From Candidatus Omnitrophota bacterium (GTDB lineage Bacteria; Omnitrophota; Gorgyraeia; Duberdicusellales; 4484-171): a DNA stretch of 64,000 nt. Below, piece after piece: positions 1-64,000 of the stretch (within the stretch, counting starts at the first letter, position 1; each line of letters opens with the position of its first letter). The position numbers and the translations under genes were made by a program. The notes below the pieces were generated by a model, which had not been told where the DNA came from, did no database searches, and was given only the letters and a program-made list of their open reading frames with translations. Location of the stretch: positions 1 through 64,000 of the forward strand of contig JAIPGM010000006.1 in the NCBI GenBank assembly GCA_021735655.1, read 5' to 3'.

Positions 1-118
1 CTCCTTTACGGGGTCAATTAAGCCCCAGAAAAACAATACAACCTATAACCTATCTACTCTGTGACTATCTATTTATTCTACTGATAATCCAGAGTTTTCA
101 CCAACTATCATTGAACAA

Positions 119-1441
119 TTATCGTATCATCTCCTTTTTATCTTTCCAATATTTTAATAGCCTTTCTAGGCGTTTTATCACTCGATCTTTACCAATGAGT
201 TCAATTACCTCAAATAATCCCGGACCATCTTTCCTGCCGATTAAAGCCACCCTTACTGGCTGGACCAACAGGCGCAGTTTTAAATTCAAACTTTCGGCTG
301 CTGACCGAAAAATCTGTTCAATAGCTTCTTTTTGAAAATCAACCATCGGCCTTAACTTATCTAACAAAAAAGATACCTCTTTCGATGAATCAGTTTCGAG
401 AATTTTTTCTCCTTTTTGATCATAGTTAAAGTCTTCAGAAAAACAAAAACGTGTTTTACCAACCAACTCCGATAAAGTAACCGTTCTCTCCCTAAAAAGG
501 CCAGCCACCTTCTCTAAATATTCCCTACTTACTTCTAAAGGCAAAACTTTAGCCTCTTCTAAATAGCTTTTCATAAGATCAGTAAAAACTTTTGGGTCTT
601 TTCTTCGAATATAGTCTCCGTTAAGCCAGTTTAGCTTATCCAAAGAGAAAACCGCACCAGTTTTATTTACCTTCTTTAAATCGAATAACTCTTGAGCTTC
701 GGCCAACATAATAATTTCTTTATTTTCACCAGGAGACCAACCTAAAAGTAAAAGATAATTTACCAAACTCTCAGACAAATATCCGGCTTGCCGATACTCC
801 CTTATTGATGTAGCCCCAAACCTCTTAGACATTCTGCCGCCACCAGGAGAAAGGATTAAAGGCAAATGGGCAAACTGAGGAATCTCAAAATCTAAAGCTT
901 TATACATTAAAATTTGCTTAGGAGTATTAGATATATGGTCCTCGCCACGAATCACACAATTTATTTTCATAAGTGCATCATCAACCACGCAACTAAAATT
1001 GTAAGTTGGCGAACTGTCACTTTTAATTATCACTTCCTCAGGCTTAGGCAACTCAGTAAAGACAATATTACCTCTAATTAAATCATTTATCTCAATATTC
1101 TGAAAATCATATTTAAAAAATACGGCACCGTCTTTTTTATAAGCCTTACCTTCGTTAATAAGCTTTTGAGCATACTCTCGGTAAATATCAAATCTTTGAG
1201 ACTGCTGATATATTTGGTCCCAATCCATTCCTAACCATTCAATACTTTCTAAAATTTCATCTAAATACTCTTTTTTGGAACGTTCCTGATCGGTATCTTC
1301 AATCCGCAGGATAAACTCACCTTTATTTTTACGAGCATAAAGCCAACTGAAAAGACAAGTCCTGGCCCCACCGATATGCAAATATCCAGTCGGCGAAGGG
1401 GCAAACCTGGCTCTCAAAATTGGTTTATTGTTAACCATCAA
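119..1441 (-). CDS. gltX: Glutamyl-tRNA synthetase
   Basis: N-terminal class I aaRS HIGH motif (PSPTGYLHIGGART), KMSKS-like MSKR, length and overall composition typical of GluRS. Confidence 0.9.
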   Translation of the reverse strand: MMVNNKPILRARFAPSPTGYLHIGGARTCLFSWLYARKNKGEFILRIEDTDQERSKKEYLDEILESIEWLGMDWDQIYQQSQRFDIYREYAQKLINEGKAYKKDGAVFFKYDFQNIEINDLIRGNIVFTELPKPEEVIIKSDSSPTYNFSCVVDDALMKINCVIRGEDHISNTPKQILMYKALDFEIPQFAHLPLILSPGGGRMSKRFGATSIREYRQAGYLSESLVNYLLLLGWSPGENKEIIMLAEAQELFDLKKVNKTGAVFSLDKLNWLNGDYIRRKDPKVFTDLMKSYLEEAKVLPLEVSREYLEKVAGLFRERTVTLSELVGKTRFCFSEDFNYDQKGEKILETDSSKEVSFLLDKLRPMVDFQKEAIEQIFRSAAESLNLKLRLLVQPVRVALIGRKDGPGLFEVIELIGKDRVIKRLERLLKYWKDKKEMIR

Positions 1442-3365
1442 GGTCTCCTCCTAAGCTATCTAAACTTATCTTTAAACTCTCGGCTATTCTTTTGGCTCCA
1501 TCAATATTACCCAACTTTAAGTAAATTTTCGCTAAAAGCCTATGGGCTTTATCGGTAGGGTGAAACAATAGGCTCTTTCGACAATGAATAAAGGCTTTCT
1601 GATAATCATCCTCTTGGTAGGCCATTTGTGAAAGAAGATAATAACTATCAGAGTCACCCGGTGAAACCCTTAGAATCTCTTCTAAATATTCTCGGCTCTT
1701 TTGATTGTGACCTAAGCTATGTAAAATATTAGCCATATTAAAATAACCTTTCAGGGAAATTTTTTCAAACCTAACCTCATTCAAAAGATCTAGCTTTTTT
1801 AACTCTAAGGAAGCAAAGTTAACTTGATCTTGCTTAAGCTTAGGATTTTTCTTAAAAAAATCAACTGAAACAAAAATTATCCCCTTTTGACCAAAATAAA
1901 TACATTGATATCCTCGATCTCTTAACAGCTTGATTAACGGAGGTGGTGAGTCACGAAAATAAGTCAAGGCAAACCCTTCTATTTGATATTTCTCTACAAT
2001 TTCATCAAAGACTTTCTCATTGGCCATAACTATTTCACGATATCGAGAAAAAAACTGATGACCGTAGAACTCTGCCCTTCCGTCAATGAAAACTTGCCGT
2101 TGCGGGAAAAAATTAAATATCATTGCTGCCCCGAGATTAAAACTATTAAACATCCTCTCGGGCAACTCACGACTCTTCATAAAATCAATCATATCCTTCG
2201 GATACACCGATAAGTCTCGAGAGAAAAATATGCTCCGCTTATTGATCTTACCATCTCTAGTGATATGGGCTCTGCCTAATTTAGGAAACTGTATAACTTT
2301 CTTGGCCATCGGAATAGAAAGATTGACTGAATAAACTACAAATAAAACCTCCAGCAAAAGTAAACCCTTTTTATGCAAAATTGTTCTTAAAACAGTCTCC
2401 TTAATCACTGGATAACGATCAACAAATATTGCTATTGCCACCGGAATAAAAAAATACATATTCCGTAGCGAGTTTATAGAAAATATAAGCATTAAGACGC
2501 CGAGGCCCAAATAAAACCAATTCAAGCTGCTTAAAAAGCAAAGGCACAATATAGCAAAAATAATAAAAATAAAAAACTGCGGTTGAGCATGAATATTACG
2601 TAAGGGGCTTTCCAACTCCTGTATATATTTATAAAATAGAGCTTGTTGGCCAGTAATCATACCCTTGATAACTGTTAACGGATAACCAATCACAGCTAGC
2701 GGCTGAGGAGTAAAAAGACAAGCAAAAATACTACCGAAAAAGACCACCTTGGCCATTTTGTAAAAATCTTTATCTTCGGAAACTTTATTGAACTTACTTA
2801 GAATTAAATAAAGAATCAAAATCAAAGGACCCAAAAAGAAAAAGCCGTGAACATTAACCCAAATCAACTGGACAAAAGGCAACAGCCAAAGCAACCACTT
2901 TTTCTTAAAAACAAAAGGCAACAAAAATATGATCATAAAAAGAAGACTGAAGTTGTCCGGTCGCAAGGTAAAACGCCTCAAAGCTAACTGCAGCCCATAA
3001 ACCAGCAAAGGAAACCCAAATACCCAATTAGCCTTCAGAACCATCACCGTTAAAAGAAAAAATATCAAGGAAAAAAGCACTATTCTTAGAATAAAAAATC
3101 CTTGTAAACCAAAAGAATCATGAAAGCGATAAATTAAGGCTTGATACAACCATTCGTGATCAACCCAACCCTTACCATTCATAGTAAAAGAAAATATATC
3201 CGTCTTAGGGATAACTTTGCTGATAGTAATATATTCGCCAACCTTGGTGTGGAAAAAATAATCAGCACCACCTAAATTATAACAAGCACATAGAACCAGA
3301 TAAGAAAAAAAAATGAATAAAATTGGGACTTTTAAAAATCTAACTATTGTTTGAATAACTTTCAT
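1431..3365 (-). CDS. Polytopic membrane protein with C-terminal TPR repeats (possible GT-C-fold glycosyltransferase-like)
   Basis: More than 10 predicted hydrophobic helices in first ~400 aa; C-terminal ~130 aa with TPR-like helical repeats; 11-nt overlap with gltX. Confidence 0.5.
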   Translation of the reverse strand: MKVIQTIVRFLKVPILFIFFSYLVLCACYNLGGADYFFHTKVGEYITISKVIPKTDIFSFTMNGKGWVDHEWLYQALIYRFHDSFGLQGFFILRIVLFSLIFFLLTVMVLKANWVFGFPLLVYGLQLALRRFTLRPDNFSLLFMIIFLLPFVFKKKWLLWLLPFVQLIWVNVHGFFFLGPLILILYLILSKFNKVSEDKDFYKMAKVVFFGSIFACLFTPQPLAVIGYPLTVIKGMITGQQALFYKYIQELESPLRNIHAQPQFFIFIIFAILCLCFLSSLNWFYLGLGVLMLIFSINSLRNMYFFIPVAIAIFVDRYPVIKETVLRTILHKKGLLLLEVLFVVYSVNLSIPMAKKVIQFPKLGRAHITRDGKINKRSIFFSRDLSVYPKDMIDFMKSRELPERMFNSFNLGAAMIFNFFPQRQVFIDGRAEFYGHQFFSRYREIVMANEKVFDEIVEKYQIEGFALTYFRDSPPPLIKLLRDRGYQCIYFGQKGIIFVSVDFFKKNPKLKQDQVNFASLELKKLDLLNEVRFEKISLKGYFNMANILHSLGHNQKSREYLEEILRVSPGDSDSYYLLSQMAYQEDDYQKAFIHCRKSLLFHPTDKAHRLLAKIYLKLGNIDGAKRIAESLKISLDSLGGDLDG

Positions 3366-3898
3366 GGCTTATTAAACCTTTCGCCCAGCTTAAAAGCTTT
3401 AAGGTTAACTTCAAAACTACCCTTTTTGCTAAAGGTTTCTTCCAAAATAGAAATTATTGTTTTTCTCGCTAGAAGCTTTGGCTTCAAAGCGCTTAAAACC
3501 CCCAAAACTATAATGTTAGCTACCTTTATATTCCCACACTCCAAGGCCATTTCATTTAAAGGTAAAGCTATTGTCTTTATACCTGTTTTTAAGTTTATTT
3601 TGGGAATCAAGTCGGAATTTAAAATAACTAAACTGTTTTGCCTGAATTCACTTCTAAATTTATCCAATGAAGGCTGGTTAAAGATAATCGCAACGTCAGG
3701 GCTATCCATAAAAGGAGAGGCTATCGATAAATCAGAAATTTTTACTAAACAGTGAGCGGTTCCACCCCGCATCTCTGCTCCGTAAGAAGGAAAAAAAATA
3801 GTATGCTTGCCTTCACAGGTAGCAGCTCTAGCTAAAATCTTACCCAAGCTCATTAAGCCTTGACCGCCAAATCCTGAAATTAAAATATCTGTCTTCAC
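3362..3898 (-). CDS. 2-oxoacid:ferredoxin oxidoreductase gamma subunit
   Basis: MKTDILISGFGGQGLMSLGKILA motif typical of POR/KOR/VOR gamma subunits; operon context with alpha/beta/delta. Confidence 0.85.
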   Translation of the reverse strand: MKTDILISGFGGQGLMSLGKILARAATCEGKHTIFFPSYGAEMRGGTAHCLVKISDLSIASPFMDSPDVAIIFNQPSLDKFRSEFRQNSLVILNSDLIPKINLKTGIKTIALPLNEMALECGNIKVANIIVLGVLSALKPKLLARKTIISILEETFSKKGSFEVNLKAFKLGERFNKP

Positions 3899-4632
3899 TA
3901 TTCTTTAATAACTCCTAAGGGAAATTCTTTTACCATTTCTTCTTCAATCCATTTTACCGATTCCAACGCTGACTTCTGCCAAATTGTCGGACAACTACTT
4001 AAAACTTCAACTAAAGAAAAACCCTTTCTGGAAATTTGATTCATAAAGGCTTTCTTTATATACTGACGAGTCTTAACTACCTGTTTAGGACTACTAACTG
4101 AGCTACGAACAATATAAGTTACCCCGTTAAGATCTTTAAGCATTTCGCTTAGATGTAAGGGCCAACCTTCACCACTTCCAGGATCTCTTCCCCAAGGAGT
4201 AGTAGCTGTTCTTTGCCCAACGACAGTGGTCGGAGCCATTTGGCCTCCGGTCATACCATAGCAAGCATTATTCACAAAGATACAAGTTAAGTTCTCTCCT
4301 CTATTGGCAGCATGGACAGTTTCAGCCAAACCAATAGAAGCTAAATCTCCATCACCTTGATAAGTAAAAACTACGTTTTTCGGCAAGCAACGCTTTATAC
4401 CGGTTGCAACAGCTAAAGCTCTTCCGTGAGCAGCCTCGGAAACATCAAAATCCCAATAGTCATAAGCAACTACTGCACAACCCACCGGAGCAACTCCAAT
4501 AATTTTATCTCTCAAACCCAACTCATCAACAACTTCAGCTACTAACCGGTGTAAAATTCCATGACCGCATCCAGAACAATAATGCGTGCTGACGTCTTTT
4601 AAGCTTTGTGGTCGACTGAATTTTTTCTTCAT
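3898..4632 (-). CDS. 2-oxoacid:ferredoxin oxidoreductase beta subunit (TPP-binding)
   Basis: CSGCGHGI N-terminal Cys motif and GDG TPP-binding signature of POR beta subunits. Confidence 0.88.
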   Translation of the reverse strand: MKKKFSRPQSLKDVSTHYCSGCGHGILHRLVAEVVDELGLRDKIIGVAPVGCAVVAYDYWDFDVSEAAHGRALAVATGIKRCLPKNVVFTYQGDGDLASIGLAETVHAANRGENLTCIFVNNACYGMTGGQMAPTTVVGQRTATTPWGRDPGSGEGWPLHLSEMLKDLNGVTYIVRSSVSSPKQVVKTRQYIKKAFMNQISRKGFSLVEVLSSCPTIWQKSALESVKWIEEEMVKEFPLGVIKE

Positions 4633-5747
4633 ATCTGTTTCTTTACGAATTTAACAATATCTAAGGTAGACGGAACCCCGCCGCCAGTTTTTCCTAAAAA
4701 ATAAACTTCCTTCTCAGGCAAAGCCAAACGTACGTCGTCTACCATTTGGCCCAAAGACTGTTCTACAACCACTAACCTCTTTAACTTTTCAGCAGTCTTT
4801 CGTAAACCCTTTTCAGGATAAGGCCATAAACTTATTGGCCTGAAAAGACCCGAGTTTATGTTTTGCTTTCTTAAAATATCCACGGCTTCTTTAGCCATGC
4901 GAGCCTGTGACCCATAGGCAACGATTAAAATTTCAGCATCTTTAACCTTGTAAGTAGAGAATCTTTGTTCGCTTTTTTTAATTTGCTCCCATTTTTTCTC
5001 TAATTTCAGATTATGTAACTCAAGCAAACCTTCTTTCAAAAAGAACGACTTTACTACTTTAGGAGATTTTTTCTTTAAACAACCTAAAGCCCAGTCTTTT
5101 TTGGGCAAGTTTTTCTTAAATACTTTTTTAAATTTTAAGCTAACTGGTTCCATCATCTGACCAATAACCGCATCAGCCAAAACTAAAACCGGATTTCTAT
5201 AGTAATCAGCTAAATCAAAGGCTAAGACAGTAAGCTCACCAGCCTCTTCAACGCTCCAAGGAGAAAGGGCCGGAGTAAAATAATCACCATGACCGCCACC
5301 GCGAGTAGTCTGAAAATAATCTGCCTGCGAAGGAGCGATATTGCCTAAGCCCGGTCCACCCCGCATCACATTAATAATTACTGCTGGGAGCTCGGCGCCA
5401 GCCAAATAAGAAATTCCTTCCTGCTTTAAAGATATTCCCGGGCTAGATGAACTAGTCATTGACCGTCGGCCAGTGCTGGATGCACCAAAAACCATATTTA
5501 TTGCTGCCAGTTCACTCTCGGCCTGAATAAAGGCTCGACCACACTGCTTCATCGCCTTAGCCATATAAGCAATGATTTCATTCTGAGGAGTTATTGGATA
5601 ACCAGCATAAAAATCGCAACCGGCCTTAACTGCAGCCTCGGCCATAGCTTCATTGCCAGTCATTAATCTTCTCTTTTGTTGTCGACTATTCTTCATGAAC
5701 TTCAATACAGGTTTCCGGACAAATAAAAAAACAAAATCCACAACCAA
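4629..5747 (-). CDS. 2-oxoacid:ferredoxin oxidoreductase alpha subunit
   Basis: Typical POR alpha domain composition (GYPITPQNEI, transketolase-like C-terminal domain); translationally coupled with beta. Confidence 0.85.
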   Translation of the reverse strand: MVVDFVFLFVRKPVLKFMKNSRQQKRRLMTGNEAMAEAAVKAGCDFYAGYPITPQNEIIAYMAKAMKQCGRAFIQAESELAAINMVFGASSTGRRSMTSSSSPGISLKQEGISYLAGAELPAVIINVMRGGPGLGNIAPSQADYFQTTRGGGHGDYFTPALSPWSVEEAGELTVLAFDLADYYRNPVLVLADAVIGQMMEPVSLKFKKVFKKNLPKKDWALGCLKKKSPKVVKSFFLKEGLLELHNLKLEKKWEQIKKSEQRFSTYKVKDAEILIVAYGSQARMAKEAVDILRKQNINSGLFRPISLWPYPEKGLRKTAEKLKRLVVVEQSLGQMVDDVRLALPEKEVYFLGKTGGGVPSTLDIVKFVKKQI

Positions 5748-5952
5748 TGCAATTAGTTTTTGGATTTATTTCAATATACTTAACCCCTTTTTTATTTAAA
5801 TCTAAAGACTGCTTAAGGTATTTGGTCGGACAATAAAAAATGCAAAGCTCGCAGGCCTTGCACCTATCCTTATCTACGATTATTCGGCAAGAAACCGGCC
5901 GGGATATTTTTTGATTACTGTTTTTTTTACGGCTGGTATACAGCTTACTCAT
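5686..5952 (-). CDS. 2-oxoacid:ferredoxin oxidoreductase delta subunit (2x[4Fe-4S] ferredoxin)
   Basis: Two CxxCxxCxxxCP ferredoxin motifs (CKACELCIFYCP, CIGCGFCFFICP). Confidence 0.85.
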   Translation of the reverse strand: MSKLYTSRKKNSNQKISRPVSCRIIVDKDRCKACELCIFYCPTKYLKQSLDLNKKGVKYIEINPKTNCIGCGFCFFICPETCIEVHEE

Positions 5953-7820
5953 TTTTTTACTGATCTTGTTTCCAATGCTTTTCTTATTTTACCACTAAGA
6001 CTTTCGGCATCTAAACCATACATGTTTAGCAAATCTTTTCTTTTAGCTGCCGGTATAAATTCATCAGGGAATCCAACCCTAATCAATTTAGTTTTTTTAA
6101 GTAAATCATAGGACTCATATAATTCGATAACAGCACTACCAAAACCACCGGCTAAATTTCCTTCTTCAATGGTAATAATTAAATCATGATTCAAGACTAG
6201 TTGTTTTAATAGGTCCTCATCAAGAGGTTTTATAAAACGAGCATTTACTACTGTAAGCTTAATCCCCTCCTTAGCCAACAAATCGGAACATTCTACAGCT
6301 ACTCTAACCATTGAACCAAGTGCAATTAAACAAACATCTTCTCCGGCCCTGATAAGCTCTGATTTACCAATTTCAATGGCCTGTTTTTTGTCTAAAGAGT
6401 AGGCTGCTTCGCGTGGATAGCGTATACTCACTGGTTTTTTAAGACTCGTGGCAAATTCTAGCATATTCTGAAACTCTTCGCCATCTTTAGGTGCCAAGCA
6501 AACCATGTTTGGAATGGCCCGTAAATACCCAATATCAAAAACGCCGTGATGAGTAGGGCCATCTTCTCCTACTACTCCGGAACGATCAATAGCGAAAATT
6601 ACGCCCAAATTTTGCAAAGCTACATCGTGAATAATTTGATCATAGGCCCGCTGCAAAAACGTAGAATAAATAGCAACAACCGGTTTAAGACCCCGCTTGG
6701 CAAGGCCAGAAGCAAAACCAACAGCATGAGACTCAGCAATGCCAACATCGAACAACCTACCAGGAAATTTCTTACCAAATAAATCAAGCCCGGTTCCTTT
6801 TGGCATAGCAGCAGTTATCGCCACTATCTTAGGATCTTTCTCAGCTAAAATAATAAGTTTTTTAGCAAAAATATCACTAAAGGTCTCTTTGACTGGTCTA
6901 TCCGACTGACCGGTTTCAACATCAAAGCCTGATGTTCCATGGAAATATTCAGGATTCTCTTCAGCATGGACATAACCCTTACCTTTTTTAGTTATGACAT
7001 GCAAGACTCTCGGACCACTAAGAGTCGCAACGTTAATCAAAGTAGGAACTAAAGCTTCTAAATTATGTCCATCAATCGGACCAAAATAACGAAAACCTAA
7101 CTCTTCAAAAAATATTCCTGGAACAACTAAACCCTTTACGCTTTCTTCAAATTTACGGGCTCTTTTTACTAGCCCTTTGATTAAAGAAAAATGTTCTAAA
7201 AAAGATTCCAATTCATTTTTTATCCGGTTATAAATCGGTGCTGAAATTATCTTGGTAAGATGTGCACTCAATGCTCCCACCGAAGGTGAAATGCTCATCT
7301 CATTATGATTAACAACTACTAAAACATCATTCTGAGAATGACCACAAGAATTCAACGCCTCAAAACACATCCCTCCAGTTAACGAACCGTCGCCGACTAC
7401 GGCTATGGTTTTTGTCTTATCTTTTTCAAGTCGCTTAGCCTCAGCTAGTCCTTGAGCCCAAGATATTGCCGTAGAAGCATGGCCAGAAATATATAAGTCA
7501 TAAGCTGACTCCTGATAATTAGGAAAACCGCTTATACCTTTATATTCTCTCAAAGTAGAAAAACTTTTTTTGCGACCAGTAATTATTTTATGAGCATAGG
7601 CTTGATGCCCTACATCAAAAATAATCGAATCTTGCGGTGTATCAAAACAATAATGCAAAGCCAAGCATAGCTCAACTGCTCCTAAAGATGAGGCTAGATG
7701 CCCACCTTTCTGAGAAACTACCCTAACAATTAAATCCCTTATTTCCTGACTTAAAAGTTTCAGCTCCTCAATGGTTAGCTTTTTTAAATCTTGACTGGAA
7801 TTCACCCTATTCAAAATCAT
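5949..7820 (-). CDS. dxs: 1-deoxy-D-xylulose-5-phosphate synthase
   Basis: GHLASSLGAVELCLALHY and GDG TPP motif, transketolase-like C-terminal domains; 623 aa. Confidence 0.92.
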   Translation of the reverse strand: MILNRVNSSQDLKKLTIEELKLLSQEIRDLIVRVVSQKGGHLASSLGAVELCLALHYCFDTPQDSIIFDVGHQAYAHKIITGRKKSFSTLREYKGISGFPNYQESAYDLYISGHASTAISWAQGLAEAKRLEKDKTKTIAVVGDGSLTGGMCFEALNSCGHSQNDVLVVVNHNEMSISPSVGALSAHLTKIISAPIYNRIKNELESFLEHFSLIKGLVKRARKFEESVKGLVVPGIFFEELGFRYFGPIDGHNLEALVPTLINVATLSGPRVLHVITKKGKGYVHAEENPEYFHGTSGFDVETGQSDRPVKETFSDIFAKKLIILAEKDPKIVAITAAMPKGTGLDLFGKKFPGRLFDVGIAESHAVGFASGLAKRGLKPVVAIYSTFLQRAYDQIIHDVALQNLGVIFAIDRSGVVGEDGPTHHGVFDIGYLRAIPNMVCLAPKDGEEFQNMLEFATSLKKPVSIRYPREAAYSLDKKQAIEIGKSELIRAGEDVCLIALGSMVRVAVECSDLLAKEGIKLTVVNARFIKPLDEDLLKQLVLNHDLIITIEEGNLAGGFGSAVIELYESYDLLKKTKLIRVGFPDEFIPAAKRKDLLNMYGLDAESLSGKIRKALETRSVKK

Positions 7821-8176
7821 TGTTCTTTAGAAATAATTGCTTCGACTAGTTTTTTAATTAATTCTTGGTCTTTTTGACTAATTTGATAAAACTCTATTCC
7901 AGTATCATATCCTAAAGATTCAGAAGACTCTAAGTCTCGCCTAGGCACCATCCAAGTTACCCTGCCCTTGCAGCTCACTACGCTACTATTTACTTCAATT
8001 TCCAAACCAACCATCGAAGAAACCTCAATAGCTTCATCAATAATAACTCGAACTCCTCCGGCGCCGATATTTTCAGTTATAGTCGCGATGACACTCTCTT
8101 TTGGAGTATGGACAATTATTTTACAAGGAAGATTAGCTCGAGGAAAACGTCTTTTTTCTGTATTTTGCCAACTCAT
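7817..8176 (-). CDS. PilZ domain protein (putative c-di-GMP receptor)
   Basis: RRFPRANLPCKII (RxxxR) followed by D-x-S-x-G-G motif (ENIGAGGVRV), 119 aa. Confidence 0.7.
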   Translation of the reverse strand: MSWQNTEKRRFPRANLPCKIIVHTPKESVIATITENIGAGGVRVIIDEAIEVSSMVGLEIEVNSSVVSCKGRVTWMVPRRDLESSESLGYDTGIEFYQISQKDQELIKKLVEAIISKEQ

Positions 8177-8182
8177 TATTTT

Positions 8183-8965
8183 TCACCTCACATCTTTTTT
8201 ATACTCAACCCTCTTTATTGAAAGAGCTTTGCCGGTTTCTGGATCAGCCTCAAACAAAACCCCCTGTATGCGCACATCATCTTGGGCTAAATCAAAACGT
8301 ATCGGTAGATTGGTAACAAACCGCTCAACAATCTGACCTTTCTGGCGCCCCAAAACAGAATCAAAACTTCCAGTCATACCACAATCAGTAATATAGGCCG
8401 TGAAGTCATCAATAATCCTTTCATCAGCAGTGGGTATATGAGTATGCGTACCAATAACTGCCGTTACCTTCTGAGCAAGAAAATAGCCCATAGCTAATTT
8501 CTCACTTGTTGCCTCAGCATGCATATCAACAACAATTATCTTAGCTTGACTGCGAATCTCTTCTAAGACCGCCTGAATTGCCTTAAACGGACAATCCGCC
8601 GGCTGCATAAAGACTCTCCCTAAGAGGTTAACTACTGCTATCTTACTGCCAGCGACCTCCTTAATCAAATAGCCTCTACCGGGAGCGGTTTCTCCATAGT
8701 TTAATGGTCTTAAGGTATCGCTATTCGCCAAAACATCTCTTGCCTCTTTCTTTTTAAAAATATGATCACCACTAGTAACCAAATCGATACCTGAGCTAAA
8801 AAGATCTTTGGCTGTATCAAGTGTGATACTTGAACCGCCGGCTGAATTTTCACCATTAGCAATAATAAAATCTAAGCTGAGTTCCTTCCTTAAAGAAGGA
8901 AGAAAATCATTAAGATAGATCCTGGCTGGCTTTCCAACAATATCACCAATAAACAATATCTTCAT
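8183..8965 (-). CDS. ymdB: YmdB-family metallophosphoesterase (TIGR00282)
   Basis: MKILFIGDIVGKPAR ... ANGENSAGG ... HAEATSEK motifs; conserved rny-ymdB gene pair. Confidence 0.85.
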   Translation of the reverse strand: MKILFIGDIVGKPARIYLNDFLPSLRKELSLDFIIANGENSAGGSSITLDTAKDLFSSGIDLVTSGDHIFKKKEARDVLANSDTLRPLNYGETAPGRGYLIKEVAGSKIAVVNLLGRVFMQPADCPFKAIQAVLEEIRSQAKIIVVDMHAEATSEKLAMGYFLAQKVTAVIGTHTHIPTADERIIDDFTAYITDCGMTGSFDSVLGRQKGQIVERFVTNLPIRFDLAQDDVRIQGVLFEADPETGKALSIKRVEYKKDVR

Positions 8966-9002
8966 TTTTTTATTCCCACTCCTTTAGACTTAAAACCTGG
9001 AC

Positions 9003-10553
9003 CTATTTAGCATAATCAACGGCTCTGGTTTCTCTAATTACGGTAATCTTGATATTGCCAGGATAATCCATTTCTTGCTCTAGTTTCTTTTTTACCTCAT
9101 GAGCCATAATAGCAATTTCATTATCCTTAACTTTATTCGGCTGGACAATTACCCGAATCTCACGTCCAGCCTGAATAGCAAAGCTCTTATCTACCCCTTC
9201 AAAAGAATTAGCGATTGTCTCTATCTGCCTGAGTCGTTTAATATAAGTTTCTAAGGTTTCTCGACGGGCTCCCGGTCGGGAAGCTGAAATTGCATCAGCA
9301 ACAAGGGCGAGAAGAGAATACAAAGATATAAAATCAACATCTTCATGATGAGACTCGGCGGCGTTAATAACAAACTCATGTTCGCCATATTTCTTTAATA
9401 GGTCAGCTCCAATTTCAGCATGCGTTCCTTCTACTTGATGATCGATAGCCTTGCCGATATCATGTAATAAACCAGCCCGCTTAGCAATTCGCGAATCAAG
9501 TTCGAGCTCAGAAGCTAAAATACCCATAATAATTGCAACTTCTTTTGAATGCTGAAGAGCATTTTGGCCAAAGCTAGTACGATATTTTAGCTTACCAAGA
9601 AGTTTTATCAATTCCGGATGCAAGTTGTGAATTCCAACATCAAAGGCTGCGGTTTTTCCTTCTTCCATCAGGCGTTTATCAAACTCCTGTTTAGTCTTCT
9701 CAACAACTTCTTCGATCCGGGCCGGATGGATTCTTCCATCCTGAACTAATTTTTCTAAAGCTGTTCGGGCGATTTCCCGACGAATAGGATCAAACCCAGA
9801 AACACTAACTGCCTCAGGAGTATCGTCAATGATTAAATCTACTCCCGTGGCCATCTCAAACATCCGAATATTGCGCCCTTCTCTTCCGATTATTCTTCCC
9901 TTAATCTCATCGTTAGGTAATGAGACTACACTCACTGTAGTCTCAGTTGTATGCTCGACGGCGCAACGTTGGATAGCCTGAGAGATAATTTCTTTGGCTT
10001 TCTGATCTGACTCCTCCTTAACAGCCTCTTCCATTTCACGAATCATTTTTGCTTTTTCGCCACGCAACTCTTCTTCATAGCGCCTCAACAAAAGCTCGCG
10101 GGCTTCCTGGGGAGTTAAAGAAGATATACTTTTAAGCTTCTCTTTTTCCTCCTCGATTAATTGATTCAAAGCTTGATTTTTTTTATCTGCTTCATAAGCC
10201 GCTTGTTTTAAATTTTCCTCTTGCTTAGTTAACTCATTAGATTTACTCTCAATAAAATCAAGCCGTTTTTCTAAATTCTCCTCTCTTTGAAGAAGCCGTT
10301 TTTCAAGTTGTACCAGCTCACTCTTCTTGGAAGAATTCTGCTTTTCAAAGTCTATCCTTAACTTATAAAGTAATTCCTTTGCATCAAGATCTGCCTTACG
10401 AACAATCTCCTCGGCTCTAAACTTAGCTTCTTTAACTATCTTTTCAGCATCTTCTTTAGATTTATTAACTTTATTCTTTTGAATAACTTCGCCTAACCAC
10501 CATCCGATAATTGCGCCAGTGACACCACTAATTGCAATGTAAAGTGTAAACAT
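9003..10553 (-). CDS. rny: Ribonuclease Y
   Basis: N-terminal TM helix, long coiled coil, KH domain ([12 protein letters not shown]), HD domain (LHDIGK...HH). Confidence 0.92.
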
Positions 10554-10680
10554 GTTGCCTCCTTTATTTAAACCCGCCGGGCCTAAGTAAACCAGCAGGG
10601 ATTGGTGCAGATTTATTTCCCTAAATAATACAAGATCTCTTCTAATAAATTATTTTTGAGATCTACACCCAGTTTGTGAT

Positions 10681-11262
10681 TTAAATGATACTACTTTCAG
10701 TAACGACGATGTCGACTTTCTGATCTAAAGGAAGATAGGTAGGAAGGTCTTGGGAAATTTGAAAATCAAAGGCAATGCCAACTTTCTTGGTAGATGGGGT
10801 TAACCTTTGCAAAAAGCGGTCGTAAAAACCGGCTCCGCGGCCTAACCTGTTGCAATTGCAATCAAAGCTAAGACCAGGAACAATAACCATATCTATTTTT
10901 TCAATATCAAACTTTTGAGTCTTCTCTGTGTCTGGCTCCCTAACTCCATAAGGGCCAACAACAAACTGATCATTTAAATTTTCCACCTCATAAGCCTGCA
11001 ATTTTTTTGCCTTTGTATCCATTACCGGAAACAGAAATTTTTTACTTTTAATATCCTTCCTAACCATCTCTAAAATATCTACCTCACCCTTTAAAGGGTA
11101 ATAGACCATAATGTTTTTTGCTTGTTTGTATTCACCCAAACTTGATAATTTATCTTCAACATCTTTGCTCCTCCTTTTTACCTCTTCTTTCGTAAGAGAC
11201 AAAAGTTGTCCTAGTAATTTTTGCCGCAATTCTTGTTTTTCTCTGTTTATAACCATTTCCAT
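10681..11262 (-). CDS. 5-formyltetrahydrofolate cyclo-ligase
   Basis: MTHFS-family length and motifs (GxGxGFYDRFL-like GRGAGFYDRFL). Confidence 0.8.
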   Translation of the reverse strand: MEMVINREKQELRQKLLGQLLSLTKEEVKRRSKDVEDKLSSLGEYKQAKNIMVYYPLKGEVDILEMVRKDIKSKKFLFPVMDTKAKKLQAYEVENLNDQFVVGPYGVREPDTEKTQKFDIEKIDMVIVPGLSFDCNCNRLGRGAGFYDRFLQRLTPSTKKVGIAFDFQISQDLPTYLPLDQKVDIVVTESSII

Positions 11263-11394
11263 ATTTTACCGTATAAGCTTAACTGACAGGGTAAAATTAT
11301 ACCACTGGCCCAATCAAAAATCTATGAAAATTTTACCCTTTTTTGACCTCAAACTGAAGCTAAAAAGTCCTTTAAATATATGCAAAATTCGGAC

Positions 11395-12207
11395 TTACTG
11401 TCTTTTGCAGATAAACCCACCAGCTGAATCAAAATATTTAAGAACTTTGAACCCTGCCTTTTTAAGTCTTTTTTTGACTGATGCCGGAAAATCAAAACCT
11501 TGCCTTACCTTGTAACGCGGTGTGTAATGGAATAATCTTCCTCCCTGGCGCAGAGTTCGAAAAAGCTCCGAGTAGAAATGTCCCGAATAGAGCTCACCGG
11601 CTAATTTAAAAGTAGGTGGATCATGAATAATGCAATCAAAATAGGCACTTGGCTCCTTACCAATCTCTAAACTTACGTCACCTCTGCGAATTGTGATCTT
11701 CGGAGACGAAAAAAGCTCTTGAGACACCGGATTAAGCTGAGCTAGCTCAAATACCGAATCATCTTTCTCAAAAGTAATTATTTTATGAGCCCGCTTAGAA
11801 GCCAGAATAGCTGTATAACCTAAGCCCATACAAGTATCAAGGACAATTCCCGAGGGCCTAAGGGCCTCAATCTTAGCCTCAGTATCTTTTTTAGCTGAAA
11901 GTAACCGATGCATCGGAACTGAGCCAATAGTAACTGTTGGCCAATCACCAGTAGGTAACAACTTGTAGAACCTATTGGTTTCTTCAGAAAAAAAAGATAC
12001 TTTTGTAACCTCTTGAGCTTCTAGTAAATAGCAAAACTTTGCTTTAAGTTTCTGGCTTAAGTCCAAAGTGATTCCACCCTCAATTACTGCCTGGTGAACC
12101 TCTCGCTTAACCTTAACTTCTCGCTGGCCAAAGTCAACTTTAAGCTGAAACTCATCACCTGGTTTAGCCTTTTTAATCGCCTCAAATTCAACAATAGTGA
12201 TAATCAT
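11395..12207 (-). CDS. Class I SAM-dependent methyltransferase with N-terminal TRAM/PUA-like extension (putative RNA methyltransferase)
   Basis: VLDTCMGLGYTAI SAM-binding motif I, IHDPPT (DPPY-like) motif IV. Confidence 0.6.
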   Translation of the reverse strand: MIITIVEFEAIKKAKPGDEFQLKVDFGQREVKVKREVHQAVIEGGITLDLSQKLKAKFCYLLEAQEVTKVSFFSEETNRFYKLLPTGDWPTVTIGSVPMHRLLSAKKDTEAKIEALRPSGIVLDTCMGLGYTAILASKRAHKIITFEKDDSVFELAQLNPVSQELFSSPKITIRRGDVSLEIGKEPSAYFDCIIHDPPTFKLAGELYSGHFYSELFRTLRQGGRLFHYTPRYKVRQGFDFPASVKKRLKKAGFKVLKYFDSAGGFICKRQ

Positions 12208-12266
12208 CTTAGTCGATTATAAGCATTAAAGCCCATTTTACAATAAAAAATTTATATTTAAATTTC

Positions 12267-12294
12267 TTGACAATAAGCCCTTGAGCTATAAAAT
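12267..12294 (+). promoter_or_regulatory. Sigma70-like promoter upstream of hup (TTGACA-16-TAAAAT)
   Basis: TTGACA at 12267-12272, TAAAAT at 12289-12294, followed by AAGGGGG RBS and ATG at 12346. Confidence 0.55.
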
Positions 12295-12345
12295 AGTAAA
12301 AGTAGTTGAAAATATTAACTTTTTTAAATCTAAGGGGGTGTTCAG

Positions 12346-12615
12346 ATGAACAAGGCACAGTTGGTTGATGTAATCGCCGGACAAACTGCTACCAAAAAGC
12401 AGGCTCAAGAAATCATAGAAGCAGTTTGGGATTCAATTAAAAGCAGCTTAAAGAAAAAAGAAGATGTAGCTATTTCTGGTTTTGGAACATTTAAAGTAAA
12501 ACAAACAAAAGCCAGAATGGGAAGAAACCCTAAAACTGGTGAAACAATCCAGATTCCTGCAAAGAAAAAAGTTGCTTTTCGCGCATCAAAAGATCTAAAG
12601 TCTCTTCTTGCATAA
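12346..12615 (+). CDS. hup: DNA-binding protein HU
   Basis: 89 aa, canonical HU/IHF signature (GFGTFKV...RNPKTGE...IPA). Confidence 0.93.
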   Translation: MNKAQLVDVIAGQTATKKQAQEIIEAVWDSIKSSLKKKEDVAISGFGTFKVKQTKARMGRNPKTGETIQIPAKKKVAFRASKDLKSLLA

Positions 12616-12631
12616 ATAGGTTTTGTATAAT

Positions 12632-12669
12632 AAAAAAGGGTATACTGATAAAGTATACCCTTTTTTTTA
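12632..12669. terminator. Bidirectional rho-independent terminator (A-run / GGGTATAC stem / T-run)
   Basis: aaaaaaGGGTATACtgataaaGTATACCCtttttttt between convergent hup (+) and rsmB-like (-). Confidence 0.75.
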
Positions 12670-12678
12670 TCTATAAAA

Positions 12679-13626
12679 CTATACTGAAATCTTATTTAAC
12701 TTAGCAATAAAAAAACCTTCCATTGTTTCGTTAGGAATAATTCTTCTAGTTAATCGCAAACTCTCGGAAAACCTTTTATCCTTCCAACGAAGCAACCCTT
12801 CCCTTGCATTAGTTAAAGGTATTTTAAACTGCACCAACTCTACTCTTTCCTTAAATTTATTTACAAACCAATCAATAACCCCTTCATTCTCTTCCGGTGA
12901 AAAAGTACAAGTAGAATAGACAAGGGTTCCTCCCTCTTTCAAAGCAAAAAAAGCCGAATGAAGAAGTTTCTTTTGTTTGTGAACCATCTCTTTAACTTTA
13001 TGTTGTTTCCAATATTGATAAGACTTAGGGTTAGAAACTAAGAACCGCCCCTCGCTTGAACAAGGTACATCAGCCAGGATTCGATCAAACTCTTCGGGAA
13101 ATTTTTTCCTTACCCAAACACTATCTAAAATAAGAGTCTTAACTGTTTCAACACCTTGAGACTTTAAATTAGCCAAAAGTTTATAATAACGGGTACGGAT
13201 CTTTTCAATTGCCAAAAGATCAGCTTCCGGGGCCAAAGAAACAATCTGAGTGGTCTTTACTCCCGGGGCAGCGCACAAATCAAGAATTTTCTCTCCATTC
13301 TGAGGATCAAGAACCAACACCGGAATCATACTCGATAAGTTCTGAACAAAAACTAACCCCTGCTTATAAATCTCGGTATTTTGAAAATTACGCAAAGGTG
13401 TCTTTAGAATGAATGCCCCTTGAGGGTAATCTAACTCTTTAAACTTTACTCTTTGATCAAATAAAGCTTTCCTTAAAGTAATTAAATCGGTTTTTAGATA
13501 ATTTATCCTAAACGCCGGTTCAGACTTATTAAGAAAGGTATCAGCAACCCTCTCGTAATCTTTAGGGTAGATCTTCTTTAGCTTATGTAGAAATTCTTGA
13601 GGTAGTTTGGAAATAATATCTTTCAT
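12679..13626 (-). CDS. RsmB/RsmF (NOL1/NOP2/Sun) family RNA m5C methyltransferase
   Basis: DLCAAPGVKTTQ SAM-binding motif, DVPCSSEG and TCT(F)S Cys motifs characteristic of Sun-family methyltransferases. Confidence 0.82.
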   Translation of the reverse strand: MKDIISKLPQEFLHKLKKIYPKDYERVADTFLNKSEPAFRINYLKTDLITLRKALFDQRVKFKELDYPQGAFILKTPLRNFQNTEIYKQGLVFVQNLSSMIPVLVLDPQNGEKILDLCAAPGVKTTQIVSLAPEADLLAIEKIRTRYYKLLANLKSQGVETVKTLILDSVWVRKKFPEEFDRILADVPCSSEGRFLVSNPKSYQYWKQHKVKEMVHKQKKLLHSAFFALKEGGTLVYSTCTFSPEENEGVIDWFVNKFKERVELVQFKIPLTNAREGLLRWKDKRFSESLRLTRRIIPNETMEGFFIAKLNKISV

Positions 13627-14303
13627 TATTGCTTTATCCCTTTTTGTTTTATAAAAAACGGAACTAATGAAACTATAATTATATAAAGCATCATAGCCAC
13701 AGCAATTGCCATATTTTGTTCAAAGTAAATTAGCATCTTCTCTACTGAAAATCCACGCATTGCTGCTAAAGGAAACTGAAGCCAGAATATCCGCGGCCCA
13801 GAAGCAACGATAATAGCCAACAAAAACTTACGCCAAGAAATTCTGCTTAGACCTAAGCCAACATCGAAAACCCGATAAGGAATCAAAGGGTTAGCTCTCA
13901 AAAACATTACCTTTGCCAAACGTGCACCTTCTAGGCTTTCATAAAACCGTTTAAAGCCTCCACCGACTTTACGTTCAACAAAATCTCGGCCAAGCAGACG
14001 ACTTAGTTTAAAAAAGACTATTCCATTAATTAGTTCAGCAATATATATTAAGCCGGTACTAATATAAGCTCCAAAAAGAATCGCACCGACTACCTTAAGC
14101 GGCTCCTTGAGAGTCCATAAAGCAAAAGTGCCTAAGGTGTAAAGTAAAACAAATATTAAAGCAGCATAACCTATTGGGAATTTATCAAATAACGAGTTAA
14201 TTTTAGCTTCATCAATTGAAAATGTTACTCCAATAATAATGATAACTAAAAGAACAGCCACAAAAACCAAGAAACGCTTAAATGATTTTGGTTTTCTCTC
14301 CAT
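13626..14303 (-). CDS. TVP38/TMEM64 (DedA-like) family membrane protein
   Basis: Multi-TM 225-aa protein with SNARE-associated/TVP38-like hydrophobic pattern. Confidence 0.55.
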   Translation of the reverse strand: MERKPKSFKRFLVFVAVLLVIIIIGVTFSIDEAKINSLFDKFPIGYAALIFVLLYTLGTFALWTLKEPLKVVGAILFGAYISTGLIYIAELINGIVFFKLSRLLGRDFVERKVGGGFKRFYESLEGARLAKVMFLRANPLIPYRVFDVGLGLSRISWRKFLLAIIVASGPRIFWLQFPLAAMRGFSVEKMLIYFEQNMAIAVAMMLYIIIVSLVPFFIKQKGIKQ

Positions 14304-14310
14304 GATTATC

Positions 14311-15336
14311 CTACTTATTCAAGCCTGAAGCCCGCAATTGGCCACAGGCAGCATTGATATCTGAGCCGCGTGACTCTCTTAAAGTAAAGAATACTCCAGC
14401 CCTTTTAAGCTCTTTTCTAAAACTATCTAATTCGGCTTGATCCGGAGATTTATACCCCGCATCTAAGCAGTTAAGTGAAATAAGGTTTACCTTATAACGC
14501 ATGCCTCTTAAAATTCTAGCTAAAGCTTGGGCATCTTGTTTGCTTGTATTATACCCCCTGAGCAAGGCATATTCAAAAGTAATTAAGTGCTTTTCCTTGC
14601 GACTAAAACTTCTAGCCGCCTTGATTAACTCTTCTAAAGGATATCTTCTATTAATCGGCATCAGTTTAGTGCGTTTCTTGCTGTCTACACTATGCAAAGA
14701 TATCGAAAGCTTAACTCCCAGTTTTAAATCAATCAGCTTTTCTATTTCCGGAATAAGACCGCAAGTTGAAATAGAAATTCTTCTTTTTGAGAAATTAATT
14801 CCTTTGGTTTCCGTAAGCACTTGGATTGACTTAATCAAATTTACAAAGTTATCCAAAGGCTCTCCGATTCCCATAAAAACAATATTAGTTATGCTTTCGG
14901 GAGCTATGAGTTTGCCTGCTTCTAAATATTGGTTTATAATTTCCGACACTTTTAAATTGCGCTTAAACCCACTTTGCCCACTCAAACAAAAAGAACAATT
15001 AAACTTACAACCTACCTGAGTAGATAAACATAAAGTGTTTCTGTCTTTTTTGGGAATTACTACCGTTTCGATGGAGCTCTCGTCTTCCAAGGTAAATAAG
15101 AATTTCTTAGTGCCATCGACCGAGACCTCTTGTTTCGATAACTTAACTTTTGAAAAGCAAAAATTTTCCTTTAAAAATCCTCTTATCTCCTTAGAAAGAT
15201 TACTCATCGAATCAAAACTTTCAACATTCTTCCTATATATCCAATCAAAAACCTGCTGGGCAGAAAAATTAGAAAACCCCTGCTTTTGCAACAATTCTTT
15301 CAGGTCTTTTAAGGTGTAATTTTTTACGTCCTTCAT
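14311..15336 (-). CDS. rlmN: 23S rRNA/tRNA adenine-C2 methyltransferase RlmN (radical SAM)
   Basis: CLSTQVGCKFNCSFC radical-SAM Cx3Cx2C, C-terminal Cys (NAACGQL), typical length. Confidence 0.9.
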   Translation of the reverse strand: MKDVKNYTLKDLKELLQKQGFSNFSAQQVFDWIYRKNVESFDSMSNLSKEIRGFLKENFCFSKVKLSKQEVSVDGTKKFLFTLEDESSIETVVIPKKDRNTLCLSTQVGCKFNCSFCLSGQSGFKRNLKVSEIINQYLEAGKLIAPESITNIVFMGIGEPLDNFVNLIKSIQVLTETKGINFSKRRISISTCGLIPEIEKLIDLKLGVKLSISLHSVDSKKRTKLMPINRRYPLEELIKAARSFSRKEKHLITFEYALLRGYNTSKQDAQALARILRGMRYKVNLISLNCLDAGYKSPDQAELDSFRKELKRAGVFFTLRESRGSDINAACGQLRASGLNK

Positions 15337-15390
15337 AGCTTTCTTATTGTATTCTATAATCAGGATCTTTTCAAACGATACTTTCTGGTC

Positions 15391-15419
15391 TTGAATTTAT
15401 CTACATTTAAAAGTATAAT
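15391..15419 (+). promoter_or_regulatory. Near-consensus sigma70 promoter (TTGAAT-17-TATAAT) upstream of plus-strand islet
   Basis: TTGAAT 15391-15396, 17-nt spacer, TATAAT 15414-15419. Confidence 0.55.
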
Positions 15420-15470
15420 AATACTATACATTTGCAATTACCAAAAATGTAAAATAAAAAAGTTAAAATC

Positions 15471-16139
15471 GTGTATCAAATTTTAAAAATAATACTTCGC
15501 CTGGCTAAAAATCCTCAAATCATCTTAGACAACAGGGGCTACATATTCATTTTAAGCCATATGCGTAGTCGCTCAACTTTACTCGCACACATCTTAGGAA
15601 GCAATCCTGAGATTGGCGGTTATTTTGAACTTCACAAATCATACCTAAACTGGCTAGATCTTATCATTTTACGCCTCAGGGTCCAGCTTGATAATAAAAA
15701 CATCAAATTCGCTTTAGATAAAATACTTTGGAACCGATTGCAAATCTCTGAAAAAATATGCCTAAAAGAAAACTTAAAAATAATTTTTTTACTAAGAAAA
15801 CCCGAAGATACAATAAAAAGTATAATTAATATGGGTAATTGTCTAGGAAATCAAGGCTATAAAAATTACCAATGGATAACAAATTATTATTGCTCTCGTT
15901 TAGAGAACCTTATCTATTATTCATCTAAAATAAGGCCTCAAAATGGTTTATTCATCGAGTCCGATAAAATCATTCAGGATACGGACCATGTCCTTAGCTA
16001 TTTATCTACTTGGCTGGGCCTATCAAAAAGGTTAAACTCACATTACTTGCTATTTAAGAAAACTGGAGTTCGGGGAATGGGGGACCCCTTAAACAATATA
16101 ACTAAGGGTAAGATAATTAAAAAAAATATCAGAATATAA
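15471..16139 (+). CDS. Sulfotransferase-family protein (PAPS-dependent, putative)
   Basis: N-terminal 5'-PSB-like loop ILSHMRSRSTLLAHIL resembling xxRSGTTLL of Sulfotransfer families; GTG start. Confidence 0.5.
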   Translation: MYQILKIILRLAKNPQIILDNRGYIFILSHMRSRSTLLAHILGSNPEIGGYFELHKSYLNWLDLIILRLRVQLDNKNIKFALDKILWNRLQISEKICLKENLKIIFLLRKPEDTIKSIINMGNCLGNQGYKNYQWITNYYCSRLENLIYYSSKIRPQNGLFIESDKIIQDTDHVLSYLSTWLGLSKRLNSHYLLFKKTGVRGMGDPLNNITKGKIIKKNIRI

Positions 16140-16244
16140 AGACATCTCTATTCCTCCGGCTTTACTAAATAAAGCTAAAATGGCCTATGACCAGTGTCAA
16201 AAGAATTTATTAAAGAATATTGAAAGCCTGTAATAGCTTTTATA

Positions 16245-17330
16245 TTGTGTAAAAAAATGAAAAAGCCGCTAAATTGTAAAATTTTTGCTTACGGCAGTTC
16301 ACCCTTCCTAAGCCAGTTATATACTGGTTTTTCAATTCTGGCTAAGAATCGAGAAATCAATCTGGTTCAGAAATTAAATAACTATCGTTATCAAAACAAA
16401 AAGCCAATAAGTATCGTGAAACCAAACAAATTTAAAGGCCTATTTGTAATGATAAATGAAGAAAAATTAATATTTTATGATACCAAAGACGATCCCAGAT
16501 TAGATAGCCAAGCCTTAAATATAGTTGACGCCTACTTTAAAAGAAGCTATTTAGCATCAGCTATCCCCGAAAATTATAAATCTAAAGTATTTCCTTTAGG
16601 GTTACATTATAAATTGTATACCGGTAAACCGGATCGTTACGATTTGATAAGATTACTCAAACAATTTAAATCTGTTGGTTATGTAGCTAGACATTTTGGC
16701 AGACATTGCGGCCTGTCCTATAAGCCTACTCCATCAAAAATGAGCTCAGCGCCAAATAAGAATCAGGAACCGCGGGTAATCTTTAGTACCCACGCCTGGA
16801 ACCCAGATAAAAACCCGCCCGGGTTATCAGCTAAAAGCAAAGAAGAGCGTATACAGATCAATGAAACAAGAGCTCAAGTAATCCGCTTACTAAGAAAAAA
16901 TCTTGGCAAGCGTTTTTATGGCGGTTTTCGGCCTGATCGATATGCCGTTAGCAACTTCAAAGATATACTGCTAAAAAATGATCATTCCTGGCTTCAAAAA
17001 AACTATATTCCCTTGCTTCGGCAATATCCAATATGCATAGCTACTACTGGTTTATCCGGCTCAATCGGCTGGAAATTAGGCGAATATGTAGCCTTGTCCA
17101 AAGCTATTGTTTCTGAAAAATTAAACTATTTAGTTCCTGGTGGTTTTTCTAAAAATATTAATTACTTAGAGTTTGATAAACCTGAGTCATGCCTTCAAGA
17201 AACTATAAAATTAATTGAAAATAGAGATCTTAGGCTGAAAATAATGAACAATAATTGGAAATATTACAAAAAGTATTTAGCTCCCGATGTGCTGATCATG
17301 AGAACTCTCCGCATCGCTATGGAAATATAG
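16245..17330 (+). CDS. Hypothetical protein (361 aa), no recognisable motif; co-transcribed with sulfotransferase
   Basis: ORF only; alternative ATG start at 16257. Confidence 0.4.
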   Translation: MCKKMKKPLNCKIFAYGSSPFLSQLYTGFSILAKNREINLVQKLNNYRYQNKKPISIVKPNKFKGLFVMINEEKLIFYDTKDDPRLDSQALNIVDAYFKRSYLASAIPENYKSKVFPLGLHYKLYTGKPDRYDLIRLLKQFKSVGYVARHFGRHCGLSYKPTPSKMSSAPNKNQEPRVIFSTHAWNPDKNPPGLSAKSKEERIQINETRAQVIRLLRKNLGKRFYGGFRPDRYAVSNFKDILLKNDHSWLQKNYIPLLRQYPICIATTGLSGSIGWKLGEYVALSKAIVSEKLNYLVPGGFSKNINYLEFDKPESCLQETIKLIENRDLRLKIMNNNWKYYKKYLAPDVLIMRTLRIAMEI

Positions 17331-17412
17331 TTTACATAAAAAGACGCTATGATTAATCACTACGTTAAATTAAAATTTTAGATATAGGAAAATAATAAAA
17401 TTGGAGTAAAAA

Positions 17413-17784
17413 ATGAAATTTTGCACATCAATTCATTGTATGGATGGAAGAATACAAGAACCAATAATAAAATATTTAAAAGAAAAATATAATGTAGCTT
17501 ATATTGACACCGTGACTGAACTAGGCCCCTGCAAAATACTTTCTGAGAATAAAGATAACGCGTCAATTAATTCAATCGCAGAAAGAATTAAAATATCGAC
17601 GCACAAACACGATTCAAAACTTATTGCTATCTCTGGACATCACGATTGTGCAAAAAATCCCCAAAATGGAAAAACACAAAGAAAACAAATAAAAGAATCT
17701 GTCCAATACCTTAAAAACAAGTATCCTGAAATAGAAATAATTGGGTTATGGGTTGATAATGAGTGGAAAGTGAATCCTGCCTAA
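17413..17784 (+). CDS. Small hypothetical protein with C-x-D-x-R ... H-x-x-C motif (beta-carbonic-anhydrase-like metal site?)
   Basis: HCMDGR near N-terminus and SGHHDCA at residue ~77-80; 123 aa; good RBS GGAG. Confidence 0.35.
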   Translation: MKFCTSIHCMDGRIQEPIIKYLKEKYNVAYIDTVTELGPCKILSENKDNASINSIAERIKISTHKHDSKLIAISGHHDCAKNPQNGKTQRKQIKESVQYLKNKYPEIEIIGLWVDNEWKVNPA

Positions 17785-17814
17785 CACAAGCAGAAGATAA
17801 AGACAACGAAAACT

Positions 17815-19311
17815 CTAAGAACCGTACCAATAATTAACCAAAGGCTTTGCGTCTTTGGCTTTATCAATCAGAATATTTTTAAGCTGAGTATACTCTAAAA
17901 ATCCTTCTCTCCCCAGTTCTTTACCGAAACCACTTTGTTTAAATCCTCCATAAGGAAGCTGATTAAAAAACATACCATAAGTATTAACCCATACTGTCCC
18001 GGCGTTAAGTTCTTCGGCTAGACTCTTAGCTTTTGATTCATCTTTTGTCCAAATACAAGCTGCCAAAGCAAATTCTGAATTATTAGCTAACTCAACAGCC
18101 TCCCTTAGCGAAGAAAACTTAACTACGCAAACCACCGGCCCGAAAACTTCCTTCTGAAAAATAGACATCTCAGGGCTCACTTCAGCAATCACTGTCGGCT
18201 CAAAGAAAAATCCCTTTTCTAAACTAGAATTATCAGGAATCTTTCCACCACATAACACCTTAGCCCCTTGTTTCTTAGCCTCTTCAATAAAACTAATTAC
18301 CCCTTTTCTTTGACTCTCTGAAATCAATGGCCCAATTTGAGTCTCAAAATCTAAACCATCGCCTAATTTAATAGCTTTAGCTTTAATTATAAAATCATCA
18401 ACAAATTTATCATAAACTTTATCTTCAATTAAAATTCTCGACATTGCTGTGCACATCTGGCCCTGATTTAAAAATATCGAACACAATGAACCATTGACTG
18501 CTGCCTCTAAGTCACAATCAGCTAAAACTAAACTAGCTGATTTACCGCCCAGCTCCATGACTAGCTTTTTTACACTGCTTGAGGTATACTCAATAATTTT
18601 TTTACCAACTAAATTTGAACCAGTAAAAGATATCATATCAACTCGCTTATCAGAACAAAGCGCCTTGCCAACGGTCTCTCCCTTTCCGGCTAAAATATTA
18701 ACCACTCCCTTGGGTAATCCCGCCTCTTGAACTATCTTACCTAACTCTAAAGCAGTTAAAGGCGTAAGGCTCGATGGTTTTAGAATAACTGTATTACCGG
18801 CAGCTAGACTTTGAGCTAACTTCCAAGAAGCGATTATTAACGGGTAGTTCCAGGGAACAATCAACACCACCACGCCTCGCGGTTGACGAATCAGCTCGCT
18901 CTTTGCTTGGGCAATTTGAGATTGGATATCTACCGTCTCAGCTTCTAGAAACTTCTCTAAATTATTGGCAAAATAATCAAAAGTTTGAGCACTGGAAGGT
19001 ATATCCATAAAAGTTGACTCTTTGATTGGTTTCCCATTATTTTGTGTTTCTAGCTGAGCTAACTCAGCTGCTCTGTTGAGAATACCTTGTGCTATCTTTA
19101 AAATAAAACTTTTACGCTCAAGTAGTGAAAGCTTAGCCCAAGGACCTTGATCGAAGGCAATCCGAGCCGAGCTTATTGCTAGCTCAACATCAGAAGCATC
19201 AGCCAGGCTAACTGTAGCTATTGGTTCTCGATTAGCTGGATTGACTATAGTTTCTTTTGTGGCTGACTCTTTAAACTCACCATTAATAAATAAAGGATAA
19301 TTTGGTATCAT
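17815..19311 (-). CDS. NAD(P)-dependent aldehyde dehydrogenase
   Basis: ELGGKSA glutamate motif and catalytic Cys (GQMCTAMSR), 498 aa. Confidence 0.88.
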   Translation of the reverse strand: MIPNYPLFINGEFKESATKETIVNPANREPIATVSLADASDVELAISSARIAFDQGPWAKLSLLERKSFILKIAQGILNRAAELAQLETQNNGKPIKESTFMDIPSSAQTFDYFANNLEKFLEAETVDIQSQIAQAKSELIRQPRGVVVLIVPWNYPLIIASWKLAQSLAAGNTVILKPSSLTPLTALELGKIVQEAGLPKGVVNILAGKGETVGKALCSDKRVDMISFTGSNLVGKKIIEYTSSSVKKLVMELGGKSASLVLADCDLEAAVNGSLCSIFLNQGQMCTAMSRILIEDKVYDKFVDDFIIKAKAIKLGDGLDFETQIGPLISESQRKGVISFIEEAKKQGAKVLCGGKIPDNSSLEKGFFFEPTVIAEVSPEMSIFQKEVFGPVVCVVKFSSLREAVELANNSEFALAACIWTKDESKAKSLAEELNAGTVWVNTYGMFFNQLPYGGFKQSGFGKELGREGFLEYTQLKNILIDKAKDAKPLVNYWYGS

Positions 19312-20309
19312 CTAAACTTAACCTCTTTAAATAATTGAAATAAACGGGTAAACGGCACATACCATTTACTCAACTGGCCAAGTTGCCCTTCTAGCTTCAT
19401 CTTTCCTTGAGTAACTGCTACGAATGAATCTAATTTTCCCAAAAATACCTGTTGCCAAACATCAGACTCAGCCGAAATCACAAAAGGAGCATCACAGCTT
19501 GCATCTAAACTAGTAACTTTACCCTCTTTGAAGGTAAATCTATAAGCACTATCATCTTGGTTAAGCTTAATAGCTAACTGCACGGTTAAACCTAACTCCT
19601 TTCCTTTTTGAGCGATAAATTCATCCTTATTCACCAAATCGACTATCGCCTGAATATGCTCTTTAGAAAACATTGGGTAACTTATTTCATTTTTAGTAAG
19701 TGTATCTTTCAAAGACTTATCTAAATCATCTAGAATGTCCTTCTTAAATAATCTAGCTACAGCCGTAGTTCTTACCGCCTCCTCTAAAGCCTCAACTAAA
19801 CTTAAAGCATCAGAAAAATTATCACCGATTGCCACTGCTCCGTGATTTTTCAAAACTACTAAATTGTTAGTCTTTAGAGCTTCAATTACCTTTTCCGGCT
19901 TGGTGACAGTCGGAGTGTCTTGTTCGATAACCGGAACTTCCCCTAAATAAAACTTGGTTTCAAAAGTTAAAGCTTTTAGTTTTGAGCTGACTGCAAAATA
20001 ACCATTGATTAAGGGTGGATGACAATGAATAACTACCTTTTGATCAGAATTTTTATAAACCAAACTGTGCAAAGAAAGCTCTGAAGTCGGGGTTCTGTCG
20101 CTTTCAGTCCTTTGACTGGCTAAATTAACCTTAACAATATCATCATCGCCTAATTCACCGAGTGAAGTCTGAGTTGCTGTAATTAAAATATTTTCTTTAT
20201 CTAGACGACAACTTATATTCCCCGATTTAGCAACGGCTAAATCTTTTTCATAAAGTTTTTTGCCAACTTTAATAATCTCAGCTTTTAAAACTTTCTCCTG
20301 ATCGTTCAT
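19308..20309 (-). CDS. Class II aldolase/adducin-family protein (MtnB/FucA-like) fused to C-terminal SCP2-like domain
   Basis: SGNISCRLD and VIHCHPPLING aldolase_II motifs in first ~210 aa; extra ~120-aa C-terminal domain with SCP2-like pattern. Confidence 0.65.
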   Translation of the reverse strand: MNDQEKVLKAEIIKVGKKLYEKDLAVAKSGNISCRLDKENILITATQTSLGELGDDDIVKVNLASQRTESDRTPTSELSLHSLVYKNSDQKVVIHCHPPLINGYFAVSSKLKALTFETKFYLGEVPVIEQDTPTVTKPEKVIEALKTNNLVVLKNHGAVAIGDNFSDALSLVEALEEAVRTTAVARLFKKDILDDLDKSLKDTLTKNEISYPMFSKEHIQAIVDLVNKDEFIAQKGKELGLTVQLAIKLNQDDSAYRFTFKEGKVTSLDASCDAPFVISAESDVWQQVFLGKLDSFVAVTQGKMKLEGQLGQLSKWYVPFTRLFQLFKEVKFR

Positions 20310-21244
20310 TTTTTAACCTCTAAATGAATATGTTTAGTGATTAATTTATTCGGTGTAACATCAAAGGCCGGATAATAACCCCGAACCCCTTTGGGTGCGA
20401 TCGGTACCCCAGCTAACTCCAACAACTCCTTATCTGGTCTTCTCTCTATTTTTATATCTTTACCAGTTTTAGCCCTTGAGGCCGGAGGGCAAATAACATA
20501 AAAAGGAACCTTAAAATGCTTAGCTAAAATAGCAATCTGATAAGTTCCAACCTTATTAGCAATATCGCCATTTTGAGCTAAATTATCAGCCCCAACAATA
20601 ACCTTATCGATTTTCTTCTCCTGCATTACCTGAGCTACCATATTATCGGTAATTATTGTAACTTTGAATCCGGCTTGGGACAATTCCCAGGCCGTAAGTT
20701 TTGAACCCTGTAAGTATGGTCGAGTTTCAGTAACAAAAAAAGTAACTTTTTTCTTTTGTTCGGCAGCAAATTTACCAATTAGAGGCATAAGCCCGCTAAT
20801 ATTACAGTGGGTCAGAACTACATCGTTGTCTTCAACTAACTTGCTGGCCGTTTGAGCCTGAGATATGCGTTTATTCTTAAGCATCTCTAAAAAGCCGACT
20901 ATAGCCTTCTCAACCGGCACACCAGAAGTAACCCAGGCCAAAACCATATCAGTTAAAAACTTAAAAGAAAGAGTTGGCCGAGTTGAGTTAAGCGCTTTGG
21001 CAACCTTATTTAGTAAAACTAAATTCACTTTTCCTTTATTCTTCCTAATAACTAAAAGAAATGTATACATAACAAGTAAAACTTGGCCTACGGCCCGAGT
21101 TTTCATCTTTTTTATTGCCAAACAGGCCTCTTGATAAGTCTTTACTTTTATGTATTTCACCTTAAAAGGAAGTAAGGTTTCATCAAGAATATAAATAGTA
21201 TCTTTTTTTAACTGAATTGGCCAAAATAAAGGTGAATAATTCAT
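20306..21244 (-). CDS. mtnA: MtnA / eIF-2B-family sugar-1-phosphate isomerase (5-methylthioribose-1-P / 5-deoxyribose-1-P isomerase-like)
   Basis: VLTHCN, ETRPYLQGSKLTAWEL, VGADNLAQNGDIANKVGTYQIA, PAFDVTP motifs diagnostic of MtnA. Confidence 0.8.
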   Translation of the reverse strand: MNYSPLFWPIQLKKDTIYILDETLLPFKVKYIKVKTYQEACLAIKKMKTRAVGQVLLVMYTFLLVIRKNKGKVNLVLLNKVAKALNSTRPTLSFKFLTDMVLAWVTSGVPVEKAIVGFLEMLKNKRISQAQTASKLVEDNDVVLTHCNISGLMPLIGKFAAEQKKKVTFFVTETRPYLQGSKLTAWELSQAGFKVTIITDNMVAQVMQEKKIDKVIVGADNLAQNGDIANKVGTYQIAILAKHFKVPFYVICPPASRAKTGKDIKIERRPDKELLELAGVPIAPKGVRGYYPAFDVTPNKLITKHIHLEVKK

Positions 21245-22044
21245 AGTTTTTTCCTATATTCAGAAAGTATCTTTAAGGTGACTTCGCCGGGGACGCCTTT
21301 TCCTATTTTTTTATCCTCGACCTCAACTAAAGGCATCACCTCCATGAGGCTGCTAGTAACAAAAGCTTCCTCAGAAGCATGAATATCCTCTACTCTAAAT
21401 TCTTTTTCTTTTAAGATTAAGCCGAGTTCTTTAACTATATCAATAACTACTCTTCTGGTGATCCCATCGAATGCTCCATCTTCTAATCTAGGAGTGAAAA
21501 CCTCTTTATCTTTAACCAAAAATAAATTACTTCTTGAACCGCCAGCTAAAAAACACTTAGGATTTATGACTAAGGCTTCCTCTTTGCCCTTACGTTGAGC
21601 CTCTAGCCAAGAAATCCTATTTCTTAAGTAACTTATACTCTTTAACTTGGAAAGCAAATCCTTACCACATCTCCTATGGGAAGAAACTATTGCCGAAAAA
21701 CCCTTCTCATAAACCTCGGAACTATAATAGCCAAATTTATCTACATAAAGCAATACGCCAACCCCTTTTCGCTTCTTATAAACAGTTATCCGAATGTAAG
21801 CATCTTCTAATTCATTCTCTTTAAGCAAAGACTTGATTTCTGTTTCCCAATCCTTTCCTACACTTTCAATTCCGATTAAATCCAACCCTTGGTTTAATCT
21901 TGTAATGTGCTTTTTTAGAAAAGGAATATTTCCTCGATAGGCTCTGAACGGCTCAAAAAGCCCCCAGCCGAATAAAAACCCTGGCTCGAAAATTTCTGCT
22001 ACCTGGGATTTGTCAACTATGTTTCCGTTACAATAGACCTTCAT
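21241..22044 (-). CDS. Class IV (fold type IV) PLP-dependent aminotransferase
   Basis: Length 267 aa and conserved pattern of BCAT/DAAT/ADC-lyase family. Confidence 0.65.
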   Translation of the reverse strand: MKVYCNGNIVDKSQVAEIFEPGFLFGWGLFEPFRAYRGNIPFLKKHITRLNQGLDLIGIESVGKDWETEIKSLLKENELEDAYIRITVYKKRKGVGVLLYVDKFGYYSSEVYEKGFSAIVSSHRRCGKDLLSKLKSISYLRNRISWLEAQRKGKEEALVINPKCFLAGGSRSNLFLVKDKEVFTPRLEDGAFDGITRRVVIDIVKELGLILKEKEFRVEDIHASEEAFVTSSLMEVMPLVEVEDKKIGKGVPGEVTLKILSEYRKKL

Positions 22045-22937
22045 TAACCAAATATATTAAAAAAATTCTTATGGGTAATTTTTTCCTTTACCTTGCCCCC
22101 AAGCGAATCTAACATTTTCAAACTATTGTTAACATCTCCACAAACCGGATAGTCCGAACCCCAAAGAAGTCTATCTTGACCAAACAAATCAATAGCTAGT
22201 TCAATATTCTTTAAAGATCCCCCGGAAGTGTCAACATAAACATTTTTTAGAATCTCACTCGGTGACTTTCCTAAATCTTTAACAATTTCTCTTTTTCTAA
22301 GCATTGCATAGACCCGATCAAATCTATCTTTTAAAAAAGGTACAACCCCGCCTAAAGATGAAAAGATAAAATTCAACTTATACTTTTCTAAAATACCTTC
22401 AACCATCAATAAACCAAGGAATATTGAAGCATCAAAGCTATACTCTAATACCGGCATAAGCAAGGGATCTTTCACCCTTTCAAAACCAATCGGATTGATT
22501 GTCTGAGGATGCACGAAAATAGGCAAGTTGTTACTTTCAGCTGCCTCAAATAGAGGCTCAAGCTCTTTAACCAAAAATTTACCGTTGTGGCTTGAGGCAA
22601 TGCTAATCGCTCCAAAACCTCGCTGCTTTAACTCCTCAACCTGAAAAGCAACTGTTGCTAAACTTTCCGTATCAACAATGCCAGCACCAATAATTTTAGA
22701 ATTTTCCTTAGTGATTTCCTCAAGGGCAGAGTTATAAATATCACAAACTCTTGCGAAAACTTCTAATTTTAAATGAGCGTCAGTTGATGGATAGCAAAGA
22801 AGCGCTTTTTCTATATTATGTTTATCAAGATAAGCAAAAAGCGCATCCCGATCAGTCCAAACACCTTTATAAAAAGCTGTGTAAGCTGATAGCTTTTCAG
22901 GGATAAAATGAATATGAGAATCACACAAGATACTCAA
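22044..22937 (-). CDS. Amidohydrolase-2 family TIM-barrel metal-dependent hydrolase
   Basis: N-terminal CDSHIH metal-binding motif, ~300 aa. Confidence 0.6.
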   Translation of the reverse strand: MSILCDSHIHFIPEKLSAYTAFYKGVWTDRDALFAYLDKHNIEKALLCYPSTDAHLKLEVFARVCDIYNSALEEITKENSKIIGAGIVDTESLATVAFQVEELKQRGFGAISIASSHNGKFLVKELEPLFEAAESNNLPIFVHPQTINPIGFERVKDPLLMPVLEYSFDASIFLGLLMVEGILEKYKLNFIFSSLGGVVPFLKDRFDRVYAMLRKREIVKDLGKSPSEILKNVYVDTSGGSLKNIELAIDLFGQDRLLWGSDYPVCGDVNNSLKMLDSLGGKVKEKITHKNFFNIFG

Positions 22938-24394
22938 ATATGTTTTTCTCCTTTAACTGCACCTTCTTCCCACTTAGCTACGCCCTGCATAACATCCTGA
23001 AAGCATAGCTTAGCTAAAGGGTCAAAATCAGAAGTCATAATTCTCTGAATTCTTCCTGGTTTTGAGAAAAACTCTCGCATCGACCAGGCCCCAAGCCTTC
23101 CTAAATCTTCAATTGTCAAATGGTCAGTCGGTATTACCGGATGTAAAAAATCCCATTTACGAAAATCAATCTTTCGTGGATCAAACCACCCTTTCTTTAA
23201 GCCAATTCTCCACATTGGTGAATTCGGAGCCGGTGTTACATAACCAACCCAAAGAATATCCGGATCAACAGTGTCAGTAAACTCATGTCTTTGTTTAACG
23301 ATCTGTTCAGTGTCATGATCAAAGCCAATCATAATGTCCGCAACCACAGCTACATCCTGAGCTCGCAAGATATCGATTGTTTTTTTAATATGTTCAATGG
23401 TTACCCCTTTAGCAATTTTCTTTAACTCTTCCGGAGTAGTTACCTCTATTCCAAAAACTCCCATAAACAGACCAGTTTCTTTCATTAACGGTAAGATCTT
23501 TTCACAATTTACCCAGTCAATAGCTCTCCCTAAAGAAACCCACTTTATCGGATTTCCTTTTTCCTTCTTTAAATTACAGAACTTCTCCACTCGATCAGCA
23601 TCAACATTAAAGTTATCATCCTGAATTACCACGACTTTAGTCCCAAACTTATGATGCAATAACTCTAGTTCCTCAATTACCCGCTCAGGCGATTTAGCTC
23701 TCCAGGTTAAAAAATCATTAGGTGAGCGAGGATCGTACTGGTTCCACTCATAACAAAAGGTACAGGCTGAAGGACAACCTCGAGAGGTTATCATTTCAAC
23801 AAATGGTTTCCAATGAGTATGACCAACGTATTTATCCATCGGAAACAAATCATAGGCTGGCAAAGGTAAACTGTCTAAATCAGTCATTAACGGTCGGTGT
23901 GGCCCCATCTGAGGCTTGCCATCGATCCTTGACGCTGTTCCAGCTACATCTTTAGTTGAAGTACCAGCTTCAATTGTTTGAACCAAATCAAGAAAACCTT
24001 CTTCCTCAGCCATAACTACATGATCAATAGCCGGATTGTCTTCTAAGGTTTCAATCGGAGTTGCTGAATACCAAAGACCACCAACAACAACTTTAACATT
24101 CGGTAAAACCTGTTTTATCTTAGCGGCGGCTTGATTAAAATGCCAAACAACTCCAAAGCCAACCGCACAATGAATCATATCACCGAGTAAAACTAAGTCA
24201 GGATTAATATCTTTTACCTTTTCTCCCAACTGATCTAAAGCGATACCTAAAACTGTACAATCAAGCACCTGTAAATCATTATAGCCATGTTCGCGGATAT
24301 AGGCTGCCCATTGAGCATATAGTTGATTAGGAGCAAAATGCTCTCCATGAGTTGCCCAAGCGCCTACTTTTGGTGATACAAATAAAATTTTCAT
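22934..24394 (-). CDS. B12-binding-domain radical SAM protein
   Basis: N-terminal Rossmann-like B12-binding region followed by TSRGCPSACTFC Cx3Cx2C. Confidence 0.8.
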   Translation of the reverse strand: MKILFVSPKVGAWATHGEHFAPNQLYAQWAAYIREHGYNDLQVLDCTVLGIALDQLGEKVKDINPDLVLLGDMIHCAVGFGVVWHFNQAAAKIKQVLPNVKVVVGGLWYSATPIETLEDNPAIDHVVMAEEEGFLDLVQTIEAGTSTKDVAGTASRIDGKPQMGPHRPLMTDLDSLPLPAYDLFPMDKYVGHTHWKPFVEMITSRGCPSACTFCYEWNQYDPRSPNDFLTWRAKSPERVIEELELLHHKFGTKVVVIQDDNFNVDADRVEKFCNLKKEKGNPIKWVSLGRAIDWVNCEKILPLMKETGLFMGVFGIEVTTPEELKKIAKGVTIEHIKKTIDILRAQDVAVVADIMIGFDHDTEQIVKQRHEFTDTVDPDILWVGYVTPAPNSPMWRIGLKKGWFDPRKIDFRKWDFLHPVIPTDHLTIEDLGRLGAWSMREFFSKPGRIQRIMTSDFDPLAKLCFQDVMQGVAKWEEGAVKGEKHI

Positions 24395-24408
24395 CTCTTT
24401 AATCCTCC

Positions 24409-25173
24409 TTATTTATCTTCTGGGTGATCTTGTTTAAAAGGAATTACTGGCTTTGTCCAAGGAGTTTGCTGGTTAATAACTGCTATCTCCAAAGGACAGA
24501 CATTTTTATCCTGTTTCAAAGCAAAAATAACAGTATTAGCTACTGCTTCTGGCTCCATTAATCTATCTTCAGCTATATCCTTTAACTTCCCAGTTAAAGG
24601 GGTTCTGGTAACTCCCGGGAAAATTGAAGTAACTTTAATTCCGAAATCACGCATCTCCCAAAAAAGCCCTTTAGCGAAAGCTCTGAGAGCTACTTTAAGC
24701 GAAGTGTAAACAATAAAATTACGCGGTGGGGGATCAACCATAACCGAACCGCTAGTTATATTAACAATATTTCCTCCACCTTGATCTTTCATCGGACCAA
24801 CGACTAACCGAGCAAGCATAACGTAACTAAAATAATTAGTATACATTATCTTTTCGATATCTTCAATTGGCTGATTCCAAAAAGGATGCTGGCTGGACAC
24901 ACCGGCTCCGTTAACTAGACAATCAACTCGGTTAAACTTAGATAAAGTCTCATTGACTAAATTCTCTAAATCAGCTTGTTTAGTAACGTCACACCTTAAG
25001 CATAAAACTTTATCCGGATTCGGCAAAGTTTTTTTAAACTCTTCCAAAACTTCTAGCCTTCTTGCCGCTAAGACTAAAGTCAAACCTTCTTTGGCCAGAC
25101 TTTCAACGATAACCTTACCAATCCCGCCGGAAGCCCCGGTAACAATACAAACTTTTCCTGTTAAATCAGACAT
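24409..25173 (-). CDS. SDR-family oxidoreductase (ketoreductase-like)
   Basis: TGASGGIGK cofactor motif and YxxxK region. Confidence 0.85.
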   Translation of the reverse strand: MSDLTGKVCIVTGASGGIGKVIVESLAKEGLTLVLAARRLEVLEEFKKTLPNPDKVLCLRCDVTKQADLENLVNETLSKFNRVDCLVNGAGVSSQHPFWNQPIEDIEKIMYTNYFSYVMLARLVVGPMKDQGGGNIVNITSGSVMVDPPPRNFIVYTSLKVALRAFAKGLFWEMRDFGIKVTSIFPGVTRTPLTGKLKDIAEDRLMEPEAVANTVIFALKQDKNVCPLEIAVINQQTPWTKPVIPFKQDHPEDK

Positions 25174-25185
25174 AACGCTCCTTTC

Positions 25186-26340
25186 TTAATGAGACTGCCC
25201 TTTTAAGGTCTTAGTCGAATTATCCAATAATCTATTCATAAAGAATCCTAGAAAAAATAAAATTATAGTCATGATGAAAAATAAAATTTTAAAACCAATG
25301 ATTGAACTTGCTAACAAGCTACCAAAAAAAGCCCCTAGGCCACCAAAGCCTAGTCTTAAAGAACTATTTAAACTAGAAGCATCTCTTAAAATTTTATCCG
25401 GCAAATGAGCCAAGTATGCCGACAACCCGGTATGTGAAAGAGCCCAGCCAGCGCCCCAAAAAACAATGGTTAAAATTATTAACTGATATTGCCAACTGAA
25501 CAATAAAATAGCAGTAAATACACTCATCGATATATATCCTATACGAGTAATTTTAATATTCCCAAAAGTAGAGCTCAAAAACCCACCTAAAAACCTAATA
25601 ACTATCGCGCAAACTGTTGAAATAGTAAAAATCGAACTTATCGCAACTTGCCTTAAAGCAAAACGTTCACTCAAATAGACTCCCAAATTTTGTTGTAGAC
25701 CATGGAATAAAAAACTGCCCAGGCCAACTGCTAAGAAAAGACGCAAAGCTTGCTTGTCTTTAAAAGTCTCAAAATAGCTTATCTTGAACTTTTCCCCTCT
25801 AAAATCAAAATCCTCTAAATAAAGTAAAATCAAAATGAAAATAAAAAAACAAAGAACTACCGGGGTTAAATAAATCGCCCGCCAAGGTAAAAAACCGCTC
25901 AAGAAAACTCCCAAGCAAGCTGAAACCGTAGAAAGAGCAAAAAATGTCCCTAAGTGCTTAGCCTTTTTGTCTGAATCTACGGCCTTCCCAATCGTAATAA
26001 AAGCTAGAGGTACGAAACCTGAACCAAAACAACCCATCATAAATCGAAACAAAAATGCCTGGTTTATACTCTGGGAAACACTAAAAAGCAAAGTCGAAAC
26101 ACTAAAGCCTATGATTGATATAAGCAAAAGATTTTTTACAGTAACGCTTCTCGATAGAGGCCCCCAGAAAAAAGCAAAGATGCCATAAGGAAGCATATAA
26201 ATCCAGGTAAGCCGGACAGCTATGTTTTTAGCAACCCCAAAATATTCAGCAATCGTTGGAACCAAAGCTGCTGTAGCTGATAAGCTAAAAGCAATAGCAA
26301 TAAAAATCAAACAAAAAATTAAAAAACTTCCTTTAGGCAT
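25186..26340 (-). CDS. MFS transporter
   Basis: 12 predicted TM helices, 384 aa. Confidence 0.7.
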   Translation of the reverse strand: MPKGSFLIFCLIFIAIAFSLSATAALVPTIAEYFGVAKNIAVRLTWIYMLPYGIFAFFWGPLSRSVTVKNLLLISIIGFSVSTLLFSVSQSINQAFLFRFMMGCFGSGFVPLAFITIGKAVDSDKKAKHLGTFFALSTVSACLGVFLSGFLPWRAIYLTPVVLCFFIFILILLYLEDFDFRGEKFKISYFETFKDKQALRLFLAVGLGSFLFHGLQQNLGVYLSERFALRQVAISSIFTISTVCAIVIRFLGGFLSSTFGNIKITRIGYISMSVFTAILLFSWQYQLIILTIVFWGAGWALSHTGLSAYLAHLPDKILRDASSLNSSLRLGFGGLGAFFGSLLASSIIGFKILFFIMTIILFFLGFFMNRLLDNSTKTLKGQSH

Positions 26341-26768
26341 TATTCCTTCTCAATTATCTCCTTAAATATCTTCATATTTGAAAGAGAATGATCATTGATC
26401 ATTTTTTCAGCTTGCTCATCATTAAATTTTGCGCCAGCAGCCATTTTAAAATCTTGGATCCAAGTCATCTCAGTCCCACCTTCAACCTCACGATACAACC
26501 AAATAATCTTCATAAATTCAAACGGGGCCATTGGCTCAACCCGAGATGCATAAGCAAATTTATCTTCTTTAAATAAAAGTCGGTAAGACTCCCAACTGCG
26601 GCCATTTTCATGGGTAAGCTTAAAAACTATCTTGTTTCCGGAAGTTTCTAAAACATCGCTTTCAACATATTCCTTAAAAAACTCTTTCCAACGTGAAATA
26701 TCATTGCTCATATCAAAAACCTTATCGTAAGTTGCCTTAATCACTACTGAATTTCTAGTGTGTGCCAT
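26340..26768 (-). CDS. SRPBCC-superfamily protein (polyketide cyclase/aromatase-like or lipid-binding)
   Basis: 142 aa, Bet v1-like pattern; context next to KS/CLF/ACP. Confidence 0.5.
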   Translation of the reverse strand: MAHTRNSVVIKATYDKVFDMSNDISRWKEFFKEYVESDVLETSGNKIVFKLTHENGRSWESYRLLFKEDKFAYASRVEPMAPFEFMKIIWLYREVEGGTEMTWIQDFKMAAGAKFNDEQAEKMINDHSLSNMKIFKEIIEKE

Positions 26769-26912
26769 TTTTTCTACCTCCTTTCAATGAGACTTAGTCT
26801 TTTTCTTCGCCTTCGGTTTGAAAAAGACTGTAGTCGAATTGATCCCGCCGAGCCTCGGGTAAATTTACGAAGGAAATTTACCCGATATCCGGGCGAGGCG
26901 GGATTACCTATA

Positions 26913-27716
26913 TTAATTATCAACCATAGCTACCACTCTCGCCCAGGCAGCTCCGGTTTTTCTTATTCTAACTGGAAAACAAATTACTTTGAAACCAAAA
27001 TCAGGTAACTTATCTAAATTGGCTAATCTTTCTATATGAATGAATTCACGTTTTCTTCCATAAAAATGGGTTGGCCAAAGCTTCTTTGGATCTTTTAACT
27101 CTTGAAACTCTTTAATCATAAACTTATAAGGCCGATCAATACCCATAGTATCAACACCGAAAATATTCACTTGCCTTTCAAGCAAATAGTCAATAACCGA
27201 TACATCTATCCCGGGATAATCAGAAAAATACTCTTTTTTGCCAAACAACTTATCCGAACCAGTATGCAATAAAACAATATCTAAAGGTTTTAATGAATAG
27301 TTAATCTTTTTTAGGCCGGCGTCTATATCTTGAGCAGTAATAACCTCTTCTGGTTTCTTATGCGTTAAATCGATTTTTACTCCCTGCTGGTAACACCAGT
27401 CTAAAGGTATTTCATCGGCAGTTTTTGAAGGGCGCCCCTGGGACTTACTACCATAATGATAAGAATAATCGAGATGTGTCCCACTGTGGACCGATGAATA
27501 AACCATCTCTAAAGATAAAAACTCTTCATCGGGCAAGTCTTCTTTTTTAATCATTCGCTCACCCTGTTCATAGCGAGCTTTACTTTCCGAATCACGCGAC
27601 ATCAAAACCTTATTTAACTTCTCAACCCCTTCACTGTGAGAAGTGCGCTCAATTCTTAAAGGATGTACTTCAAAGGCTTGGTCATCTATCGGCAGGCTCA
27701 AATCAACTATTTTCAT
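26913..27716 (-). CDS. Cyclase-family protein (kynurenine formamidase-like, PF04199)
   Basis: HSGTHLDYSYHYG resembling the HxGTHxDxPxH metal motif of the cyclase family. Confidence 0.65.
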   Translation of the reverse strand: MKIVDLSLPIDDQAFEVHPLRIERTSHSEGVEKLNKVLMSRDSESKARYEQGERMIKKEDLPDEEFLSLEMVYSSVHSGTHLDYSYHYGSKSQGRPSKTADEIPLDWCYQQGVKIDLTHKKPEEVITAQDIDAGLKKINYSLKPLDIVLLHTGSDKLFGKKEYFSDYPGIDVSVIDYLLERQVNIFGVDTMGIDRPYKFMIKEFQELKDPKKLWPTHFYGRKREFIHIERLANLDKLPDFGFKVICFPVRIRKTGAAWARVVAMVDN

Positions 27717-27731
27717 ATGTCTGTTATTTGC

Positions 27732-27965
27732 TTACTGCTTTTTTTTAGAAATTGTTTCGGTTATCTCTAAGGGAGTGGAAAACTTTGTAACCTCATCGGC
27801 CTCAAGATTAACTTGAAAGTTTTTCTTTAAGGCCACTACCAATTCCACTACTTCGGTTGAATCTACACCGATCGAATCATACATTTTCTGATCTTCTTTT
27901 AATTCCTCTTTACCAATATCTAATGTTTTACAAATAAGCTCAATTACCTCTTCTTTTAGCGCCAT
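27732..27965 (-). CDS. Acyl carrier protein
   Basis: 77 aa, acidic four-helix pattern with DSIGVDSTEVVEL phosphopantetheine-attachment-like site. Confidence 0.7.
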   Translation of the reverse strand: MALKEEVIELICKTLDIGKEELKEDQKMYDSIGVDSTEVVELVVALKKNFQVNLEADEVTKFSTPLEITETISKKKQ

Positions 27966-27980
27966 ATTTACCTCCTCAAT

Positions 27981-29213
27981 TTATTCTTTCTCAATTGCTA
28001 AAACAACATTTATTCCGCCACGACCTCTGGCCAAGATAAGAGCTTTCTTAACCTCAGCTTCCCTAGATTTATTCGGAGTATAATCTAAATCGCAGCAAGG
28101 ATCTTTCATTTCATAGTTAATGGTCGGTAGGATGGTTGAACTTTTCATCGAAAAAAGTGTCGAAATTAAATCTAAAGCTGTTTGAGCGCCCAATAAATTG
28201 CCATACATACTTTTAGGAGCACTTAAAGCAATATCTTTTATCCTTGTGCCGAATACATTCTTTAAGCTTCTGGTTTCAAGATAATCACCAAGTTCAGAAG
28301 CCTCAGCGTCTAAGCAAATATAATCAACCGCATCTTTTTTCCAACCAGCATCTTTGAGACATTCTTCTATCGCATACTCAAAATTACTTGAGTCGGGCCG
28401 GTAGCGTGAATAATGGTATCCATCAGAAGAAAACCCGATACCTTTTATAAACCCATACACCGGTACCCCTCTTTTTTTGGCTTGTGATTCCCTCTCTAGA
28501 AGCACAGTGCCTGATCCTTCGGCAATTACAAAACCGTCTCGATATAAATCGTAAGGTCGGTAGGCTTTTTTAAAGTTAAGGTTATTCTTTGATAAACCAC
28601 CCCGAGAATTAGCACATAAAAGTGCGTAGGGGCTAATCGGGGCTTCCATACCCCCAGCTACAACATAATCGTTTTTACCTTGGGCTACGGTTTTTGCCCC
28701 ATACCACAAAGCTAAGGCTGATGAAGCCTTGTCAGCGACTATGGTCTTACTATACCCTTTAAATCCGTAATAAATAGTAACTTGTCCTTGAGGGGCTGCC
28801 GGAAACCAGGCACTAGCCATATAAGGCGAAATACCTTCTCTTCCTTCAATATACATATCACGTAATTCGGTTTCAGCAAAAAGCCAGCCACCTAAAGCAT
28901 TACCCATAAAAACGCCAACTTTATTTTTATCAATATTATCTAAATCAATTTTTGAATCTTTAAGTGCCTGCTCACAAGAAACAAGAGCCATATGAGAAAA
29001 AACATCGATCTTTTTTACTAAGCGACCGGAAAGATGAGTATAGTGATCAAGCTCATGAACTTGACCGGCAATTCGTGAAGGATAACCGGAAGAATCAAAA
29101 CGGTTTACTTCATCGATAAACGATCCGCCTCGCTTAAGGTTAGCCCAAAAAGTTTCTTTCTTCAATCCACAAGGTGAAACTACACCAATACCAGTTATTG
29201 CTATTCTTTCCAT
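27981..29213 (-). CDS. Ketosynthase-like protein lacking catalytic Cys/His/His (chain-length-factor / KS-beta-like)
   Basis: Thiolase fold; active-site positions read ...DKASSAL... (no Cys), DAEAS instead of NAHGT, SMYGN instead of SMxGH. Confidence 0.75.
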   Translation of the reverse strand: MERIAITGIGVVSPCGLKKETFWANLKRGGSFIDEVNRFDSSGYPSRIAGQVHELDHYTHLSGRLVKKIDVFSHMALVSCEQALKDSKIDLDNIDKNKVGVFMGNALGGWLFAETELRDMYIEGREGISPYMASAWFPAAPQGQVTIYYGFKGYSKTIVADKASSALALWYGAKTVAQGKNDYVVAGGMEAPISPYALLCANSRGGLSKNNLNFKKAYRPYDLYRDGFVIAEGSGTVLLERESQAKKRGVPVYGFIKGIGFSSDGYHYSRYRPDSSNFEYAIEECLKDAGWKKDAVDYICLDAEASELGDYLETRSLKNVFGTRIKDIALSAPKSMYGNLLGAQTALDLISTLFSMKSSTILPTINYEMKDPCCDLDYTPNKSREAEVKKALILARGRGGINVVLAIEKE

Positions 29214-29216
29214 TAT

Positions 29217-30467
29217 TTAAGCCTCCCACCGTTTGAATACAATTGATGAATGTATTCCTGAAAATCCACTGCTTGTTTTTAATATGTAATTAGGCATAAG
29301 TTTTCGTTTTTTATTAGGAATATAGTCTAGATCGCACTTTGGATCTTGTTCTTCCTGATTAATGGTTGGCGGGAGATAACCACCTTTAAAAATCATACAG
29401 CAAAGTACAGCTTCAGCAGCATTAGCTGCAGCTAAAGGATGACCAATCATTGACTTTATCGAACTAATCGGAATTTTATAAGCTAAGTCACCAAAAACTT
29501 GCTTATAGGCATCCGTCTCAAAAGTATCGTTCTGCCTGGTGCTTGAACCGTGGGCATTAATATAACCTATCTCTTCCTTCTTAATCCCTGCCTCTTTAAT
29601 TGCCTCCTCCATACAGCGAGCCATTGGCTCACCGCTAGCCGGTAGATCAGTCATATGATAAGCATTGCAACTTGTGCCATAACCTAAAACTTCCGCATAA
29701 ATTGGAGCCCCGCGCTTTTTAGCATGCTCAAGCTCCTCCATAATTACAATTCCCGCTGCCTCAGAAATTACAAAGCCATTTCGCTTATTATCAAAAGGAC
29801 GCGAGGCCTTATGTGGCTCATCATTATTTTTAGCTAAAACATTTACCACGTCAAAAGCACCAAAGGTAATCGGAGTAACCGGAGCCTCACTTGCCCCGGC
29901 AATAATAAATTCCTGCCTGCCCTCACGAATAAGCTCATAGGCAAAGCCTATCGAATCGCTTCCTGCGGTACAACCAGTTGAAACCGTACAGTTCATACCT
30001 TGAGTTCCATAAACTGCTCCCACCTCAGCGCTGGGACTATTAAACATAGCTGCATCATAAAGATAAGGTCGACCTTTTCTTGGATCAATTGGTTTTTTAC
30101 CCCACTCGGTAACTAATAAAAACTCCTCTTCCATGAAGCGGGTTCCGCAAATTGCATTAGCTAAAACTACACCACAGCGACGGCGGTCAACGCTTTCAAA
30201 GTCAATTTTTGAATCGCTAACTGCCTGTTTAGCCGCGGCAACTGCAAATTGAACATACCTATCCATACGCTTATGCTCAGCGATTCCATAGTTCAAAGGA
30301 TCGAACCCTAAAACCTGAGAAGCAATCTTTGAAACAAAAATACTAACATCAAAATTTTCAACTAGCTCAACGGAAGACCTACCTTCAATAAGGTTATTAT
30401 AAAACTCATGTTTATCTTCGCCAGCTCCCGAAATTATCCCAACTCCAGTAATAACTACTCTTCTCAT
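29217..30467 (-). CDS. Beta-ketoacyl-ACP synthase (FabF-like, active KS-alpha)
   Basis: STGCTAGS active-site Cys, NAHGSST and IGHPLAAA His motifs. Confidence 0.88.
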   Translation of the reverse strand: MRRVVITGVGIISGAGEDKHEFYNNLIEGRSSVELVENFDVSIFVSKIASQVLGFDPLNYGIAEHKRMDRYVQFAVAAAKQAVSDSKIDFESVDRRRCGVVLANAICGTRFMEEEFLLVTEWGKKPIDPRKGRPYLYDAAMFNSPSAEVGAVYGTQGMNCTVSTGCTAGSDSIGFAYELIREGRQEFIIAGASEAPVTPITFGAFDVVNVLAKNNDEPHKASRPFDNKRNGFVISEAAGIVIMEELEHAKKRGAPIYAEVLGYGTSCNAYHMTDLPASGEPMARCMEEAIKEAGIKKEEIGYINAHGSSTRQNDTFETDAYKQVFGDLAYKIPISSIKSMIGHPLAAANAAEAVLCCMIFKGGYLPPTINQEEQDPKCDLDYIPNKKRKLMPNYILKTSSGFSGIHSSIVFKRWEA

Positions 30468-30480
30468 TATTTAATACTCC

Positions 30481-31104
30481 TTAATCTTTTCGGGTAATCT
30501 TAAAAATAATATTTCCACCATCAGGACAAGTTACTGTATCAATAGAATTATGATCCTTCATGAAGAAAAATTTAGCTCCAAAATTAAGAGCAAAAAGAGC
30601 CGGAAAGGCGACATGCCAGGCTGCCCCACAAAATCCATCAATACACTTTAAACCTTTTACCTGCCACTTATCACCCAGCTTATATTTATAAGAACATTTA
30701 CCTTTAGCTTTAACAACTTCAATCTCCATGTTTTTAGGATTAGGTCCTTTGTGGTTAGGGTCTTTAGGAATAAATTTAACTTTGTCATTCTTGTCTAATA
30801 GCTCAACTAAAAATTCGGCCTTTCCACCATCAGGGCAAGTAACTTTTAGAGATTTCTGATTATCCATAAAGCCAAACCGGGCGCCAAAACTTAGAGCATA
30901 AGCAACCGGAAAAAGTGCATGGGCTAAACCTAAACAAAAATGTTTAGGCGGATGGGTAAAATCTCCCAAAATAAACTCATCGTTAACTTCGTAACCATGA
31001 TAACACTCTCCATAAACTCCAATACAAGTTAACTTCAACCTAGGAAAAGGAGTATTGATATCGGCACAGTTAGCCTTGCAATATTCATCTTTACAATTTT
31101 TCAT
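30481..31104 (-). CDS. Tandem-duplicated Cys/His-rich small-domain protein (TIGR04076-like, tentative)
   Basis: Two internal repeats each with FC.G.AHA.FP...AL.FGA.F.FM......VTCPDGG. Confidence 0.45.
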   Translation of the reverse strand: MKNCKDEYCKANCADINTPFPRLKLTCIGVYGECYHGYEVNDEFILGDFTHPPKHFCLGLAHALFPVAYALSFGARFGFMDNQKSLKVTCPDGGKAEFLVELLDKNDKVKFIPKDPNHKGPNPKNMEIEVVKAKGKCSYKYKLGDKWQVKGLKCIDGFCGAAWHVAFPALFALNFGAKFFFMKDHNSIDTVTCPDGGNIIFKITRKD

Positions 31105-31137
31105 ATGATTTTAGCTCCTTAATAAATCTATCCTTTT

Positions 31138-32142
31138 TTAAGAATTAATCGAATTTATTTCTCTCAACAACTCTTCTTTAGATAAAAATCTACCAGTCTC
31201 CTCTAAATTATGCACTAGCTCAACTATTTTTTGATTAAGCTTAGCCGGCTCACAGTTAGCTATAGCCTGATGTATGATTTCTCCGTTAATATAGTCAATT
31301 TCTGATTTTTTCCCACGCTTTATGGATTGTAAAATTGAACCATATAAAGGTTCTTTGCTTAAATTAGTCATAATTTTTGAGAATAGACCAGCTGCTTCAT
31401 CTAAAGGCATCTTAACTAAGCCTTCAATTCTCTCCTTGGGATAAGTTAAAAGACTGGCTAATTCTATATTAGCCTTGGTTATAATTTCATAGGCTTCTTT
31501 GTTCAGCTTAATTGCCAAGCGGGCTAAGTCTATATCAACAAATGCCTCCTGCATCGAAACTCCCAGAATAGCCGGAATGCAATTATTTAAATTTACAAAT
31601 AACTTAAGATACTTAGCACCTTTTATATTATCTGAACTAACTACGTTGAAGGCTGGTTTAAGTAGATTAACGACTTCTTCGTATTTTTCTACTTTAGTAT
31701 TATATATATTTCCTAATACGAGTTCACCTTCAAAATTATGGATAACCTTATCCGGTGAGTAAAAAGTTGCCCCAAACATAACAATCCCGCTCAGTATTTT
31801 ATTTTCGGGGATAAAACTATTAACAATATGATCGGCCTGTATTCCATTTTGAGTAGTTAGAGCTAAAGAATTTTTCAAAAATTCAAAATTGTCGTTGATA
31901 ATTGCTTCAAGATCATTAACCTTGGTTGCAAAAATGGCTAAGTCTACCCTTTCAGTTAACTTTGTATCAACCTTAACTTCTTGCTTATGACTACCGCGGA
32001 CACCCTCTAAGCTCAGGCCTTCTTTTAGTAATAAACCTTTCTGATGATCACGAACAACGCCGACTACATCATGGCCATCTTTAGCAAGATAACCTAAAAA
32101 TAATCCGCCAATTGCTCCGCAACCTAATACTGCTATTTTCAT
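31138..32142 (-). CDS. Ketopantoate reductase (ApbA/PanE) family NAD(P)-dependent oxidoreductase
   Basis: MKIAVLGCGAIGG Rossmann motif, length 334 aa. Confidence 0.75.
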   Translation of the reverse strand: MKIAVLGCGAIGGLFLGYLAKDGHDVVGVVRDHQKGLLLKEGLSLEGVRGSHKQEVKVDTKLTERVDLAIFATKVNDLEAIINDNFEFLKNSLALTTQNGIQADHIVNSFIPENKILSGIVMFGATFYSPDKVIHNFEGELVLGNIYNTKVEKYEEVVNLLKPAFNVVSSDNIKGAKYLKLFVNLNNCIPAILGVSMQEAFVDIDLARLAIKLNKEAYEIITKANIELASLLTYPKERIEGLVKMPLDEAAGLFSKIMTNLSKEPLYGSILQSIKRGKKSEIDYINGEIIHQAIANCEPAKLNQKIVELVHNLEETGRFLSKEELLREINSINS

Positions 32143-32151
32143 AAATTTATT

Positions 32152-32412
32152 CTACTCTTTTATATATTTCGAATATTCAATGCCCTGCTGGCTAAAAAGT
32201 CTTTTCATCATATCTTTAAAGGCCGGGGGCACTTCTTTAAAAAAAGCGATAACCACATCTTGGTCTTCTACGGCCTCAGAGTTTCTTTTGGTAGCTAGTT
32301 CTTCAGCGCTTTCTTTAACTAGTTGCTCAGCTATTGAGCGATGAAATTGGGGAAGATTTTCAATTACCTTATCAAAATGTTCTTTTGCTTTATCGGACCA
32401 CTTAATATCCAT
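32152..32412 (-). CDS. Small PCP_red-like domain protein
   Basis: IKWSDKAKEHFDKVIENLPQFHRSIAEQLVKESAEELA matches W-S/T-x-E-A...IP-x-F-x-R pattern of standalone PCP_red (PF08369) proteins. Confidence 0.45.
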   Translation of the reverse strand: MDIKWSDKAKEHFDKVIENLPQFHRSIAEQLVKESAEELATKRNSEAVEDQDVVIAFFKEVPPAFKDMMKRLFSQQGIEYSKYIKE

Positions 32413-32421
32413 ATAATCCTC

Positions 32422-33156
32422 CTACAGTTTATCAATTGCCTCAAAGGCTAAATCAGTCATCTTCATTTCAGCCCCGAAAAAACGATAATCACTAAATCCC
32501 ATCTGGCCGGTTATGAGATTGTCCGACACTACACAAATTGCCGCAGCCCGTTTATTATTAAGGTTAGCAACCGTTACAAAGGGTGAAGTTACCATGTCTA
32601 CGGCAATCGCTCCTTTCTCAATATAGGGGTTAACAATTTCTTTGGTCTCACGAAAGATAGCGTCGGTAGTCCAAATCCCTCCTCGGTGAACAGATCCGGC
32701 CCCGGAAAAAGAATTCTCTAAAATGTCGGTTACCTCATTGTCTACCTTAGGTTTATAATCGTCATCAACATAATAACGAGTTGTTCCATCTCCACGCAAA
32801 ACATCGGTCACTAAAACATAATCCCCGATATTAATGTCCTGACGTAGAGCCCCACAAGAACCCAATCTAATAAATGTCTTAACCCCTCCGGCACAAAGTA
32901 TCTCAGTAGCTAGGGCTGAGTCAGGAGCGTAAAATCCTCCATTACCGACAGTAATTTTTCTCCCCTTATAAAGCCCGGTCCAAAAGGTATAAGCTAAAAA
33001 AGTAAAGTTCTTGACTGGATTTTCTAATTTCTTTAGACACATTTGAGCCCGATGTTGTTGACCGCTTACTAAAACAATATCACCAAAATCACCCGGCTTA
33101 AACTGCAAAGAAGCTAAAAGCCCCTTAGGATCCATATGAACATCTCTCTGCATCAT
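32422..33156 (-). CDS. PNP/UDP-family nucleoside phosphorylase (putative 5'-deoxyadenosine/MTA phosphorylase or futalosine-hydrolase-like)
   Basis: RLGSCGAL phosphate-binding motif and VDMVTSPF (E-M-E-x-A-like) region. Confidence 0.7.
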   Translation of the reverse strand: MMQRDVHMDPKGLLASLQFKPGDFGDIVLVSGQQHRAQMCLKKLENPVKNFTFLAYTFWTGLYKGRKITVGNGGFYAPDSALATEILCAGGVKTFIRLGSCGALRQDINIGDYVLVTDVLRGDGTTRYYVDDDYKPKVDNEVTDILENSFSGAGSVHRGGIWTTDAIFRETKEIVNPYIEKGAIAVDMVTSPFVTVANLNNKRAAAICVVSDNLITGQMGFSDYRFFGAEMKMTDLAFEAIDKL

Positions 33157-33158
33157 AG

Positions 33159-34631
33159 CTATACTCCTCGATTAATTAGTTTTGTTTTATCTATCTTTCC
33201 GGTTCTATTTTTAGGTAACTCTTTTACAAATTCAAAATAATGCGGCATTTTAAAATGAGCTAAGCTCTGTTTTAAAAAATCTTTTAACTCTGAATCATCT
33301 AAATTTTCCCCGTCTTTAGCAACAATGAAAGCTTTTGGAACTTCTCCACGTAGTTTATCACCCACACCAATAACAGCCGCCTCTTTTACTTTGGGACATT
33401 GGCTTATTTTTTCTTCGACTTCAGCCGGAAAAACAATCTCACCAGCTACCTTAATCATATCTTTTTTTCGCCCAACAATATAATAAAGGCCTTGGCTGTC
33501 AAACGATGCAATATCTCCAGTTCTAAACCAGCCATCTTCGGTTAGGGCTTCTTTAGTTAAATCTGGCTCTCTAAAATACCCCTTAGTCACAGCTTTACCT
33601 TTAACCATTAGTTCCCCTTTCTTATCAAGCCCGAGAGACTTACCTTCAGGATCAACAATCTTTACTTCTAAGTCAGAGGTAAAATTACCAATGCTTCTTA
33701 TCTTATCATCGCCGGGCGGTGAAATAGTATTGGGAGCGGCGGTTTCGGTCATCCCCCAACCATTGGCTAATTGAGCATTAGGATAAGCCCTATGAAAACG
33801 CTTGAGTAGGGCTGGTGAAGATGGCGCACCGAAAACAACTGCATAACGCAGAGAAGAAAAATCAAAACCCTGGTATTCTTTCAAAGATAAAATAGCCATA
33901 AACATTGCCGGAACAATACAAAAAATAGTTACCTTATGTTCTTGAATATTCTTTAAAAACTCAAAAGGATGAAAGCGTGGCATCAAAACTAACTTACAAG
34001 AAAAATAAAGCATCAATAATATGTAATCTAAGCCACCGACATGAGAAAAAGGAACTCCGCCGCATAAAAATACATCACCGGAAGAAACGCTTAAAAACTG
34101 ATCAATAACCTTTGGTGGGTTACCGAGTTGTGAATAGTTAAGCATTACCCCTTTGGGATGACCAGTTGAACCAGAAGTATAAAATATTGCTGCTAGGTCG
34201 CTTTCAGAAATATCTAAAGATATCTCATCGGTCTTCTCAAAGCTTAATTCAGTAACTATTTCACCTAAGTCAGGACAACTGCTTTTAATTTTATCTAAAT
34301 CAACTCCCTTTCTAGGCTGGATAATTAATAGTTTAGCCTGACTATGATTAAGAAAGTTTATAACTTCCTCTTCAGTAAGCATATAGTCTAAAGGCACAAC
34401 GCAGGCTCCAAGACAAAATACTCCTAAAAAACTATAGATAGTTTCCGGAATATTAGGAAGGAAAAGGGCCACCTTATCATCTTTGCCAATACCCTTAATT
34501 TGCAAATAATTACTAACCCCCAAAGCCATAGCTTTAACCTCTGAGAAAGAAATACTCCTTCCTTCAAAGATAATAGCTGATTTATCCGAACAATTTTGGG
34601 CGTGCTTTTTAAGTAAATCCTGAATATGCAT
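33159..34631 (-). CDS. AMP-dependent synthetase/ligase (fatty acyl-AMP/CoA ligase)
   Basis: YTSGSTGHPKGV AMP-binding motif, 490 aa; first gene of minus-strand operon. Confidence 0.85.
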   Translation of the reverse strand: MHIQDLLKKHAQNCSDKSAIIFEGRSISFSEVKAMALGVSNYLQIKGIGKDDKVALFLPNIPETIYSFLGVFCLGACVVPLDYMLTEEEVINFLNHSQAKLLIIQPRKGVDLDKIKSSCPDLGEIVTELSFEKTDEISLDISESDLAAIFYTSGSTGHPKGVMLNYSQLGNPPKVIDQFLSVSSGDVFLCGGVPFSHVGGLDYILLMLYFSCKLVLMPRFHPFEFLKNIQEHKVTIFCIVPAMFMAILSLKEYQGFDFSSLRYAVVFGAPSSPALLKRFHRAYPNAQLANGWGMTETAAPNTISPPGDDKIRSIGNFTSDLEVKIVDPEGKSLGLDKKGELMVKGKAVTKGYFREPDLTKEALTEDGWFRTGDIASFDSQGLYYIVGRKKDMIKVAGEIVFPAEVEEKISQCPKVKEAAVIGVGDKLRGEVPKAFIVAKDGENLDDSELKDFLKQSLAHFKMPHYFEFVKELPKNRTGKIDKTKLINRGV

Positions 34632-34661
34632 TGAAATACCTAGTAAAATTAAATTAGTAAA

Positions 34662-34689
34662 ATTTTACTATATTTCCTATTTCAGTCAA
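34662..34689 (-). promoter_or_regulatory. Sigma70-like promoter for the biosynthetic operon (TTGACT-16-TAAAAT on minus strand)
   Basis: Reverse complement of 34662-34689 reads TTGACTgaaataggaaatatagTAAAAT, ~30 nt upstream of AMP-ligase ATG. Confidence 0.5.
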
Positions 34690-34738
34690 GCTTTTTTTAC
34701 CTTTCTATATATCTGATCTCGAAACGGTAAATTAAAGG

Positions 34739-35884
34739 TTATTTGCGTTTTAGTAGACTCAAAACCTCAAGATGCGGGGTATGGGGAAAAAAGTCAAAAG
34801 GCTCAATAAAATCAATGCTATATTGATCGCTGAGGCCTTTTAAATCAATGAAAAGAGCGGTTGGGTTACAAGAAGAATAAATAATTTCCTTAGGCTCTAG
34901 GCGCAAAATGGCCCGAATGATCTTTTTAGAAAGACCAGAACGAGGTGGGTTTACGACTAGAAGGTCTACATCCCTATAAAAAATACCTTGAGTATTCAAA
35001 AACTTACGAACATCGGAAGTAAAAAAAGAAATATTATCAATATGGTTTAATTTAGCATTTTGCCAAGCCAAATCGACTATCTCCTTAACTACCTCAACCC
35101 CCCAAACAAACTTTGCTTGATTGGCAAGATGAATACCGATAGATCCTAAACCGCAAAAAAGATCTAATACTCTCTTGTCTTTAGAAAGACCCCCATAACT
35201 AACAAGCTTCTTATAAAAGTCAGCAATCATTCGAGGGTTTACCTGGAAAAAAGTATCAATCCCAATTTTAAATCTGAAATCTCCCAATCTTTCCTCCAAG
35301 AACTCATCGCCAAACAATAGTTCTTTTTTATCAAAAATAACCGCATCACTTAAAGAATCATTAATAATCCAATAAATAGACTTTATTTTTGACTTTAATT
35401 TTAATTTATTTAGTTCATCAATAAAGCTTTGTGAATTTAATTCTTCGCTACTGGAAGTAACCAAACCGACCATTAGCTGATTGGTAAATTTAGTTTCCCG
35501 AACTATCAAATTTCTTAAAAAACCTTTATGAGAATATTTATCATAAACAGAATGCTTATTATCTTTTAAAAAATATTTAATCGCCTCTAGAATTAGTCTT
35601 AAATCGGATGAGAAAATTAAACACTCCTCCAAATCAACAACTCTTCTCTTTTTATCCTTGCTATACAAGCCGCAAACGACACCTCTCTCGTAACCAAAGC
35701 TAAACTCCATTTTGTTACGATAATACCACTGCTCTGAAGAATTGATTGGCTTTAACTGAGTAGATAGCTCTGAAAGTTCAAGTAAGCCTTTAACTCTAGC
35801 TTCTTTAGTTTCAAGCTGTTGTTGGTAAGGAATATCTTGAAAGCGACAACCGCCACATTCAGAAAAATGTTTACAAATTTTCAT
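34739..35884 (-). CDS. RNA (uracil-C5)-methyltransferase, TrmA/RlmD family with N-terminal Fe-S Cys cluster
   Basis: CKHFSECGGC Cys cluster; C-terminal SAM-MTase motifs (DLFCGLGS, catalytic Cys SSCNP). Confidence 0.8.
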   Translation of the reverse strand: MKICKHFSECGGCRFQDIPYQQQLETKEARVKGLLELSELSTQLKPINSSEQWYYRNKMEFSFGYERGVVCGLYSKDKKRRVVDLEECLIFSSDLRLILEAIKYFLKDNKHSVYDKYSHKGFLRNLIVRETKFTNQLMVGLVTSSSEELNSQSFIDELNKLKLKSKIKSIYWIINDSLSDAVIFDKKELLFGDEFLEERLGDFRFKIGIDTFFQVNPRMIADFYKKLVSYGGLSKDKRVLDLFCGLGSIGIHLANQAKFVWGVEVVKEIVDLAWQNAKLNHIDNISFFTSDVRKFLNTQGIFYRDVDLLVVNPPRSGLSKKIIRAILRLEPKEIIYSSCNPTALFIDLKGLSDQYSIDFIEPFDFFPHTPHLEVLSLLKRK

Positions 35885-36375
35885 TTTATTATTAGACTTT
35901 TGAGTTTTTTTCTTTTAGTCAGTCGAGGATAAGAAACAGGAGCGCCTAAAGCTATAACCGCTTCTAGCTCAAGGTTAGGCCTTAACTTAAGATATTTATG
36001 AACCTTTTTCTTTTGATTAAGAATCTCACCTAGCCAGCAGGCGCCTAACTTTTTAGAATGAATACAAAGTAATATGTTTTGAATACAAGAACCAATGGCC
36101 ATTAGATCTTTCTCATAATTATAAGAGGTCTTCTTATCTAAAAATACTAAAATAAGTTTATCGGCTGATTTGATAATATGACCATAATGAGTAAAAACAG
36201 CCAAAGCATCCTTTTTCTCCTTATCTAGAACCATAAACCGCCAGGGCTGGTTATTGAGTCCCGAAGGCGCCCAGCGACCAGCCTCTAAAATTTTGTTAAC
36301 CGTCTGCCTAGAAACAGCCCTCTTTTTAAACTTTCGCACTGACCTTCTATCTTTTATTAACCTTAACGCTCTCAT
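35881..36375 (-). CDS. Nitroreductase-family protein
   Basis: DRRSVRKF ... APSGLNNQPW nitroreductase motifs. Confidence 0.8.
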   Translation of the reverse strand: MRALRLIKDRRSVRKFKKRAVSRQTVNKILEAGRWAPSGLNNQPWRFMVLDKEKKDALAVFTHYGHIIKSADKLILVFLDKKTSYNYEKDLMAIGSCIQNILLCIHSKKLGACWLGEILNQKKKVHKYLKLRPNLELEAVIALGAPVSYPRLTKRKKLKSLIIK

Positions 36376-37699
36376 AGCTAGCTACTCCATTATTCTTATC
36401 GCTAAACCCTCTTTTATCATAAAGATTATCGAGCGGGCTTTCAGGGATATTTACCATATCCCTTAATATATGCGTATAAATCATTGTAGTTTCTACATGC
36501 TTATGCCCTAACAGTTCCTGGACTTCTCGAATATTAACCCCATTCATTAAAAGATGTGTTGCGAAGCTATGCCTGAGAGTATGCACGCTGGCGCGTTTTA
36601 TAATTCCGGCTTTCTTTACCGCAATAGCTACAATCTTTTGAACTGTATTGGGACTTATATGATGTCTTCGGATTTTACCACTCCTAGGATCAATTGAAAG
36701 TCGAGAAGATGGAAAAGCATACTGCCACCCCCACTCCTTAGCAGCTTTAGAATATTTGTGCTCTAAAGCATTCGGTAGATATACCTCTCCATAACCGGCA
36801 GCTTTATCTTCTTCGAAAATATTCTTAACTTGCTCTAAATGTTTTCTGAGAGAACTACCTAACGCCTGTGGCAGCATAGTGCTACGGTCTTTATCCCCTT
36901 TTGCTCCGCGTAAAAATAAAATATTGCTCTCAAAATCAATATCCTGCACTCGCAAGCGCACGAGCTCCATAAGCCGCAACCCTGAACCATAAAGCAATTG
37001 CACAATTAATAAATCTTTATTCCTTAGTTGTTCAAATAACCCTTGTATTTCCTTAACTGACAAAACTGTTGGTAATTTAGGGCCCCGCTTTGCGCGAACG
37101 GTTTCAGCTAAATTATTTACTTCTATTTTTAGAACATCTCGAAATAAAAATAAAAGTGCATTAAAGGCTTGGTTCTGGGTCGAAGATGAAACTCGACCCT
37201 CTATAGCTAGATATGTCAAATAATCTTTAACATCTTCTGGGGTTAGCTTCTGAGGATATATCTGCTTTCGCTTTCCTTTATTTAAATAATCAAAAAATCT
37301 CTTTGCCCATGTAACGTATGTCCTTTCTGTGCTATAAGAAAAATGCTTCACTCGAATGGCATTCGTCATTTTCTTTAACAAATCATCAAAATTAACATCT
37401 TCATCTTTAAATCTAGATACTTCGACAGATTTAATCTTATAAATTTGAGGTGGAGCAAAATTGTCTACATATATACTTATCGCTTCTTTGGCCTGCTGAA
37501 ATTGCCACTCTTCAATTTTTATAATCTTTAGCTTTTCAAAAAACTTTTCTTTCTGTTCCTCAAGTGATGATTTTGGACGAATACAACAGAATTTAAGAAA
37601 TCTATCTACCCAATAGGCATAAAAAGGGGCTGTTTTTTCTGTAGCTAATTTCTTTGAAATTAAAAATCTTTGAAATTGAGATAACACACCTATTTTCAT
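36347..37699 (-). CDS. intI: Integron integrase IntI (tyrosine recombinase) with ~110-aa N-terminal extension
   Basis: [37 protein letters not shown] (IntI-specific insertion, matches IntI1 ALERKYPRAG...DPRSGVVRRHH), [24 protein letters not shown] with catalytic Tyr. Confidence 0.92.
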   Translation of the reverse strand: [450 protein letters not shown]

Positions 37700-37879
37700 G
37701 ACTTTTCTTTCTTTGCCATAAATCCAATGATATACATAATATACATTTCCTGATATTATAGATAAATTACATAATTAAAGCAACATTTTTCTTCCAAAAT
37801 CATTAAAAACATGCTAAAATTTTACTATATATATCAATAAAATATAAAAACATATATTATGCATATTAATTGTTAGATG
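37700..37879 (+). other. attI region with GTTAGAT core site (recombination point G37872|TT)
   Basis: aattGTTAGATgtaaaat immediately upstream of first cassette ORF; AT-rich. Confidence 0.65.
37713..37741 (+). promoter_or_regulatory. Candidate cassette promoter Pc (TTGCCA-17-ATAATA)
   Basis: TTGCCA 37713-37718 and ATAAT(A) 37736-37741 oriented toward cassette array, located at intI 5' end/attI as in known integrons. Confidence 0.5.
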
Positions 37880-37905
37880 TAAAATAAAATGATAAAAGGA
37901 GAAAA

Positions 37906-39189
37906 ATGAAGCAAATTTTGCGCTATTTTTTGGTTTTCTTTTCCCTAATTATATTTTTAAATTTATCTCCTTTTGCTTTTGGACAACAGGACCAATCCTC
38001 CGGTGATTTTATTGATGGGAATTTTGAAGAAATAGGTCGTCTCAAGAAAGATTCTCAGAAACTTGATACCAGTAAAACCGGCGATCTGTTTATGGATACA
38101 TGGATGGGGATATTAACTAGCCCAAAAGAATTTTTTTCTTGGAATACAAAAGGCGATGTCAAACTGGTCTATGATGGGAGTAACACACTGGTTGAATTGA
38201 CACAGAGTAAAGAAGGGCCTGCGTCTATAAGCCAATTCTTTGGTTTTAAAAATAAAGATGCGTCAATTGAGTTTGATGTTAAAATTATAAAGAAAACTAC
38301 CTCAGATGAATTAGAAGTGACAGTAGCAGATGTGGGTGGGCCTGCCTGGGGTAAACCCCCTGCAATAGAGATTCCGCTGGAGACATTTCGGCTCTCAACC
38401 ATTTATCCGACTAAACATATCTCCATTGACCTTTCAAATAGTAAATATTTTTTAGATAAACAAGCTAAAGATGAAGCTAATGATATGGACTTAGTTGATG
38501 CATCTATTTTTGGTACGATAACTTTTCGCTTGAAGGGAAATGCTGAAGAACCAACAACAATACGATTGGATAACCTTAAGGTTACTTATTATAAAAAAGA
38601 AGGCGAAGTGAAACGTTATTATAAAGATAATCAGCCGAAGATAGATAAATTCTATAAAGATGGTAAGCAGGAAGGTCTGGAGAAGCGTTATTATCGCAAT
38701 GGACAGTTACAGTCGGAGCACCCATATAGGAATGGTAAACTAGACGGGATACAAAAGTATTATGCTATAGATGGAAAAGTCTGGGAAGAAACGCCTTACA
38801 GAGACGGCAAGCGAGAGGGAACACAAAGACGTTACAGAAATGGGGTGCTGACGGAAGAAAGATTATATAAAAATGATAAGATGGTAGAAATTAAAATTTA
38901 TTATAAAACTGGTGAAATAAAATCAGAAGCAACGATTAGGAATGATAAGACAGAAGGGTCATCTAAAGAGTATTATAAAAATGGACAAGTAATGGAAGAA
39001 CGTATCTATAGCGATAGCCAGAGAGTAGGCGTAACAAAGCATTACTATGCTAACGGACAGCTAAAAGCAGAGATACCTTACAAGAAGGATAGAAAAGATG
39101 GCATTGCGAGGATTTATAATGAAGAAGGCAACTTAGTAAAAGAAGAAGTTTGGGAAAAAGATAAACTCATAAGTACTAGAGAGAAATAA
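37906..39189 (+). CDS. Cassette 1: secreted MORN/YwqK-repeat protein (427 aa)
   Basis: Signal peptide MKQILRYFLVFFSLIIFLNLSPFAFG; C-terminal ~200 aa of tandem Y-x-N-G-x-x-x-x-E repeats (YYKDNQPKIDKFYKDGKQEG..., MORN/YwqK COG2849-like). Confidence 0.8.
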   Translation: MKQILRYFLVFFSLIIFLNLSPFAFGQQDQSSGDFIDGNFEEIGRLKKDSQKLDTSKTGDLFMDTWMGILTSPKEFFSWNTKGDVKLVYDGSNTLVELTQSKEGPASISQFFGFKNKDASIEFDVKIIKKTTSDELEVTVADVGGPAWGKPPAIEIPLETFRLSTIYPTKHISIDLSNSKYFLDKQAKDEANDMDLVDASIFGTITFRLKGNAEEPTTIRLDNLKVTYYKKEGEVKRYYKDNQPKIDKFYKDGKQEGLEKRYYRNGQLQSEHPYRNGKLDGIQKYYAIDGKVWEETPYRDGKREGTQRRYRNGVLTEERLYKNDKMVEIKIYYKTGEIKSEATIRNDKTEGSSKEYYKNGQVMEERIYSDSQRVGVTKHYYANGQLKAEIPYKKDRKDGIARIYNEEGNLVKEEVWEKDKLISTREK

Positions 39190-39203
39190 ATATTAAATTA
39201 CCC

Positions 39204-39278
39204 ATCTAACAAATCAATCCAGCCGACCCTCCCCGCGCGCTGGCGCGCTTGGTCGGGCGGCTGATTTTTGTGTTATCT
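39204..39278 (+). repeat. attC1 (R'' ATCTAAC ... R' GTTATCT)
   Basis: Imperfect palindrome aatcaatccagccgaccc...gggcggctgatttttgtgtta; member of 9-copy family. Confidence 0.85.
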
Positions 39279-39284
39279 TAAAAA

Positions 39285-40109
39285 ATGAATCAAATACAAA
39301 TGATAATAAACATAGGAATAGGTGTAATATCTGGCTTAATAACCTTCATTGTATGTGAATACATTCTTAAACCATATCTAAACCAAAAAATAAATCCTAA
39401 AAAAGTTACTAATTTTTTTAGAAGTGGACCATTTTTGTTTGTCTTGGCTGTCCTGATTGCTTTTATCTTAAGTGCCTCCAACCAACAACTGAGAATGACA
39501 TTATTTGGCCATGGCTTAGGCTCTTCTACTGTCGTTAGGGAATTAGAAAATTTATATATGTCAATTCCCGAAATGAAGGATGAAATAATTAAATCATCTG
39601 AGGGAAAGTTAAAGGAAAAAGATTTAATTAACTTGTGTCTGCAAGAAAAATTATATTATTTGAAATTAAAGCAAACCGGGAAATATTCCTACAAACAAAA
39701 TAACGCAAAGGAAGCTATTAATTTTTCAGGCAATCATAAAGTATTGTATCCGAATAGTCAGATTTACTCTGAAACAACATATACAAATGGCGAACGTTTA
39801 GATGCAAATTTTAAAGCTTATTATTACAATGGGGTCATTAGAGCAGAAATTATAACCGACAAATCTCAAATGAACGACACCACGAAAATTGTAAAATATT
39901 ATTACAACAACGGCAAAATATGGTGCGAATATAGATATCACGACAACAAACACATGACTGGTATTATTTATGACAAGGAAGGTAATATACTAGGTAAAGG
40001 AAAAGGTCTTTTTCTAGCAATTCTTATACCTGGTTATTTTGAAAAAATCGAAAGACAAGTTTACGACGTGCGCTACAATCCAAATACATTTTATGATTAT
40101 GGATTATGA
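39285..40109 (+). CDS. Cassette 2: membrane-anchored MORN/YwqK-like repeat protein (274 aa)
   Basis: Two N-terminal TM helices; C-terminal repeats (YYYNGVIRAE, YYYNNGKIWCEYRYHDNKHMTG). Confidence 0.7.
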   Translation: MNQIQMIINIGIGVISGLITFIVCEYILKPYLNQKINPKKVTNFFRSGPFLFVLAVLIAFILSASNQQLRMTLFGHGLGSSTVVRELENLYMSIPEMKDEIIKSSEGKLKEKDLINLCLQEKLYYLKLKQTGKYSYKQNNAKEAINFSGNHKVLYPNSQIYSETTYTNGERLDANFKAYYYNGVIRAEIITDKSQMNDTTKIVKYYYNNGKIWCEYRYHDNKHMTGIIYDKEGNILGKGKGLFLAILIPGYFEKIERQVYDVRYNPNTFYDYGL

Positions 40110-40122
40110 GAAAATTAATAAA

Positions 40123-40195
40123 AGATAACAAAGCAATCCAGCGGACCAATTCCGCCGCTTCGCGGCTCCATTGGCCGCTGATTTCTATGTTAGAC
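40123..40195 (+). repeat. attC2 (R'' AGATAAC ... R' GTTAGAC)
   Basis: aaagcaatccagcggacc...ggccgctgatttctatgtta. Confidence 0.85.
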
Positions 40196-40222
40196 ATAAA
40201 AAAATAGAAAATAAGGAGAAAA

Positions 40223-41077
40223 ATGAAAATAAAAGCAAAGGAGCCGTGGTTGGCAGTTTTCTTGAATCGCTTGTTGCCCGGATTAGGGTATCTTTACACG
40301 AAGAATTTAGTTAGAGCAATTATTGTATTTTTAGTCACCATATCATTAACGTTTATTGCAGTTTCGACATTGATCGCTTTTGCCAAAAACGATACGACTG
40401 TTACATCCAAAGTATTATGGGGAGTCATTATTTTTGTTGCAGTCAATTTTATATTTAATTTCGCTATCTTGATAGATGGGTATTTGTGTGCAAGGAAACA
40501 TAATCTTTCTAATGACGTAAAGCCTTCGCGCATGGGGCTTCGTATTTTTGCTATCATTGGAACTATAGTTTTATTGTTAACTGGAGGTATCTCTATTTTT
40601 CCGGTTATCTACATAAGAACTCATTTGATACAGTTTTTTAAAATGCCTACCACATCAATGGCTCCAGCGCTAAAACTTAATGATAAAATCATGGTAGATA
40701 AAAAAGCATACAATAGCAATAAGCCACAAAGAATGGAGATAGTTGTATTTCTTCCTCCTCACGATAATAGAAAGTATTACCTGAAGAGAATTATTGGTTT
40801 ACCAGGAGAAGAAGTGGAAATCAAGGACGGCAAGGTTTATATAAACAACGAGGTCATAACTAATCTATTCGTGACAAATAACTATTATTATAATCAGGGT
40901 GATTACGCCAAAAAAGGTAAAAAGATAATCGTGCCCCCAAATAATTATTATGTTTTAGGCGACAATAGCGTTTCAAGTTTGGACAGTAGATTCTTTGGAT
41001 TTGTTCCCGAAAAAAATATAACAGGAAAAGTAGTTAAAATATATTGGCCTCCTGAAAGATCAGGAAGAGTTAAATAA
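40223..41077 (+). CDS. lepB: Cassette 3: signal peptidase I (S26) with ~120-aa N-terminal 4-TM extension
   Basis: Catalytic Ser box PTTSMAPAL, Lys box YLKRIIGLPGEEV, box E VLGDNSVSSLDSRFFGFV. Confidence 0.85.
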   Translation: MKIKAKEPWLAVFLNRLLPGLGYLYTKNLVRAIIVFLVTISLTFIAVSTLIAFAKNDTTVTSKVLWGVIIFVAVNFIFNFAILIDGYLCARKHNLSNDVKPSRMGLRIFAIIGTIVLLLTGGISIFPVIYIRTHLIQFFKMPTTSMAPALKLNDKIMVDKKAYNSNKPQRMEIVVFLPPHDNRKYYLKRIIGLPGEEVEIKDGKVYINNEVITNLFVTNNYYYNQGDYAKKGKKIIVPPNNYYVLGDNSVSSLDSRFFGFVPEKNITGKVVKIYWPPERSGRVK

Positions 41078-41084
41078 TAAAAAT

Positions 41085-41168
41085 GTCTAACAAGTCGATC
41101 CAGCGGACTTAAAAGCGCCGCCAATTAAAGCGCAAAGCGCTTTTAAGCCGCTGATCTTGATGTTATGA
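41085..41168 (+). repeat. attC3 (R'' GTCTAAC ... R' GTTATGA)
   Basis: caagtcgatccagcggac...agccgctgatcttgatgtta. Confidence 0.8.
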
Positions 41169-41178
41169 GAAAAATAAA

Positions 41179-41676
41179 ATGAAAAAAATAAATAAAATTT
41201 TCTTTGTTTTAATTTGCGTTCTTTGTTCTGCGCAATTAGCACTTTATGCAGAATATAATTCAACCCTCTTAAAACATCATATACAATTTTCTCCACCTAC
41301 CGGTTGGAATCAAATTTCACTTGGCCCTTTTGCCGCAGATATAGAAGGAATTGCATTCCGCAGCCCTGATGAGAAAGCGGTAATTACCGTATCCTTGCCC
41401 AAAAAAACTAATTTTATTTCGTTTCATGGTGCTCTTATATTATTTCGTTTAAGCAAAAGGCCAAAGGAAGAAAAAATAACATTTTGTGATGAGTCATGCT
41501 ATATTTTTGATTTTGAACAAATCAATAAAAATAATATAAAAGTACTGACAAAAACCTATAAATTTTTAAAGAAAAACAAACTATATACAATCAGCTATTA
41601 TTCATCTCCCAATGAATATCGACAGTATTTACCCGAATTTAAGAAGGCGTTAGCAACGTTTAAAATTATTGAATAA
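41179..41676 (+). CDS. Cassette 4: secreted hypothetical protein (165 aa)
   Basis: Signal peptide MKKINKIFFVLICVLCSAQLALYA; single ORF between attC3 and attC4. Confidence 0.7.
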   Translation: MKKINKIFFVLICVLCSAQLALYAEYNSTLLKHHIQFSPPTGWNQISLGPFAADIEGIAFRSPDEKAVITVSLPKKTNFISFHGALILFRLSKRPKEEKITFCDESCYIFDFEQINKNNIKVLTKTYKFLKKNKLYTISYYSSPNEYRQYLPEFKKALATFKIIE

Positions 41677-41681
41677 ATGTC

Positions 41682-41766
41682 TCATAACAAAGCAATCGAG
41701 CGGACAATCCTCGCCGCTAAATAGAATTCGGGAAAGCTCGGCTTGCCACTCATTTTTATGTTAGAC
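41682..41766 (+). repeat. attC4 (R'' TCATAAC ... R' GTTAGAC)
   Basis: aaagcaatcgagcggaca...cttgccactcatttttatgtta. Confidence 0.8.
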
Positions 41767-41778
41767 GAAAATAAAAAA

Positions 41779-42318
41779 ATGATTAAAAAGATAATAGTAA
41801 TTATTTGTTTTAGTTGCATAATCTGTTTAAATTTAGCATATTCTAAATATGTTGACCCAGACGCGATTGTTAGGATAACACGCAAAATTACTCAAAGAAT
41901 TTACAAAGATATAATTTCAATTAAAGACGAGTATGAAGAATTGAAGGGTTTTGATGAAAACTTTTATGGTAAAGGGACGAGATTCCAATATCGCATAGTT
42001 AGTCCCACAATCGAATATATTTATTGTCCTGGTACATACAATCAATCTTATGAACGAGTTATGGAATTGTATTGCAACCCTCAACCCCCTGCTATTCATC
42101 TAAGGTTAGTATTCCTTAGCGCTCCTTGTGGCACAAACAAGTGCGACATAGTTAGCATTTGTCCGGATGGAATCGAAGCCCAAATTTATATCGAAGAAAT
42201 TGATCGTTATCTAATATTCAGTCAGCGTAGTGGAAATGCTGAGCTTGATACAAAACTTATGGAAATTTTCCGCAAACACACAAAAAAATACAAAACAAAA
42301 GAAATACCTTGGGAATAG
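41779..42318 (+). CDS. Cassette 5: secreted/lipoprotein-like Cys-containing hypothetical protein (179 aa)
   Basis: Start re-called to ATG 41779 (ORF-track TTG start 41743 lies inside attC4); hydrophobic N-terminus MIKKIIVIICFSCIICLNLAYS. Confidence 0.65.
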   Translation: MIKKIIVIICFSCIICLNLAYSKYVDPDAIVRITRKITQRIYKDIISIKDEYEELKGFDENFYGKGTRFQYRIVSPTIEYIYCPGTYNQSYERVMELYCNPQPPAIHLRLVFLSAPCGTNKCDIVSICPDGIEAQIYIEEIDRYLIFSQRSGNAELDTKLMEIFRKHTKKYKTKEIPWE

Positions 42319-42322
42319 GCTC

Positions 42323-42398
42323 ATCTAACAAGGCAATCCAGCGGACCTTACCTCGGCCCTAACGGGCTTCGGCAAGGCCGCTGATTTTTGTGTTAGAT
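42323..42398 (+). repeat. attC5 (R'' ATCTAAC ... R' GTTAGAT)
   Basis: aaggcaatccagcggacc...aaggccgctgatttttgtgtta. Confidence 0.85.
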
Positions 42399-42460
42399 GT
42401 AAAATGAGATCACTAGATGAAAAAAATATTTCTATTAACATGCTATTATAGGAGGGGTAT

Positions 42461-42805
42461 ATGAAAAAAATTTTATTGTGGATGGGTTTTATAATAAACC
42501 TTTTAGCATTCTTAGGTATTGCCTGCTATGGGTCATGGTCTGTTTGGGCTGGAATACTAAGCATTTCTAAATCAGAATATGCAAATATGTATATCGTTTT
42601 CGGAATAGTTCCTGTTTTAATAAGCATTCCTTTTAATATCTTTATGAATCTTTGCTTGAACTCAATTCTGGATAAGAAGAAAAGATTCCCAACAAAATGG
42701 GTTATTTTTTCCCAATCAATCATATTTATTTTGACACCAATCGCTCTACTTACTGGGATTGCAGATTTAATTTCAGATGCATGGAGTTTTTTTACACTGC
42801 GTTAG
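42461..42805 (+). CDS. Cassette 6: small 3-TM membrane protein (114 aa)
   Basis: Three hydrophobic helices; RBS GGAGGGG 8 nt upstream. Confidence 0.65.
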   Translation: MKKILLWMGFIINLLAFLGIACYGSWSVWAGILSISKSEYANMYIVFGIVPVLISIPFNIFMNLCLNSILDKKKRFPTKWVIFSQSIIFILTPIALLTGIADLISDAWSFFTLR

Positions 42806-42847
42806 ATACCGTGCAAGTAATTAAAATTATTTAGGAAATTAAAAAAC

Positions 42848-42925
42848 TTCTAACAACTCAATCCAGCTGACCCTTTGACTCGGCCTTTCAGGCCTCGCTC
42901 AGGGCAGCTGATTTTTATGTTATGT
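42848..42925 (+). repeat. attC6 (R'' TTCTAAC ... R' GTTATGT)
   Basis: aactcaatccagctgaccc...agggcagctgatttttatgtta. Confidence 0.8.
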
Positions 42926-42967
42926 GAAAATAATAAAAACATTCTCGCACAAAAAAAGGAGGAGAAA

Positions 42968-43321
42968 ATGGACAAGAAAAAAACAGATTGGACAAAACCA
43001 AGCTTGATAATGCTCGGGATTGATGTTCTGGCGCTGTTCATTATGATGATCGTTTTGGGAAATCTTGTTAATAGATTTAATGAATTATACAGTCAATTCA
43101 GCATTGAATTATCACCTATTGCACAATTTAGCTTAACCGGATATAAAATATTTTTTCTACTGCTTTTAATTGGGCTTTTGGGCAAAGAGTTTTTGAAAAA
43201 TAAAAAGGCAACATTCATAATAAATATATCGGCACTAGCTGTTACCCTTTTTATATTTGTGCCTTTTATAATTTTAGGAATATTTTTTCCTTTGTTTAAC
43301 TTAACAAGCATGGGGGGATAA
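42968..43321 (+). CDS. Cassette 7: small 3-TM membrane protein (117 aa)
   Basis: Start re-called to ATG 42968 preceded by AAGGAGGAG RBS (ORF-track start 42875 lies inside attC6). Confidence 0.65.
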   Translation: MDKKKTDWTKPSLIMLGIDVLALFIMMIVLGNLVNRFNELYSQFSIELSPIAQFSLTGYKIFFLLLLIGLLGKEFLKNKKATFIINISALAVTLFIFVPFIILGIFFPLFNLTSMGG

Positions 43322-43341
43322 ATTTAAAAGTTTTAATAATC

Positions 43342-43516
43342 ACATAACAAGACAATTCAGCCAACCTTCATCCGTTGCCTGTTGGGTTGGCTGGTATGCC
43401 GAACCCTTCATAATAACAAAATGCTTCGCATTTTAAGTATATGGATTCGGCATAGTTCGACTAAGTATTTTTGCTCGCAAAAATGCCAGTCTCATTAGCT
43501 GATTTTTGTGTTATAG
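43342..43516 (+). repeat. attC7, unusually long (~175 bp) with nested extra hairpins (R'' ACATAAC ... R' GTTATAG)
   Basis: Canonical ends (aagacaattcagccaacc ... ctcattagctgatttttgtgtta) enclosing additional inverted repeats (cagccaacc/ggttggctgg; tatgccgaa/ttcggcata; tttttgctcgcaaaaa). Confidence 0.7.
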
Positions 43517-43539
43517 GAAAATAAAACGGAGGAGTTAAG

Positions 43540-43812
43540 ATGGAAAATGTAAAAAAAATATATAAAGAAGGAGTAGTAAAGGGTGTTCGTTATTTTGTTA
43601 TTACATTATGGGTTAATTTTCTATGCATTCCGTTGTACATGATAAAAAATTTCTTTGAGCCAGAGCAGGGATGGAATTTTCAAGAACACACGTTATTAAT
43701 TATTGGTTTCTGTATTCTAGTTGTTGTATATTTACCATTTGCTGTTTATTTGGCATCGAAAAGATCAAACCAACTGAATACTCCTATATTGAAAACAAAT
43801 ATTTCGATATAA
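43540..43812 (+). CDS. Cassette 8: small 2-TM membrane protein (90 aa)
   Basis: RBS GGAGGAG; two hydrophobic helices. Confidence 0.6.
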   Translation: MENVKKIYKEGVVKGVRYFVITLWVNFLCIPLYMIKNFFEPEQGWNFQEHTLLIIGFCILVVVYLPFAVYLASKRSNQLNTPILKTNISI

Positions 43813-43817
43813 TATTT

Positions 43818-43892
43818 GTATAACAAGGCAATCCACCTGACCATACTCGCCGCTTTTAGCGGCTCGTCTGGCCGGTGATTTTTGTGTTATGT
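43818..43892 (+). repeat. attC8 (R'' GTATAAC ... R' GTTATGT)
   Basis: aaggcaatccacctgacc...ggccggtgatttttgtgtta. Confidence 0.85.
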
Positions 43893-43903
43893 GAATATAA
43901 AAT

Positions 43904-44476
43904 ATGAATAAAATTGACCTTTTATTTATAGTCTGTCTTCTAGCCTTACGTTTTCTACCTAGAAAATCAGCAAAATATAGATACTATTGGGTGTTTCCTT
44001 TATTAGTCTTTTTTTTAGCTATCGGTATCCGAATTAATTCTAAAATCGAGAGTCGGAAACGTTCAGAAAGAATTCAAGAGCTAGAAAGCAATCTTAACGC
44101 TTTGCGCGATTATAGCTCTATTGCAAAACTTAATATTTTAGGCTTACCTGCTCGTGCAGGTTCAGGCATAAAATTATCTACTCCAATTTCAACTTCGCTA
44201 GAGAATGCAATAATTGAAAAGGATGGCAAATATTTCCCCACGTGCAGCAAGGAAGCGGAAGAAAAATTTAAGCAGACTATAAAATCTTATCCACGATTTC
44301 CATTTTCATACTATGGCTTAGCCGTCTGTCTCAGGAGTAAAGAAGATGAAGCTTGGAAGGATTACGCAAATCAAGCCATAGAAATATTTAAAAAAACTAT
44401 CAGCATTAAAGATCATAATTCTGGGCACGACCAAGCAATGAAAGAATTAATCAGATATTTAGAAGAAATAAATTAA
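43904..44476 (+). CDS. Cassette 9: membrane-anchored hypothetical protein (190 aa)
   Basis: Two N-terminal TM helices plus ~120-aa soluble domain; single ORF between attC8 and attC9. Confidence 0.65.
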   Translation: MNKIDLLFIVCLLALRFLPRKSAKYRYYWVFPLLVFFLAIGIRINSKIESRKRSERIQELESNLNALRDYSSIAKLNILGLPARAGSGIKLSTPISTSLENAIIEKDGKYFPTCSKEAEEKFKQTIKSYPRFPFSYYGLAVCLRSKEDEAWKDYANQAIEIFKKTISIKDHNSGHDQAMKELIRYLEEIN

Positions 44477-44493
44477 AACTAGGTAATTAAAAC

Positions 44494-44575
44494 ACATAAC
44501 AAAGCAATCCACCTGACCCTCCTCGCGGCTTCCTGAGACCGCGGGCTCGTCGGGCAGGTGATTTTTGTGTTAGGA
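44494..44575 (+). repeat. attC9, last attC of array (R'' ACATAAC ... R' GTTAGGA)
   Basis: aaagcaatccacctgaccc...gggcaggtgatttttgtgtta. Confidence 0.85.
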
Positions 44576-44599
44576 GGTAAAAATTTACGCAAAATTTTC

Positions 44600-44628
44600 T
44601 TTCTTTGCCAAGATTAGAATGCTATAAT
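44600..44628 (+). promoter_or_regulatory. Promoter with extended -10 (TGcTATAAT) for post-array gene
   Basis: TGC+TATAAT at 44620-44628, weak -35 TTTCTT/TTGCCA, AGGAG RBS then ATG 44647. Confidence 0.45.
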
Positions 44629-44646
44629 TGTTTTTAGGAGATAACT

Positions 44647-45378
44647 ATGTTCTGGATTTGGATAATGATTATTATGATAGTAATGGCCGCTGGGGTTGTA
44701 ACCTTAGCTCTCCTGCCGACCTCTAAAGAATTGGCTTATTTAGAAAAATTACGAAAAATAGCTGATGATTTGCTTTATAGACTAAAAAACACCTTAAGAG
44801 AAGCCTGGAAAGAAAAGAAAAAACTTCCACTACCACTTGTAATTTTGGGGGCTGTCTGGATATTGAATGGCTTATATATAAGCATAAGTACTTTAATGAC
44901 CCCTTCTCAAATCACAAAACTAGAGACTCTAGCTGGTATATTCAGGATCTTAAGCATCGGTTGGATTATTATTGGGGTAACTTTATTTAACGGCTATATT
45001 TTAAGTAGAAAATTTGCCTTTATCGCCGCAGGAATAGTAATTAGCCTTGGTATTGCTGTTATTGCAGTACCACCGCTTACCCAAGAAGAATATCTTCTGC
45101 AACAATATGAAATATATCTACAAAATCAACAGTATCAACAAAATACTCTAGGAATTAATGAATATGTAACCTCGCGGCTGGTAGATCCTGGCGAAGGTAG
45201 GCCTACGAAAGCTGAGATAACCAAAGAACAAGCTATAGCTATAATCAATATGCTTATTGCCCTGATTACGATACTTTATCTAATTACTCCGAAAGCTAAA
45301 AAATATTTTGGTATCGAAAAGGAGCAATCTTTTTCATTTAAAGAGGGAATTGGTAGTTCATTTCGTCGCTACCGCTAA
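44647..45378 (+). CDS. Membrane protein, hypothetical (243 aa), immediately distal to integron array; no attC follows
   Basis: 5-6 TM helices, internal QQ-rich linker; stop overlaps era stop (convergent). Confidence 0.6.
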   Translation: MFWIWIMIIMIVMAAGVVTLALLPTSKELAYLEKLRKIADDLLYRLKNTLREAWKEKKKLPLPLVILGAVWILNGLYISISTLMTPSQITKLETLAGIFRILSIGWIIIGVTLFNGYILSRKFAFIAAGIVISLGIAVIAVPPLTQEEYLLQQYEIYLQNQQYQQNTLGINEYVTSRLVDPGEGRPTKAEITKEQAIAIINMLIALITILYLITPKAKKYFGIEKEQSFSFKEGIGSSFRRYR

Positions 45379-46304
45379 TCCAACCAGTAGCCTAATTCTT
45401 TTAATATTCGAGGACGTTCTTGCCAATCTTTTAAAACTGTAACCCAAATATCTAAAAACACTTTCTTGCCATATATCTTTCCGATCTCAAGACGCGACTC
45501 AATTCCAACATTTTTAAGTATTTGGCCATTTTTACCGACAACTATTTTTTTCTGAGAATCCCTTTCTACATAAATATTCGCCTTTACGTATACGACCTTT
45601 TTTTTATCCTTTATTTCAGAAATCTCAACTGCCAAGGAATGCGGTAACTCCTCATCCAACTGTAAAAATAACTTTTCGCGTATTATGTCAGCAACCCTAA
45701 ATTTATCAGGAAAATCAGTTAAAGTCTTAACATCGTAATAAGCTTGAGCTACCGGCAAGATTTCCACCAAAACATCTCTCAACTTGTCGATATTTTTCCC
45801 AGTCTTAGCTGAAAGCGGAATATAATATTCTAAAAAACTATCCTTCCCAGCCTTCTTAGACTTCTCTTCCCACAAAGCCATATAATCATTAAGGAACTTT
45901 ACTCCTTTATCCACTTTGTTAAGCACAATTATGGTTTTTACTTTTTGAGTTGTGATAATTTTCATTAGGGTTTCCTCTTCCTGCCCGGGTTTGCGGGAAA
46001 GATCAACCACGTAAATTATTAAATCACACCCTTCAATAGATCTTTTAGCTATCGTATTAAGATGAGAGCTTAGTTTATCTTTAAACGAATGGATTCCCGG
46101 AGTATCGACAAAAATTGCCTGGGCATCTTTTAAATTCATAATTCCCCTTATTTGATGCCGAGTTGTCTGAGGAATGCTAGACATAATACTTATCTTATCC
46201 CCAACCAAAGCATTAAGGAGCGTTGACTTTCCTACATTCGGACGACCCAAAATTGCTATAAAACCTGATTTAAAATTTTTACTAATCATAGTTAATCCTT
46301 CCAA
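45375..46304 (-). CDS. era: GTPase Era
   Basis: G1 GRPNVGKST, G3 DTPG, NKVD, C-terminal KH domain. Confidence 0.92.
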   Translation of the reverse strand: MEGLTMISKNFKSGFIAILGRPNVGKSTLLNALVGDKISIMSSIPQTTRHQIRGIMNLKDAQAIFVDTPGIHSFKDKLSSHLNTIAKRSIEGCDLIIYVVDLSRKPGQEEETLMKIITTQKVKTIIVLNKVDKGVKFLNDYMALWEEKSKKAGKDSFLEYYIPLSAKTGKNIDKLRDVLVEILPVAQAYYDVKTLTDFPDKFRVADIIREKLFLQLDEELPHSLAVEISEIKDKKKVVYVKANIYVERDSQKKIVVGKNGQILKNVGIESRLEIGKIYGKKVFLDIWVTVLKDWQERPRILKELGYWLD

Positions 46305-46327
46305 TTAATTGGTCTATACCTCAAGCC

Positions 46328-48088
46328 TCATTCCGGCTTACCCTGATAAATACTTTTCAAAGATAACTCTAAAAAATCAGCCGCCAGCGGATTATAGCCT
46401 TCATAAGCAAGCAAAAAGTAAGCGGTTGAAGCTAAAGACCCGGTTCGACCACCCCTAGGAGTTCTCCAGCCATGGCCAGTATCTGCCCCCGGTGAAGAAG
46501 CATAGGGTAAACAAGGATCTTCGCGACCCACCAAAGAAGGAGATGTTATTAGCATTTTCTGTAATTCATTAAAATAAAAATAAGCTTTCTTTAAGTATTC
46601 TTTTGACTTCTCGGGATCCTTATCTTTGAAATAATCAGCCATTATCTCAAAAGCTAATATCATCTGACTGGTCCATTCCCCAGATACTACTCCTCCCCGA
46701 GCAATATGTTTAGCCTTGGCAAAATCAAAACCAGTTAATTTTGACACTCTTTCCTTATATTGGAATTCGACTGAAACTTGACAATTCTCAATAGCAAAAT
46801 CTAGAATTGCCTCTGGATTCATACCCAAAGAATAAAGCGCTTCCGGGCCGAAAGAACTTACCGACCAAGTATAGGTATCAGTCGCTATAGTAGAGTCACC
46901 CTTACCTCGCTTAACCGGCTGGCCATAATCACTATAAGCATAGCGCGCTACCCAATTTTTTATTCCCTCAGCAATATCTCGATATCTTACGTCACCGCTA
47001 AGCTCATAAAATAAACGGAAAAAAGCGAAAGCATCAAGATTGTGTTCGGTAGAATACCAAGAAACTTCCGGTCCACCCTTAATTCCTGCCTCTTTGTCCA
47101 TCATCTTAATCAAAAATCTACTCACTGTCTCAATTATTGGTAAATATTTTCGATTGCCGGTATGCTTAGTATAGCAAAGTGCCGCCAACCCTATCCAAGC
47201 ATTAGGCCCGGAATGTTGAACATATTCGAAAACTCCACCTCGAGTGAAATAAGCATTATAGATAAGTTTATCAGTATTTATTTTATCTAAATAAAAATTA
47301 AGAATTTTTTCTGCTCTTTCAGTGTCACCACGAACCAAAAAAATAATTGCCGCTAAAGACTGATCATAAGTAAAACAAACCCTTTTAAGACTATTGTCTC
47401 CTTCGAAACTAAGCACCAGGCCCCGGGAAAGATCCTGTCGGTTCTTAATCCAAGAATACATCCCTTTTATTATCTGAGAAGAAAAACCTATTCTTTCTTT
47501 ATCTAAGCTAGCTACTTCTTTTTTAATATCGCTCTTTGCTGAAGACTCAACCCCTTCAGAAAGAAGCTCTTCCAAGGCTGAGGTTCTTTCTAAAACTTCA
47601 ACATAATCACTTACTAATTTTTGATTTGCCTTAGTCAAAGAAAAATTATGCCAAAACAAAGACAAAGCGACGGCAACTAAAACGAACCCCGCTAAACTTA
47701 CCGAGAAAGGAATGCTCTTCTTCACAACTGCATATTTAAATATTCTATTACTTGCCGATTTATCAATATCTAAAAAATCTAGACCAGCCAGATATTGGAT
47801 AAAATCATCCTCGCCTTTACTTCTTAGCCAAGAAACCTTTGCCTCCAGGCATACCGGTTTAGCTATAAAAGGAAAATTTACCCTTAATGATATTCTTGCC
47901 CCAGGAGATCTTAGCTTATCGTAAAACCCACGCCAAAGCTCATTAACAATAAGGCAAATTCCACCTTTGCCGATGTCGCGTGTGAATCCTTGCAACCAAG
48001 GCGTGATTCTTCGACCCTGGCTATCAATAATAAAAAATTCGACCGGCAAAACAGTAGAAATTCTTAGATATCTTCGACGGTTACTCAT
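46328..48088 (-). CDS. PilZ-domain / TM / (alpha/alpha)6-toroid glycoside-hydrolase-like fusion protein
   Basis: N-terminal RRRYLRIS...DIGKGG PilZ motifs, one TM helix (residues ~128-150), ~430-aa C-terminal domain with glycosyl-hydrolase/epimerase-like (alpha/alpha)6 pattern. Confidence 0.55.
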   Translation of the reverse strand: MSNRRRYLRISTVLPVEFFIIDSQGRRITPWLQGFTRDIGKGGICLIVNELWRGFYDKLRSPGARISLRVNFPFIAKPVCLEAKVSWLRSKGEDDFIQYLAGLDFLDIDKSASNRIFKYAVVKKSIPFSVSLAGFVLVAVALSLFWHNFSLTKANQKLVSDYVEVLERTSALEELLSEGVESSAKSDIKKEVASLDKERIGFSSQIIKGMYSWIKNRQDLSRGLVLSFEGDNSLKRVCFTYDQSLAAIIFLVRGDTERAEKILNFYLDKINTDKLIYNAYFTRGGVFEYVQHSGPNAWIGLAALCYTKHTGNRKYLPIIETVSRFLIKMMDKEAGIKGGPEVSWYSTEHNLDAFAFFRLFYELSGDVRYRDIAEGIKNWVARYAYSDYGQPVKRGKGDSTIATDTYTWSVSSFGPEALYSLGMNPEAILDFAIENCQVSVEFQYKERVSKLTGFDFAKAKHIARGGVVSGEWTSQMILAFEIMADYFKDKDPEKSKEYLKKAYFYFNELQKMLITSPSLVGREDPCLPYASSPGADTGHGWRTPRGGRTGSLASTAYFLLAYEGYNPLAADFLELSLKSIYQGKPE

Positions 48089-48185
48089 AATTTAAAAAAT
48101 TCTTTATTCCTTTACTATTAAAATTCTTGAAAGAAACCGGTGGAATTTTAGATAAATTAAAAAAATGAGAATTTCCTATCTAATA

Positions 48186-48572
48186 CTATTTCTCTATATT
48201 TTTTAATTTTTGATAGAAGACTATAAACTCTTTCAAACCACGCACATTTTCTAAATCCGCATCTTCTAAAATATAAGCGAAATCATCATAACCAAGCAAA
48301 ACTGCCTTCTTTAGTTCATTAATCGCTTGCTTAGGTTTTCCGGTAAGCGAAAGGCTACAAGCAAGATTATAATGAATAACCGGGTCGTCCGGTTTCAAAC
48401 TCACTAATTTTTTATCTACAACCAAACCTTGGGTATAAAGACCTTTGCGAGTATAGGCATCCCCTAAAGAAATTAGCGCTCCGACAAAATCAGGGCGTTC
48501 CTTTAAAATATTTTCATAAAAAGATATCTCTAAATTACTTATTTTTCTAGATTTATCCTTATCCTTCTTCAT
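48186..48572 (-). CDS. TPR-repeat protein (128 aa)
   Basis: Three TPR-like helical hairpins. Confidence 0.55.
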   Translation of the reverse strand: MKKDKDKSRKISNLEISFYENILKERPDFVGALISLGDAYTRKGLYTQGLVVDKKLVSLKPDDPVIHYNLACSLSLTGKPKQAINELKKAVLLGYDDFAYILEDADLENVRGLKEFIVFYQKLKNIEK

Positions 48573-50968
48573 TTAACCTTTTCCAAAATAATCTCTTCGC
48601 GTAATCTATAAATGGCATCTTCAAGGAATTTCTCAAATCTTGAGTATTCCTCAGCCTCAACAAAACGTTTTTTCATCTTAAAATTTTGATGGAAATCAAT
48701 ACCCTGGTCAAGTTTCTTGTAAGAAACTTGAAGATCAAACCAAGGATTTTCCAAAATAAATGTTTCCGGTAAATATTTAACTTTCAAATTTTCCGGCAAA
48801 ATTATCCTTATCTTAGAATCCCGGCCGTGTAATCCTTCAAAATCTATCGGGTACTTCCTCTGATCTTTACTAATAAGTTTATGATCTAGCTGAAGTTGAT
48901 CTAAAACCGGAAGGATTCGTAAATCCCCAGCCGGGTTTAAAACTTTTTTAGCTTCAAAATTATAAGTAAGCATTGGATTTTTGGAAAAATCGTCAACATT
49001 TTTAATACTATAGTCAACAAAAGTAGAAAGCGACGATATCTCCCGCATTTTTTTACGGAGATCTTCTTCGATTAAGGCCGGGTGTGTATACTTTAGATAC
49101 CAACGATAAGAAGCAGCAAAAAATCCACTACTTATCACTCTGCGAATAACCTTCGCATTCTCGTCAGCATCAACTGTAATTTTCATATCATATTTAACTC
49201 TATTTTTTTTCAATGTATCGGTAGTAACAATCTTCCAGCCTTGATCAAAAAATACCATCACCGAACGATTCTGATCAGAAAGCGGTATATCCATAAAAGG
49301 AGTTGTTTCAGAGGTAGGATCCATAAAGATTAATTTATCGTCAATTTCAACAGCAGCAATAGCATGGTTAAAATTAATTGAAGGGAAGCTTTCCTCGATA
49401 GGATAAACGCTATCAGTAGGGATAAGCACCGGATAAGCCTTAAGGCCAGCTTCTCGGAGCAAAGAAACTAATAATACCGCCTGGTCCTTACAATCGCCAT
49501 AGCGATTCACAAACACTTCTTGGGCTGAGTGTGGTTCGTGTCCACCTTCTCCATACTCAATAGCTACATACCGAATATTTTTAGCCACAAATTCATGAAT
49601 TTCTCGAGCCTTGCCAAAGTCATCGGTGGCAGTTTCAATGATTTTACTCAAAAACTCTCTCATGCTTTCAGTTACCTGAATTTTATCTTGATAGAGAGAT
49701 TCCCACCACTCATAAATCTCATCCCATGAAGAAAAGCTCGATATTAGAATTGCTGGGTTAACATAAGCGTAAGACGGCATTGAATACTCGGGAATTATTG
49801 GTTTTATTCGATTGAATTCCCACCTATAGACCTTTGAATCATCACTTTCAGATAAAGATGGCTTAAGATCTATGCCTTCGGCATAATTTTGATTAAAAAA
49901 CTTAAAATTTACCGGGCTCTCTCTAGGCGTAACAAGATTAAAGTACGCTTTAAACACTGGGTATTGCTCCCTTAAGCGATAAATAAAGGTAAATTTGTCC
50001 TCGTTAACTAATTTTGATGAATAAATTTTGAATTTATATTCAATGAATGAACCAACATCTACTGAAGGCATAGAAATAATTCGAGCTCGCGAATTACTAT
50101 AAAGAGGAAAATTAAGATAGCGGCTAACGTCGCGGATATTCTCTTCTCCGACATATCTAACCTGCCCTTCCTTAGTTATCGTACGAGCAAACTCTAGCTC
50201 TATACGCTGGTAAGTTGAATCATACCCAATGTCGACTTCAGCTAATTTTTTGCCTCGCTCTTTTAAAACTTGCTCGATAACATGAACCGTAGATACCGAA
50301 GTATTTTTAGGAGTAATCTCCGTCGCCTCATCTACAAGAAGATAAACTGCAGCATCGTCGTTTATTTCAGTTAAAAAACTTTCTGCACTTTTAGTGATTT
50401 CTTTTATCTCTAAAGGTATTCCTTCCTCTACTTTGGCCCCAATCGCTTTAATTCTTTCTTTGGCCCGAGACTCAAAAGGCGGTGTAACTTTAGCATATAT
50501 TTTTAAAGCCTTAGGGAAAAGATTTTTCTCCTCTAATACTGTTCCATAAAGATAAAGGTATTCTGGGTCTTTAGGCAGCGGTTTTAATTGTTCAAAAATT
50601 TCAATAGCTAAGGCGTACTCTTTAAGCCTGGTATAAGCCTTAGCTAAAATAACTCTTGCCTGAATCAGATCAAAACCTTTAAACAGATCAATTGTGCGCT
50701 GATAATCCTTGAAACCATAATAGAATTGGCCAAGCTCAAGGCGTAAGGAATTATTTTGGGGGTCACTCTTGAGAAGTTCTTGATGTTTACTAATCAGATC
50801 TTCATATCGCTCCGAGAAATCACCAAAATCATCAGAATTAATGGGTTTATCCATTGGCTGGGGAGCACAACCTAAAAGGGCAGCAATAGCTACAAACAAA
50901 ATAAACCTGGAAGCGTAAACTTCCCAAATAATATTTTTTCTAAGCTTCGGAGTTCTAAAAATAGGCAT
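48569..50968 (-). CDS. Secreted TPR + transglutaminase-like domain protein (799 aa)
   Basis: N-terminal lipoprotein-like signal (LLGCAP), TPR repeats, transglutaminase core Cys (RYGDCKDQAVLLVSLLREAG). Confidence 0.7.
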   Translation of the reverse strand: MPIFRTPKLRKNIIWEVYASRFILFVAIAALLGCAPQPMDKPINSDDFGDFSERYEDLISKHQELLKSDPQNNSLRLELGQFYYGFKDYQRTIDLFKGFDLIQARVILAKAYTRLKEYALAIEIFEQLKPLPKDPEYLYLYGTVLEEKNLFPKALKIYAKVTPPFESRAKERIKAIGAKVEEGIPLEIKEITKSAESFLTEINDDAAVYLLVDEATEITPKNTSVSTVHVIEQVLKERGKKLAEVDIGYDSTYQRIELEFARTITKEGQVRYVGEENIRDVSRYLNFPLYSNSRARIISMPSVDVGSFIEYKFKIYSSKLVNEDKFTFIYRLREQYPVFKAYFNLVTPRESPVNFKFFNQNYAEGIDLKPSLSESDDSKVYRWEFNRIKPIIPEYSMPSYAYVNPAILISSFSSWDEIYEWWESLYQDKIQVTESMREFLSKIIETATDDFGKAREIHEFVAKNIRYVAIEYGEGGHEPHSAQEVFVNRYGDCKDQAVLLVSLLREAGLKAYPVLIPTDSVYPIEESFPSINFNHAIAAVEIDDKLIFMDPTSETTPFMDIPLSDQNRSVMVFFDQGWKIVTTDTLKKNRVKYDMKITVDADENAKVIRRVISSGFFAASYRWYLKYTHPALIEEDLRKKMREISSLSTFVDYSIKNVDDFSKNPMLTYNFEAKKVLNPAGDLRILPVLDQLQLDHKLISKDQRKYPIDFEGLHGRDSKIRIILPENLKVKYLPETFILENPWFDLQVSYKKLDQGIDFHQNFKMKKRFVEAEEYSRFEKFLEDAIYRLREEIILEKVK

Positions 50969-50971
50969 AAA

Positions 50972-52123
50972 TTATTTTAACTTTCCTAAAAACTTCTCAA
51001 TTCGAATTATTGCTTCTTTTAAATTGTCTAAAGAATTAGCATAGGAAATTCTAATATAGGAACTAAGCTCTTTACCAAAAGCTACTCCCGGCACTACAGC
51101 TACCTTTTGTTCAAATAAAAGTTTTTTAGCAAAGCTCAATGAATCTATCTTAAATTTTTCTAAAGAAGGAAAGCAGTAAAATGCTCCTTGCGGTAAATTC
51201 GTAGTTAACCCTAACCGATTTAGCTCTTTTACGACAAGCTCTCTTCTGCGTCGATAGGCCGAACGCATAGCTATAACTTCCTTCTGACTAAGCAAAGCTT
51301 CCGAGGCAGCGACTTGAGAGATAGTCGGCACACACATTATTGAAAAAGAATGGATTTTAGACATTGCTGCGATGATCTCCTGACTAGCGCAAGCATAACC
51401 TACCCGAAAGCCAGTCATCGCATAACCCTTGGAAAATCCATTAAGCAAAATCGTTCGCTTTTTTGCCTCTTTAGACAAACTAGCAAAAGGGCTATGTTTT
51501 TGATCGTAAATCAATTCATCATAAACTTCATCGCTAATAACCAATGTCTTTTTATTAGCGATAACCTTCCATATTTTTTTAAGCTCTAGAGAGGTATAAT
51601 GTGTCCCGGTAGGGTTGGAAGGATTATTTAAAATAATCGCTTTTGGGTTAGCTTTAAGAAGCTCTTTTAATCTCTTAATATCTATTTTAAAATTATCTTC
51701 GGCCTTTGTAGTTAAATAGAGAACCTGGCCTCCAGAAATCTCAACCAGAGCCGGATAAGCGACATAATGCGGAGTCACTACGATAACCTTATCTTTTGGC
51801 TCTAAGATAGCCCTCAAAGCCAAATCTAAAGCCTCACTCACCCCAACAGTTATCAGGATTTCGGTTTTAGGATCATAGCTTAAAGAAAATCTTCTCTTAT
51901 AGTGGTTGGCTATGTCCCGACGCAAAACAAAAAGCCCCTGGTTTGAGGTGTAAGAAGTCATTCCTTCCTCAAGGGCGGTAATTGCCTTTTCGCGAACCCT
52001 CCAAGGAGAGATAAAATCTGGCTCACCGACCCCCAGAGAAATAACCTCTGGCATTCCCATAACTAAATCGAAAAATGCCCGTATCCCCGAAGGGGCTAAT
52101 TTTTTAACTCTTTTAGAAATCAT
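50972..52123 (-). CDS. Class I/II PLP-dependent aminotransferase (aspartate/aromatic type)
   Basis: PLP-lysine motif FSKGYAMTGFRVGY, 383 aa. Confidence 0.8.
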   Translation of the reverse strand: MISKRVKKLAPSGIRAFFDLVMGMPEVISLGVGEPDFISPWRVREKAITALEEGMTSYTSNQGLFVLRRDIANHYKRRFSLSYDPKTEILITVGVSEALDLALRAILEPKDKVIVVTPHYVAYPALVEISGGQVLYLTTKAEDNFKIDIKRLKELLKANPKAIILNNPSNPTGTHYTSLELKKIWKVIANKKTLVISDEVYDELIYDQKHSPFASLSKEAKKRTILLNGFSKGYAMTGFRVGYACASQEIIAAMSKIHSFSIMCVPTISQVAASEALLSQKEVIAMRSAYRRRRELVVKELNRLGLTTNLPQGAFYCFPSLEKFKIDSLSFAKKLLFEQKVAVVPGVAFGKELSSYIRISYANSLDNLKEAIIRIEKFLGKLK

Positions 52124-52133
52124 TCATATCCCT

Positions 52134-52616
52134 TTAATAGGTTATTGCTAATCTTTGATTCTTATCTTTCTTTACTAAAATAACTCCATCTTCTTTATAT
52201 TTCTTAAGCATAAAATGAGTCGCGGTTCCTCTTACCTGATTTAAAGGAGCGAGCTTCTCGGAAACAAAACTGGCCACCGTATTGATATCGTCACCTTCAA
52301 CCACCAATAATAAATCATAAGTTCCTGAAAGAAGATAACAACTTTTTACTTCCGGGAAACGATAAATTCGCTCAGCCACTAAATCAAACCCCACATCTTT
52401 CTGAGGAGCTATTTTAACTTCGATTAGAGCCCGAACACTCCGCTCACCTTTAATTTTCTGCCGATTAATCACAGTCTTGTAGTTTACAATAACTCCTTTT
52501 TTCTCATAGCTTTTTATAGCCTTACTGAGCTCTTGCTTACTTTTACCAGTTAACTTCTGAAGCTCCTCCAAGGTAATCCGAGCATTACTTTCTAAAATCT
52601 CTAATATATCATCCAT
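52134..52616 (-). CDS. Lrp/AsnC-family transcriptional regulator
   Basis: N-terminal HTH plus RAM domain, 160 aa. Confidence 0.8.
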   Translation of the reverse strand: MDDILEILESNARITLEELQKLTGKSKQELSKAIKSYEKKGVIVNYKTVINRQKIKGERSVRALIEVKIAPQKDVGFDLVAERIYRFPEVKSCYLLSGTYDLLLVVEGDDINTVASFVSEKLAPLNQVRGTATHFMLKKYKEDGVILVKKDKNQRLAITY

Positions 52617-52670
52617 GTTAAGCCCTCCTTTTAGCTTCTCTATTGTATCAAAATAGCTTTTGCTTGTAAA

Positions 52671-53507
52671 TTAAGCTCTCGCCGAGGGAATTTGCACTTC
52701 TAAAACTCTTCTTAAGAGTATCCGGCGCGGCTCTTTAGCTTGCCCCTGGAATAAAAAATAAAAAAATCTCCCCTCTCTAACGAGACGCAAAGGTAATACC
52801 TGATCATGCTCTAAGATATTTGAACTGGAAAAATATTTTATATCTATTTTGTGGTCGTTTTCGATGGCTTCCTTTAAAATAGCAATTTTTTTATCTTCTT
52901 TGATTTTAAAAATATCATTACTGCAACTATAAAGCGACACGTAATCATCTAGGCTTTCAATCTTTTTATTTTTAAACCCATCTATAAGCTTTAAGAAAGT
53001 TTGGTAGGTCACCAAAGCATCGTCTAAAGCTCTATGCAGCCCACCTTTACAATCAATGCCTAATGACTTAGCTACCGTTCCTAAATTGTAACGAGGCAAA
53101 TCAAGCCCATCTCTAGCCATCGCCAAGATATCCACTGTCGGTAAGTTTAAAGGTTCCCGTCCAATTCTCTTTAAACTATAATCAATAAACTTTGCATCAA
53201 ATTCAACATTATAGGCACAAAGTACTGTCCCTTTTAAAAAATCAAGAAGCTTATCGGCTAGCTTTTCAAACGGCGGAGCATACTTTAAATCTTGATCTGA
53301 TATTTTATGAATTTGATAGGCTGCCTGAGGTACGGCCATTTTAGGGTTTACCAAACTATGAAATTTATCAACGATCTTTCTGTTCTTAACTTTAAAAGCC
53401 CCAATTTCACAGATGGCGTCACCCATGACCACATCTAAACCGGTAGTTTCTAAGTCTAAAAAGGTTAGCTGATAATCTTCAAGCGGTTTGCTTAAATCTA
53501 TATCCAT
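52671..53507 (-). CDS. DEDDh 3'-5' exonuclease (DnaQ/epsilon-like) with C-terminal uncharacterised domain
   Basis: Exo I FLDLETTGLD, Exo II CAYNVEFD, Exo III HRALDDA motifs. Confidence 0.75.
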   Translation of the reverse strand: MDIDLSKPLEDYQLTFLDLETTGLDVVMGDAICEIGAFKVKNRKIVDKFHSLVNPKMAVPQAAYQIHKISDQDLKYAPPFEKLADKLLDFLKGTVLCAYNVEFDAKFIDYSLKRIGREPLNLPTVDILAMARDGLDLPRYNLGTVAKSLGIDCKGGLHRALDDALVTYQTFLKLIDGFKNKKIESLDDYVSLYSCSNDIFKIKEDKKIAILKEAIENDHKIDIKYFSSSNILEHDQVLPLRLVREGRFFYFLFQGQAKEPRRILLRRVLEVQIPSARA

Positions 53508-53523
53508 TTGGTCTTTGCTACAT

Positions 53524-53934
53524 TTAATTAATTACTTTGGCTACTATCTCTCTATGCCTAGCTCGAGTATCAAAATCAATCAAAACTACCTGTTGCCAAG
53601 TTCCTAAATCAAGATGGCCTTGACTAACCGACACAAAAAGGCTAGTTTTAATCAAGGAGCTACGTAAATGTGCGTGTCCGTTATCATCCGACCAAGTAAA
53701 GTTATGAGCATAGTCCTTACGATAGGGCAAAAGCTGTTCAAAAGCTTGCTTTAAATCTTTTTCTAACCCCGGTTCATACTCCATAGTAGTGAGAGCTGCG
53801 GTTGAGCCGATAACCGACAAAAAAATAACCCCTTCTTTAAGGTTTTCTTTTTCAACTATTCGCTTCAACTCAGAAGTAATGTTGATTATATCGCAATTGC
53901 CTTTAGTCTTTACTTTGATTCGATCTGTTTTCAT
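53524..53934 (-). CDS. YjbQ/UPF0047 family protein
   Basis: 136 aa, characteristic YjbQ pattern. Confidence 0.65.
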   Translation of the reverse strand: MKTDRIKVKTKGNCDIINITSELKRIVEKENLKEGVIFLSVIGSTAALTTMEYEPGLEKDLKQAFEQLLPYRKDYAHNFTWSDDNGHAHLRSSLIKTSLFVSVSQGHLDLGTWQQVVLIDFDTRARHREIVAKVIN

Positions 53935-53973
53935 CTCCCCAGACTCGCTTACACTATGCTTTCGATCTGTTTG

Positions 53974-54294
53974 TTATTTAATTCTACTGCCCGGCTCTAC
54001 CTTTTTATCGCAAACAATAAGACTAGCATCATCTTTGCTTTGAGCAACGAGCACCATACCCTCAGAAGCGGCCCCACGGATAGTTTTTGGCTCTAGATTA
54101 ACTAAAACCACTACTGATTTGCCGGCCAAATCTTCAACTGCGTAAAAAGGTTTTATACCAGCAACCAATGAAATGGTTTTTTCACCAATGTCCACGGTCA
54201 GCAAATAAAGTTTTTCGGCGTTCGGATGTAATTCAACCGTTAAAACTTTACCCACCCTTAAATCAAGCTTAGAAAAATCGTCAAAAGTTACCAT
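53974..54294 (-). CDS. tRNA-binding (Myf/EMAP/CsaA-like OB-fold) protein
   Basis: FSKLDLRVGKVL...VVVLVNLEPKTIRGAASEGMVL typical tRNA_bind domain. Confidence 0.8.
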   Translation of the reverse strand: MVTFDDFSKLDLRVGKVLTVELHPNAEKLYLLTVDIGEKTISLVAGIKPFYAVEDLAGKSVVVLVNLEPKTIRGAASEGMVLVAQSKDDASLIVCDKKVEPGSRIK

Positions 54295-54387
54295 TATCTA
54301 CCTCCATAAATTACAATAATTAAAAAACAGGTCTACCAATAAACAATGGGGCGATCTTAAAGGTAGGAAATATACAAATACACACTA

Positions 54388-54702
54388 TCAACTCGCCAAA
54401 ATAATATCTTTAAGTATTACCCAAAGAAGCGTGATGATAATCGCTGCGGTAACAATATAGAAATCGTTAAAATAAAAAAATTCTCTTACGGCTTCGGTGC
54501 GCCGATGCTTTTTCTCAGGAATGTTATACCTTTTCTTAATCGCTGGCGCCACCTTTAATACATCTTCCCTTTTAAACCTTAGAAATTCTCCCGCCACCTT
54601 AAAATGAGGTATAAGCCGAGAACTTGCTAATTCAATTACATCCTTCTCGGAAATCCCCAATACATGGGACACTTCCCTAGTACTAAGAAGCTTTTCTCTC
54701 AT
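54388..54702 (-). CDS. Excisionase/MerR-type HTH protein with C-terminal TM helix
   Basis: LSTREVSHVLGISEKDVIELASSRLIPHFK HTH_17-like; hydrophobic C-terminus. Confidence 0.55.
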   Translation of the reverse strand: MREKLLSTREVSHVLGISEKDVIELASSRLIPHFKVAGEFLRFKREDVLKVAPAIKKRYNIPEKKHRRTEAVREFFYFNDFYIVTAAIIITLLWVILKDIILAS

Positions 54703-54736
54703 AGTTTAAACACCAATCAATCTTTTCTTTCTCAGG

Positions 54737-55234
54737 TTAAATTTTATGAGCTATCCAATCTTCCACTTGGTCCCGATCAAACAAAAATTTATTCCCTTCT
54801 TTTTCTACTGGAATTTTACCGCCTTCAACCCATTCCATAATTTTTTTTTCGCCGACTGATAGATAATCAGAAAGTTCCTCTAAGGAAATCTTCCCTTCGT
54901 TCATCCTGCATTTACCATTAAACACAGCCCCTTTTTCAATAGTAATTTGAGAAACGTTAACGTCTCCAAAAACCTTAGCAGTTGAAGTTAATCTTATGCC
55001 TTCGGTTGCTTTAATATTACCCTTAACTGTTCCGGCAACAATTACTTCTTCTCCAGAAATATCTGCTTTTACATCTGCGCTTGAACCAATAGTTAAGCTC
55101 CCCTTGGTGGTCAAGCTACCTTCAAACCTGCCATTTATTCTCAAATTCACGGGGTCAGAAAAAACTAAGCTTCCTTGCATGGCAGCATTCACATCAAGGA
55201 TTTTGTCTTCGCCTCTTCGTTTACTCATCTTCAC
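54737..55234 (-). CDS. Bactofilin-domain protein fused to C-terminal excisionase-type HTH
   Basis: Beta-helical bactofilin repeats (GSLTTKGSLTIG...GTVKGNIKATEG...GDVNVSQITIEKGAVFNG) plus C-terminal ISLEELSDYLSVGEKKIMEWV HTH. Confidence 0.6.
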   Translation of the reverse strand: MKMSKRRGEDKILDVNAAMQGSLVFSDPVNLRINGRFEGSLTTKGSLTIGSSADVKADISGEEVIVAGTVKGNIKATEGIRLTSTAKVFGDVNVSQITIEKGAVFNGKCRMNEGKISLEELSDYLSVGEKKIMEWVEGGKIPVEKEGNKFLFDRDQVEDWIAHKI

Positions 55235-55273
55235 ACCCCCTGTTAAAATATTCCTATTATATATATTAAATAT

Positions 55274-55690
55274 TTAATTTTCAAGTTTCTTCAAAAAAGA
55301 AAGCGACAAGTAAGATATAAGCGTCGCCATAAGGGCCGCGCTTATATAACCACAACCAACAGCCAAGCCGATAGCTGAACTTATCCAGATACTAGCAGCA
55401 GTAGTTAAACCCTTAACCCCTTCGCGGCTACGGATAATCGTTCCAGCGCCTAAAAACCCGATACCAGTAACTACTCCGGCAGCAATTCGGCCAGGATCTA
55501 TCGCCGTCTGGCCCTGATATATCTCAAAAATGTGAAGCGAAACCAACATTATCAATGTTGACCCGGTACAAACTAAAATATGAGTACGAAGACCGGCAGA
55601 ACTAGCTTTTTTTTCACGCTCAAAACCAATGATACTCCCCAAACAAAAGGCAATCAGCAGTCGAAAAATAGTATCAAATAGATTTAACAT
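55274..55690 (-). CDS. MgtC/SapB-family membrane protein
   Basis: 138 aa, four TM helices with MgtC pattern. Confidence 0.7.
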   Translation of the reverse strand: MLNLFDTIFRLLIAFCLGSIIGFEREKKASSAGLRTHILVCTGSTLIMLVSLHIFEIYQGQTAIDPGRIAAGVVTGIGFLGAGTIIRSREGVKGLTTAASIWISSAIGLAVGCGYISAALMATLISYLSLSFLKKLEN

Positions 55691-55691
55691 T

Positions 55692-56681
55692 TCAATTAGG
55701 TTTAGCCTCTAAAGCAATATTACTCTCTTTACCTATTTTATTATACAAGTAAAACCCTAATCCTGCAACCATTGCCGCATTGTCTCCCGTATACTCTTTA
55801 GAAGCAATAAAAACCTTAAGCCCTCGGTCCTGGTAGTCTTTTAGGCGCCTACGTAAATAACTATTCGCTGTAACCCCACCCCCACAAACTATAGTTTTAA
55901 CTTTTAGTTTATCCACCGCCTCTTCGGTTGCTGCGATAATAGCTTCTAAAGCTGCATATTGGAATGAAGAAAGAAGTCTTTTTTTCATCTTCGCATCAAA
56001 AACACCTTTTTTCTCCATCTCGATTTTCTTGTAAATTAAAGCCGTTTTTATGCCACTAAAGCTTAAATCTAAACCACTGCGACCGCAGTTAAACTTAAAA
56101 TCGGACCTTTGGTCGTAGTTAAACAACCTATCAATCAGTGGGCCTCCAGGATATCCCAATCCATAAGCTTTAGCTACCTTGTCAAACACCTCACCACAAG
56201 CATCGTCGCGGGTTGAACCGACCAAATTAACTCGATCGAAATCATCGACTCGGTAAAATTCAGTATGCCCCCCGGAAACTACCAACCCTAAAAAAGGAAA
56301 AGGAATTCTTTTATGATAATCTAAAAAAGGAGAAAAAATGTGAGCTTGTAGATGATTAACGCCAATAAAAGGTTTTTTCAGCGCCAGAGAAAGGGCCTTA
56401 GCAAAATTAAGCCCAACGACCAAACTTCCGATTAACCCGGGGCACTGGGTTACTGCAATTAAATTTATTTTCTTTAAAGGAACCTTGGCTTTTATTGTAG
56501 CTAGCTCAACAACCCGGTCAATACTAACTAGGTGTGCCCGGGTAGCAATTTCTGGAACTACCCCACCATACTTTTTATGCTCGCTTAGAGAAGAAAGAGT
56601 AACGTTAGAAAGAACCTTGTTATTTTTTAAAATTGCACAAGAAGTCTCATCACAAGATGTTTCTATACCAAGAGTGTACAT
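55692..56681 (-). CDS. tsaD: tRNA N6-threonylcarbamoyladenosine synthase TsaD
   Basis: MYTLGIETSCDETS N-terminus, HLQAHI, GVxxGGG motifs of Kae1/TsaD. Confidence 0.92.
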   Translation of the reverse strand: MYTLGIETSCDETSCAILKNNKVLSNVTLSSLSEHKKYGGVVPEIATRAHLVSIDRVVELATIKAKVPLKKINLIAVTQCPGLIGSLVVGLNFAKALSLALKKPFIGVNHLQAHIFSPFLDYHKRIPFPFLGLVVSGGHTEFYRVDDFDRVNLVGSTRDDACGEVFDKVAKAYGLGYPGGPLIDRLFNYDQRSDFKFNCGRSGLDLSFSGIKTALIYKKIEMEKKGVFDAKMKKRLLSSFQYAALEAIIAATEEAVDKLKVKTIVCGGGVTANSYLRRRLKDYQDRGLKVFIASKEYTGDNAAMVAGLGFYLYNKIGKESNIALEAKPN

Positions 56682-56699
56682 AAATAAAATTAACTATAT

Positions 56700-57914
56700 T
56701 TATTCACTGCCTTTCAAAACTAAAATGCCTTTAAGCAAATCAACTGCTCTTACTATCTGATAATCTTTCTTATAATCAAAGTCATCTTCTTTGAGCTTCT
56801 TAAAAACATCTTCCTTGTTTTCTTTACTCTCATCAGGGACTACCACGATGTCTGGATTGACTCCCTTTTCATGAATACTTATTCCATCAGGAGTATAATA
56901 TTTAGATGTGGTTAGCCTCAGAGCCGATCCATCAGAAAGAGGAATTATCGTCTGGACTGAACCCTTACCAAAGGTAGTTTCACCAAGAAGTATTGCTCGA
57001 TTGTTTTCCCTAAGGGCTGCAGCAACAATTTCGCTTCCCGAAGCGCTTCCCTTGTTAATCAACACCACTATCGGAATATCTAAATATTTCTTCTGAAAAG
57101 GAAGAGACTTGTAAATACTTTCGTCTTGATCGCGAGTTTTAGTTGAAACCACCACCTTGCCGTCTTCAAGAAATCTACTTGATACATCGATCGCTGAAGT
57201 CAACAACCCCCCAGGATTATTACGTACATCAAGGATAAAGGCTTTCAGATTATTTTCTTGCAGTTTTTCTAAAGCTTTTCCTAAATCTTTAGCTGTAGTC
57301 TCACGAAACTCAGAAATTCTGGCATAACCAATACCATCATCCAAAATTACCGCTCGCTTAATATCTTTTATCTTAATAATGCCACGAGTAATCGTAACTT
57401 CTTCAAGTTTTCTAGTAACTTCTCGTAAAATTGTTATAGTAACATCAGTACCGGGTTTACCACGAAGCTTCTTAACCGCTTCATTGAGAGTAATTCCTTT
57501 AGTTAACTCACCTTCTATTTTAATAATTATATCACCAGGCTTAACTCCTGCTTCCCAGGCCGGGGTATCTTCAATCGGGGAAACTATTGTCAATAGTCCA
57601 TCACGAATGGTGATTTCAATCCCCAACCCGCCGAATTTGCCTTCAGTCTCAATAAGAAGATTTTTATAATCTTCAGGAGTTAAAAATTGGCTATAGGAAT
57701 CCAAGGAAAAAAGCATGCCACGCATCGCCCCATAAATTAAATCCTCGGCTGACTTATCTTCTACATATTTTTCTTCAATAACCGCTAAACCTTCGGAGAA
57801 TATCTCTAACTCCTTATAAACATCCTCTCTATCTTTTCCAAAAGAAAACCCCATCGTATAGGAAATCAATACCACTGCTACAGCCATTGCAAAGATAATA
57901 ACTCTTTTTCTCAT
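56700..57914 (-). CDS. C-terminal processing peptidase (S41, CtpA) with PDZ domain
   Basis: PDZ region, catalytic GSASGSE serine motif, signal/TM N-terminus. Confidence 0.85.
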   Translation of the reverse strand: MRKRVIIFAMAVAVVLISYTMGFSFGKDREDVYKELEIFSEGLAVIEEKYVEDKSAEDLIYGAMRGMLFSLDSYSQFLTPEDYKNLLIETEGKFGGLGIEITIRDGLLTIVSPIEDTPAWEAGVKPGDIIIKIEGELTKGITLNEAVKKLRGKPGTDVTITILREVTRKLEEVTITRGIIKIKDIKRAVILDDGIGYARISEFRETTAKDLGKALEKLQENNLKAFILDVRNNPGGLLTSAIDVSSRFLEDGKVVVSTKTRDQDESIYKSLPFQKKYLDIPIVVLINKGSASGSEIVAAALRENNRAILLGETTFGKGSVQTIIPLSDGSALRLTTSKYYTPDGISIHEKGVNPDIVVVPDESKENKEDVFKKLKEDDFDYKKDYQIVRAVDLLKGILVLKGSE

Positions 57915-59329
57915 CTAGATAACCTCCTTTCTAACATTTCCCGGGCTACTTTAGGATTAGCCTTACCTTTAGTTTTTTTCATAACCTGCCCGACTAAAAA
58001 CTGTATTGCCTGCTGTTTGCCGGCTAAATACTCATCGACAACTTTTTGGTTTTCAACAACAGTCTCTTCGATATACTTATCTAGCTCAGCACTATCAGAA
58101 ACCTGAACCAGCTGCTCACTATTTATAATTTCATCAACATCCCTGTCAGTGGCAATGCTCAAAGAAAGTGCTTTTTTAGCAGCTAAGTTATTCATCTTGC
58201 CCTCTGAAAAGTATCTTATAATTTTAGCAAAATTAGCTGCCGATATCAAAACTTCATTAAAACCGTCCTTTAAACTATTCACCTGCTCTAGAAACGGGCC
58301 AAGCAGCCAATTAAAAACCTCCCGGCTCTCAGGGTATATCTTCACGGTGTCCTCAAAAAGATCAGCAAGCTTAGCTTGATTAATTATTATATCAACTTCT
58401 TTCTCTTCTAAAGAATAATCTTTTAAGAATCTTTTTCGCTTAGCTAAAGGTAACTCCCCCAAAGCTAACTGCTGATTTTTAATTAGGTCTTTAGCTACCG
58501 AAAAATCTAGCAAGTCTGGTTCGGGAAAATAACGATAGTCGTGAGCTTGCTCTTTGCTGCGCATAACTATAGTTTTCAACTTTAATTCATCCCAAAGCCT
58601 AGTTTCCTGAATCACCTTCTCTCCCTTAACCAAGGCCGCTGCCTGCCGCTTAACTTCATATTCTAGGCCCGCCTTAACCCCCTTAAAACTATTCATATTC
58701 TTAAGCTCAACTTTTACCCCTAATTTTTTATCGCCTTTCTTTCTAAGTGAAATATTAGCATCACAGCGCAAAGACCCTTTTTCCATATCACAGTCAGAAA
58801 CGCCGATATACTGAAGCATTAGCTTTAAATGGCTCAGGTATTCAAAAGCCTCATCTGGGCCACTGATGTCCGGCTCAGAAACTATCTCTAACAAAGGTGT
58901 TCCAGTACGATTGAAATCCACCAAAGAGTGATCTTGCTTATGAATCAGCTTCCCTGCATCCTCTTCAAGATGCACTCGGTTAACTCTTATTTTTCTACCC
59001 GAAATTAATTCCAAAGAACCCGCCTCACCAAGTGGCATCTTATACTGAGAAATTTGATAGTCTTTCGGCAAATCAGGATAAAAATAATTCTTGCGCTCAA
59101 AGTATATACTTGAGTTAACCTTACAATCTAAGGCACAGCATACCCTTACTGCCAACTCTAAGGCCTTCTGGTTAAATACCGGAAGCACTCCTGGATAACC
59201 GCAACAAACCGGGCAAATATTACTATTAGCCGGACTTTCAAAATTAGTAGAACAGCTACAAAAAATCTTTGACTCTGTTTTAAGCTGGGTATGAACTTCT
59301 AAGCCAATTACTGTTTCTAAATCACCCAT
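57911..59329 (-). CDS. gatB: Asp/Glu-tRNA amidotransferase subunit B
   Basis: MGDLETVIGLEVHTQL N-terminus and full-length GatB pattern. Confidence 0.92.
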   Translation of the reverse strand: MGDLETVIGLEVHTQLKTESKIFCSCSTNFESPANSNICPVCCGYPGVLPVFNQKALELAVRVCCALDCKVNSSIYFERKNYFYPDLPKDYQISQYKMPLGEAGSLELISGRKIRVNRVHLEEDAGKLIHKQDHSLVDFNRTGTPLLEIVSEPDISGPDEAFEYLSHLKLMLQYIGVSDCDMEKGSLRCDANISLRKKGDKKLGVKVELKNMNSFKGVKAGLEYEVKRQAAALVKGEKVIQETRLWDELKLKTIVMRSKEQAHDYRYFPEPDLLDFSVAKDLIKNQQLALGELPLAKRKRFLKDYSLEEKEVDIIINQAKLADLFEDTVKIYPESREVFNWLLGPFLEQVNSLKDGFNEVLISAANFAKIIRYFSEGKMNNLAAKKALSLSIATDRDVDEIINSEQLVQVSDSAELDKYIEETVVENQKVVDEYLAGKQQAIQFLVGQVMKKTKGKANPKVAREMLERRLSR

Positions 59330-59359
59330 GTTAGTTTTAGCCCTCTATACTATCTAAAA

Positions 59360-60730
59360 TTAGCAAACCGGAATCTTTTTATGAAAATCGGTTAAACTCT
59401 CAAAAGCAGAACCGAGTTTAAGTAAAGTTACCTCATCAAAAGCCTTGCCAACCAGCTGAGCTCCGATCGGTAAATCTTTTTTATCAAAGCCACAAGGAAA
59501 AGATACCGCAGGTATGCCAGCAAGGTTCGCTGGTATAGTGTATATGTCAGATAAATACATACTCAAAGGATCACTTGCTCTTTCGCCAAGTTTAAAGGCG
59601 GTAGTCGGAGAAGTCGGAGTCAAAATAGCATCGACCTCGGAAAAAACCTTATCAAAATCATCCTTAATCAATCTTCTCACCTTCAAGGCTTTCAGATAGT
59701 AAGCATCATAATATCCGCTAGAAAGACTATGGGTTCCTAAAAGTATTCTTCTTTTTGCCTCAGGCCCAAACCCAGCCTCTCTGGTTTTCAAATAAAGATC
59801 AATTAGGCTCTTAGACTGCTTGCGTAAGCCATATCTTATGCCGTCAAACCGCTGCAGATTAGAGCTCGCTTCAGAAGAAGAAATAATATAGTAAGTTGCG
59901 ACTGCATAATCAGTATGAGGAAGACTAATTTCCTTAAAAATAACACCTTGCTTCTTGAAGTTAGAAATTACATCATCAATCGCTGCTTTTACTTCTTGGT
60001 TTAAACCTTTGCCAAAGTATTCTTTTGGTAAACCAACCTTTATTGCTTTAATTCCACCTTTAAGGCCTTCGCTAAAATCACAAAAATCTAATTTTGCTGA
60101 GGTAGAATCTTTCCGGTCATGACCGCAAATTATATTAAGCAGCTGGGCACAATCTGAAAAGTTAGTGGTTATCGGACCGATTTGATCAAGGCTTGAACCA
60201 AAAGCAATTAACCCATAGCGGGAAACTCTCCCATAAGTCGGCTTAAAACCAATAACTCCGCAAAACGATGCCGGTTGCCTGATTGAACCCCCGGTATCAG
60301 AACCTAATGCAAAAGGGACTAACCTTGCAGCTACTGCTGCGCAGGATCCGCCGCTAGAACCGCCAGGAACTCTTTGAGTGTCCCAAGGATTTCTAGTTGG
60401 GCCATAGCAGGAATTTTCAGTAGACGAACCAAAAGCAAACTCATCAAGATTGGTTGTACCGACGATGGATAAGCCTGCGTTTTTAAGCTTTTCAATCACG
60501 GTTGCATCATAGACAGCCCGATGTGAAGATAAAATCTTCGAAGCGCAAGTAATTATCTTATCCTGAATACAAATATTATCTTTAATCGCAATCGACATTC
60601 CGGCCAATTGCGAACTTCCGCTTCCGGCTACAGGCTTATCATAAATCTCAACAAAACTATTTAGAAACTTATCCTTCTTCTTGGCTCTTTGAGCAATTTC
60701 AGAAGCAATAAGTTTACTTAAATCTTCCAT
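59360..60730 (-). CDS. gatA: Asp/Glu-tRNA amidotransferase subunit A (amidase)
   Basis: Amidase signature GGSSGGS, 456 aa. Confidence 0.92.
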
Positions 60731-61021
60731 TTATTCAATTACCTTTGGAATTTTGAAATAATCTCCCTCCCTAGAGGGTGAGTTGTTTAAGATTCTATCC
60801 CGATGATCTGAGGGCCTGGCTTCATCTTTACGCAAAACACCTTGAGCCTGGTGTAAATTGCGCATCGGCTTAATTGACTCAGTGTCTAGCTCTTTTAACT
60901 TATCAATGTAATCAAAAATTTTAGAAAGTTGAGCGATAAGCGACTTTTTCTCTTCTTCAGCTAAATTAATTCTGGCTAAATTAGCCACATACTCAACAGT
61001 TTTTTTATCTACTTTACTCAT
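60731..61021 (-). CDS. gatC: Asp/Glu-tRNA amidotransferase subunit C
   Basis: 96 aa, position in gatCAB operon. Confidence 0.85.
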   Translation of the reverse strand: MSKVDKKTVEYVANLARINLAEEEKKSLIAQLSKIFDYIDKLKELDTESIKPMRNLHQAQGVLRKDEARPSDHRDRILNNSPSREGDYFKIPKVIE

Positions 61022-61023
61022 TT

Positions 61024-62568
61024 TTAAGAAGATTTAAATTTACCGCGAAAAAGAGTAAGCTCTAAAAATGTCTGAAGCCGTCGCGAACGGCTAGGGTGAC
61101 GTAGTTTCTTTAAAGCTTTGGCTTCAATTTGACGAATTCGCTCTCGAGTAACCTTAAAAATAGTTCCCACTTCTTCTAACGTCTTTGGGCTTCCATCCTC
61201 TAAACCAAACCTTAAAGTAAGAATGTTCTTCTCCCGATCAGTCAGGCTTTCCATGGCTTGTTCTAATTCCTCCTTAAGCATAGAGAAAACCGTAGCATTA
61301 GCCGGGGATACGGCTTTTTTATCTTCAATAAAATCACCGAAAGAAGTATCGCCATCATCGCCAATCGGAGTATGGATTGATATCGGCTGTTGTGAAACTT
61401 TGATAATATCTTTTATCTTAGAAACCGGAAGTTTTAGTTCCTTTGACAGTTCATCGGGAGTAGGCTCGCGTCCTTTTTCTTGAATGAAAAGACGCGATAT
61501 ACGGATAATTTTGTTGATCGTCTCAGTCATGTGTACCGGTATTCTAATCGTTCTAGCTTGGTCAGCGATTGCTCGAGTTATTGCTTGTCGTATCCACCAG
61601 GTAGCATAAGTAGAAAATTTATATCCCCGTTTATATTCAAACTTCTCTACCGCTTTGATTAAACCAATATTACCCTCTTGAATCAAATCTAAAAAGGATA
61701 AGCCTCGATTTACATATTTTTTAGCAATACTCACTACCAACCTTAAGTTAGCCTCAACTAAAGTTCGCTTAGCCTGATTGTATAGCTTAGTCCTATCATT
61801 GATCATTCTCATCCGATCCCTAAGCTGACTTTCGGGAAAACCTAACTGTCTCATTGTCTTACCTTTCTGCCGGATGAGACTACGGCGCAAGGTTTGGTTA
61901 GCCTGGCTCCTACCTTTGACTTTTTCAAGCTTTCTTTTTAGCTTATCGACCTCTTTGGCTAAAAACTTGGTTCTAGTGATTATTCGCTCAATAATACTAA
62001 TAGTAAAATTAAAAGCCTGTAAAATTTTCCTCTGACTTTCAATTTTCTTTATTCTCGCCAGCTTCCCATATAAAGACTTCAACCGATTAATTTCTTTTTC
62101 TTTATTCTTAATTTCTCCTTTAACAAAATCATCAGCGTTTAGCTCTTCTTTAATAATTCTTCTAGTAATACTTAAAAACATATCTCGGGATATGCCGGTT
62201 GAAAAAACCTCTTTTCTCAAGAGCTCTTCGGCGTCTTCAATTTTTTTAGCTAAACTGATTTCCTCTTCCCGAGTAAGCAAAGGAATCTGCCCCATCTGTT
62301 TTAAATACATCTTAACCGGGTCATCAATCGGTTGAGTCGTGGCCGTACTCTGCTTTTTCTTTATCTTCTCCCATTCAGAAACTTCCTTTGTTTCCAATAC
62401 GCTTATGTCTTTTGAATTGAGACGCTCAAAAATGGCATCCAAATCTTTAGCGCTGGATATTTCTTCGGAAAGAAAGTGATTTATCTCATCATAAGTAAGA
62501 TAGCCTTTCTTTTTTCCTAAATCGACCAACTGACCGATGCTTCTCTCTAAAAGTTTCTTTTTAACCAT
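61024..62568 (-). CDS. rpoD: RNA polymerase sigma factor RpoD (sigma-70)
   Basis: Region 2 [17 protein letters not shown]...[15 protein letters not shown], regions 3/4 present. Confidence 0.92.
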
Positions 62569-63997
62569 TTTTTACCTCTCTACTATTTACTTTTTCAAAT
62601 TCTGTAATTAATATTTTTACTTTCTTTGTATCGCCCTTTGCTTCGGCATCACGTATTTTTTCACGAAGCTCACTCTTAAACTGAATTATTCCTTTTTTCT
62701 TTAACTTAAGCAAACTCTCCTTAAAGGTATTTTTATCCATCGGTATATCGTCATCAATAAGAATTTTAGAAATAAAGCTACTAATTTCCTTGTCGTTAAT
62801 CGTACCCAAAAACTTTGGCCCGGATACCCCAGCTTCAATCGAATTGTTTAAAAATAAAGAAATTGCTTTACGGGAAATCGGTGAACTGAAATATTCCTGT
62901 TTTAAGTTCTTTTTAACCAAAGGAAAAGTTTTTGGATTAGTAAGAAGAAACTTAAAAATTACCTTCTCGGTAACTGGCAAGAGTTCGTTTTTATTTAGTC
63001 CGGCTGACTGGTTTCCCCCAGGGGCAGAAAATTTGTTTCGCCGAGTATTATTGACTGGGCTCTTCTTTTGAAACTCAGCAATCATGATCTCTTCTTTAAC
63101 TGAAAGTGCGCCGGCTAACTTTCTTATGTATTCATACTTTTTTATTTGCGAAGGCAGTTTATCTATCGTCTCAAGCATCTCTTTAGCAATCTTAGTTTTA
63201 CCGTCTATGCTATCCTTGTCATAAATATTGCTAAGGACATCTACCTTGTAATCAAAAAAATCACGAGCCTGCTTTAAAAAGGTCAAAAAATCAGCCCGAT
63301 CTTTATTTCTAAAAAAAGAGTCCGGATCGCTGCCTGACGGCAATTGCATAATCTCAACCTCTAGTCCTTGCTCAAGAAGCAAGTCCAAAGAACGCAGAGT
63401 AGCATTCTGCCCGGCCTTGTCAGAATCATAAACCATGACCACTCGCTGGGCATAACGCTTAATCAAACGGATCTGCTCTTCGGTAAGAGCGGTGCCTAAT
63501 GAGGCAACCACATTGCTTATTCCACGCATAAAGGGCGTAATCATATCTAAATACCCTTCAACCACAATAGCGGTCTGTTGATTTGAAATCTCATCTTTTG
63601 CCAAATATAAACCATAAAGATGGTTTCTTTTGCTATAAAGAACATTTTCTAAAGAATTGATATATTTCGGAGCCTGCGTATCTTTTGTATGTATCCGAGC
63701 ACCAAAGCCAACCACCCGCGAACGAATATCCAAAATAGGAAAGGTGATTCGATTACGAAATACATCACAAAAACCGCCACCCCTTGATGTAATTAACGAA
63801 CATTTCTCTAAAATTTCAAGGGTAAAACTTTTCGTCCGCATATAGCTCATCAACCCATTATTGCCCGGAGCATAACCCAGCTGAAACTTCTTAATCGTCT
63901 CTGGGCCAACACCTCGCTCAGCTAAGTAATCCCGCACTCCTTGTAATTTTTTATCATTTTTCAAATTATTATGAAAAAATAAAGTAGCTACGCTCAT
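62561..63997 (-). CDS. dnaG: DNA primase DnaG, truncated at window edge (N-terminal zinc finger missing)
   Basis: TOPRIM region [12 protein letters not shown]...MVYDSDKAG; ORF runs to window end so true start lies beyond 64000. Confidence 0.85.
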
Positions 63998-64000
63998 TGC

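Follow-up and report, generated by a model that had tools for sequence, protein, structure and literature searches.

A radical SAM operon in a Candidatus Omnitrophota MAG carries genes for a nucleoside phosphorylase, an MtnA-type isomerase, a class II aldolase and an aldehyde dehydrogenase. We judge it moderately probable that these four genes, probably with a ligase gene of the same operon, encode a DHAP-shunt variant that works by phosphorolysis and disposes of 5'-deoxyadenosine and 5-deoxyribose, within an operon conserved phylum-wide. From the observed family assignments, intact catalytic residues, operon structure and comparative gene order, we infer every substrate and product along this route. 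5'-Deoxyadenosine is a toxic by-product of radical SAM enzymes; here it would be released by the operon's B12-binding radical SAM enzyme and by an RlmN-type enzyme encoded immediately downstream in the ancestral layout. The phosphorylase would convert it into adenine and 5-deoxyribose-1-phosphate, the isomerase would turn the latter into 5-deoxyribulose-1-phosphate, the aldolase would split this into DHAP and acetaldehyde, and the dehydrogenase would oxidize the acetaldehyde, yielding acetate. This last oxidation would fall to an aldehyde:ferredoxin oxidoreductase (AFOR) in some relatives, while in others a Zn-ADH and an LsrF-type thiolase would turn the ketose phosphate directly into DHAP and acetyl-CoA.

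Operon structure and gene content

The window analyzed here spans 64,000 nucleotides, and its operon comprises 18 tightly packed genes on the minus strand, from 34631 to 17815. Overlaps of 1-4 nt link the genes for the B12-binding radical SAM enzyme, amidohydrolase, aminotransferase, isomerase, aldolase and aldehyde dehydrogenase, which agrees with the co-transcription of by-product salvage and B12-radical SAM genes put forward in the original prediction. The remaining junctions measure at most 33 nt, with the sole exception of a structured 144-nt spacer, the only long gap of the operon, which holds two strong hairpins (26790..26912, minus strand) and whose RNA fold reaches -47.9 kcal/mol (z = -5.2 vs shuffles). 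Solely as consensus matches, a promoter-like site (TTGACT-16-TAAAAT, 10/12; 34662..34689, minus strand) lies in the 107-nt gap 5' of the ligase gene, and a terminator-like hairpin (17775..17795, minus strand) lies just 3' of the aldehyde dehydrogenase stop codon. The gene for the RlmN-type radical SAM methyltransferase (14311..15336, minus strand; Pfam RlmN_N and Radical_SAM) is split from the module in this window by three plus-strand genes.

Judging from its genes, the operon presumably makes a lipid or polyketide by means of a ketosynthase/chain-length factor (KS/CLF) pair and the B12-radical SAM enzyme; all genes described below are on the minus strand. The FabF-like KS-alpha (29217..30467; Pfam) has its active-site Cys and passes the FabF subfamily cut-off, while the chain-length-factor-like ketosynthase homologue (27981..29213; Pfam), when aligned with KS-alpha, has Lys in place of this Cys and has lost one catalytic His. 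They are accompanied by a 77-aa acyl carrier protein (27732..27965) with a DSIGVDS motif and matches to NCBIfam ACP models, whose homologue in locus L001 is annotated PP-binding, by a PF04199 "putative cyclase" family protein (26913..27716; Pfam Cyclase, E 8e-30), by an SRPBCC/polyketide cyclase-dehydrase family protein (26340..26768; Pfam Polyketide_cyc2), by an MFS transporter (25186..26340; Pfam MFS_1) and by a short-chain dehydrogenase of the ketoreductase type (24409..25173; Pfam adh_short and KR). The B12-binding radical SAM enzyme (22934..24394; Pfam B12-binding and Radical_SAM) is BchE/HpnJ-like, its best NCBIfam models being BchE (174 bits) and HpnJ (136 bits), both far below cut-off; it has a CxxxCxxC motif at residue 207, and homologues with 72-94% identity sit in the same cluster elsewhere. 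This enzyme is the presumed source of 5'-deoxyadenosine in the operon, and we infer that it is also the main source of the by-product.

Next to it are encoded an Amidohydro_2 family protein of the decarboxylase/hydrolase type (22044..22937; Pfam Amidohydro_2) and a class IV (fold-type IV PLP) aminotransferase/lyase (21241..22044; Pfam Aminotran_4), which matches NCBIfam BCAT and ADC-lyase models below cut-off and whose gene is confined to the operon arrangement of this window (18 loci). Nearer the 5' end lie genes for an 86-aa DUF2621-like protein (32152..32412; Pfam DUF2621, 29.9 bits), kept at the equivalent position in related loci, for a ketopantoate-reductase-like (ApbA/PanE family) oxidoreductase (31138..32142; Pfam ApbA and ApbA_C) that clears the NCBIfam apbA_panE subfamily cut-off, and for a tandem TIGR04076-family protein (30481..31104; NCBIfam TIGR04076, two stretches), whose position just 5' of KS-alpha is conserved across related loci.

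Enzymes of the putative salvage module

The original prediction placed the four module genes at exactly the coordinates found here, and its family assignments are borne out by Pfam matches and retained catalytic residues. The PNP/UDP-family phosphorylase (32422..33156; Pfam PNP_UDP_1, E 1.6e-35) does not score as a bona fide uridine or purine phosphorylase, falling far below the DeoD (92 vs 232 bits) and Udp (80 vs 280 bits) equivalog cut-offs. Among solved structures its best match is 1jds, the hexameric MTA phosphorylase of Sulfolobus (E 1e-25); in comparison with 1jds it keeps the equivalents of G20, R24, R87, S90 and D204, has lost R43, an Arg contributed by the neighbouring subunit, and has Val in place of the ribose-binding E181, the resulting "VDMV" being invariant in 60 homologues. 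From its sequence we propose a 5'-deoxyadenosine/MTA phosphorylase, although the substrate may be other than a plain nucleoside because Glu181 is replaced by Val family-wide and Arg43 is lost. The enzyme set of the operon includes neither a kinase nor a nucleosidase; therefore the isomerase can be fed by the phosphorylase only, as in the MtnP-type DHAP shunt (PMC10986504) and in phosphorylase clusters (PMC6079011). According to a preprint, 70-99% of Gorgyraeia genomes have an MTA phosphorylase at the KO level; if this is a different gene, the phosphorylase of the operon would not be needed for general salvage.

The isomerase (20306..21244; Pfam IF-2B/MtnA family, E 6.5e-59) is of the MtnA type, predicted to convert an aldose-1-phosphate into a ketose-1-phosphate, and conserves the equivalents of the catalytic Cys160 and Asp240 of B. 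subtilis MtnA. Its score exceeds the cut-off of the subfamily model eIF-2B_rel (214 vs 186 bits) and falls short of that of the MtnA equivalog (241 vs 279); it scores 256 bits as MtnA-type vs 123 as ribose-1,5-bisphosphate isomerase type.

The class II (metal-dependent) aldolase (19308..20309; Pfam Aldolase_II, E 3e-35) has an intact metal site, with Glu77, His95, His97 and His156 invariant in 47 homologues, and its AF2 model (mean pLDDT 84) matches FucA, YgbL and DrdA in fold. Aldolase models (115, 94 and 91 bits) outscore MtnB models (71 and 61 bits), in line with the original prediction. At its C-terminus the aldolase also carries an SCP2 domain (E 8.7e-7, passing the Pfam cut-off), absent from that prediction and modelled as an SCP2-type alpha/beta domain. 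This lipid-carrier-type domain is fused to the aldolase in every locus, and no other part of the protein is as strongly conserved. It may anchor the aldolase to a lipid-making complex or may itself be the lipid carrier of the pathway. A soluble five-carbon sugar phosphate does not call for it, which counts against salvage.

The last gene of the operon encodes an NAD(P)-dependent non-acylating aldehyde dehydrogenase (17815..19311; Pfam Aldedh, E 5e-168) that reaches no NCBIfam equivalog cut-off, and the first encodes an AMP-forming acyl/aryl-CoA (or ACP) ligase (33159..34631; Pfam AMP-binding and AMP-binding_C). Among solved structures the ligase is nearest to 4-coumarate/feruloyl-CoA ligases and to FadD13 rather than to acetyl-CoA synthetases, which are long proteins of about 650 aa. 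It may activate the acetate or prime the ketosynthase. An aldehyde dehydrogenase followed by an AMP-forming 4CL/FadD-like ligase would be a costly and unusual way to recover acetaldehyde, which also counts against salvage.

Gene order in related loci

Across genomes and metagenomes, about 130 related loci combine the module and cluster genes, an association far beyond chance. The commonest order (about 60 of 80 genome loci) is amidohydrolase (AH2), phosphorylase (PNP), isomerase (ISO), aldolase (ALD), aldehyde dehydrogenase (ADH), ligase (LIG) and RlmN, the module being contiguous, in pathway order and directly after the KS/CLF and B12-radical SAM genes. In most related loci the ligase gene directly follows that of the aldehyde dehydrogenase, and RlmN directly follows the module with a 4-nt overlap. 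The dispersal of the genes that was originally described is therefore true of the arrangement in this window, a minority rearrangement shared by about 25 metagenome contigs, and not of the commonest one. In a third arrangement, seen in a 43%-identity relative, LIG, PNP, ISO, ALD and ADH are directly followed by B12. Co-inheritance of module and cluster thus spans three arrangements and 43-100% identity, and among related loci with a long enough contig none had the module but lacked the B12-radical SAM/KS cluster. In locus L111, the B12-radical SAM gene is missing together with the isomerase, aldolase and aldehyde dehydrogenase genes, which counts for salvage, while the phosphorylase and ligase genes persist without it, which counts against.

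The accessory genes whose presence differs from locus to locus all encode enzymes that handle aldehydes or acetyl groups. The aldehyde dehydrogenase gene occurs in 81 related loci but is not universal: it is missing from L123 and L126, versions with MMPL, DUF1329 and DUF1302 neighbours, an absence that counts against salvage. Some related loci add AFOR, and 14 (about 15%) insert a Zn-ADH and an LsrF-type thiolase either between aldolase and aldehyde dehydrogenase or right after the latter. The thiolase scores 346 bits (LsrF equivalog cut-off 297); against E. coli LsrF itself it reaches 239 bits and retains the catalytic Lys. By chemical reasoning, 5-deoxyribulose-1-phosphate oxidized at C4 would be exactly the LsrF substrate, 3-hydroxy-2,4-pentanedione-5-phosphate, which therefore argues for a methyl-ended, 5-deoxy substrate. 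In a distant relative (P0414), a full-length Aldolase_II is fused to Radical_SAM and SPASM domains; the fusion gene comes after an MtnA-like gene and before genes for an FMN reductase and AFOR. The fusion independently ties the aldolase to a different class of radical SAM enzyme and suggests a trait common to all radical SAM enzymes, namely the by-product. The Zn-ADH and LsrF insertions, the AFOR additions and this fusion favour a 5-deoxy substrate and a link to the radical SAM by-product.

Alternative substrates and biological meaning

It is possible, with a low probability, that the module processes an adenosylated intermediate of the lipid or polyketide pathway. The operon's radical SAM enzyme would join an unsaturated lipid or polyketide with the 5'-deoxyadenosyl radical, in the manner of HpnH acting on diploptene and of MqnE in futalosine synthesis; the phosphorylase would remove adenine, like HpnG and MqnB; the isomerase and SCP2-aldolase would cut C1-C3 of the ribose off as DHAP, leaving an intermediate two carbons longer with an aldehyde end; and the dehydrogenase and ligase would convert this aldehyde into a thioester for further KS/CLF chemistry. 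The invariable SCP2 fusion, the strict co-inheritance, the altered phosphorylase site with its weak HpnG match (43 bits), the BchE/HpnJ models of the radical SAM enzyme, the lipid product indicated by the MMPL, DUF1329 and DUF1302 neighbours and the order of dehydrogenase and 4CL/FadD-like ligase, suited to activating a larger acyl group as the acid, all agree with such a route. However, profile searches detected no HpnH- or MqnE-type enzyme in the operon or window, and we know of no B12-binding radical SAM enzyme that adenosylates. Moreover, the thiolase of the 14 loci lies above the equivalog cut-off of an acetyl-transferring enzyme, a better fit with a methyl-ended than with a bulky substrate, the aldolase is fused to a SPASM-type radical SAM enzyme in another lineage, and some versions lack the aldehyde dehydrogenase.

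Less probable still is a module acting mainly on 5'-methylthioadenosine, for sulfur salvage as in Rhodospirillum or for a (methylthio)acetate starter unit loaded by the ligase. The nearest solved phosphorylase and the closest isomerase models point that way, and dehydrogenase followed by ligase would yield an activated (methylthio)acetyl unit, but the operon has no recognizable MTA-forming enzyme (aminopropyl/aminocarboxypropyl transferase, ACC/AHL-synthase type) and no methanethiol or methylthioethanol handler, and the LsrF-type insertion is in keeping with a methyl ketone. We regard as very improbable a nucleoside catabolism in which adenosine or guanosine would pass through ribose-1-phosphate and ribulose-1-phosphate to DHAP and glycolaldehyde, then glycolate, resembling the ribulose-1-phosphate aldolase step of the haloarchaeal pentose-bisphosphate route. 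The phosphorylase is similar to DeoD-type enzymes, the aldolase weakly matches the haloarchaeal ribulose-1-phosphate aldolase model (60 bits, cut-off 300) and an aldehyde dehydrogenase could oxidize glycolaldehyde; against this, the isomerase is not of the ribose-1,5-bisphosphate type, transport or purine genes would be expected as partners rather than a strict radical SAM/KS linkage, and the LsrF-type insertion requires a 5-deoxy sugar. Canonical methionine salvage by MtnA and an MtnB dehydratase is scarcely credible, even though public records annotate the isomerase as MTR-1-P isomerase and MtnB belongs to the class II aldolase-fold proteins: MtnB models score below aldolase models, an aldehyde dehydrogenase gene follows the aldolase gene, and none of MtnB/C/D/K/W/X is found in the window (no enolase-phosphatase, dioxygenase, RuBisCO-like protein or kinase) or in the Pfam lists of genes called around related loci. 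Classical methionine salvage also needs O2, and the organisms with this operon are presumably anaerobes.

The comparative evidence, that is contiguity, constant linkage to the radical SAM cluster, LsrF/Zn-ADH insertions and the aldolase-radical SAM fusion, strengthens the DHAP-shunt-like salvage originally predicted, as do the enzyme identities. Simple salvage does not predict the SCP2 domain, the alterations at the ribose and phosphate site of the phosphorylase or a ligase of the 4CL/FadD type, and these features leave room for a pathway-specific substrate. By analogy with known DHAP shunts, whose enzymes take both MTA- and 5'-deoxyadenosine-derived substrates (PMC10986504), the module probably also accepts MTA. 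The E. coli DHAP shunt was shown to be unnecessary for detoxification (PMC10986504), which counts against the salvage reading. If the salvage reading is true, the operon would most likely turn its own toxic radical SAM by-product into central metabolites.

Organization and conservation of the host operon

Pfam and NCBIfam scans, together with a listing of small ORFs, revealed the gene content of the operon, which is part of a long minus-strand gene run in AT-rich DNA (37% G+C). It starts at 34631 with a gene coding for an AMP-forming ligase, followed on the same strand by genes for a PNP/UDP-family phosphorylase, a DUF2621-like protein of 86 aa, a ketopantoate-reductase-like oxidoreductase, a tandem TIGR04076 protein, a FabF-like ketosynthase with its Cys present and a second ketosynthase homologue. 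Lys replaces Cys in the latter, making it chain-length-factor-like (CLF-like). Next come genes for an ACP, a PF04199 "cyclase", an SRPBCC protein, an MFS transporter, an SDR (ketoreductase), a BchE/HpnJ-like B12-binding radical SAM enzyme (B12-rSAM) with a CxxxCxxC motif, an Amidohydro_2 protein, a class IV aminotransferase, an MtnA-like isomerase, a class II aldolase and an aldehyde dehydrogenase (ALDH), whose gene ends at 17815. This combination of a ketosynthase/CLF-like (KS/CLF) pair with ACP, ketoreductase, cyclase, SRPBCC, Amidohydro_2, B12-rSAM, ketopantoate-reductase-like, tandem TIGR04076 and DUF2621-like proteins is conserved across Omnitrophota.

The four genes central to the original prediction were confirmed by ORF and family scans: the phosphorylase gene at 32422-33156, the isomerase gene at 20306-21244, the aldolase gene at 19308-20309 and the ALDH gene at 17815-19311, all on the minus strand. 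Junctions within the operon measure 33 nt or less everywhere except for one 144-nt spacer, with overlaps of 1-4 nt among the last six genes. A promoter-like site lies 5' of the ligase gene and a terminator-like hairpin 3' of the ALDH gene. Such tight spacing between promoter-like and terminator-like ends suggests that the four genes are co-transcribed with the B12-rSAM gene, as had been proposed.

The 144-nt gap, located between the cyclase and SRPBCC genes, harbors a structured segment (26790-26912, minus strand) with a predicted fold of two strong hairpins (-47.9 kcal/mol, z = -5.2). This segment matches no Rfam family, has no second copy elsewhere in the window and may be an element of mRNA processing, stability or attenuation. 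Across the whole window, no riboswitch or other RNA control element matched Rfam at gathering thresholds and no tRNA was found.

Among the matches listed, the nearest homologues of the isomerase, the aldolase and the radical SAM enzyme are 68-94% identical to them, and those bearing a name are nearly all from Omnitrophota. A Candidatus Omnitrophica MAG at NCBI encodes, on a 100-kb contig, a protein with 100% identity to the aldolase, whereas an exact-sequence look-up of the isomerase returned no identical record. To compare gene orders, 80 genome loci surrounding aldolase homologues were retrieved and all operon proteins were mapped onto them. About 60 of the 80 share the order ketosynthase, CLF-like homologue, B12-rSAM, ACP, cyclase, SRPBCC, (MFS), SDR, (small proteins), Amidohydro_2, phosphorylase, isomerase, aldolase, ALDH, ligase, RlmN. 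In this commonest arrangement, whose upstream end was recovered via radical SAM homologues because the flanks of the genome loci were too short, the genes from phosphorylase to ligase are contiguous and in pathway order, and the gene of RlmN, another radical SAM enzyme, overlaps the last of them by 4 nt. The arrangement of the window, with ligase and phosphorylase first and the class IV aminotransferase before the isomerase, is also widespread and recurs in about 25 metagenome contigs. A third arrangement, found on a 3.4-Mb contig (43% aldolase identity), runs from ligase through phosphorylase, isomerase, aldolase and ALDH directly to the B12-rSAM gene and then to the ketosynthase genes. Versions labelled Thermodesulfobacteriota or Pseudomonadota (loci L123 and L126) keep the phosphorylase, the isomerase and the aldolase with its SCP2 domain, lack the ALDH and add MMPL, DUF1329 and DUF1302 proteins, neighbors suggestive of a (possibly exported) lipid product.

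The module was not found apart from the radical SAM/ketosynthase cluster in any locus with enough flanking sequence. One metagenome contig (Ga0172371_10004000, our L111) lacks the B12-rSAM, isomerase, aldolase and ALDH genes together, keeps those of the ligase and phosphorylase and bears extra ORFs; there the aminotransferase gene is followed by a gene of no assigned family and then by a phosphofructokinase gene. Relatives of the aldolase-SCP2 protein at 32% identity or less occur in other contexts, and our conclusions are limited to relatives above 32% aldolase identity. In one 31%-identity relative (L131:9409-12174), genes for cobalamin uptake and synthesis adjoin two phosphorylase-like fragments, both short, an aldolase whose tail is SCP2/alkyl-sulfatase-C-like and an AMP-binding protein that is likewise short; a decayed module may have left this remnant.

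Downstream of the operon, the genes for RlmN, RsmF, 5-FTHF cyclo-ligase, RNase Y, YmdB and DXS follow in an order that the window shares with the related locus L001, which points to a core chromosomal locus rather than an island. RlmN directly abuts the operon in most related loci. The three plus-strand genes that separate it from the ALDH gene in the window (15471-17784), coding for a sulfotransferase-like protein, a protein of no assigned family and a Pro_CA_2 putative carbonic anhydrase, look like a local insertion. On the opposite side (35881-37699, minus strand), the gene of a 450-aa tyrosine recombinase, with a Phage_integrase domain and two SAM-like N-terminal stretches, shares 29 nt with that of a nitroreductase; no tRNA lies nearby. 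A TrmA/RlmD-like methyltransferase gene comes after the nitroreductase gene and directly precedes the operon. In several related contigs, too, the operon is preceded by the nitroreductase and methyltransferase genes, but no integrase was seen in them. Farther out (37906-40109 and 41179-45378, plus strand), genes for two MORN-repeat proteins, then for a signal peptidase, and several ORFs without Pfam match form the sole plus-strand block of this kind, where the GC skew flips sign. Two PilZ-domain proteins (7817-8176 and 46328-48088) are encoded among housekeeping genes, one of them being 586 aa long with an N-terminal PilZ match only.

Enzymes of the module

The isomerase passes the NCBIfam eIF-2B_rel subfamily model and scores 241 bits against the MtnA equivalog, below its 279-bit cut-off. 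Its nearest solved relatives are the MtnA proteins of T. maritima and B. subtilis, and the Cys of its THCN motif and the Asp of its VGADN motif align with C160 and D240 of the B. subtilis enzyme. The MtnA-like assignment thus holds, catalytic residues included. A ribose-1,5-bisphosphate isomerase was ruled out (123 vs 256 bits).

The aldolase domain retains the Glu and the three metal-binding His of FucA and DrdA, all of which are invariant in 47 homologues. FucA, YgbL and DrdA match it about equally well by fold; for DrdA (6BTD), the E value is 5e-13 by sequence and the TM score 0.80 by fold. Since aldolase HMMs outscore MtnB HMMs, a class II aldolase rather than an MtnB dehydratase is plausible, and the ALDH encoded just downstream implies an aldehyde product. 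Residues ~216-327 of the protein form an SCP2 domain that the original prediction had missed (Pfam 29.7 bits against a cut-off of 21.3). The AF2 model of this domain has a pLDDT of 84-92 and predicts the order helix-helix, four strands, helix-helix, strand, helix; a fold search with the full model returned matches to the aldolase domain only and did not place the SCP2 domain separately. SCP2 is present in homologues at 43-54% identity and in every homologue down to ~31-43%, and is the most invariant region of the protein among the 47 homologues. The fusion is confined to a few dozen sequence clusters. SCP2 domains are typically lipid carriers. Such a domain is unexpected for a soluble five-carbon sugar phosphate and does not fit simple salvage.

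The phosphorylase belongs to PNP_UDP_1. Among solved structures, the hexameric 5'-methylthioadenosine (MTA) phosphorylase of Sulfolobus is its nearest relative. In the NCBIfam scan, no match to the MtnP-type (trimeric) model was listed. The protein falls far below the DeoD and Udp cut-offs, arguing against a genuine uridine or purine phosphorylase, the case that the original prediction held to be contrary to salvage. We aligned 60 homologues to E. coli DeoD. Equivalents of G20, R24, R87, S/T90, S203 and D204 are kept and that of R43 is lost; four of the five residues of the phosphate site are thus retained, as is the purine-N7 Asp. The ribose motif VEME is invariably VDMV, i.e., E181 is replaced by Val. 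As read from this alignment, the altered ribose/phosphate site is a second misfit with simple salvage. An MTA phosphorylase has been assigned at KO level to most Gorgyraeia in a preprint covering 176 complete Omnitrophota genomes (10.64898/2026.06.07.730766); this could be the same gene or another.

The ALDH is a typical non-acylating enzyme that reaches no NCBIfam equivalog cut-off. The ligase is of the 4-coumarate/FadD13 type, not a long Acs-type acetyl-CoA synthetase. Recovering acetaldehyde through an ALDH and an AMP-forming ligase is costly, and this too sits poorly with simple salvage. The ligase may instead belong to ketosynthase priming, given that non-Omnitrophota versions of the operon have other genes between ligase and aldolase and no ALDH.

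Relatedness to known pathways and clues to the substrate

In the MtnP-type DHAP shunt, a phosphorylase, an MtnA-type isomerase and an aldolase of class II yield DHAP and an aldehyde (PMC10986504). The shunt of Rhodospirillum and Rhodopseudomonas (MtnP, MtnA, Ald2) shares with our module its three-step logic, its gene clustering and its proposed substrates, and this phosphorylase variant is, judging by sequence, the closest system in function. Several features nevertheless set the module apart. Its phosphorylase is of the hexameric DeoD/Sulfolobus type with an altered site and lacks an MtnP match, its aldolase carries SCP2, the aldolase is followed by an ALDH instead of an alcohol dehydrogenase and then by a ligase, and the genes lie within a B12-rSAM/KS-CLF operon whereas the shunt stands alone. 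The sequence data support the isomerase as a DHAP-shunt enzyme; for the aldolase and phosphorylase, such membership is plausible.

The Drd pathway of Bacillus thuringiensis (DrdK/DrdI/DrdA) also couples an isomerase to a class II aldolase, converting 5-deoxyribose-1-phosphate into DHAP and acetaldehyde; phosphorylase-containing clusters were noted alongside it (PMC6079011). The DrdA structure 6BTD matches our aldolase domain, but the latter is no nearer to DrdA than to FucA and is fused to SCP2. The genomic surroundings are also different, and the substrate would enter through phosphorolysis without a kinase. The Drd pathway was ruled out as no kinase family was matched in the 18 operon genes or among the homologues of window proteins mapped in about 130 related loci. 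More generally, matches specific to kinases or nucleosidases were absent from the operon genes, leaving phosphorolysis as the sole feed for the isomerase, as in the MtnP-type DHAP shunt and in the phosphorylase-containing clusters just mentioned. Classical methionine salvage was likewise discarded: MtnB, MtnC/MtnD, MtnW/MtnX and MtnK are all absent from the 64-kb window, and from the Pfam lists of genes called in related loci at up to 10 kb from the module. The remainder of that pathway, which the original prediction had singled out as evidence against its reading, is therefore not found in either setting.

Streptomyces cattleya converts a 5'-substituted 5'-deoxyadenosine into a substituted acetate by means of a fluorinase, the FlB phosphorylase, an isomerase, an aldolase and a fluoroacetaldehyde dehydrogenase. 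The last four steps are identical to those of the module (phosphorylase, MtnA-like isomerase, class II aldolase, ALDH), yet nothing here indicates a halogenated or otherwise substituted substrate. This fluoroacetate route has been mentioned as analogous (PMC6079011). A fluoroacetate- or salinosporamide-like pathway was ruled out, with no fluorinase, chlorinase or DUF62 protein detected by Pfam in the operon and window ORFs scanned.

Comparison with other loci gave three clues to the 5' substituent of the substrate. In 14 related loci (~15%), genes for a Zn-dependent dehydrogenase (Zn-ADH) and an LsrF-type thiolase are inserted between the aldolase and ALDH genes or just after the latter, for example at L001:13393-15143 and in L048, L050, L051, L058, L065, L066, L068, L071, L073, L074 and L076; the window lacks them. 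The thiolase is a true LsrF-type protein (346 bits against an equivalog cut-off of 297 in NCBIfam) that shares about half of its residues with E. coli LsrF, the catalytic Lys among them. Like LsrF of AI-2 degradation, it would yield DHAP and acetyl-CoA; unlike the AI-2 pathway, these loci have neither LsrK nor LsrG and the partner is the Zn-ADH. Oxidation of 5-deoxyribulose-1-phosphate at C4 would, by our reasoning, give 3-hydroxy-2,4-pentanedione-5-phosphate, the substrate of LsrF. The pair could then convert 5-deoxyribulose-1-phosphate into DHAP and acetyl-CoA without releasing an aldehyde. We found no paper linking LsrF with 5-deoxyribulose in the literature searched. This insertion argues for a methyl-ended substrate, i.e., 5'-deoxyadenosine. 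The genes variably present around the module (ALDH, aldehyde:ferredoxin oxidoreductase, Zn-ADH with LsrF) all code for aldehyde or acetyl handlers.

A library-wide search uncovered a 551-aa protein (P0414; L134:1082-2737) in which a complete class II aldolase is fused to a Radical_SAM and SPASM enzyme. On its contig of only 4.6 kb, an MtnA-like gene comes before it and genes for an FMN reductase and an aldehyde:ferredoxin oxidoreductase after it. This fusion ties the isomerase/aldolase pair to another class of radical SAM enzyme, which a by-product common to all such enzymes explains more easily than one particular intermediate. A second candidate fusion (P0388), made of a partial radical SAM enzyme, a partial aldolase and SCP2, was not used since each of its domains breaks off where the two join, as may happen in a deletion chimera.

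Waste disposal or biosynthesis

On balance, we lean towards a module dedicated to the disposal of 5'-deoxyadenosine, and probably of MTA, wired into a radical SAM lipid/polyketide operon. The original prediction of by-product salvage is thereby retained in part. Enzyme families, operon linkage and comparative gene order speak for it, with the substrates being those we infer, while the SCP2 domain, the phosphorylase site and the ligase type remain at odds with it.

These same misfits leave some room for a module that acts on a larger molecule. In adenosylhopane synthesis (HpnH/HpnG) and the futalosine pathway (MqnE/MqnB), a PNP_UDP-family enzyme encoded within a radical SAM lipid or quinone operon removes the purine from a 5'-C-linked adenosyl compound, and some versions of our operon have lipid-export neighbors (MMPL) as well. 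By analogy, the module might trim an adenosylated lipid or polyketide intermediate to a two-carbon arm. A lipid-type domain on the aldolase, the changed phosphorylase site, the 4-coumarate/FadD13-type ligase, the expense of the ALDH and ligase route, and a KO-level MTA phosphorylase of Gorgyraeia that is maybe another gene all keep such a role in play. However, HpnG and MqnB systems retain or rearrange the ribose where this module would cleave it with the isomerase and aldolase. No match to HpnH or MqnE models was listed, the B12-binding BchE/HpnJ-like enzyme and RlmN being the only radical SAM proteins of the window, so that no adenosylating radical SAM enzyme is present by model match; the LsrF and SPASM-fusion evidence also points the other way. 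We thus regard this alternative as unlikely. Slightly less probable still is the notion that the module is a carbon-carbon extension device rather than a means of waste disposal, in which the ribose of SAM would donate a C2 unit to an unactivated carbon. In such a scheme, a radical SAM enzyme encoded in the operon would adenosylate a lipid or polyketide intermediate, the phosphorylase, MtnA-type isomerase and SCP2-aldolase would trim the ribose to a two-carbon aldehyde arm while freeing DHAP, and the ALDH and ligase would re-activate this arm for the KS/CLF pair, the SCP2 fusion serving as the enabling lipid-binding adaptor.

Neither the operon nor a DHAP shunt inside a biosynthetic cluster was found described in the literature searched. 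The same applies to the features that we consider new, namely the constant embedding among B12-rSAM and KS/CLF genes, a phosphorylase of hexameric type whose site is altered, the fusion to SCP2, the proposed oxidation of the aldehyde and the LsrF-type branch of some relatives. Clusters of the "ladderane" type reported by antiSMASH in Omnitrophota were noted without explanation (PMC9902471); we would guess that they may be this operon.

Disposal by the module, as we favor it, would mean that a biosynthetic radical SAM operon comes with a complete built-in route (phosphorylase, isomerase, aldolase, aldehyde oxidation). To our knowledge, every radical SAM enzyme is self-poisoned by 5'-deoxyadenosine, and how disposal is matched to production in cells is poorly known. 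The linkage has been retained phylum-wide through three gene rearrangements, and one lineage fuses the aldolase to a radical SAM enzyme. Should an adenosylated intermediate be the substrate instead, the module would represent a new use of SAM as a two-carbon donor. The analysis also provides a family of phosphorylases whose active site is unusual, the fusion of an aldolase to SCP2, a candidate aldehyde-free branch in which a Zn-ADH and an LsrF-type thiolase would lead directly to acetyl-CoA, and a large operon of KS/CLF and B12-rSAM genes, unexplored so far, that belongs to the core of Omnitrophota.

Follow-up and report, generated by a model that had tools for sequence, protein, structure and literature searches.

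The 64,000-nt stretch of Candidatus Omnitrophota bacterium DNA analyzed here (the window) carries an operon of 18 minus-strand genes (17815-34631) whose core is, as judged by homology, an "ancestral" non-actinomycete aromatic type II polyketide synthase (PKS). The leading account of the operon as a whole, which we advance tentatively, is that it makes an aromatic type II polyketide without oxygen, with tailoring by a B12-binding radical SAM enzyme (B12-rSAM) and removal of the by-product through a DHAP shunt. The operon most likely yields a hydrophobic aromatic compound associated with the membrane or envelope, and its strong conservation suggests that this compound matters to the lifestyle of the cell. 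Our literature search found no paper describing this product, and each pathway step proposed below is based on homology and gene neighborhood.

Operon structure

The first-pass annotation placed the operon at 22934-34689. All the genes that it named lie on the minus strand and match their families strongly, but the operon continues past 22934. Five further genes, encoding an Amidohydro_2 protein, a class IV aminotransferase, an MtnA-like isomerase, an aldolase-SCP2 fusion, and an aldehyde dehydrogenase (ALDH), overlap by 1-4 nt, extend the operon to 17815, and are syntenic in relatives. A PNP_UDP_1 phosphorylase gene (PNP) within the original range was absent from its gene list. Gaps of 0-15 nt, as described at that stage, do not apply throughout: 33 nt separate the ApbA and TIGR04076 genes and 144 nt separate the cyclase and SRPBCC genes. 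The features, in the order of transcription, are:

34662-34689, minus: candidate sigma-70-type promoter, TTGACT-16-TAAAAT
33159-34631, minus: acyl-AMP (ANL) ligase (PF00501, E 2.7e-82, plus AMP-binding_C)
32422-33156, minus: hexameric-type nucleoside phosphorylase (PNP_UDP_1, PF01048, E 1.6e-35), first step of the putative shunt module
32152-32412, minus: small helical DUF2621/PCP_red-like protein
31138-32142, minus: ApbA/PanE-family NAD(P)H oxidoreductase (ApbA plus ApbA_C)
30481-31104, minus: tandem TIGR04076 Cys/His-rich protein
29217-30467, minus: KS-alpha, active ketosynthase (ketoacyl-synt N and C domains)
27981-29213, minus: CLF-type KS partner with catalytic residues replaced
27732-27965, minus: acyl carrier protein (ACP; PP-binding, E 5e-10; Ser within a GVDS motif)
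26913-27716, minus: PF04199 metal-dependent cyclase (E 8e-30)
26769-26912, minus: structured intercistronic spacer, 144 nt
26340-26768, minus: TcmN-type aromatase/cyclase (ARO/CYC; SRPBCC, Polyketide_cyc2)
25186-26340, minus: MFS transporter, putative exporter (MFS_1, E 8.4e-32)
24409-25173, minus: SDR oxidoreductase, candidate ketoreductase (adh_short, E 5.6e-46, plus KR domain)
22934-24394, minus: class B (B12-binding) radical SAM enzyme (B12-binding plus Radical_SAM)
22044-22937, minus: Amidohydro_2 protein (PF04909), ACMSD/LigW non-oxidative decarboxylase type
21241-22044, minus: class IV aminotransferase (BCAT/D-AAT/ADC-lyase fold; PF01063, E 8.2e-48), optional
20306-21244, minus: MtnA-like aldose-1-phosphate to ketose-1-phosphate isomerase (IF-2B, E 6.5e-59)
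19308-20309, minus: class II (FucA/DrdA-type) aldolase fused to a C-terminal SCP2 domain (Aldolase_II, E 3e-35; SCP2, 29.7 bits)
17815-19311, minus: NAD(P)+ ALDH, last gene (BADH-type family, 525 bits, below the equivalog cut-off)

The candidate promoter, within the 107 nt that precede the first gene, is called from consensus agreement alone (10 of 12 positions), and such promoter-like sites are not more frequent in the region than expected from shuffled sequence. The spacer has a predicted minimum free energy of -50 kcal/mol (z = -4.25 versus shuffles); the same cyclase/SRPBCC junction holds insertions in other loci.

Distribution and conservation

Omnitrophota is an uncultured nanobacterial phylum, and the operon is conserved throughout it rather than sporadically. 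Patterns specific to the CLF match 369 species genomes, and the gene set recurs in three gene orders across deep lineages, including Ca. Velamenicoccus archaeovorus, as well as in some Desulfobacterota MAGs. The KS and CLF (72-85% identity) show stronger conservation than the neighboring rRNA methyltransferase (53-70%). Among 37 loci with full flanks, PNP is present in 34, the rSAM and the decarboxylase in 35 each, the isomerase in 32, and the aminotransferase in only 16. Flanks in this comparison were limited to 10 kb, which places the upstream region out of view in a lineage of ~55% identity where the gene order is PNP-MtnA-aldolase-ALDH-rSAM-helper.

The polyketide synthase core

As the first-pass annotation stated, the KS retains Cys-His-His, here aligned to AntD, and these residues are kept in all 82 true KS hits. 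Its best PDB matches are AntD (361.7 bits) and Act KS1 (345), with FabF (343) narrowly behind, and it is 45% identical to the KS of a Clostridium beijerinckii PKS. The suspected loss of catalytic residues in the partner is borne out by alignment to FabF, in which all three are replaced (C to K, H to D, and H to N, giving K162, D302, and N339), and the K/R-D-N triad does not vary across about 87 related loci. The CLF is 70-83% identical over more than 120 Omnitrophota protein clusters. Its nearest relatives outside the phylum are from Desulfobacterota MAGs (55%), C. beijerinckii/puniceum (39%), and Ktedonobacter (38%), the clostridial and Ktedonobacter CLFs being the closest beyond its own family. 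Classical CLFs carry Gln at the position that is Lys/Arg here, so textbook-style decarboxylative priming may fail, a point that counts against the leading account.

On homology, the KS-alpha/CLF heterodimer and ACP are predicted to assemble a poly-beta-ketone, which the TcmN-type ARO/CYC and the PF04199 cyclase would fold and aromatize. The best PDB matches of the SRPBCC protein are TcmN ARO/CYC (2REZ; 103.8 bits, E 5.5e-29, full length) and the WhiE cyclase (81 bits). The PF04199 protein, which we take to be of the OxyN/DpsY type, has an intact HxGTHxDxxxH metal motif and shares 44% identity with the cyclase of the C. beijerinckii cluster. The gene set had been thought not to match a textbook aromatic PKS; this view must be revised, as the core comprises KS-CLF-ACP together with both cyclases. 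The absence of a FabZ-type dehydratase is expected because dehydration in aromatic type II PKSs goes through the ARO/CYC. The combination KS-CLF-ACP-TcmN-OxyN is the architecture described as "ancestral" among non-actinomycete aromatic PKSs (PMC7693217).

We regard it as quite improbable that the KS pair is instead a fatty-acid or ladderane-like synthase of housekeeping or special lipid synthesis, with the cyclase-family proteins serving otherwise. NCBIfam places KS1 closest to FabF (453 bits, just below the 493.75 cut-off), the very strong conservation resembles that of primary metabolism, and lipid-type exporters (MMPL/DUF1329/DUF1302) adjoin the cluster in loci L006 and L090; antiSMASH-type surveys also report "ladderane" clusters in Omnitrophota (PMC9902471). 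However, FabH, FabD, FabZ, FabI, and a hot-dog dehydratase were not found in any locus examined, the rSAM matches the ladderane family at only 69.9 bits (cut-off 360), the ARO/CYC is closely homologous to TcmN, and the CLF groups with aromatic-PKS CLFs. The original description of the operon as uncharacterized, type II PKS-like, equipped with a heterodimer of the KS/CLF type, and distinct from housekeeping FAS stands; it contains no fab genes.

Predicted reduction, decarboxylation, and export

By homology, the SDR would be available for keto reduction and the MFS pump for product export. The SDR scores under every FabG cut-off, and the MFS gene belongs to the conserved core even at the minimal locus L001. 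Similarly, the Amidohydro_2 enzyme would be available for decarboxylation of an aromatic acid: its solved relatives are mostly decarboxylases, and the closest are all of this kind (ACMSD and the 5-carboxyvanillate, isoorotate, gamma-resorcylate, and 2,3-DHBA decarboxylases). The ApbA-like reductase exceeds the TIGR00745 cut-off (147.8 versus 141.35 bits), and its gene is found upstream of TIGR04076-KS in almost every locus where it occurs, those of Desulfobacterota and L089 among them. The tandem TIGR04076 protein, whose two repeats correspond to the duplicated Cys/His-rich protein noted earlier, is a recurrent partner of this KS/CLF clade; both it and the reductase may be conserved partners of the synthase.

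The reductase and aminotransferase could also be read as parts of a non-aromatic carbocycle synthase of the cispentacin or coronafacic-acid type, in which they make a keto- or hydroxy-acid, the ligase loads it onto the ACP, and the KS heterodimer performs a single elongation and cyclization. ApbA/PanE enzymes reduce 2-keto acids, and the parts are similar (adenylating enzyme, ACP, KS heterodimer, reductase, and aminotransferase), with weak matches to AmcB (29.9 bits) and AmcF (168 and 112 bits). These scores are all far under the cut-offs of 80 and 325 bits, however, the aminotransferase is absent in over half of the loci, and the TcmN-type ARO/CYC, PF04199 cyclase, and aromatic-acid-type decarboxylase indicate aromatic chemistry, making this the least probable of the readings considered and a very unlikely one.

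The radical SAM enzyme and a likely helper

The B12-rSAM (cluster motif CPSACTFC; 70-94% identity among relatives) scores far under the cut-offs of all curated families. Its best scores, to BchE (174 bits, cut-off 481) and HpnJ (136 bits, cut-off 578), are low enough to place it in neither. The role in alkylation or cyclization suggested earlier is plausible. The small protein called PCP_red-like by the first-pass annotation is present, but its PCP_red match is below the Pfam cut-off (19.6 versus 32.5 bits), while DUF2621 (PF11084) lies just above (29.9 versus 27.7 bits). It is likely a helper of the B12-rSAM: its gene directly follows that of the rSAM in the ~55% identity lineage, L047/L053/L057 have another copy behind the rSAM, and helper and rSAM are missing together in L059 and L001. 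In the leading account, this pair would carry out C-methylation, hydroxylation, or cyclization, steps that are O2-dependent in aerobes, using up SAM and giving off 5'-deoxyadenosine.

The ligase and the predicted nucleoside-to-acid module

Together, the predicted activities of the PNP, MtnA-like isomerase, aldolase-SCP2, and ALDH form a complete module resembling the DHAP shunt and the fluoroacetate pathway. The best solved relative of the PNP is the Sulfolobus 5'-methylthioadenosine phosphorylase 1JDS (93.6 bits). The isomerase exceeds the TIGR00524 cut-off (214.5 versus 185.85 bits) and falls below that of the MtnA equivalog (240.9 versus 279 bits). The Zn-binding His residues and catalytic Glu of the aldolase align with FucA. 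By shunt chemistry, 5'-deoxyadenosine or MTA would be converted to 5-deoxy-pentose-1-phosphate, ketose-1-phosphate, and then DHAP plus an aldehyde, which would be oxidized to an acid; an inhibitory by-product would be cleared and its carbon recovered. The acid may pass to the ANL ligase, a candidate starter-acid activating enzyme that would prime the ACP with a non-acetate acid. Of 28 full-flank loci in the group with at least 65% identity, 26 carry the ligase. Among solved structures, it comes closest to 4-coumarate:CoA ligases (227 bits), feruloyl-CoA synthetase, and FadD13, and this likeness to aryl and fatty-acid rather than acetate ligases counts against the leading account.

A possible but more doubtful reading is that the module supplies the polyketide starter by fluoroacetate-pathway logic: a 5'-substituted 5'-deoxyadenosine would give X-CH2-CHO and X-CH2-COOH, which the ligase loads onto the ACP for KS/CLF extension, X being H, OH, SCH3, or a hydrophobic group attached through radical adenosylation (as by HpnH or MqnE). 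The fluoroacetate pathway offers a precedent, the ligase is 4CL/FadD-like, and the free acid from the ALDH needs activation. In Desulfobacterota, locus L006 has two aldehyde:ferredoxin oxidoreductase (AFOR) genes, the first ahead of ApbA and the second behind the MFS gene, that could serve likewise, although L006 ends inside the aldolase gene and an ALDH gene may be present there as well. Just 2 nt separate the ligase gene from that of the PNP in the main lineage, and the contiguous order ligase-PNP-MtnA-aldolase-ALDH in L064 fits precursor supply better than salvage. Conservation of the PNP follows the PKS core (62-85% identity), while the isomerase, aldolase, and ALDH are exchanged as a unit. 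The SCP2 fusion is retained in both xenologous aldolases and across phyla, including Desulfobacterota, suggesting a hydrophobic ligand; pure salvage leaves this lipid-binding domain, conserved in every lineage, unexplained, as it does the persistence of the module without the rSAM in L059. Desulfobacterota, with larger genomes, still hold the module inside the cluster, which also counts against the leading account.

Against precursor supply, no enzyme for an unusual 5'-substituted adenosine was identifiable, and adenosylating rSAMs are not known to depend on B12. The complete genome CP070807.1 has a split pathway, in which the module accompanies the rSAM, apart from KS/CLF/ACP. An alternative version of the module includes DeoC and an alcohol dehydrogenase, which accompany or replace the ALDH in L002/L090; both can use acetaldehyde and would suit its disposal. 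The split genome and this alternative version also speak for the leading account, as do the recurrence of the gene set in three gene orders, its frequencies in the 37 full-flank loci, and the order seen in the ~55% lineage. Finally, the ligase was not seen in several loci, with the 10-kb flanks hiding the upstream region in the ~55% lineage.

Comparison with known systems

For MTA and 5'-deoxyadenosine, the chemistry of the DHAP shunt has been established (PMC10986504, PMC12632272). The module shares a phosphorylase, isomerase, and metal-site-intact aldolase, in the same biochemical order, with these shunts (MtnP or MtnN plus MtnK, MtnA, and Ald2; DrdK/DrdI/DrdA). Unlike them, it sits in a polyketide operon, uses a DeoD/SsMTAP hexameric-type phosphorylase, carries the conserved SCP2 domain on its aldolase, and continues with a dedicated ALDH. 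The Streptomyces cattleya fluoroacetate/4-fluorothreonine pathway runs from a fluorinase through PNP, isomerase, aldolase, and ALDH to a substituted acetate, and shares the four-step logic from a 5'-substituted adenosine, whereas the operon has no fluorinase/chlorinase (DUF62) gene. BchE and HpnJ, the best-scoring curated families for the B12-rSAM, differ in their tetrapyrrole and hopanoid contexts, which the operon lacks, and the rSAM reaches about one third of their cut-offs. Some BchE proteins carry a PCP_red domain at the C-terminus, while the operon encodes its PCP_red/DUF2621-like helper separately.

The closest known systems are the "ancestral" non-actinomycete PKSs for clostrubin (clr), wexrubicin, dendrubin (den), AQ-256 (ant, Photorhabdus), and pyxidicycline, which share with the operon KS-alpha/CLF/ACP, a monodomain TcmN-type ARO/CYC, and a PF04199 (OxyN-type) cyclase. 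They also resemble it in having anaerobe producers, and AntD is the best solved relative of KS1. Six components have homologues in the C. beijerinckii cluster (L088), namely KS (45%), CLF (39%), cyclase (44%), SRPBCC, a TIGR04076-domain protein, and Amidohydro_2 (27%); this is presumably the clostrubin clr cluster, judging from the organisms and ClrB in PMC7693217. In contrast to these systems, the Omnitrophota CLF forms a separate family, with identity falling from 55% to 43-39% outside it, and the operon adds the ApbA reductase, the tandem TIGR04076 fusion, the B12-rSAM and helper, the ANL ligase, and the nucleoside-to-aldehyde-to-acid module. Also, unlike the sporadic ancestral aromatic PKSs, the operon is a phylum-wide possession.

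Operon organization and genomic context

A MAG protein at NCBI matches the KS-like protein of the window with 100% identity, which identifies the source as a Candidatus Omnitrophota MAG. The biosynthetic operon reported by the first-pass annotation is real, although its boundaries and gene list were incomplete and its interpretation was supported in part. It comprises 18 ORFs on the minus strand, running from 34631 down to 17815; the genes originally named were correct, but that list ended five genes too soon and omitted the PNP_UDP_1 phosphorylase. Gaps of 0-15 nt had been described, and most junctions are indeed tight (1-4 nt overlaps or 2-15 nt gaps), with the exception of gaps of 33 nt and 144 nt.

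Gene order of the operon, and the adjoining integron
Genes 1-6, minus strand: acyl-AMP ligase, PNP_UDP_1 phosphorylase, DUF2621/PCP_red-like small protein, ApbA/PanE-like reductase, tandem TIGR04076 protein, KS
Genes 7-12, minus strand: KS-like (CLF), ACP, PF04199 cyclase, SRPBCC protein, MFS transporter, SDR
Genes 13-18, minus strand: B12-binding radical SAM enzyme, Amidohydro_2 protein, class IV aminotransferase, MtnA-like isomerase, class II aldolase-SCP2 fusion, aldehyde dehydrogenase
36347-44646: chromosomal integron about 1.7 kb upstream of the operon, with intI (36347-37699) on the minus strand and the cassettes on the plus strand

The 144-nt spacer (26769-26912, minus strand) lies at the cyclase/SRPBCC junction and forms two long hairpins (-50 kcal/mol, z = -4.25). 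An Rfam scan of 17000-38000 found no riboswitch or other known RNA, and the spacer matched no Rfam family. Relatives carry insertions of 0.6-1.8 kb at this junction; in one related locus (L064) the insertion is the B12-binding radical SAM gene itself.

The flanking genes are ordinary chromosomal ones (DnaG, RpoD, GatA/B, TsaD, Era, and RNase Y) and the GC content is uniform. With 395.7 bits, the integrase is above the TIGR02249 cut-off of 265. About ten short ORFs follow, all on the strand opposite to intI, and encode MORN-repeat proteins, an S26 signal peptidase, and unknowns. Between these ORFs lie nine imperfect-palindrome attC-like sites (TAACAA..CAATCCAGCGGAC ... GCCGCTGATTTTTGTGTTA), and the 206-nt gap on the attI side contains a GTTAGA core. 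Related locus L035 has an intI homologue (68% identity) at the equivalent position. Despite the adjoining integron, a mobile-island origin of the operon is not supported, given the uniform GC, the housekeeping flanks, and a synteny with RlmD and nitroreductase genes that is common to many MAGs.

The KS/CLF pair and the aromatic PKS core

The active-site assignments made earlier for the two ketosynthase homologs hold. The active KS-alpha, KS1, retains Cys-His-His when aligned to AntD, as do all 82 true KS hits, while in its KS-like partner, KS2, the three catalytic residues are replaced by Lys, Asp, and Asn. Among the best solved relatives of KS1, the KS-alpha proteins are narrowly ahead (AntD, 361.7 bits; Act KS1, 345; FabF, 343). 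Across approximately 87 related loci the CLF triad is Lys or Arg, Asp, and Asn without exception; it is a fixed alternative state and does not reflect decay. Classical CLFs have Gln in place of the active-site Cys. The operon CLF, in contrast, has Lys or Arg at this site, with both His replaced by Asp and Asn, and its Clostridium and Ktedonobacter relatives likewise carry Lys/Arg. A D-K/R-A-S motif surrounds the former Cys site in all CLF relatives from outside (55% to 38% identity). As read from a library clustered at 50% identity, CLF identity falls from 55% in Deltaproteobacteria MAGs to 43%, then to 39% in Clostridium beijerinckii/puniceum and 38% in Ktedonobacter. The ACP matches PP-binding with an E of 5e-10 and has a GVDS motif with the phosphopantetheine-attachment Ser. 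One complete genome (CP070837.1, locus L065) has a CLF gene with no adjacent KS and with an acyl-AMP ligase directly upstream in opposite orientation; the active KS may have been lost or may lie at another site in that genome.

The gene set had been described as not matching a textbook aromatic PKS, a view contradicted by its TcmN-type ARO/CYC, its PF04199 cyclase, and its homology to a C. beijerinckii cluster. The SRPBCC protein aligns over its full length with TcmN ARO/CYC (103.8 bits, E 5.5e-29) and also matches the WhiE cyclase. The PF04199 protein carries an HxGTHxDxxxH motif and is 44% identical to the cyclase of the C. beijerinckii type II PKS cluster (L088), which further has in common with the operon its KS (45%), CLF (39%), SRPBCC protein, and Amidohydro_2 protein (27%). 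Solved relatives of the Amidohydro_2 protein are mostly non-oxidative decarboxylases, and all of the closest are (ACMSD, LigW, IDCase, and the gamma-resorcylate and 2,3-DHBA decarboxylases). OxyN-type cyclases correspond to PF04199. L088 is presumably the clostrubin cluster, because ClrB of C. beijerinckii/puniceum has been placed in an ancestral clade, for which a KS-CLF-ACP-TcmN-OxyN architecture is described (PMC7693217). Together these homologies indicate that the operon core belongs to the "ancestral" aromatic type II PKSs, with a predicted aromatic product.

Other type II pathway classes fit less well. A housekeeping type II FAS was rejected on scores and synteny: KS1 falls just under the NCBIfam FabF equivalog cut-off (453 bits vs. 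493.75), KS2 reaches 346, and neither the operon nor the related loci examined contain fab genes (fabH/fabD/fabG/fabZ/fabI). The synteny with ordinary fatty-acid operons that would have spoken against a PKS is thus not seen in these loci. The first-pass annotation was also right that a dehydratase is missing, as no hot-dog dehydratase occurs among the 18 genes; aryl polyene clusters, which combine KS/CLF with FabZ-like dehydratases and a reducing cycle, were discarded for this reason, while in aromatic PKS systems of this type a FabZ-type dehydratase is not expected. antiSMASH "ladderane" calls have been made in Omnitrophota in a metagenome study (PMC9902471); a ladderane-type lipid cluster was rejected here on the TIGR04072 B12-radical SAM model (69.9 bits vs. 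a cut-off of 360). The cispentacin AmcF/AmcG system was likewise rejected (AmcF, 168 and 112 bits vs. 325; AmcB, 29.9 vs. 80).

Conservation and gene order in relatives

CLF-specific peptide patterns recovered relatives in 369 species-level genomes. Nearly all of the best 80 of these 369 belong to Omnitrophota MAGs, among them the complete Ca. Velamenicoccus archaeovorus LiM genome, and a few are Deltaproteobacteria/Thermodesulfobacteriota MAGs. A tblastn comparison of the 18 proteins against 87 loci showed a common gene set in differing order. The main lineage (CLF identity at least 65%) has the order of the window. The lineage at about 55% identity, which includes Velamenicoccus, begins PNP-MtnA-(small IF-2B-like)-aldolase/SCP2-ALDH-B12rSAM-DUF2621-ApbA-TIGR04076 and continues KS-CLF-ACP-cyclase-SRPBCC-MFS-SDR-decarboxylase-(second B12-rSAM), and L064 begins ligase-PNP-MtnA-aldolase-ALDH-DUF2621-ApbA. 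The Desulfobacterota locus L006 runs MMPL, DUF1329, B12-rSAM, aldehyde:ferredoxin oxidoreductase (AFOR), ApbA, TIGR04076x2, KS, CLF, and ACP, followed by cyclase, SRPBCC, MFS, a second AFOR, decarboxylase, FAD oxidase, PNP, two IF-2B genes, and aldolase-SCP2. In 37 non-redundant full-flank loci we counted PNP in 34, rSAM in 35, decarboxylase in 35, isomerase in 32, aldolase in 28, and aminotransferase in only 16, a tally in which the 10-kb flank limit leaves operon-end genes undercounted. KS and CLF are 72-85% identical between relatives, compared to 53-70% for the adjoining rRNA methyltransferase. For the FAD amine-oxidase-like gene of the Desulfobacterota locus, a role in place of the class IV aminotransferase, as a non-homologous substitute, was considered and rejected, since most loci lack the aminotransferase and comparable FAD genes in another MAG (L089) resemble generic desaturase/oxidase genes.

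The complete genome CP070807.1 carries the pathway in two separate parts. Its first locus holds ApbA-TIGR04076-KS-CLF-ACP-cyclase-SRPBCC-MFS, and the second (L090, 1035162-1056172) holds B12rSAM-decarboxylase-aminotransferase-MtnA-small IF-2B-aldolase/SCP2-ALDH-DeoC-ADH-MMPL-DUF1329-DUF1302-DUF169. The tailoring/shunt half is thus adjoined by an MMPL (RND-type) transporter, DUF1329/DUF1302, and DUF169; MMPL and DUF1329 genes likewise border the Desulfobacterota cluster, and the C. beijerinckii PKS cluster contains a DUF169 gene. These neighbors hint at a putative export of a hydrophobic product to the envelope.

Radical SAM enzyme and accessory proteins

The radical SAM enzyme has a CxxxCxxC motif and a B12-binding domain. 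Its best scores, to BchE (174 bits vs. 481) and HpnJ (136 vs. 578), are about a third of the equivalog cut-offs; membership in either family was rejected, and scores this low argue that the enzyme represents a new class B subfamily. In several lineages the small DUF2621/PCP_red-like protein adjoins the radical SAM gene or is duplicated beside it, and it is missing where that gene is missing. The two proteins may form a unit that tailors the aromatic scaffold independently of O2. The lineage at about 55% identity (L082, L076, L085) has another, divergent B12-radical SAM gene after the decarboxylase gene, 42-44% identical to the first; in Ca. Velamenicoccus archaeovorus (L082, 17430-20415), HypF-C-like and HypC genes come after this additional copy.

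Cys and His residues of the tandem TIGR04076 protein are invariant, and its structure model is confident (pLDDT 81.7), with no solved structural relative found. TIGR04076 recurs beside KS/CLF in Omnitrophota, Desulfobacterota, L089, and Clostridium, where in L088 it directly follows the CLF.

TIGR04076 genes directly beside KS/CLF outside the operon
L088, 11260-11787 (Clostridium beijerinckii): TIGR04076-domain protein
L089, 1179-1851 (another MAG): two single-domain TIGR04076 genes

This recurrence suggests TIGR04076 as a candidate accessory subunit for PKSs of this clade. The ApbA-like reductase gene lies upstream of TIGR04076 in nearly all loci that carry it.

The nucleoside module

A DHAP shunt for 5'-deoxyadenosine and MTA, consisting of phosphorylase, isomerase, and aldolase chemistry, has been described (PMC10986504, PMC12632272). 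By homology, the PNP, isomerase, and aldolase of the operon would carry out this chemistry. The same steps together with an ALDH also constitute the chemistry of the fluoroacetate pathway. The best solved relative of the PNP is the Sulfolobus MTA phosphorylase, at only 93.6 bits. The isomerase passes TIGR00524 (214.5 bits vs. a cut-off of 185.85) and falls short of the strict MtnA equivalog (240.9 vs. 279). Aligned to FucA/DrdA-type enzymes, the aldolase keeps the catalytic Glu and three Zn-binding His (HxH...H), and it carries an extra SCP2 domain atypical for a DHAP-shunt aldolase. Methionine salvage, with this protein as the MtnB dehydratase, was rejected because aldolase families outscore MtnB, aldolase residues are kept, and no enolase-phosphatase or dioxygenase is present.

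Two purposes can be proposed for the module. Salvage of the radical SAM by-product is slightly favored: the radical SAM gene adjoins the module in the lineage at about 55% identity and stays with it in the split genome CP070807.1, and DeoC and ADH genes are neighbors. Supply of a starter acid for the PKS, which we place slightly behind, draws on the contiguity of the ligase with the module in L064, ligase-PNP coupling in the main lineage, conservation of the SCP2 domain, retention of the module in Desulfobacterota and, without a radical SAM gene, in related locus L059, the free acid that the module yields, and the 4CL/FadD-like character of the ligase. Salvage and starter supply are compatible and not mutually exclusive.

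PNP conservation tracks the PKS core. Among relatives that are otherwise close, the isomerase, aldolase, and ALDH come in two xenologous versions (identities of 60-74% and 36-39%), and the lower-identity set appears to have been exchanged as a block through horizontal transfer. In L002, L005, L006, and L082 an additional ORF of 148-162 aa that weakly matches IF-2B lies between the MtnA-like and aldolase genes; many loci have this ORF alongside the isomerase, it goes with the lower-identity (36-39%) version, and neither the window nor L004 has it.

Implications

Ca. Omnitrophica is among the phyla in which KS-CLF pairs were catalogued in 2023 (PMC10132072). The operon is not mentioned in the major Omnitrophota genomics papers, and the literature searched on TIGR04076, Omnitrophota polyketides, Velamenicoccus, PF04199, and type II PKSs with radical SAM enzymes yielded mentions at the level of catalogues and no product or function for it. 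One joint reading, which we consider unlikely as a whole, would have a primary-metabolism-grade aromatic polyketide built on a starter from C4'-C5' of a SAM-derived 5'-deoxynucleoside via PNP, isomerase, aldolase-SCP2, ALDH, and ligase, with the TIGR04076 tandem and ApbA as unrecognised ancestral type II PKS subunits; the product of this O2-free synthesis might, for instance, be a pigment of the envelope or an electron carrier resembling a quinone.

The interest of the operon rests on its phylum-wide conservation in reduced genomes and on its proposed anaerobic tailoring logic. The Omnitrophota are uncultured, genome-reduced, probably host-dependent nanobacteria. The operon illustrates how aromatic polyketides may be tailored in the absence of oxygen by a B12-radical SAM enzyme and its helper, physically links polyketide assembly to SAM by-product metabolism, and bears on the early evolution of KS/CLF systems. 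Enrichments of Ca. Velamenicoccus archaeovorus offer a testable handle on Omnitrophota biology. The TIGR04076 and ApbA-like proteins are two candidate new accessory families, both of which we also place in the Clostridium type II PKS cluster, and a DHAP-shunt-like module with an SCP2-fused aldolase inside a type II PKS operon is unprecedented. Type II aromatic PKSs are usually seen as sporadic secondary metabolism, mostly of actinomycetes, whereas this one is conserved under strong constraint, as an operon, across a whole phylum and is found in some sulfate-reducer relatives as well.

Follow-up and report, generated by a model that had tools for sequence, protein, structure and literature searches.

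The polyketide-like gene cluster described here is widely conserved in Candidatus Omnitrophota and is encoded within a 64,000-nucleotide stretch of DNA from a member of that group, referred to below as the window. The operon is on the minus strand and includes genes for KS-alpha (29217–30467), KS-beta (27981–29213), and an ACP (27732–27965), a putative cyclase gene (PF04199; 26913–27716), and a gene of the SRPBCC / polyketide cyclase-dehydrase family (PF10604, PF03364; 26340–26768), after which MFS, SDR, B12-radical-SAM, and further genes follow. Among the contiguous minus-strand genes from 21241 to 34631, the sole gap of more than 33 nt is one of 144 nt (26769–26912) between the cyclase and SRPBCC genes, in agreement with a first-pass annotation of this DNA that had called it the only sizeable gap of the operon.

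Read on the mRNA strand, the gap has the layout TATAGGTA-ATCCCGCC..GGCGGGAT-CAATTCG-ACTACAGTCTTTTTC..GAAAAAGACTAAGT-CTCATTGA-AAGGAGG-N8-ATG, and its features are all given here as minus-strand features. The TAA stop codon of the cyclase gene lies 8 nt before the first hairpin, H1 (26842–26904), which consists of a G+C-rich closing stem (ATCCCGCC/GGCGGGAT), a TC/TC 2x2 loop, and an inner stem (CGGGTAAATTT/AAATTTACCCG). The AT-rich TATAGGTA that precedes it (26905–26912) can be assigned to the insert, as a 5′ module, or to the native spacer; it resembles both the spacer of an element-free site in a related genome (L002) and the AT-rich 5′ module of copies in the MAG CAZSRG01, and the exact 5′ end of the element is ambiguous by ~20 nt. 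A conserved linker, TCAATTCG (26835–26842), leads to the second hairpin, H2 (ACTACAGTCTTTTTC ... GAAAAAGACTAAGT; 26792–26834), and the 3′ end of the element is formed by a conserved tail, CTCATTGA (26784–26791), whose ATTGA pairs with the TCAAT of the linker. Next comes the native Shine-Dalgarno (SD) sequence of the SRPBCC gene, AAGGAGG (26777–26783), which is also found in orthologous loci that have no element, and the ATG start codon is located 15 nt past the tail. H2 is of the kind termed subtype a below, and its apical loop is inverted with respect to loci L036 and L039. It is the exact inverse of the sister-copy loop consensus, i.e., a flipped hairpin tip.

On the plus strand, the same structures appear as an AT-type hairpin (26791–26835) and a GC-rich imperfect palindrome (26842–26904). 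The first-pass annotation had reported two adjacent imperfect hairpins at 26792–26836 and 26843–26906, and this description stands with coordinates off by 1–2 nt, as does its remark that the palindrome is unusually GC-rich for the genome (56% G+C vs. 37% in the window). Folding of the minus-strand (mRNA-sense) transcript, a check proposed at that stage, yielded two adjacent hairpins with a minimum free energy of −50 kcal/mol (z = −3.5), a value equaled by 1 of 200 shuffled sequences. The plus strand of the gap folds at −60.8 kcal/mol (z = −5.7), with none of 200 shuffles as good. The SD core, GGAGG, begins 2 nt past the second hairpin and is predicted to be single-stranded.

There is no U-tract after H1 or H2 on the mRNA strand, where AUCAAUUCG follows H1 and CUCAUUGAAAGGAGG follows H2. 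Both the position of the element directly upstream of the SRPBCC ribosome-binding site without a U-tract and the view that it is not a plain terminator, as annotated earlier, are thus confirmed. An intrinsic terminator or attenuator between the cyclase and SRPBCC genes might be read from the stable G+C-rich hairpin and from a terminator scan of the element that gave one weak match, a substructure internal to H1. Such a role is very improbable in view of the missing U-tract, the tightly packed or overlapping downstream genes that have no promoter-like site of their own, and the location of related copies directly in front of the starts of essential genes (dnaK and glnA among them). Family-wide, the 9 nt after the tail contain a mean of 1.3 T in the sense orientation, and counts of promoter-like sites inside the element do not exceed those of shuffled sequences. 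The element would be transcribed as a part of the operon mRNA, parted from its neighbors by no promoter- or terminator-like signal, and would not terminate transcription.

Distribution and architecture of the repeat family

The cyclase–SRPBCC junction is short in three related genomes, with lengths of 28 nt (L002–L005, whose SRPBCC protein is 88% identical to that of the window), 32 nt (L092), and 14 nt (L009–L011). The same SD, AAGGAGG, is present in all three and the element is absent. Unrelated palindromic inserts occupy the junction in two further relatives (L091 and L006), and in L036 the H2 subtype of the window occurs there, after the cyclase stop codon. Past this H2 lies a diverged relic of the 3′ end of the resident cyclase gene (its C-terminal coding sequence), the trace expected from homologous recombination with foreign DNA on one side only. 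L036 illustrates one route of spread. Three junctions of the gene cluster are occupied in different genomes, namely cyclase–SRPBCC (the window and L036), KS-beta–ACP (L006), and the position upstream of PNP_UDP_1 (L044, L066, and L089). Together with the copies described next, these comparisons show that the gap in the window holds a lineage-specific insert, one member of a repeat family that is dispersed, modular, and conserved in structure. The element entered a short cyclase–SRPBCC spacer, just 5′ of an SD that was already there.

The family has the general layout (A/T)TCCCGCC..H1..GGCGGG-R-TCAATTCG..H2..CTCATTGA, with a core of ~121–129 nt. The pattern GGCGGGNTCAATTCGN{30,60}CTCATTGA, in which 22 bases are specified, matched 79 loci in species-representative genomes, as compared with ~2 expected by chance for 596 Gb of uniform composition. 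By a hand count from record titles, most of these loci are from MAGs labelled Candidatus Omnitrophota, ~20 are from “uncultured Planctomycetia/Planctomycetales” MAGs, nine are from Syntrophaceae, Smithellaceae, or “delta proteobacterium” MAGs, and four are from MAGs labelled only “bacterium” or “uncultured bacterium”. Individual MAGs can hold several matches, with at least 14 in CAZSRG01 and four each in JBDRMG01 and CAKKQO01. With nhmmer profiles (full, H1, and H2) built from 39 canonical copies, 108 family copies were found in the 692 kb of loci examined.

The first-pass annotation had considered a REP-like repeat as an alternative, and the finding of a dispersed, multicopy family before unrelated genes in dozens of genomes supports it. 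Within the 64-kb window, a mismatch-tolerant pattern search and the full, H1, and H2 profiles detected no second copy. The family pattern had no matches in viral contigs. The window-specific top of H1 occurs at six loci in metagenomes, all of them related but distinct elements, and no second insertion site of the window’s own copy is among them. An Rfam scan, also suggested earlier, matched no family to the element: the best score for positions 26300–27400 at E ≤ 10 in Rfam 15 was 19 bits (E = 7.5) against a gathering score of 50, and when ten further loci with family copies were scanned at gathering thresholds, the only matches were to tRNAs and group I introns and fell outside the element. 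A literature search on the motif strings and on Omnitrophota repeats or MITEs returned nothing relevant to the family, which appears to be previously undescribed.

Within this layout, H1 is closed by (A/T)TCCCGCC / GGCGGGA(T/A), followed by the TC/TC 2x2 loop, and has a variable interior that often ends in xxxxAAAATT-loop-AATTTTxxxx. The linker and tail pair as TCAAT/ATTGA and enclose a second TC/TC loop plus a G-C pair. Two interchangeable subtypes of H2 are observed, subtype a being ACTAAGYGxTTTTTY..RAAAAAxCRCAAGT (the type of the window copy) and subtype b being xxxACTTAYGTY..TCCRTAAGTxxx. At the KS-beta/ACP junction of L006–L008, the same plan recurs with entirely different stem sequences (CCCCGCCC..GGGCGGGG-TTCAATTCG-hairpin-CTCATTGA-AGGAGG-ATG). 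In alignment A2, standard pairs make up 98.7% of cells, vs. 87.0% in shuffles, and compensatory changes are seen at six pairs. The covariation score is 0.343, as compared with 0.121 for shuffled alignments (reached by 0 of 500) and ≤0.057 for slid partners. Across the family, then, the stems covary while the junction motifs stay fixed.

Modularity is evident at several levels. One MAG combines near-identical H1 units with different H2 units, head-to-tail arrays of units occur with an AT-rich spacer of ~24 nt between them, and one subfamily possesses a third, upstream hairpin that is an H2-type in inverted orientation, so that the complete element is a palindrome comparable to a REPIN or BIME. 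Such overall symmetry is confined to these three-hairpin variants. The two-hairpin form, to which the window copy belongs, has ATCCCGCC and CTCATTGA as its ends and no terminal inverted repeats.

A true integron integrase (IntI; TIGR02249, 395.7 bits) is encoded 9.5 kb from the gap, and integron attC recombination sites are likewise imperfect palindromes, conserved in structure and variable in sequence, that fill intergenic spacers and can form tandem-like arrays. The length of the element is also attC-like. Nevertheless, an attC identity was rejected because the core sites are missing: the RYYYAAC / GTTRRRY boxes are absent, and the conserved ends are instead TCAAT / ATTGA. The integron’s own attC-like site (39190–39285) has ATCTAAC ... 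GTTATCT and looks different. Moreover, the element belongs to a conserved operon, with intI between it and the presumed cassette array, rather than lying within such an array, and it is not tied to promoterless cassettes. We give this identity next to no chance.

Placement at Shine-Dalgarno sequences and tRNA genes

Placement of the copies is far from uniform. Of 82 copies, 60 are followed, at a distance of no more than 30 nt and on the same strand, by the start of an ORF of 60 or more codons; the median distance is 11 nt (IQR 10–12). The tail runs straight into an SD-like core in 46 copies and is separated from one by 1–4 nt in 11 more. GGRGG occurs no further than 4 nt from the tail in 57 of the 82, a figure from which a target preference is hard to read since it is confounded by the constraint on the SD itself and since the Syntrophaceae copies differ. 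SD adjacency is observed for copies inside operons as well as for those with no upstream gene within 400 nt. The family is strongly biased, in both orientation and position, towards the 5′ edge of ribosome-binding sites. A terminator acting in the reverse orientation is a weak candidate for the cause of the orientation bias, as the 9 nt that follow the hairpin include at least five T in only 18 of 63 copies. Neither TTGA nor ATTGA is general among the copies as a universal 5′ flanking core.

The genes that follow the element are diverse. The 54 downstream proteins represent 101 Pfam families, including those of dnaK, glnA, gcvH, clpP, ACP, PNP_UDP_1, and pyruvate kinase, so the family is not tied to a regulon. 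This bears directly on whether the element is a cis-regulatory RNA specific to the polyketide-like operon, such as a riboswitch, an attenuator, or an EAR/put-like antitermination element. The setting would suit such an RNA, with two adjacent hairpins about one nucleotide apart inside a long biosynthetic operon. However, the element is absent from the same junction in relatives that keep the whole operon, it precedes unrelated genes in dozens of genomes, and the Rfam searches described above found no match to it. An operon-specific regulator, as envisaged in the first-pass annotation, is therefore not supported and is scarcely credible; occurrence in front of unrelated genes is the very result that the annotation had named as speaking against it.

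Some copies are associated with tRNA genes instead of SD sequences. In three genomes, a Cys-Leu-Val tRNA cluster has a copy whose tail stops precisely where tRNA-Leu(UAA) begins (+1), with GGGCAAG as the flanking sequence. In L027 and L072, tRNA-Arg(UCU) contains a group-I-like intron of ~294 nt that has the element, reversed, at its 5′ end, and the flank at this antisense site is AAGGCAG. Both flanks are G-rich and neither is an SD. Related elements in L093 and L097 are found upstream of an intron-containing tRNA gene and are flanked by an exact 31-nt duplication. A group I intron origin was considered and rejected: the element itself has no RF00028 match, the intron core in L027 is outside it, and the RF00028 match in L093 and L097 is ~100 nt from the related element. 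Copies in Syntrophaceae MAGs are not SD-adjacent either. In these copies, a TTGACA box arises from the tail and an appended CA, and a −10-like hexamer follows at a distance of 16 nt; SD adjacency is accordingly not intrinsic to every subfamily.

Possible RNA function, proposed DNA mobility, and the search for an enzyme

Two explanations can be offered for this placement, namely selection and insertion bias. If selection is responsible, the family may primarily serve as an RNA module in 5′ leaders and in the spacers between cistrons, i.e., as a processing site and/or a 5′ stabilizer and insulator for the downstream cistron, a role that would be compatible with mobility. In favor of this are the strongly biased sense orientation and fixed distance to the start codon, the SD adjacency of copies far from any upstream gene, the covarying stems, and the lack of a T-run after the element in the sense orientation. 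Many of the downstream genes are typically highly expressed (dnaK, glnA, clpP, ACP, gcvH, and ferredoxins). Divergence between orthologous copies is also slower than at synonymous positions in the neighboring gene, with identities of 0.97 vs. 0.77 (L018/L087) and 0.86 vs. 0.76 (L025/L082), and this slow divergence, along with the exact start-codon spacing, could reflect a selected RNA function.

Other features do not fit an RNA module well. G.U and A.C oppositions in the stems are symmetric (63 vs. 75), so no RNA strand is marked by them. It is the strand opposite the mRNA that has the more stable fold in most copies (59 of 63 under RNA parameters, 53 of 63 under DNA parameters), because the invariant loops that are TC/TC on the mRNA strand become YGAR tandem G.A there, and because common triloops on that strand are C-GAA-G or C-GTA-G. 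Tandem G.A mismatches in the YGAR context and C-GAA-G and C-GTA-G triloops are unusually stable DNA hairpin motifs. CUUCGG is apparently in excess on the sense strand (20 vs. 2), but this reads equally as C-GAA-G triloops on the other strand and leaves the strand undecided. In addition, the H2 tip of the window copy is inverted without other change, copies in or beside tRNA genes are reversed relative to transcription, and the Syntrophaceae copies have no SD neighbor. As a full explanation of the family, we consider an RNA module possible yet rather doubtful.

If insertion bias is responsible, the element may be a non-autonomous derivative or substrate of an HUH/Y1 system, either a PATE of the IS200/IS605 type or a REP/RAYT-type element. 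It would then move as folded single-stranded DNA and insert without duplication beside a short target, 3′ of CCTCC on the other strand. Consistent with this are the subterminal hairpins, the two-hairpin form devoid of terminal inverted repeats, the strand-specific GGRGG flank and its G-rich counterparts at the tRNA-Leu and tRNA-Arg sites, and the concentration of stable DNA motifs on one strand. No signal of target-site duplication was detected, as the longest word shared by the two flanks had a mean length of 4.10, compared with 4.13 ± 0.12 for shuffled partners.

A corresponding enzyme was sought by tblastn in the same 692 kb, using three Y1/HUH protein queries. The search returned two RAYT-like ORFs only, both in element-bearing Omnitrophota MAGs (L056 and L021). 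They score 56 and 55 bits against NF047646, below its cut-off of 80, and 32 and 25 bits against PF01797, whose cut-off is 23. Their presence agrees with an HUH/Y1 system, although the ORF in L056 has a different, unrelated palindrome, CCGTTGTACACCCCAGGGGTGTACAACGG, on either side, and that in L021 sits within an arg operon and has no repeats around it. A link between the family and a Y1/RAYT enzyme was consequently not retained, since these ORFs go with another palindrome or with none. Within the 692 kb, there is no RAYT gene flanked by copies of the element, no cognate Y1 transposase with matching element ends, and no autonomous arrangement of the form H1 ... ORF ... H2. The long direct duplications at some related insertions (31 nt in L093 and the relic gene end in L036) are likewise not an IS200/IS605 signature. 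Derivation from an HUH/Y1 system thus seems unlikely, though conceivable.

The gap is best explained, in our judgment, as one copy of a dispersed, modular, hairpin-forming mobile palindromic repeat of the REP/BIME/MITE-like kind that is co-transcribed with the operon, and we consider this probable. Points that weigh against it are that no transposase or recombinase in the loci examined could be linked to the family, that the two-hairpin form shows neither target-site duplication nor terminal inverted repeats, that its 5′ boundary is imprecise, that the window contains a single copy, and that the Syntrophaceae copies lie away from an SD. Copies would spread in DNA form, by a target-biased mechanism that depends on hairpins or ssDNA and prefers sites immediately 5′ of GGRGG, and also by homologous recombination of flanking genes. 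A mechanism of this kind is favored because of the G-rich non-SD flanks, the lack of duplication, and the DNA-type hairpin motifs, and a selected RNA function stays a partly compatible rival because of the precise spacing and slow divergence. Following insertion at the cyclase–SRPBCC junction, the predicted fold would leave the SD single-stranded 2 nt downstream of a stable helix, and tight translational coupling would be replaced by an independently initiated cistron. Copies in this orientation may persist because they do no harm or because, as a 5′ hairpin or insulator beside the SD, they slightly benefit the cistron that follows. Any effect on that cistron is probably generic at most (uncoupling, 5′ protection, or insulation).

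A bolder version of mobility can also be put forward as speculation, and it is rather unlikely. The family may be a mobile module that seeks ribosome-binding sites, either because its integration machinery recognizes the GGAGG region or because its RNA works only when fused to it. Such a module would colonize the 5′ edges of translation starts and the 5′ ends of tRNAs throughout the phylum, and a putative trans-acting enzyme or RNA-binding protein would read GGCGGGRTCAATTCG, CTCATTGA, and the tandem TC/TC (G.A) loops.

Relation to known repeats and significance

REP, BIME, and REPIN sequences, the RAYT-associated repeats of Proteobacteria, offer a close comparison. They are likewise short, imperfect palindromes that are multicopy and extragenic, occur inside operons as well, are co-transcribed, and are arranged as singletons, inverted pairs, and mosaic clusters with conserved linkers. 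The present family also shows many extragenic copies per genome and inverted doublets or mosaic clusters, in the form of three-hairpin variants and head-to-tail arrays, and RAYT-like genes exist in the same phylum. In contrast, its units are longer, with two different hairpins of ~60 nt each arranged head-to-tail, and are strongly oriented, with their 3′ end abutting the SD. No RAYT gene flanked by the element was found in the 692 kb examined, and a GTAG-type 5′ tetranucleotide is lacking.

Correia of Neisseria, ERIC (IRU) of enterobacteria, and Chunjie of Geobacter are MITE-like, co-transcribed, hairpin-forming repeats of 100–150 nt. They insert intergenically and between the genes of operons without breaking the operon, and as parts of mRNAs they can change processing and stability. 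All have terminal inverted repeats, and Correia also has a TA duplication. To our knowledge, precise SD adjacency is not a described feature of any of them. The element is similarly a hairpin-forming repeat between operon genes, whereas its two-hairpin form has no terminal inverted repeats and no detectable duplication. A general review is available (PMC3184786).

PATEs derived from IS200/IS605 elements resemble the family in their subterminal hairpins, their lack of inverted termini and of duplication, and, as far as the confounding SD allows a comparison, their strand-specific insertion beside a short motif. They differ in that no cognate TnpA was found for the element in the 692 kb examined, and some of its relatives have long duplications. 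IS608 and ISDra2 share neither the target (for the element, putatively CCTCC on the opposite strand) nor the geometry (for the element, a hairpin foot at the junction).

Hairpins that process or stabilize RNA between cistrons are known from the RNase III sites of phage T7. As with the element, these are hairpins with conserved internal loops that lie between cistrons, immediately 5′ of the next SD. A comparable likeness is seen in the plastid intercistronic expression element, or IEE (PMC2230500). Both differ from the element in being fixed, single-locus structures with demonstrated cleavage, whereas the element is a dispersed, polymorphic repeat known from sequence alone.

The element therefore appears nearest in kind to REP/BIME/REPIN sequences and to co-transcribed MITE-like repeats, although the features that define them were not found for it, namely a RAYT gene flanked by the repeat (in the 692 kb examined), terminal inverted repeats, and duplication. 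What seems to be new about the family is its two-module, head-to-tail plan, the invariance of its junction motifs across the phylum, and its placement at SD sequences.

Omnitrophota are uncultivated and their non-coding DNA is essentially unannotated. The family explains puzzling gaps in conserved operons and spurious small ORFs, for example that at 26760–27008 on the plus strand of the window. It also provides markers for strain typing and is a likely cause of breaks in MAG assemblies. Close copies in Syntrophaceae and Smithellaceae MAGs may reflect either contaminated bins or an exchange of DNA among lineages that live together. As regards the biosynthetic operon, reading the element as a pathway-specific regulatory switch is not warranted. 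More generally, it may be a natural insulator or stabilizer located exactly at ribosome-binding sites, and as such is of interest to operon engineering. A phylum-wide repeat with invariant junction motifs points to a trans-acting partner, which may be a mobilizing enzyme or an RNA-binding or RNA-processing factor.

The element within the polyketide-type cluster

The operon that hosts the two-hairpin (H1 plus H2) element is a type II PKS-like cluster on the minus strand (window 21241-34631), comprising genes for KS-alpha/KS-beta, ACP, a PF04199 cyclase, SRPBCC, MFS, SDR, B12-radical-SAM, a TIGR04076-family protein, AMP-ligase and PNP_UDP_1. This type of cluster is maintained across hundreds of Omnitrophota assemblies, in which 351 SRPBCC homologues were found at E <= 1e-5. 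A plus-strand ORF of 82 codons (window 26760-27008) runs across the element. Almost certainly an artefact that the palindrome creates, it might wrongly be annotated as a gene.

Structured inserts have been gained repeatedly at the junction of the cyclase and SRPBCC genes. In another MAG (L036, 4800-5110, plus strand), the junction holds the same H2 subtype as the window. After it come, in this order, a second and diverged copy of the coding sequence for the cyclase C terminus (AAAWARVVATT*) and a further hairpin region that is shared with a second relative, L006. Unrelated long palindromes fill the junction in L006 itself (2406-2500) and in L091 (2375-2500). The cluster of L006 also carries an insertion between its SDR and B12-radical-SAM genes, namely a small bAvd/23S-rRNA-intervening-sequence-protein gene (4886-5287, plus strand; PF05635, PF22296).

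Other putatively mobile and palindromic sequences in Omnitrophota

Elsewhere in the window, a minus-strand gene at 36347-37699 encodes a true integron integrase (TIGR02249, 395.7 bits versus a cut-off of 265). It is adjoined by a run of plus-strand ORFs (37700-45000), where the GC skew flips. An attC-like, GC-rich palindrome (ATCTAAC ... GTTATCT) occurs at 39190-39285, and other GC-rich palindromes occur at 43846-43875 and 44517-44558. Taken together, the integrase, the ORF run with its skew flip, the attC-like site and the palindromes give this part of the Omnitrophota MAG the look of a chromosomal integron.

Omnitrophota MAGs also contain two minus-strand ORFs that resemble RAYT (REP-associated tyrosine transposase) genes, at L056 5800-6600 and L021 5379-5921. 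Copies of the palindrome CCGTTGTACACCCCAGGGGTGTACAACGG, a REP family distinct from the two-hairpin element, border the first on either side. The second, which overlaps both argG and the gene for ornithine carbamoyltransferase, has the appearance of a domesticated gene.

The element at tRNA genes and promoter-like sequences

The repeat is also associated with intron-bearing tRNA genes. In L027 (1680-2045, plus strand) and the equivalent region of L072, the anticodon loop of tRNA-Arg(UCU) is interrupted by a group-I-like intron of ~294 nt with the core GTGTAGAGACT, for which there was no Rfam call at E < 0.1. The repeat element, reversed in orientation, makes up the first ~125 nt of this intron, and the insert has GCCTT on either side. 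A tRNA gene from metagenome Ga0265297 (L093 800-1290, plus strand; L097 2600-3080, minus strand) contains a group I intron that Rfam confirms at 82-83 bits, and a related two-hairpin element is inserted past tRNA position ~10. An exact direct duplication of 31 nt borders the latter, and through it the tRNA regains an intact 5' end. A canonical promoter (TTGACG-17-TATAAT) lies upstream.

In Syntrophaceae and other deltaproteobacterial MAGs (L045, L047, L048 at 5900-6040, and L081), the conserved 3' tail of the repeat, CTCATTGA, is followed by CA to yield a -35 box, TTGACA, and 16 nt further 3' comes either TATACT or TATATT. In L048 a gene for superoxide dismutase is found downstream of this arrangement. 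Because the repeat family is thus common to two unrelated phyla, its distribution suggests either lateral transfer or bin contamination.
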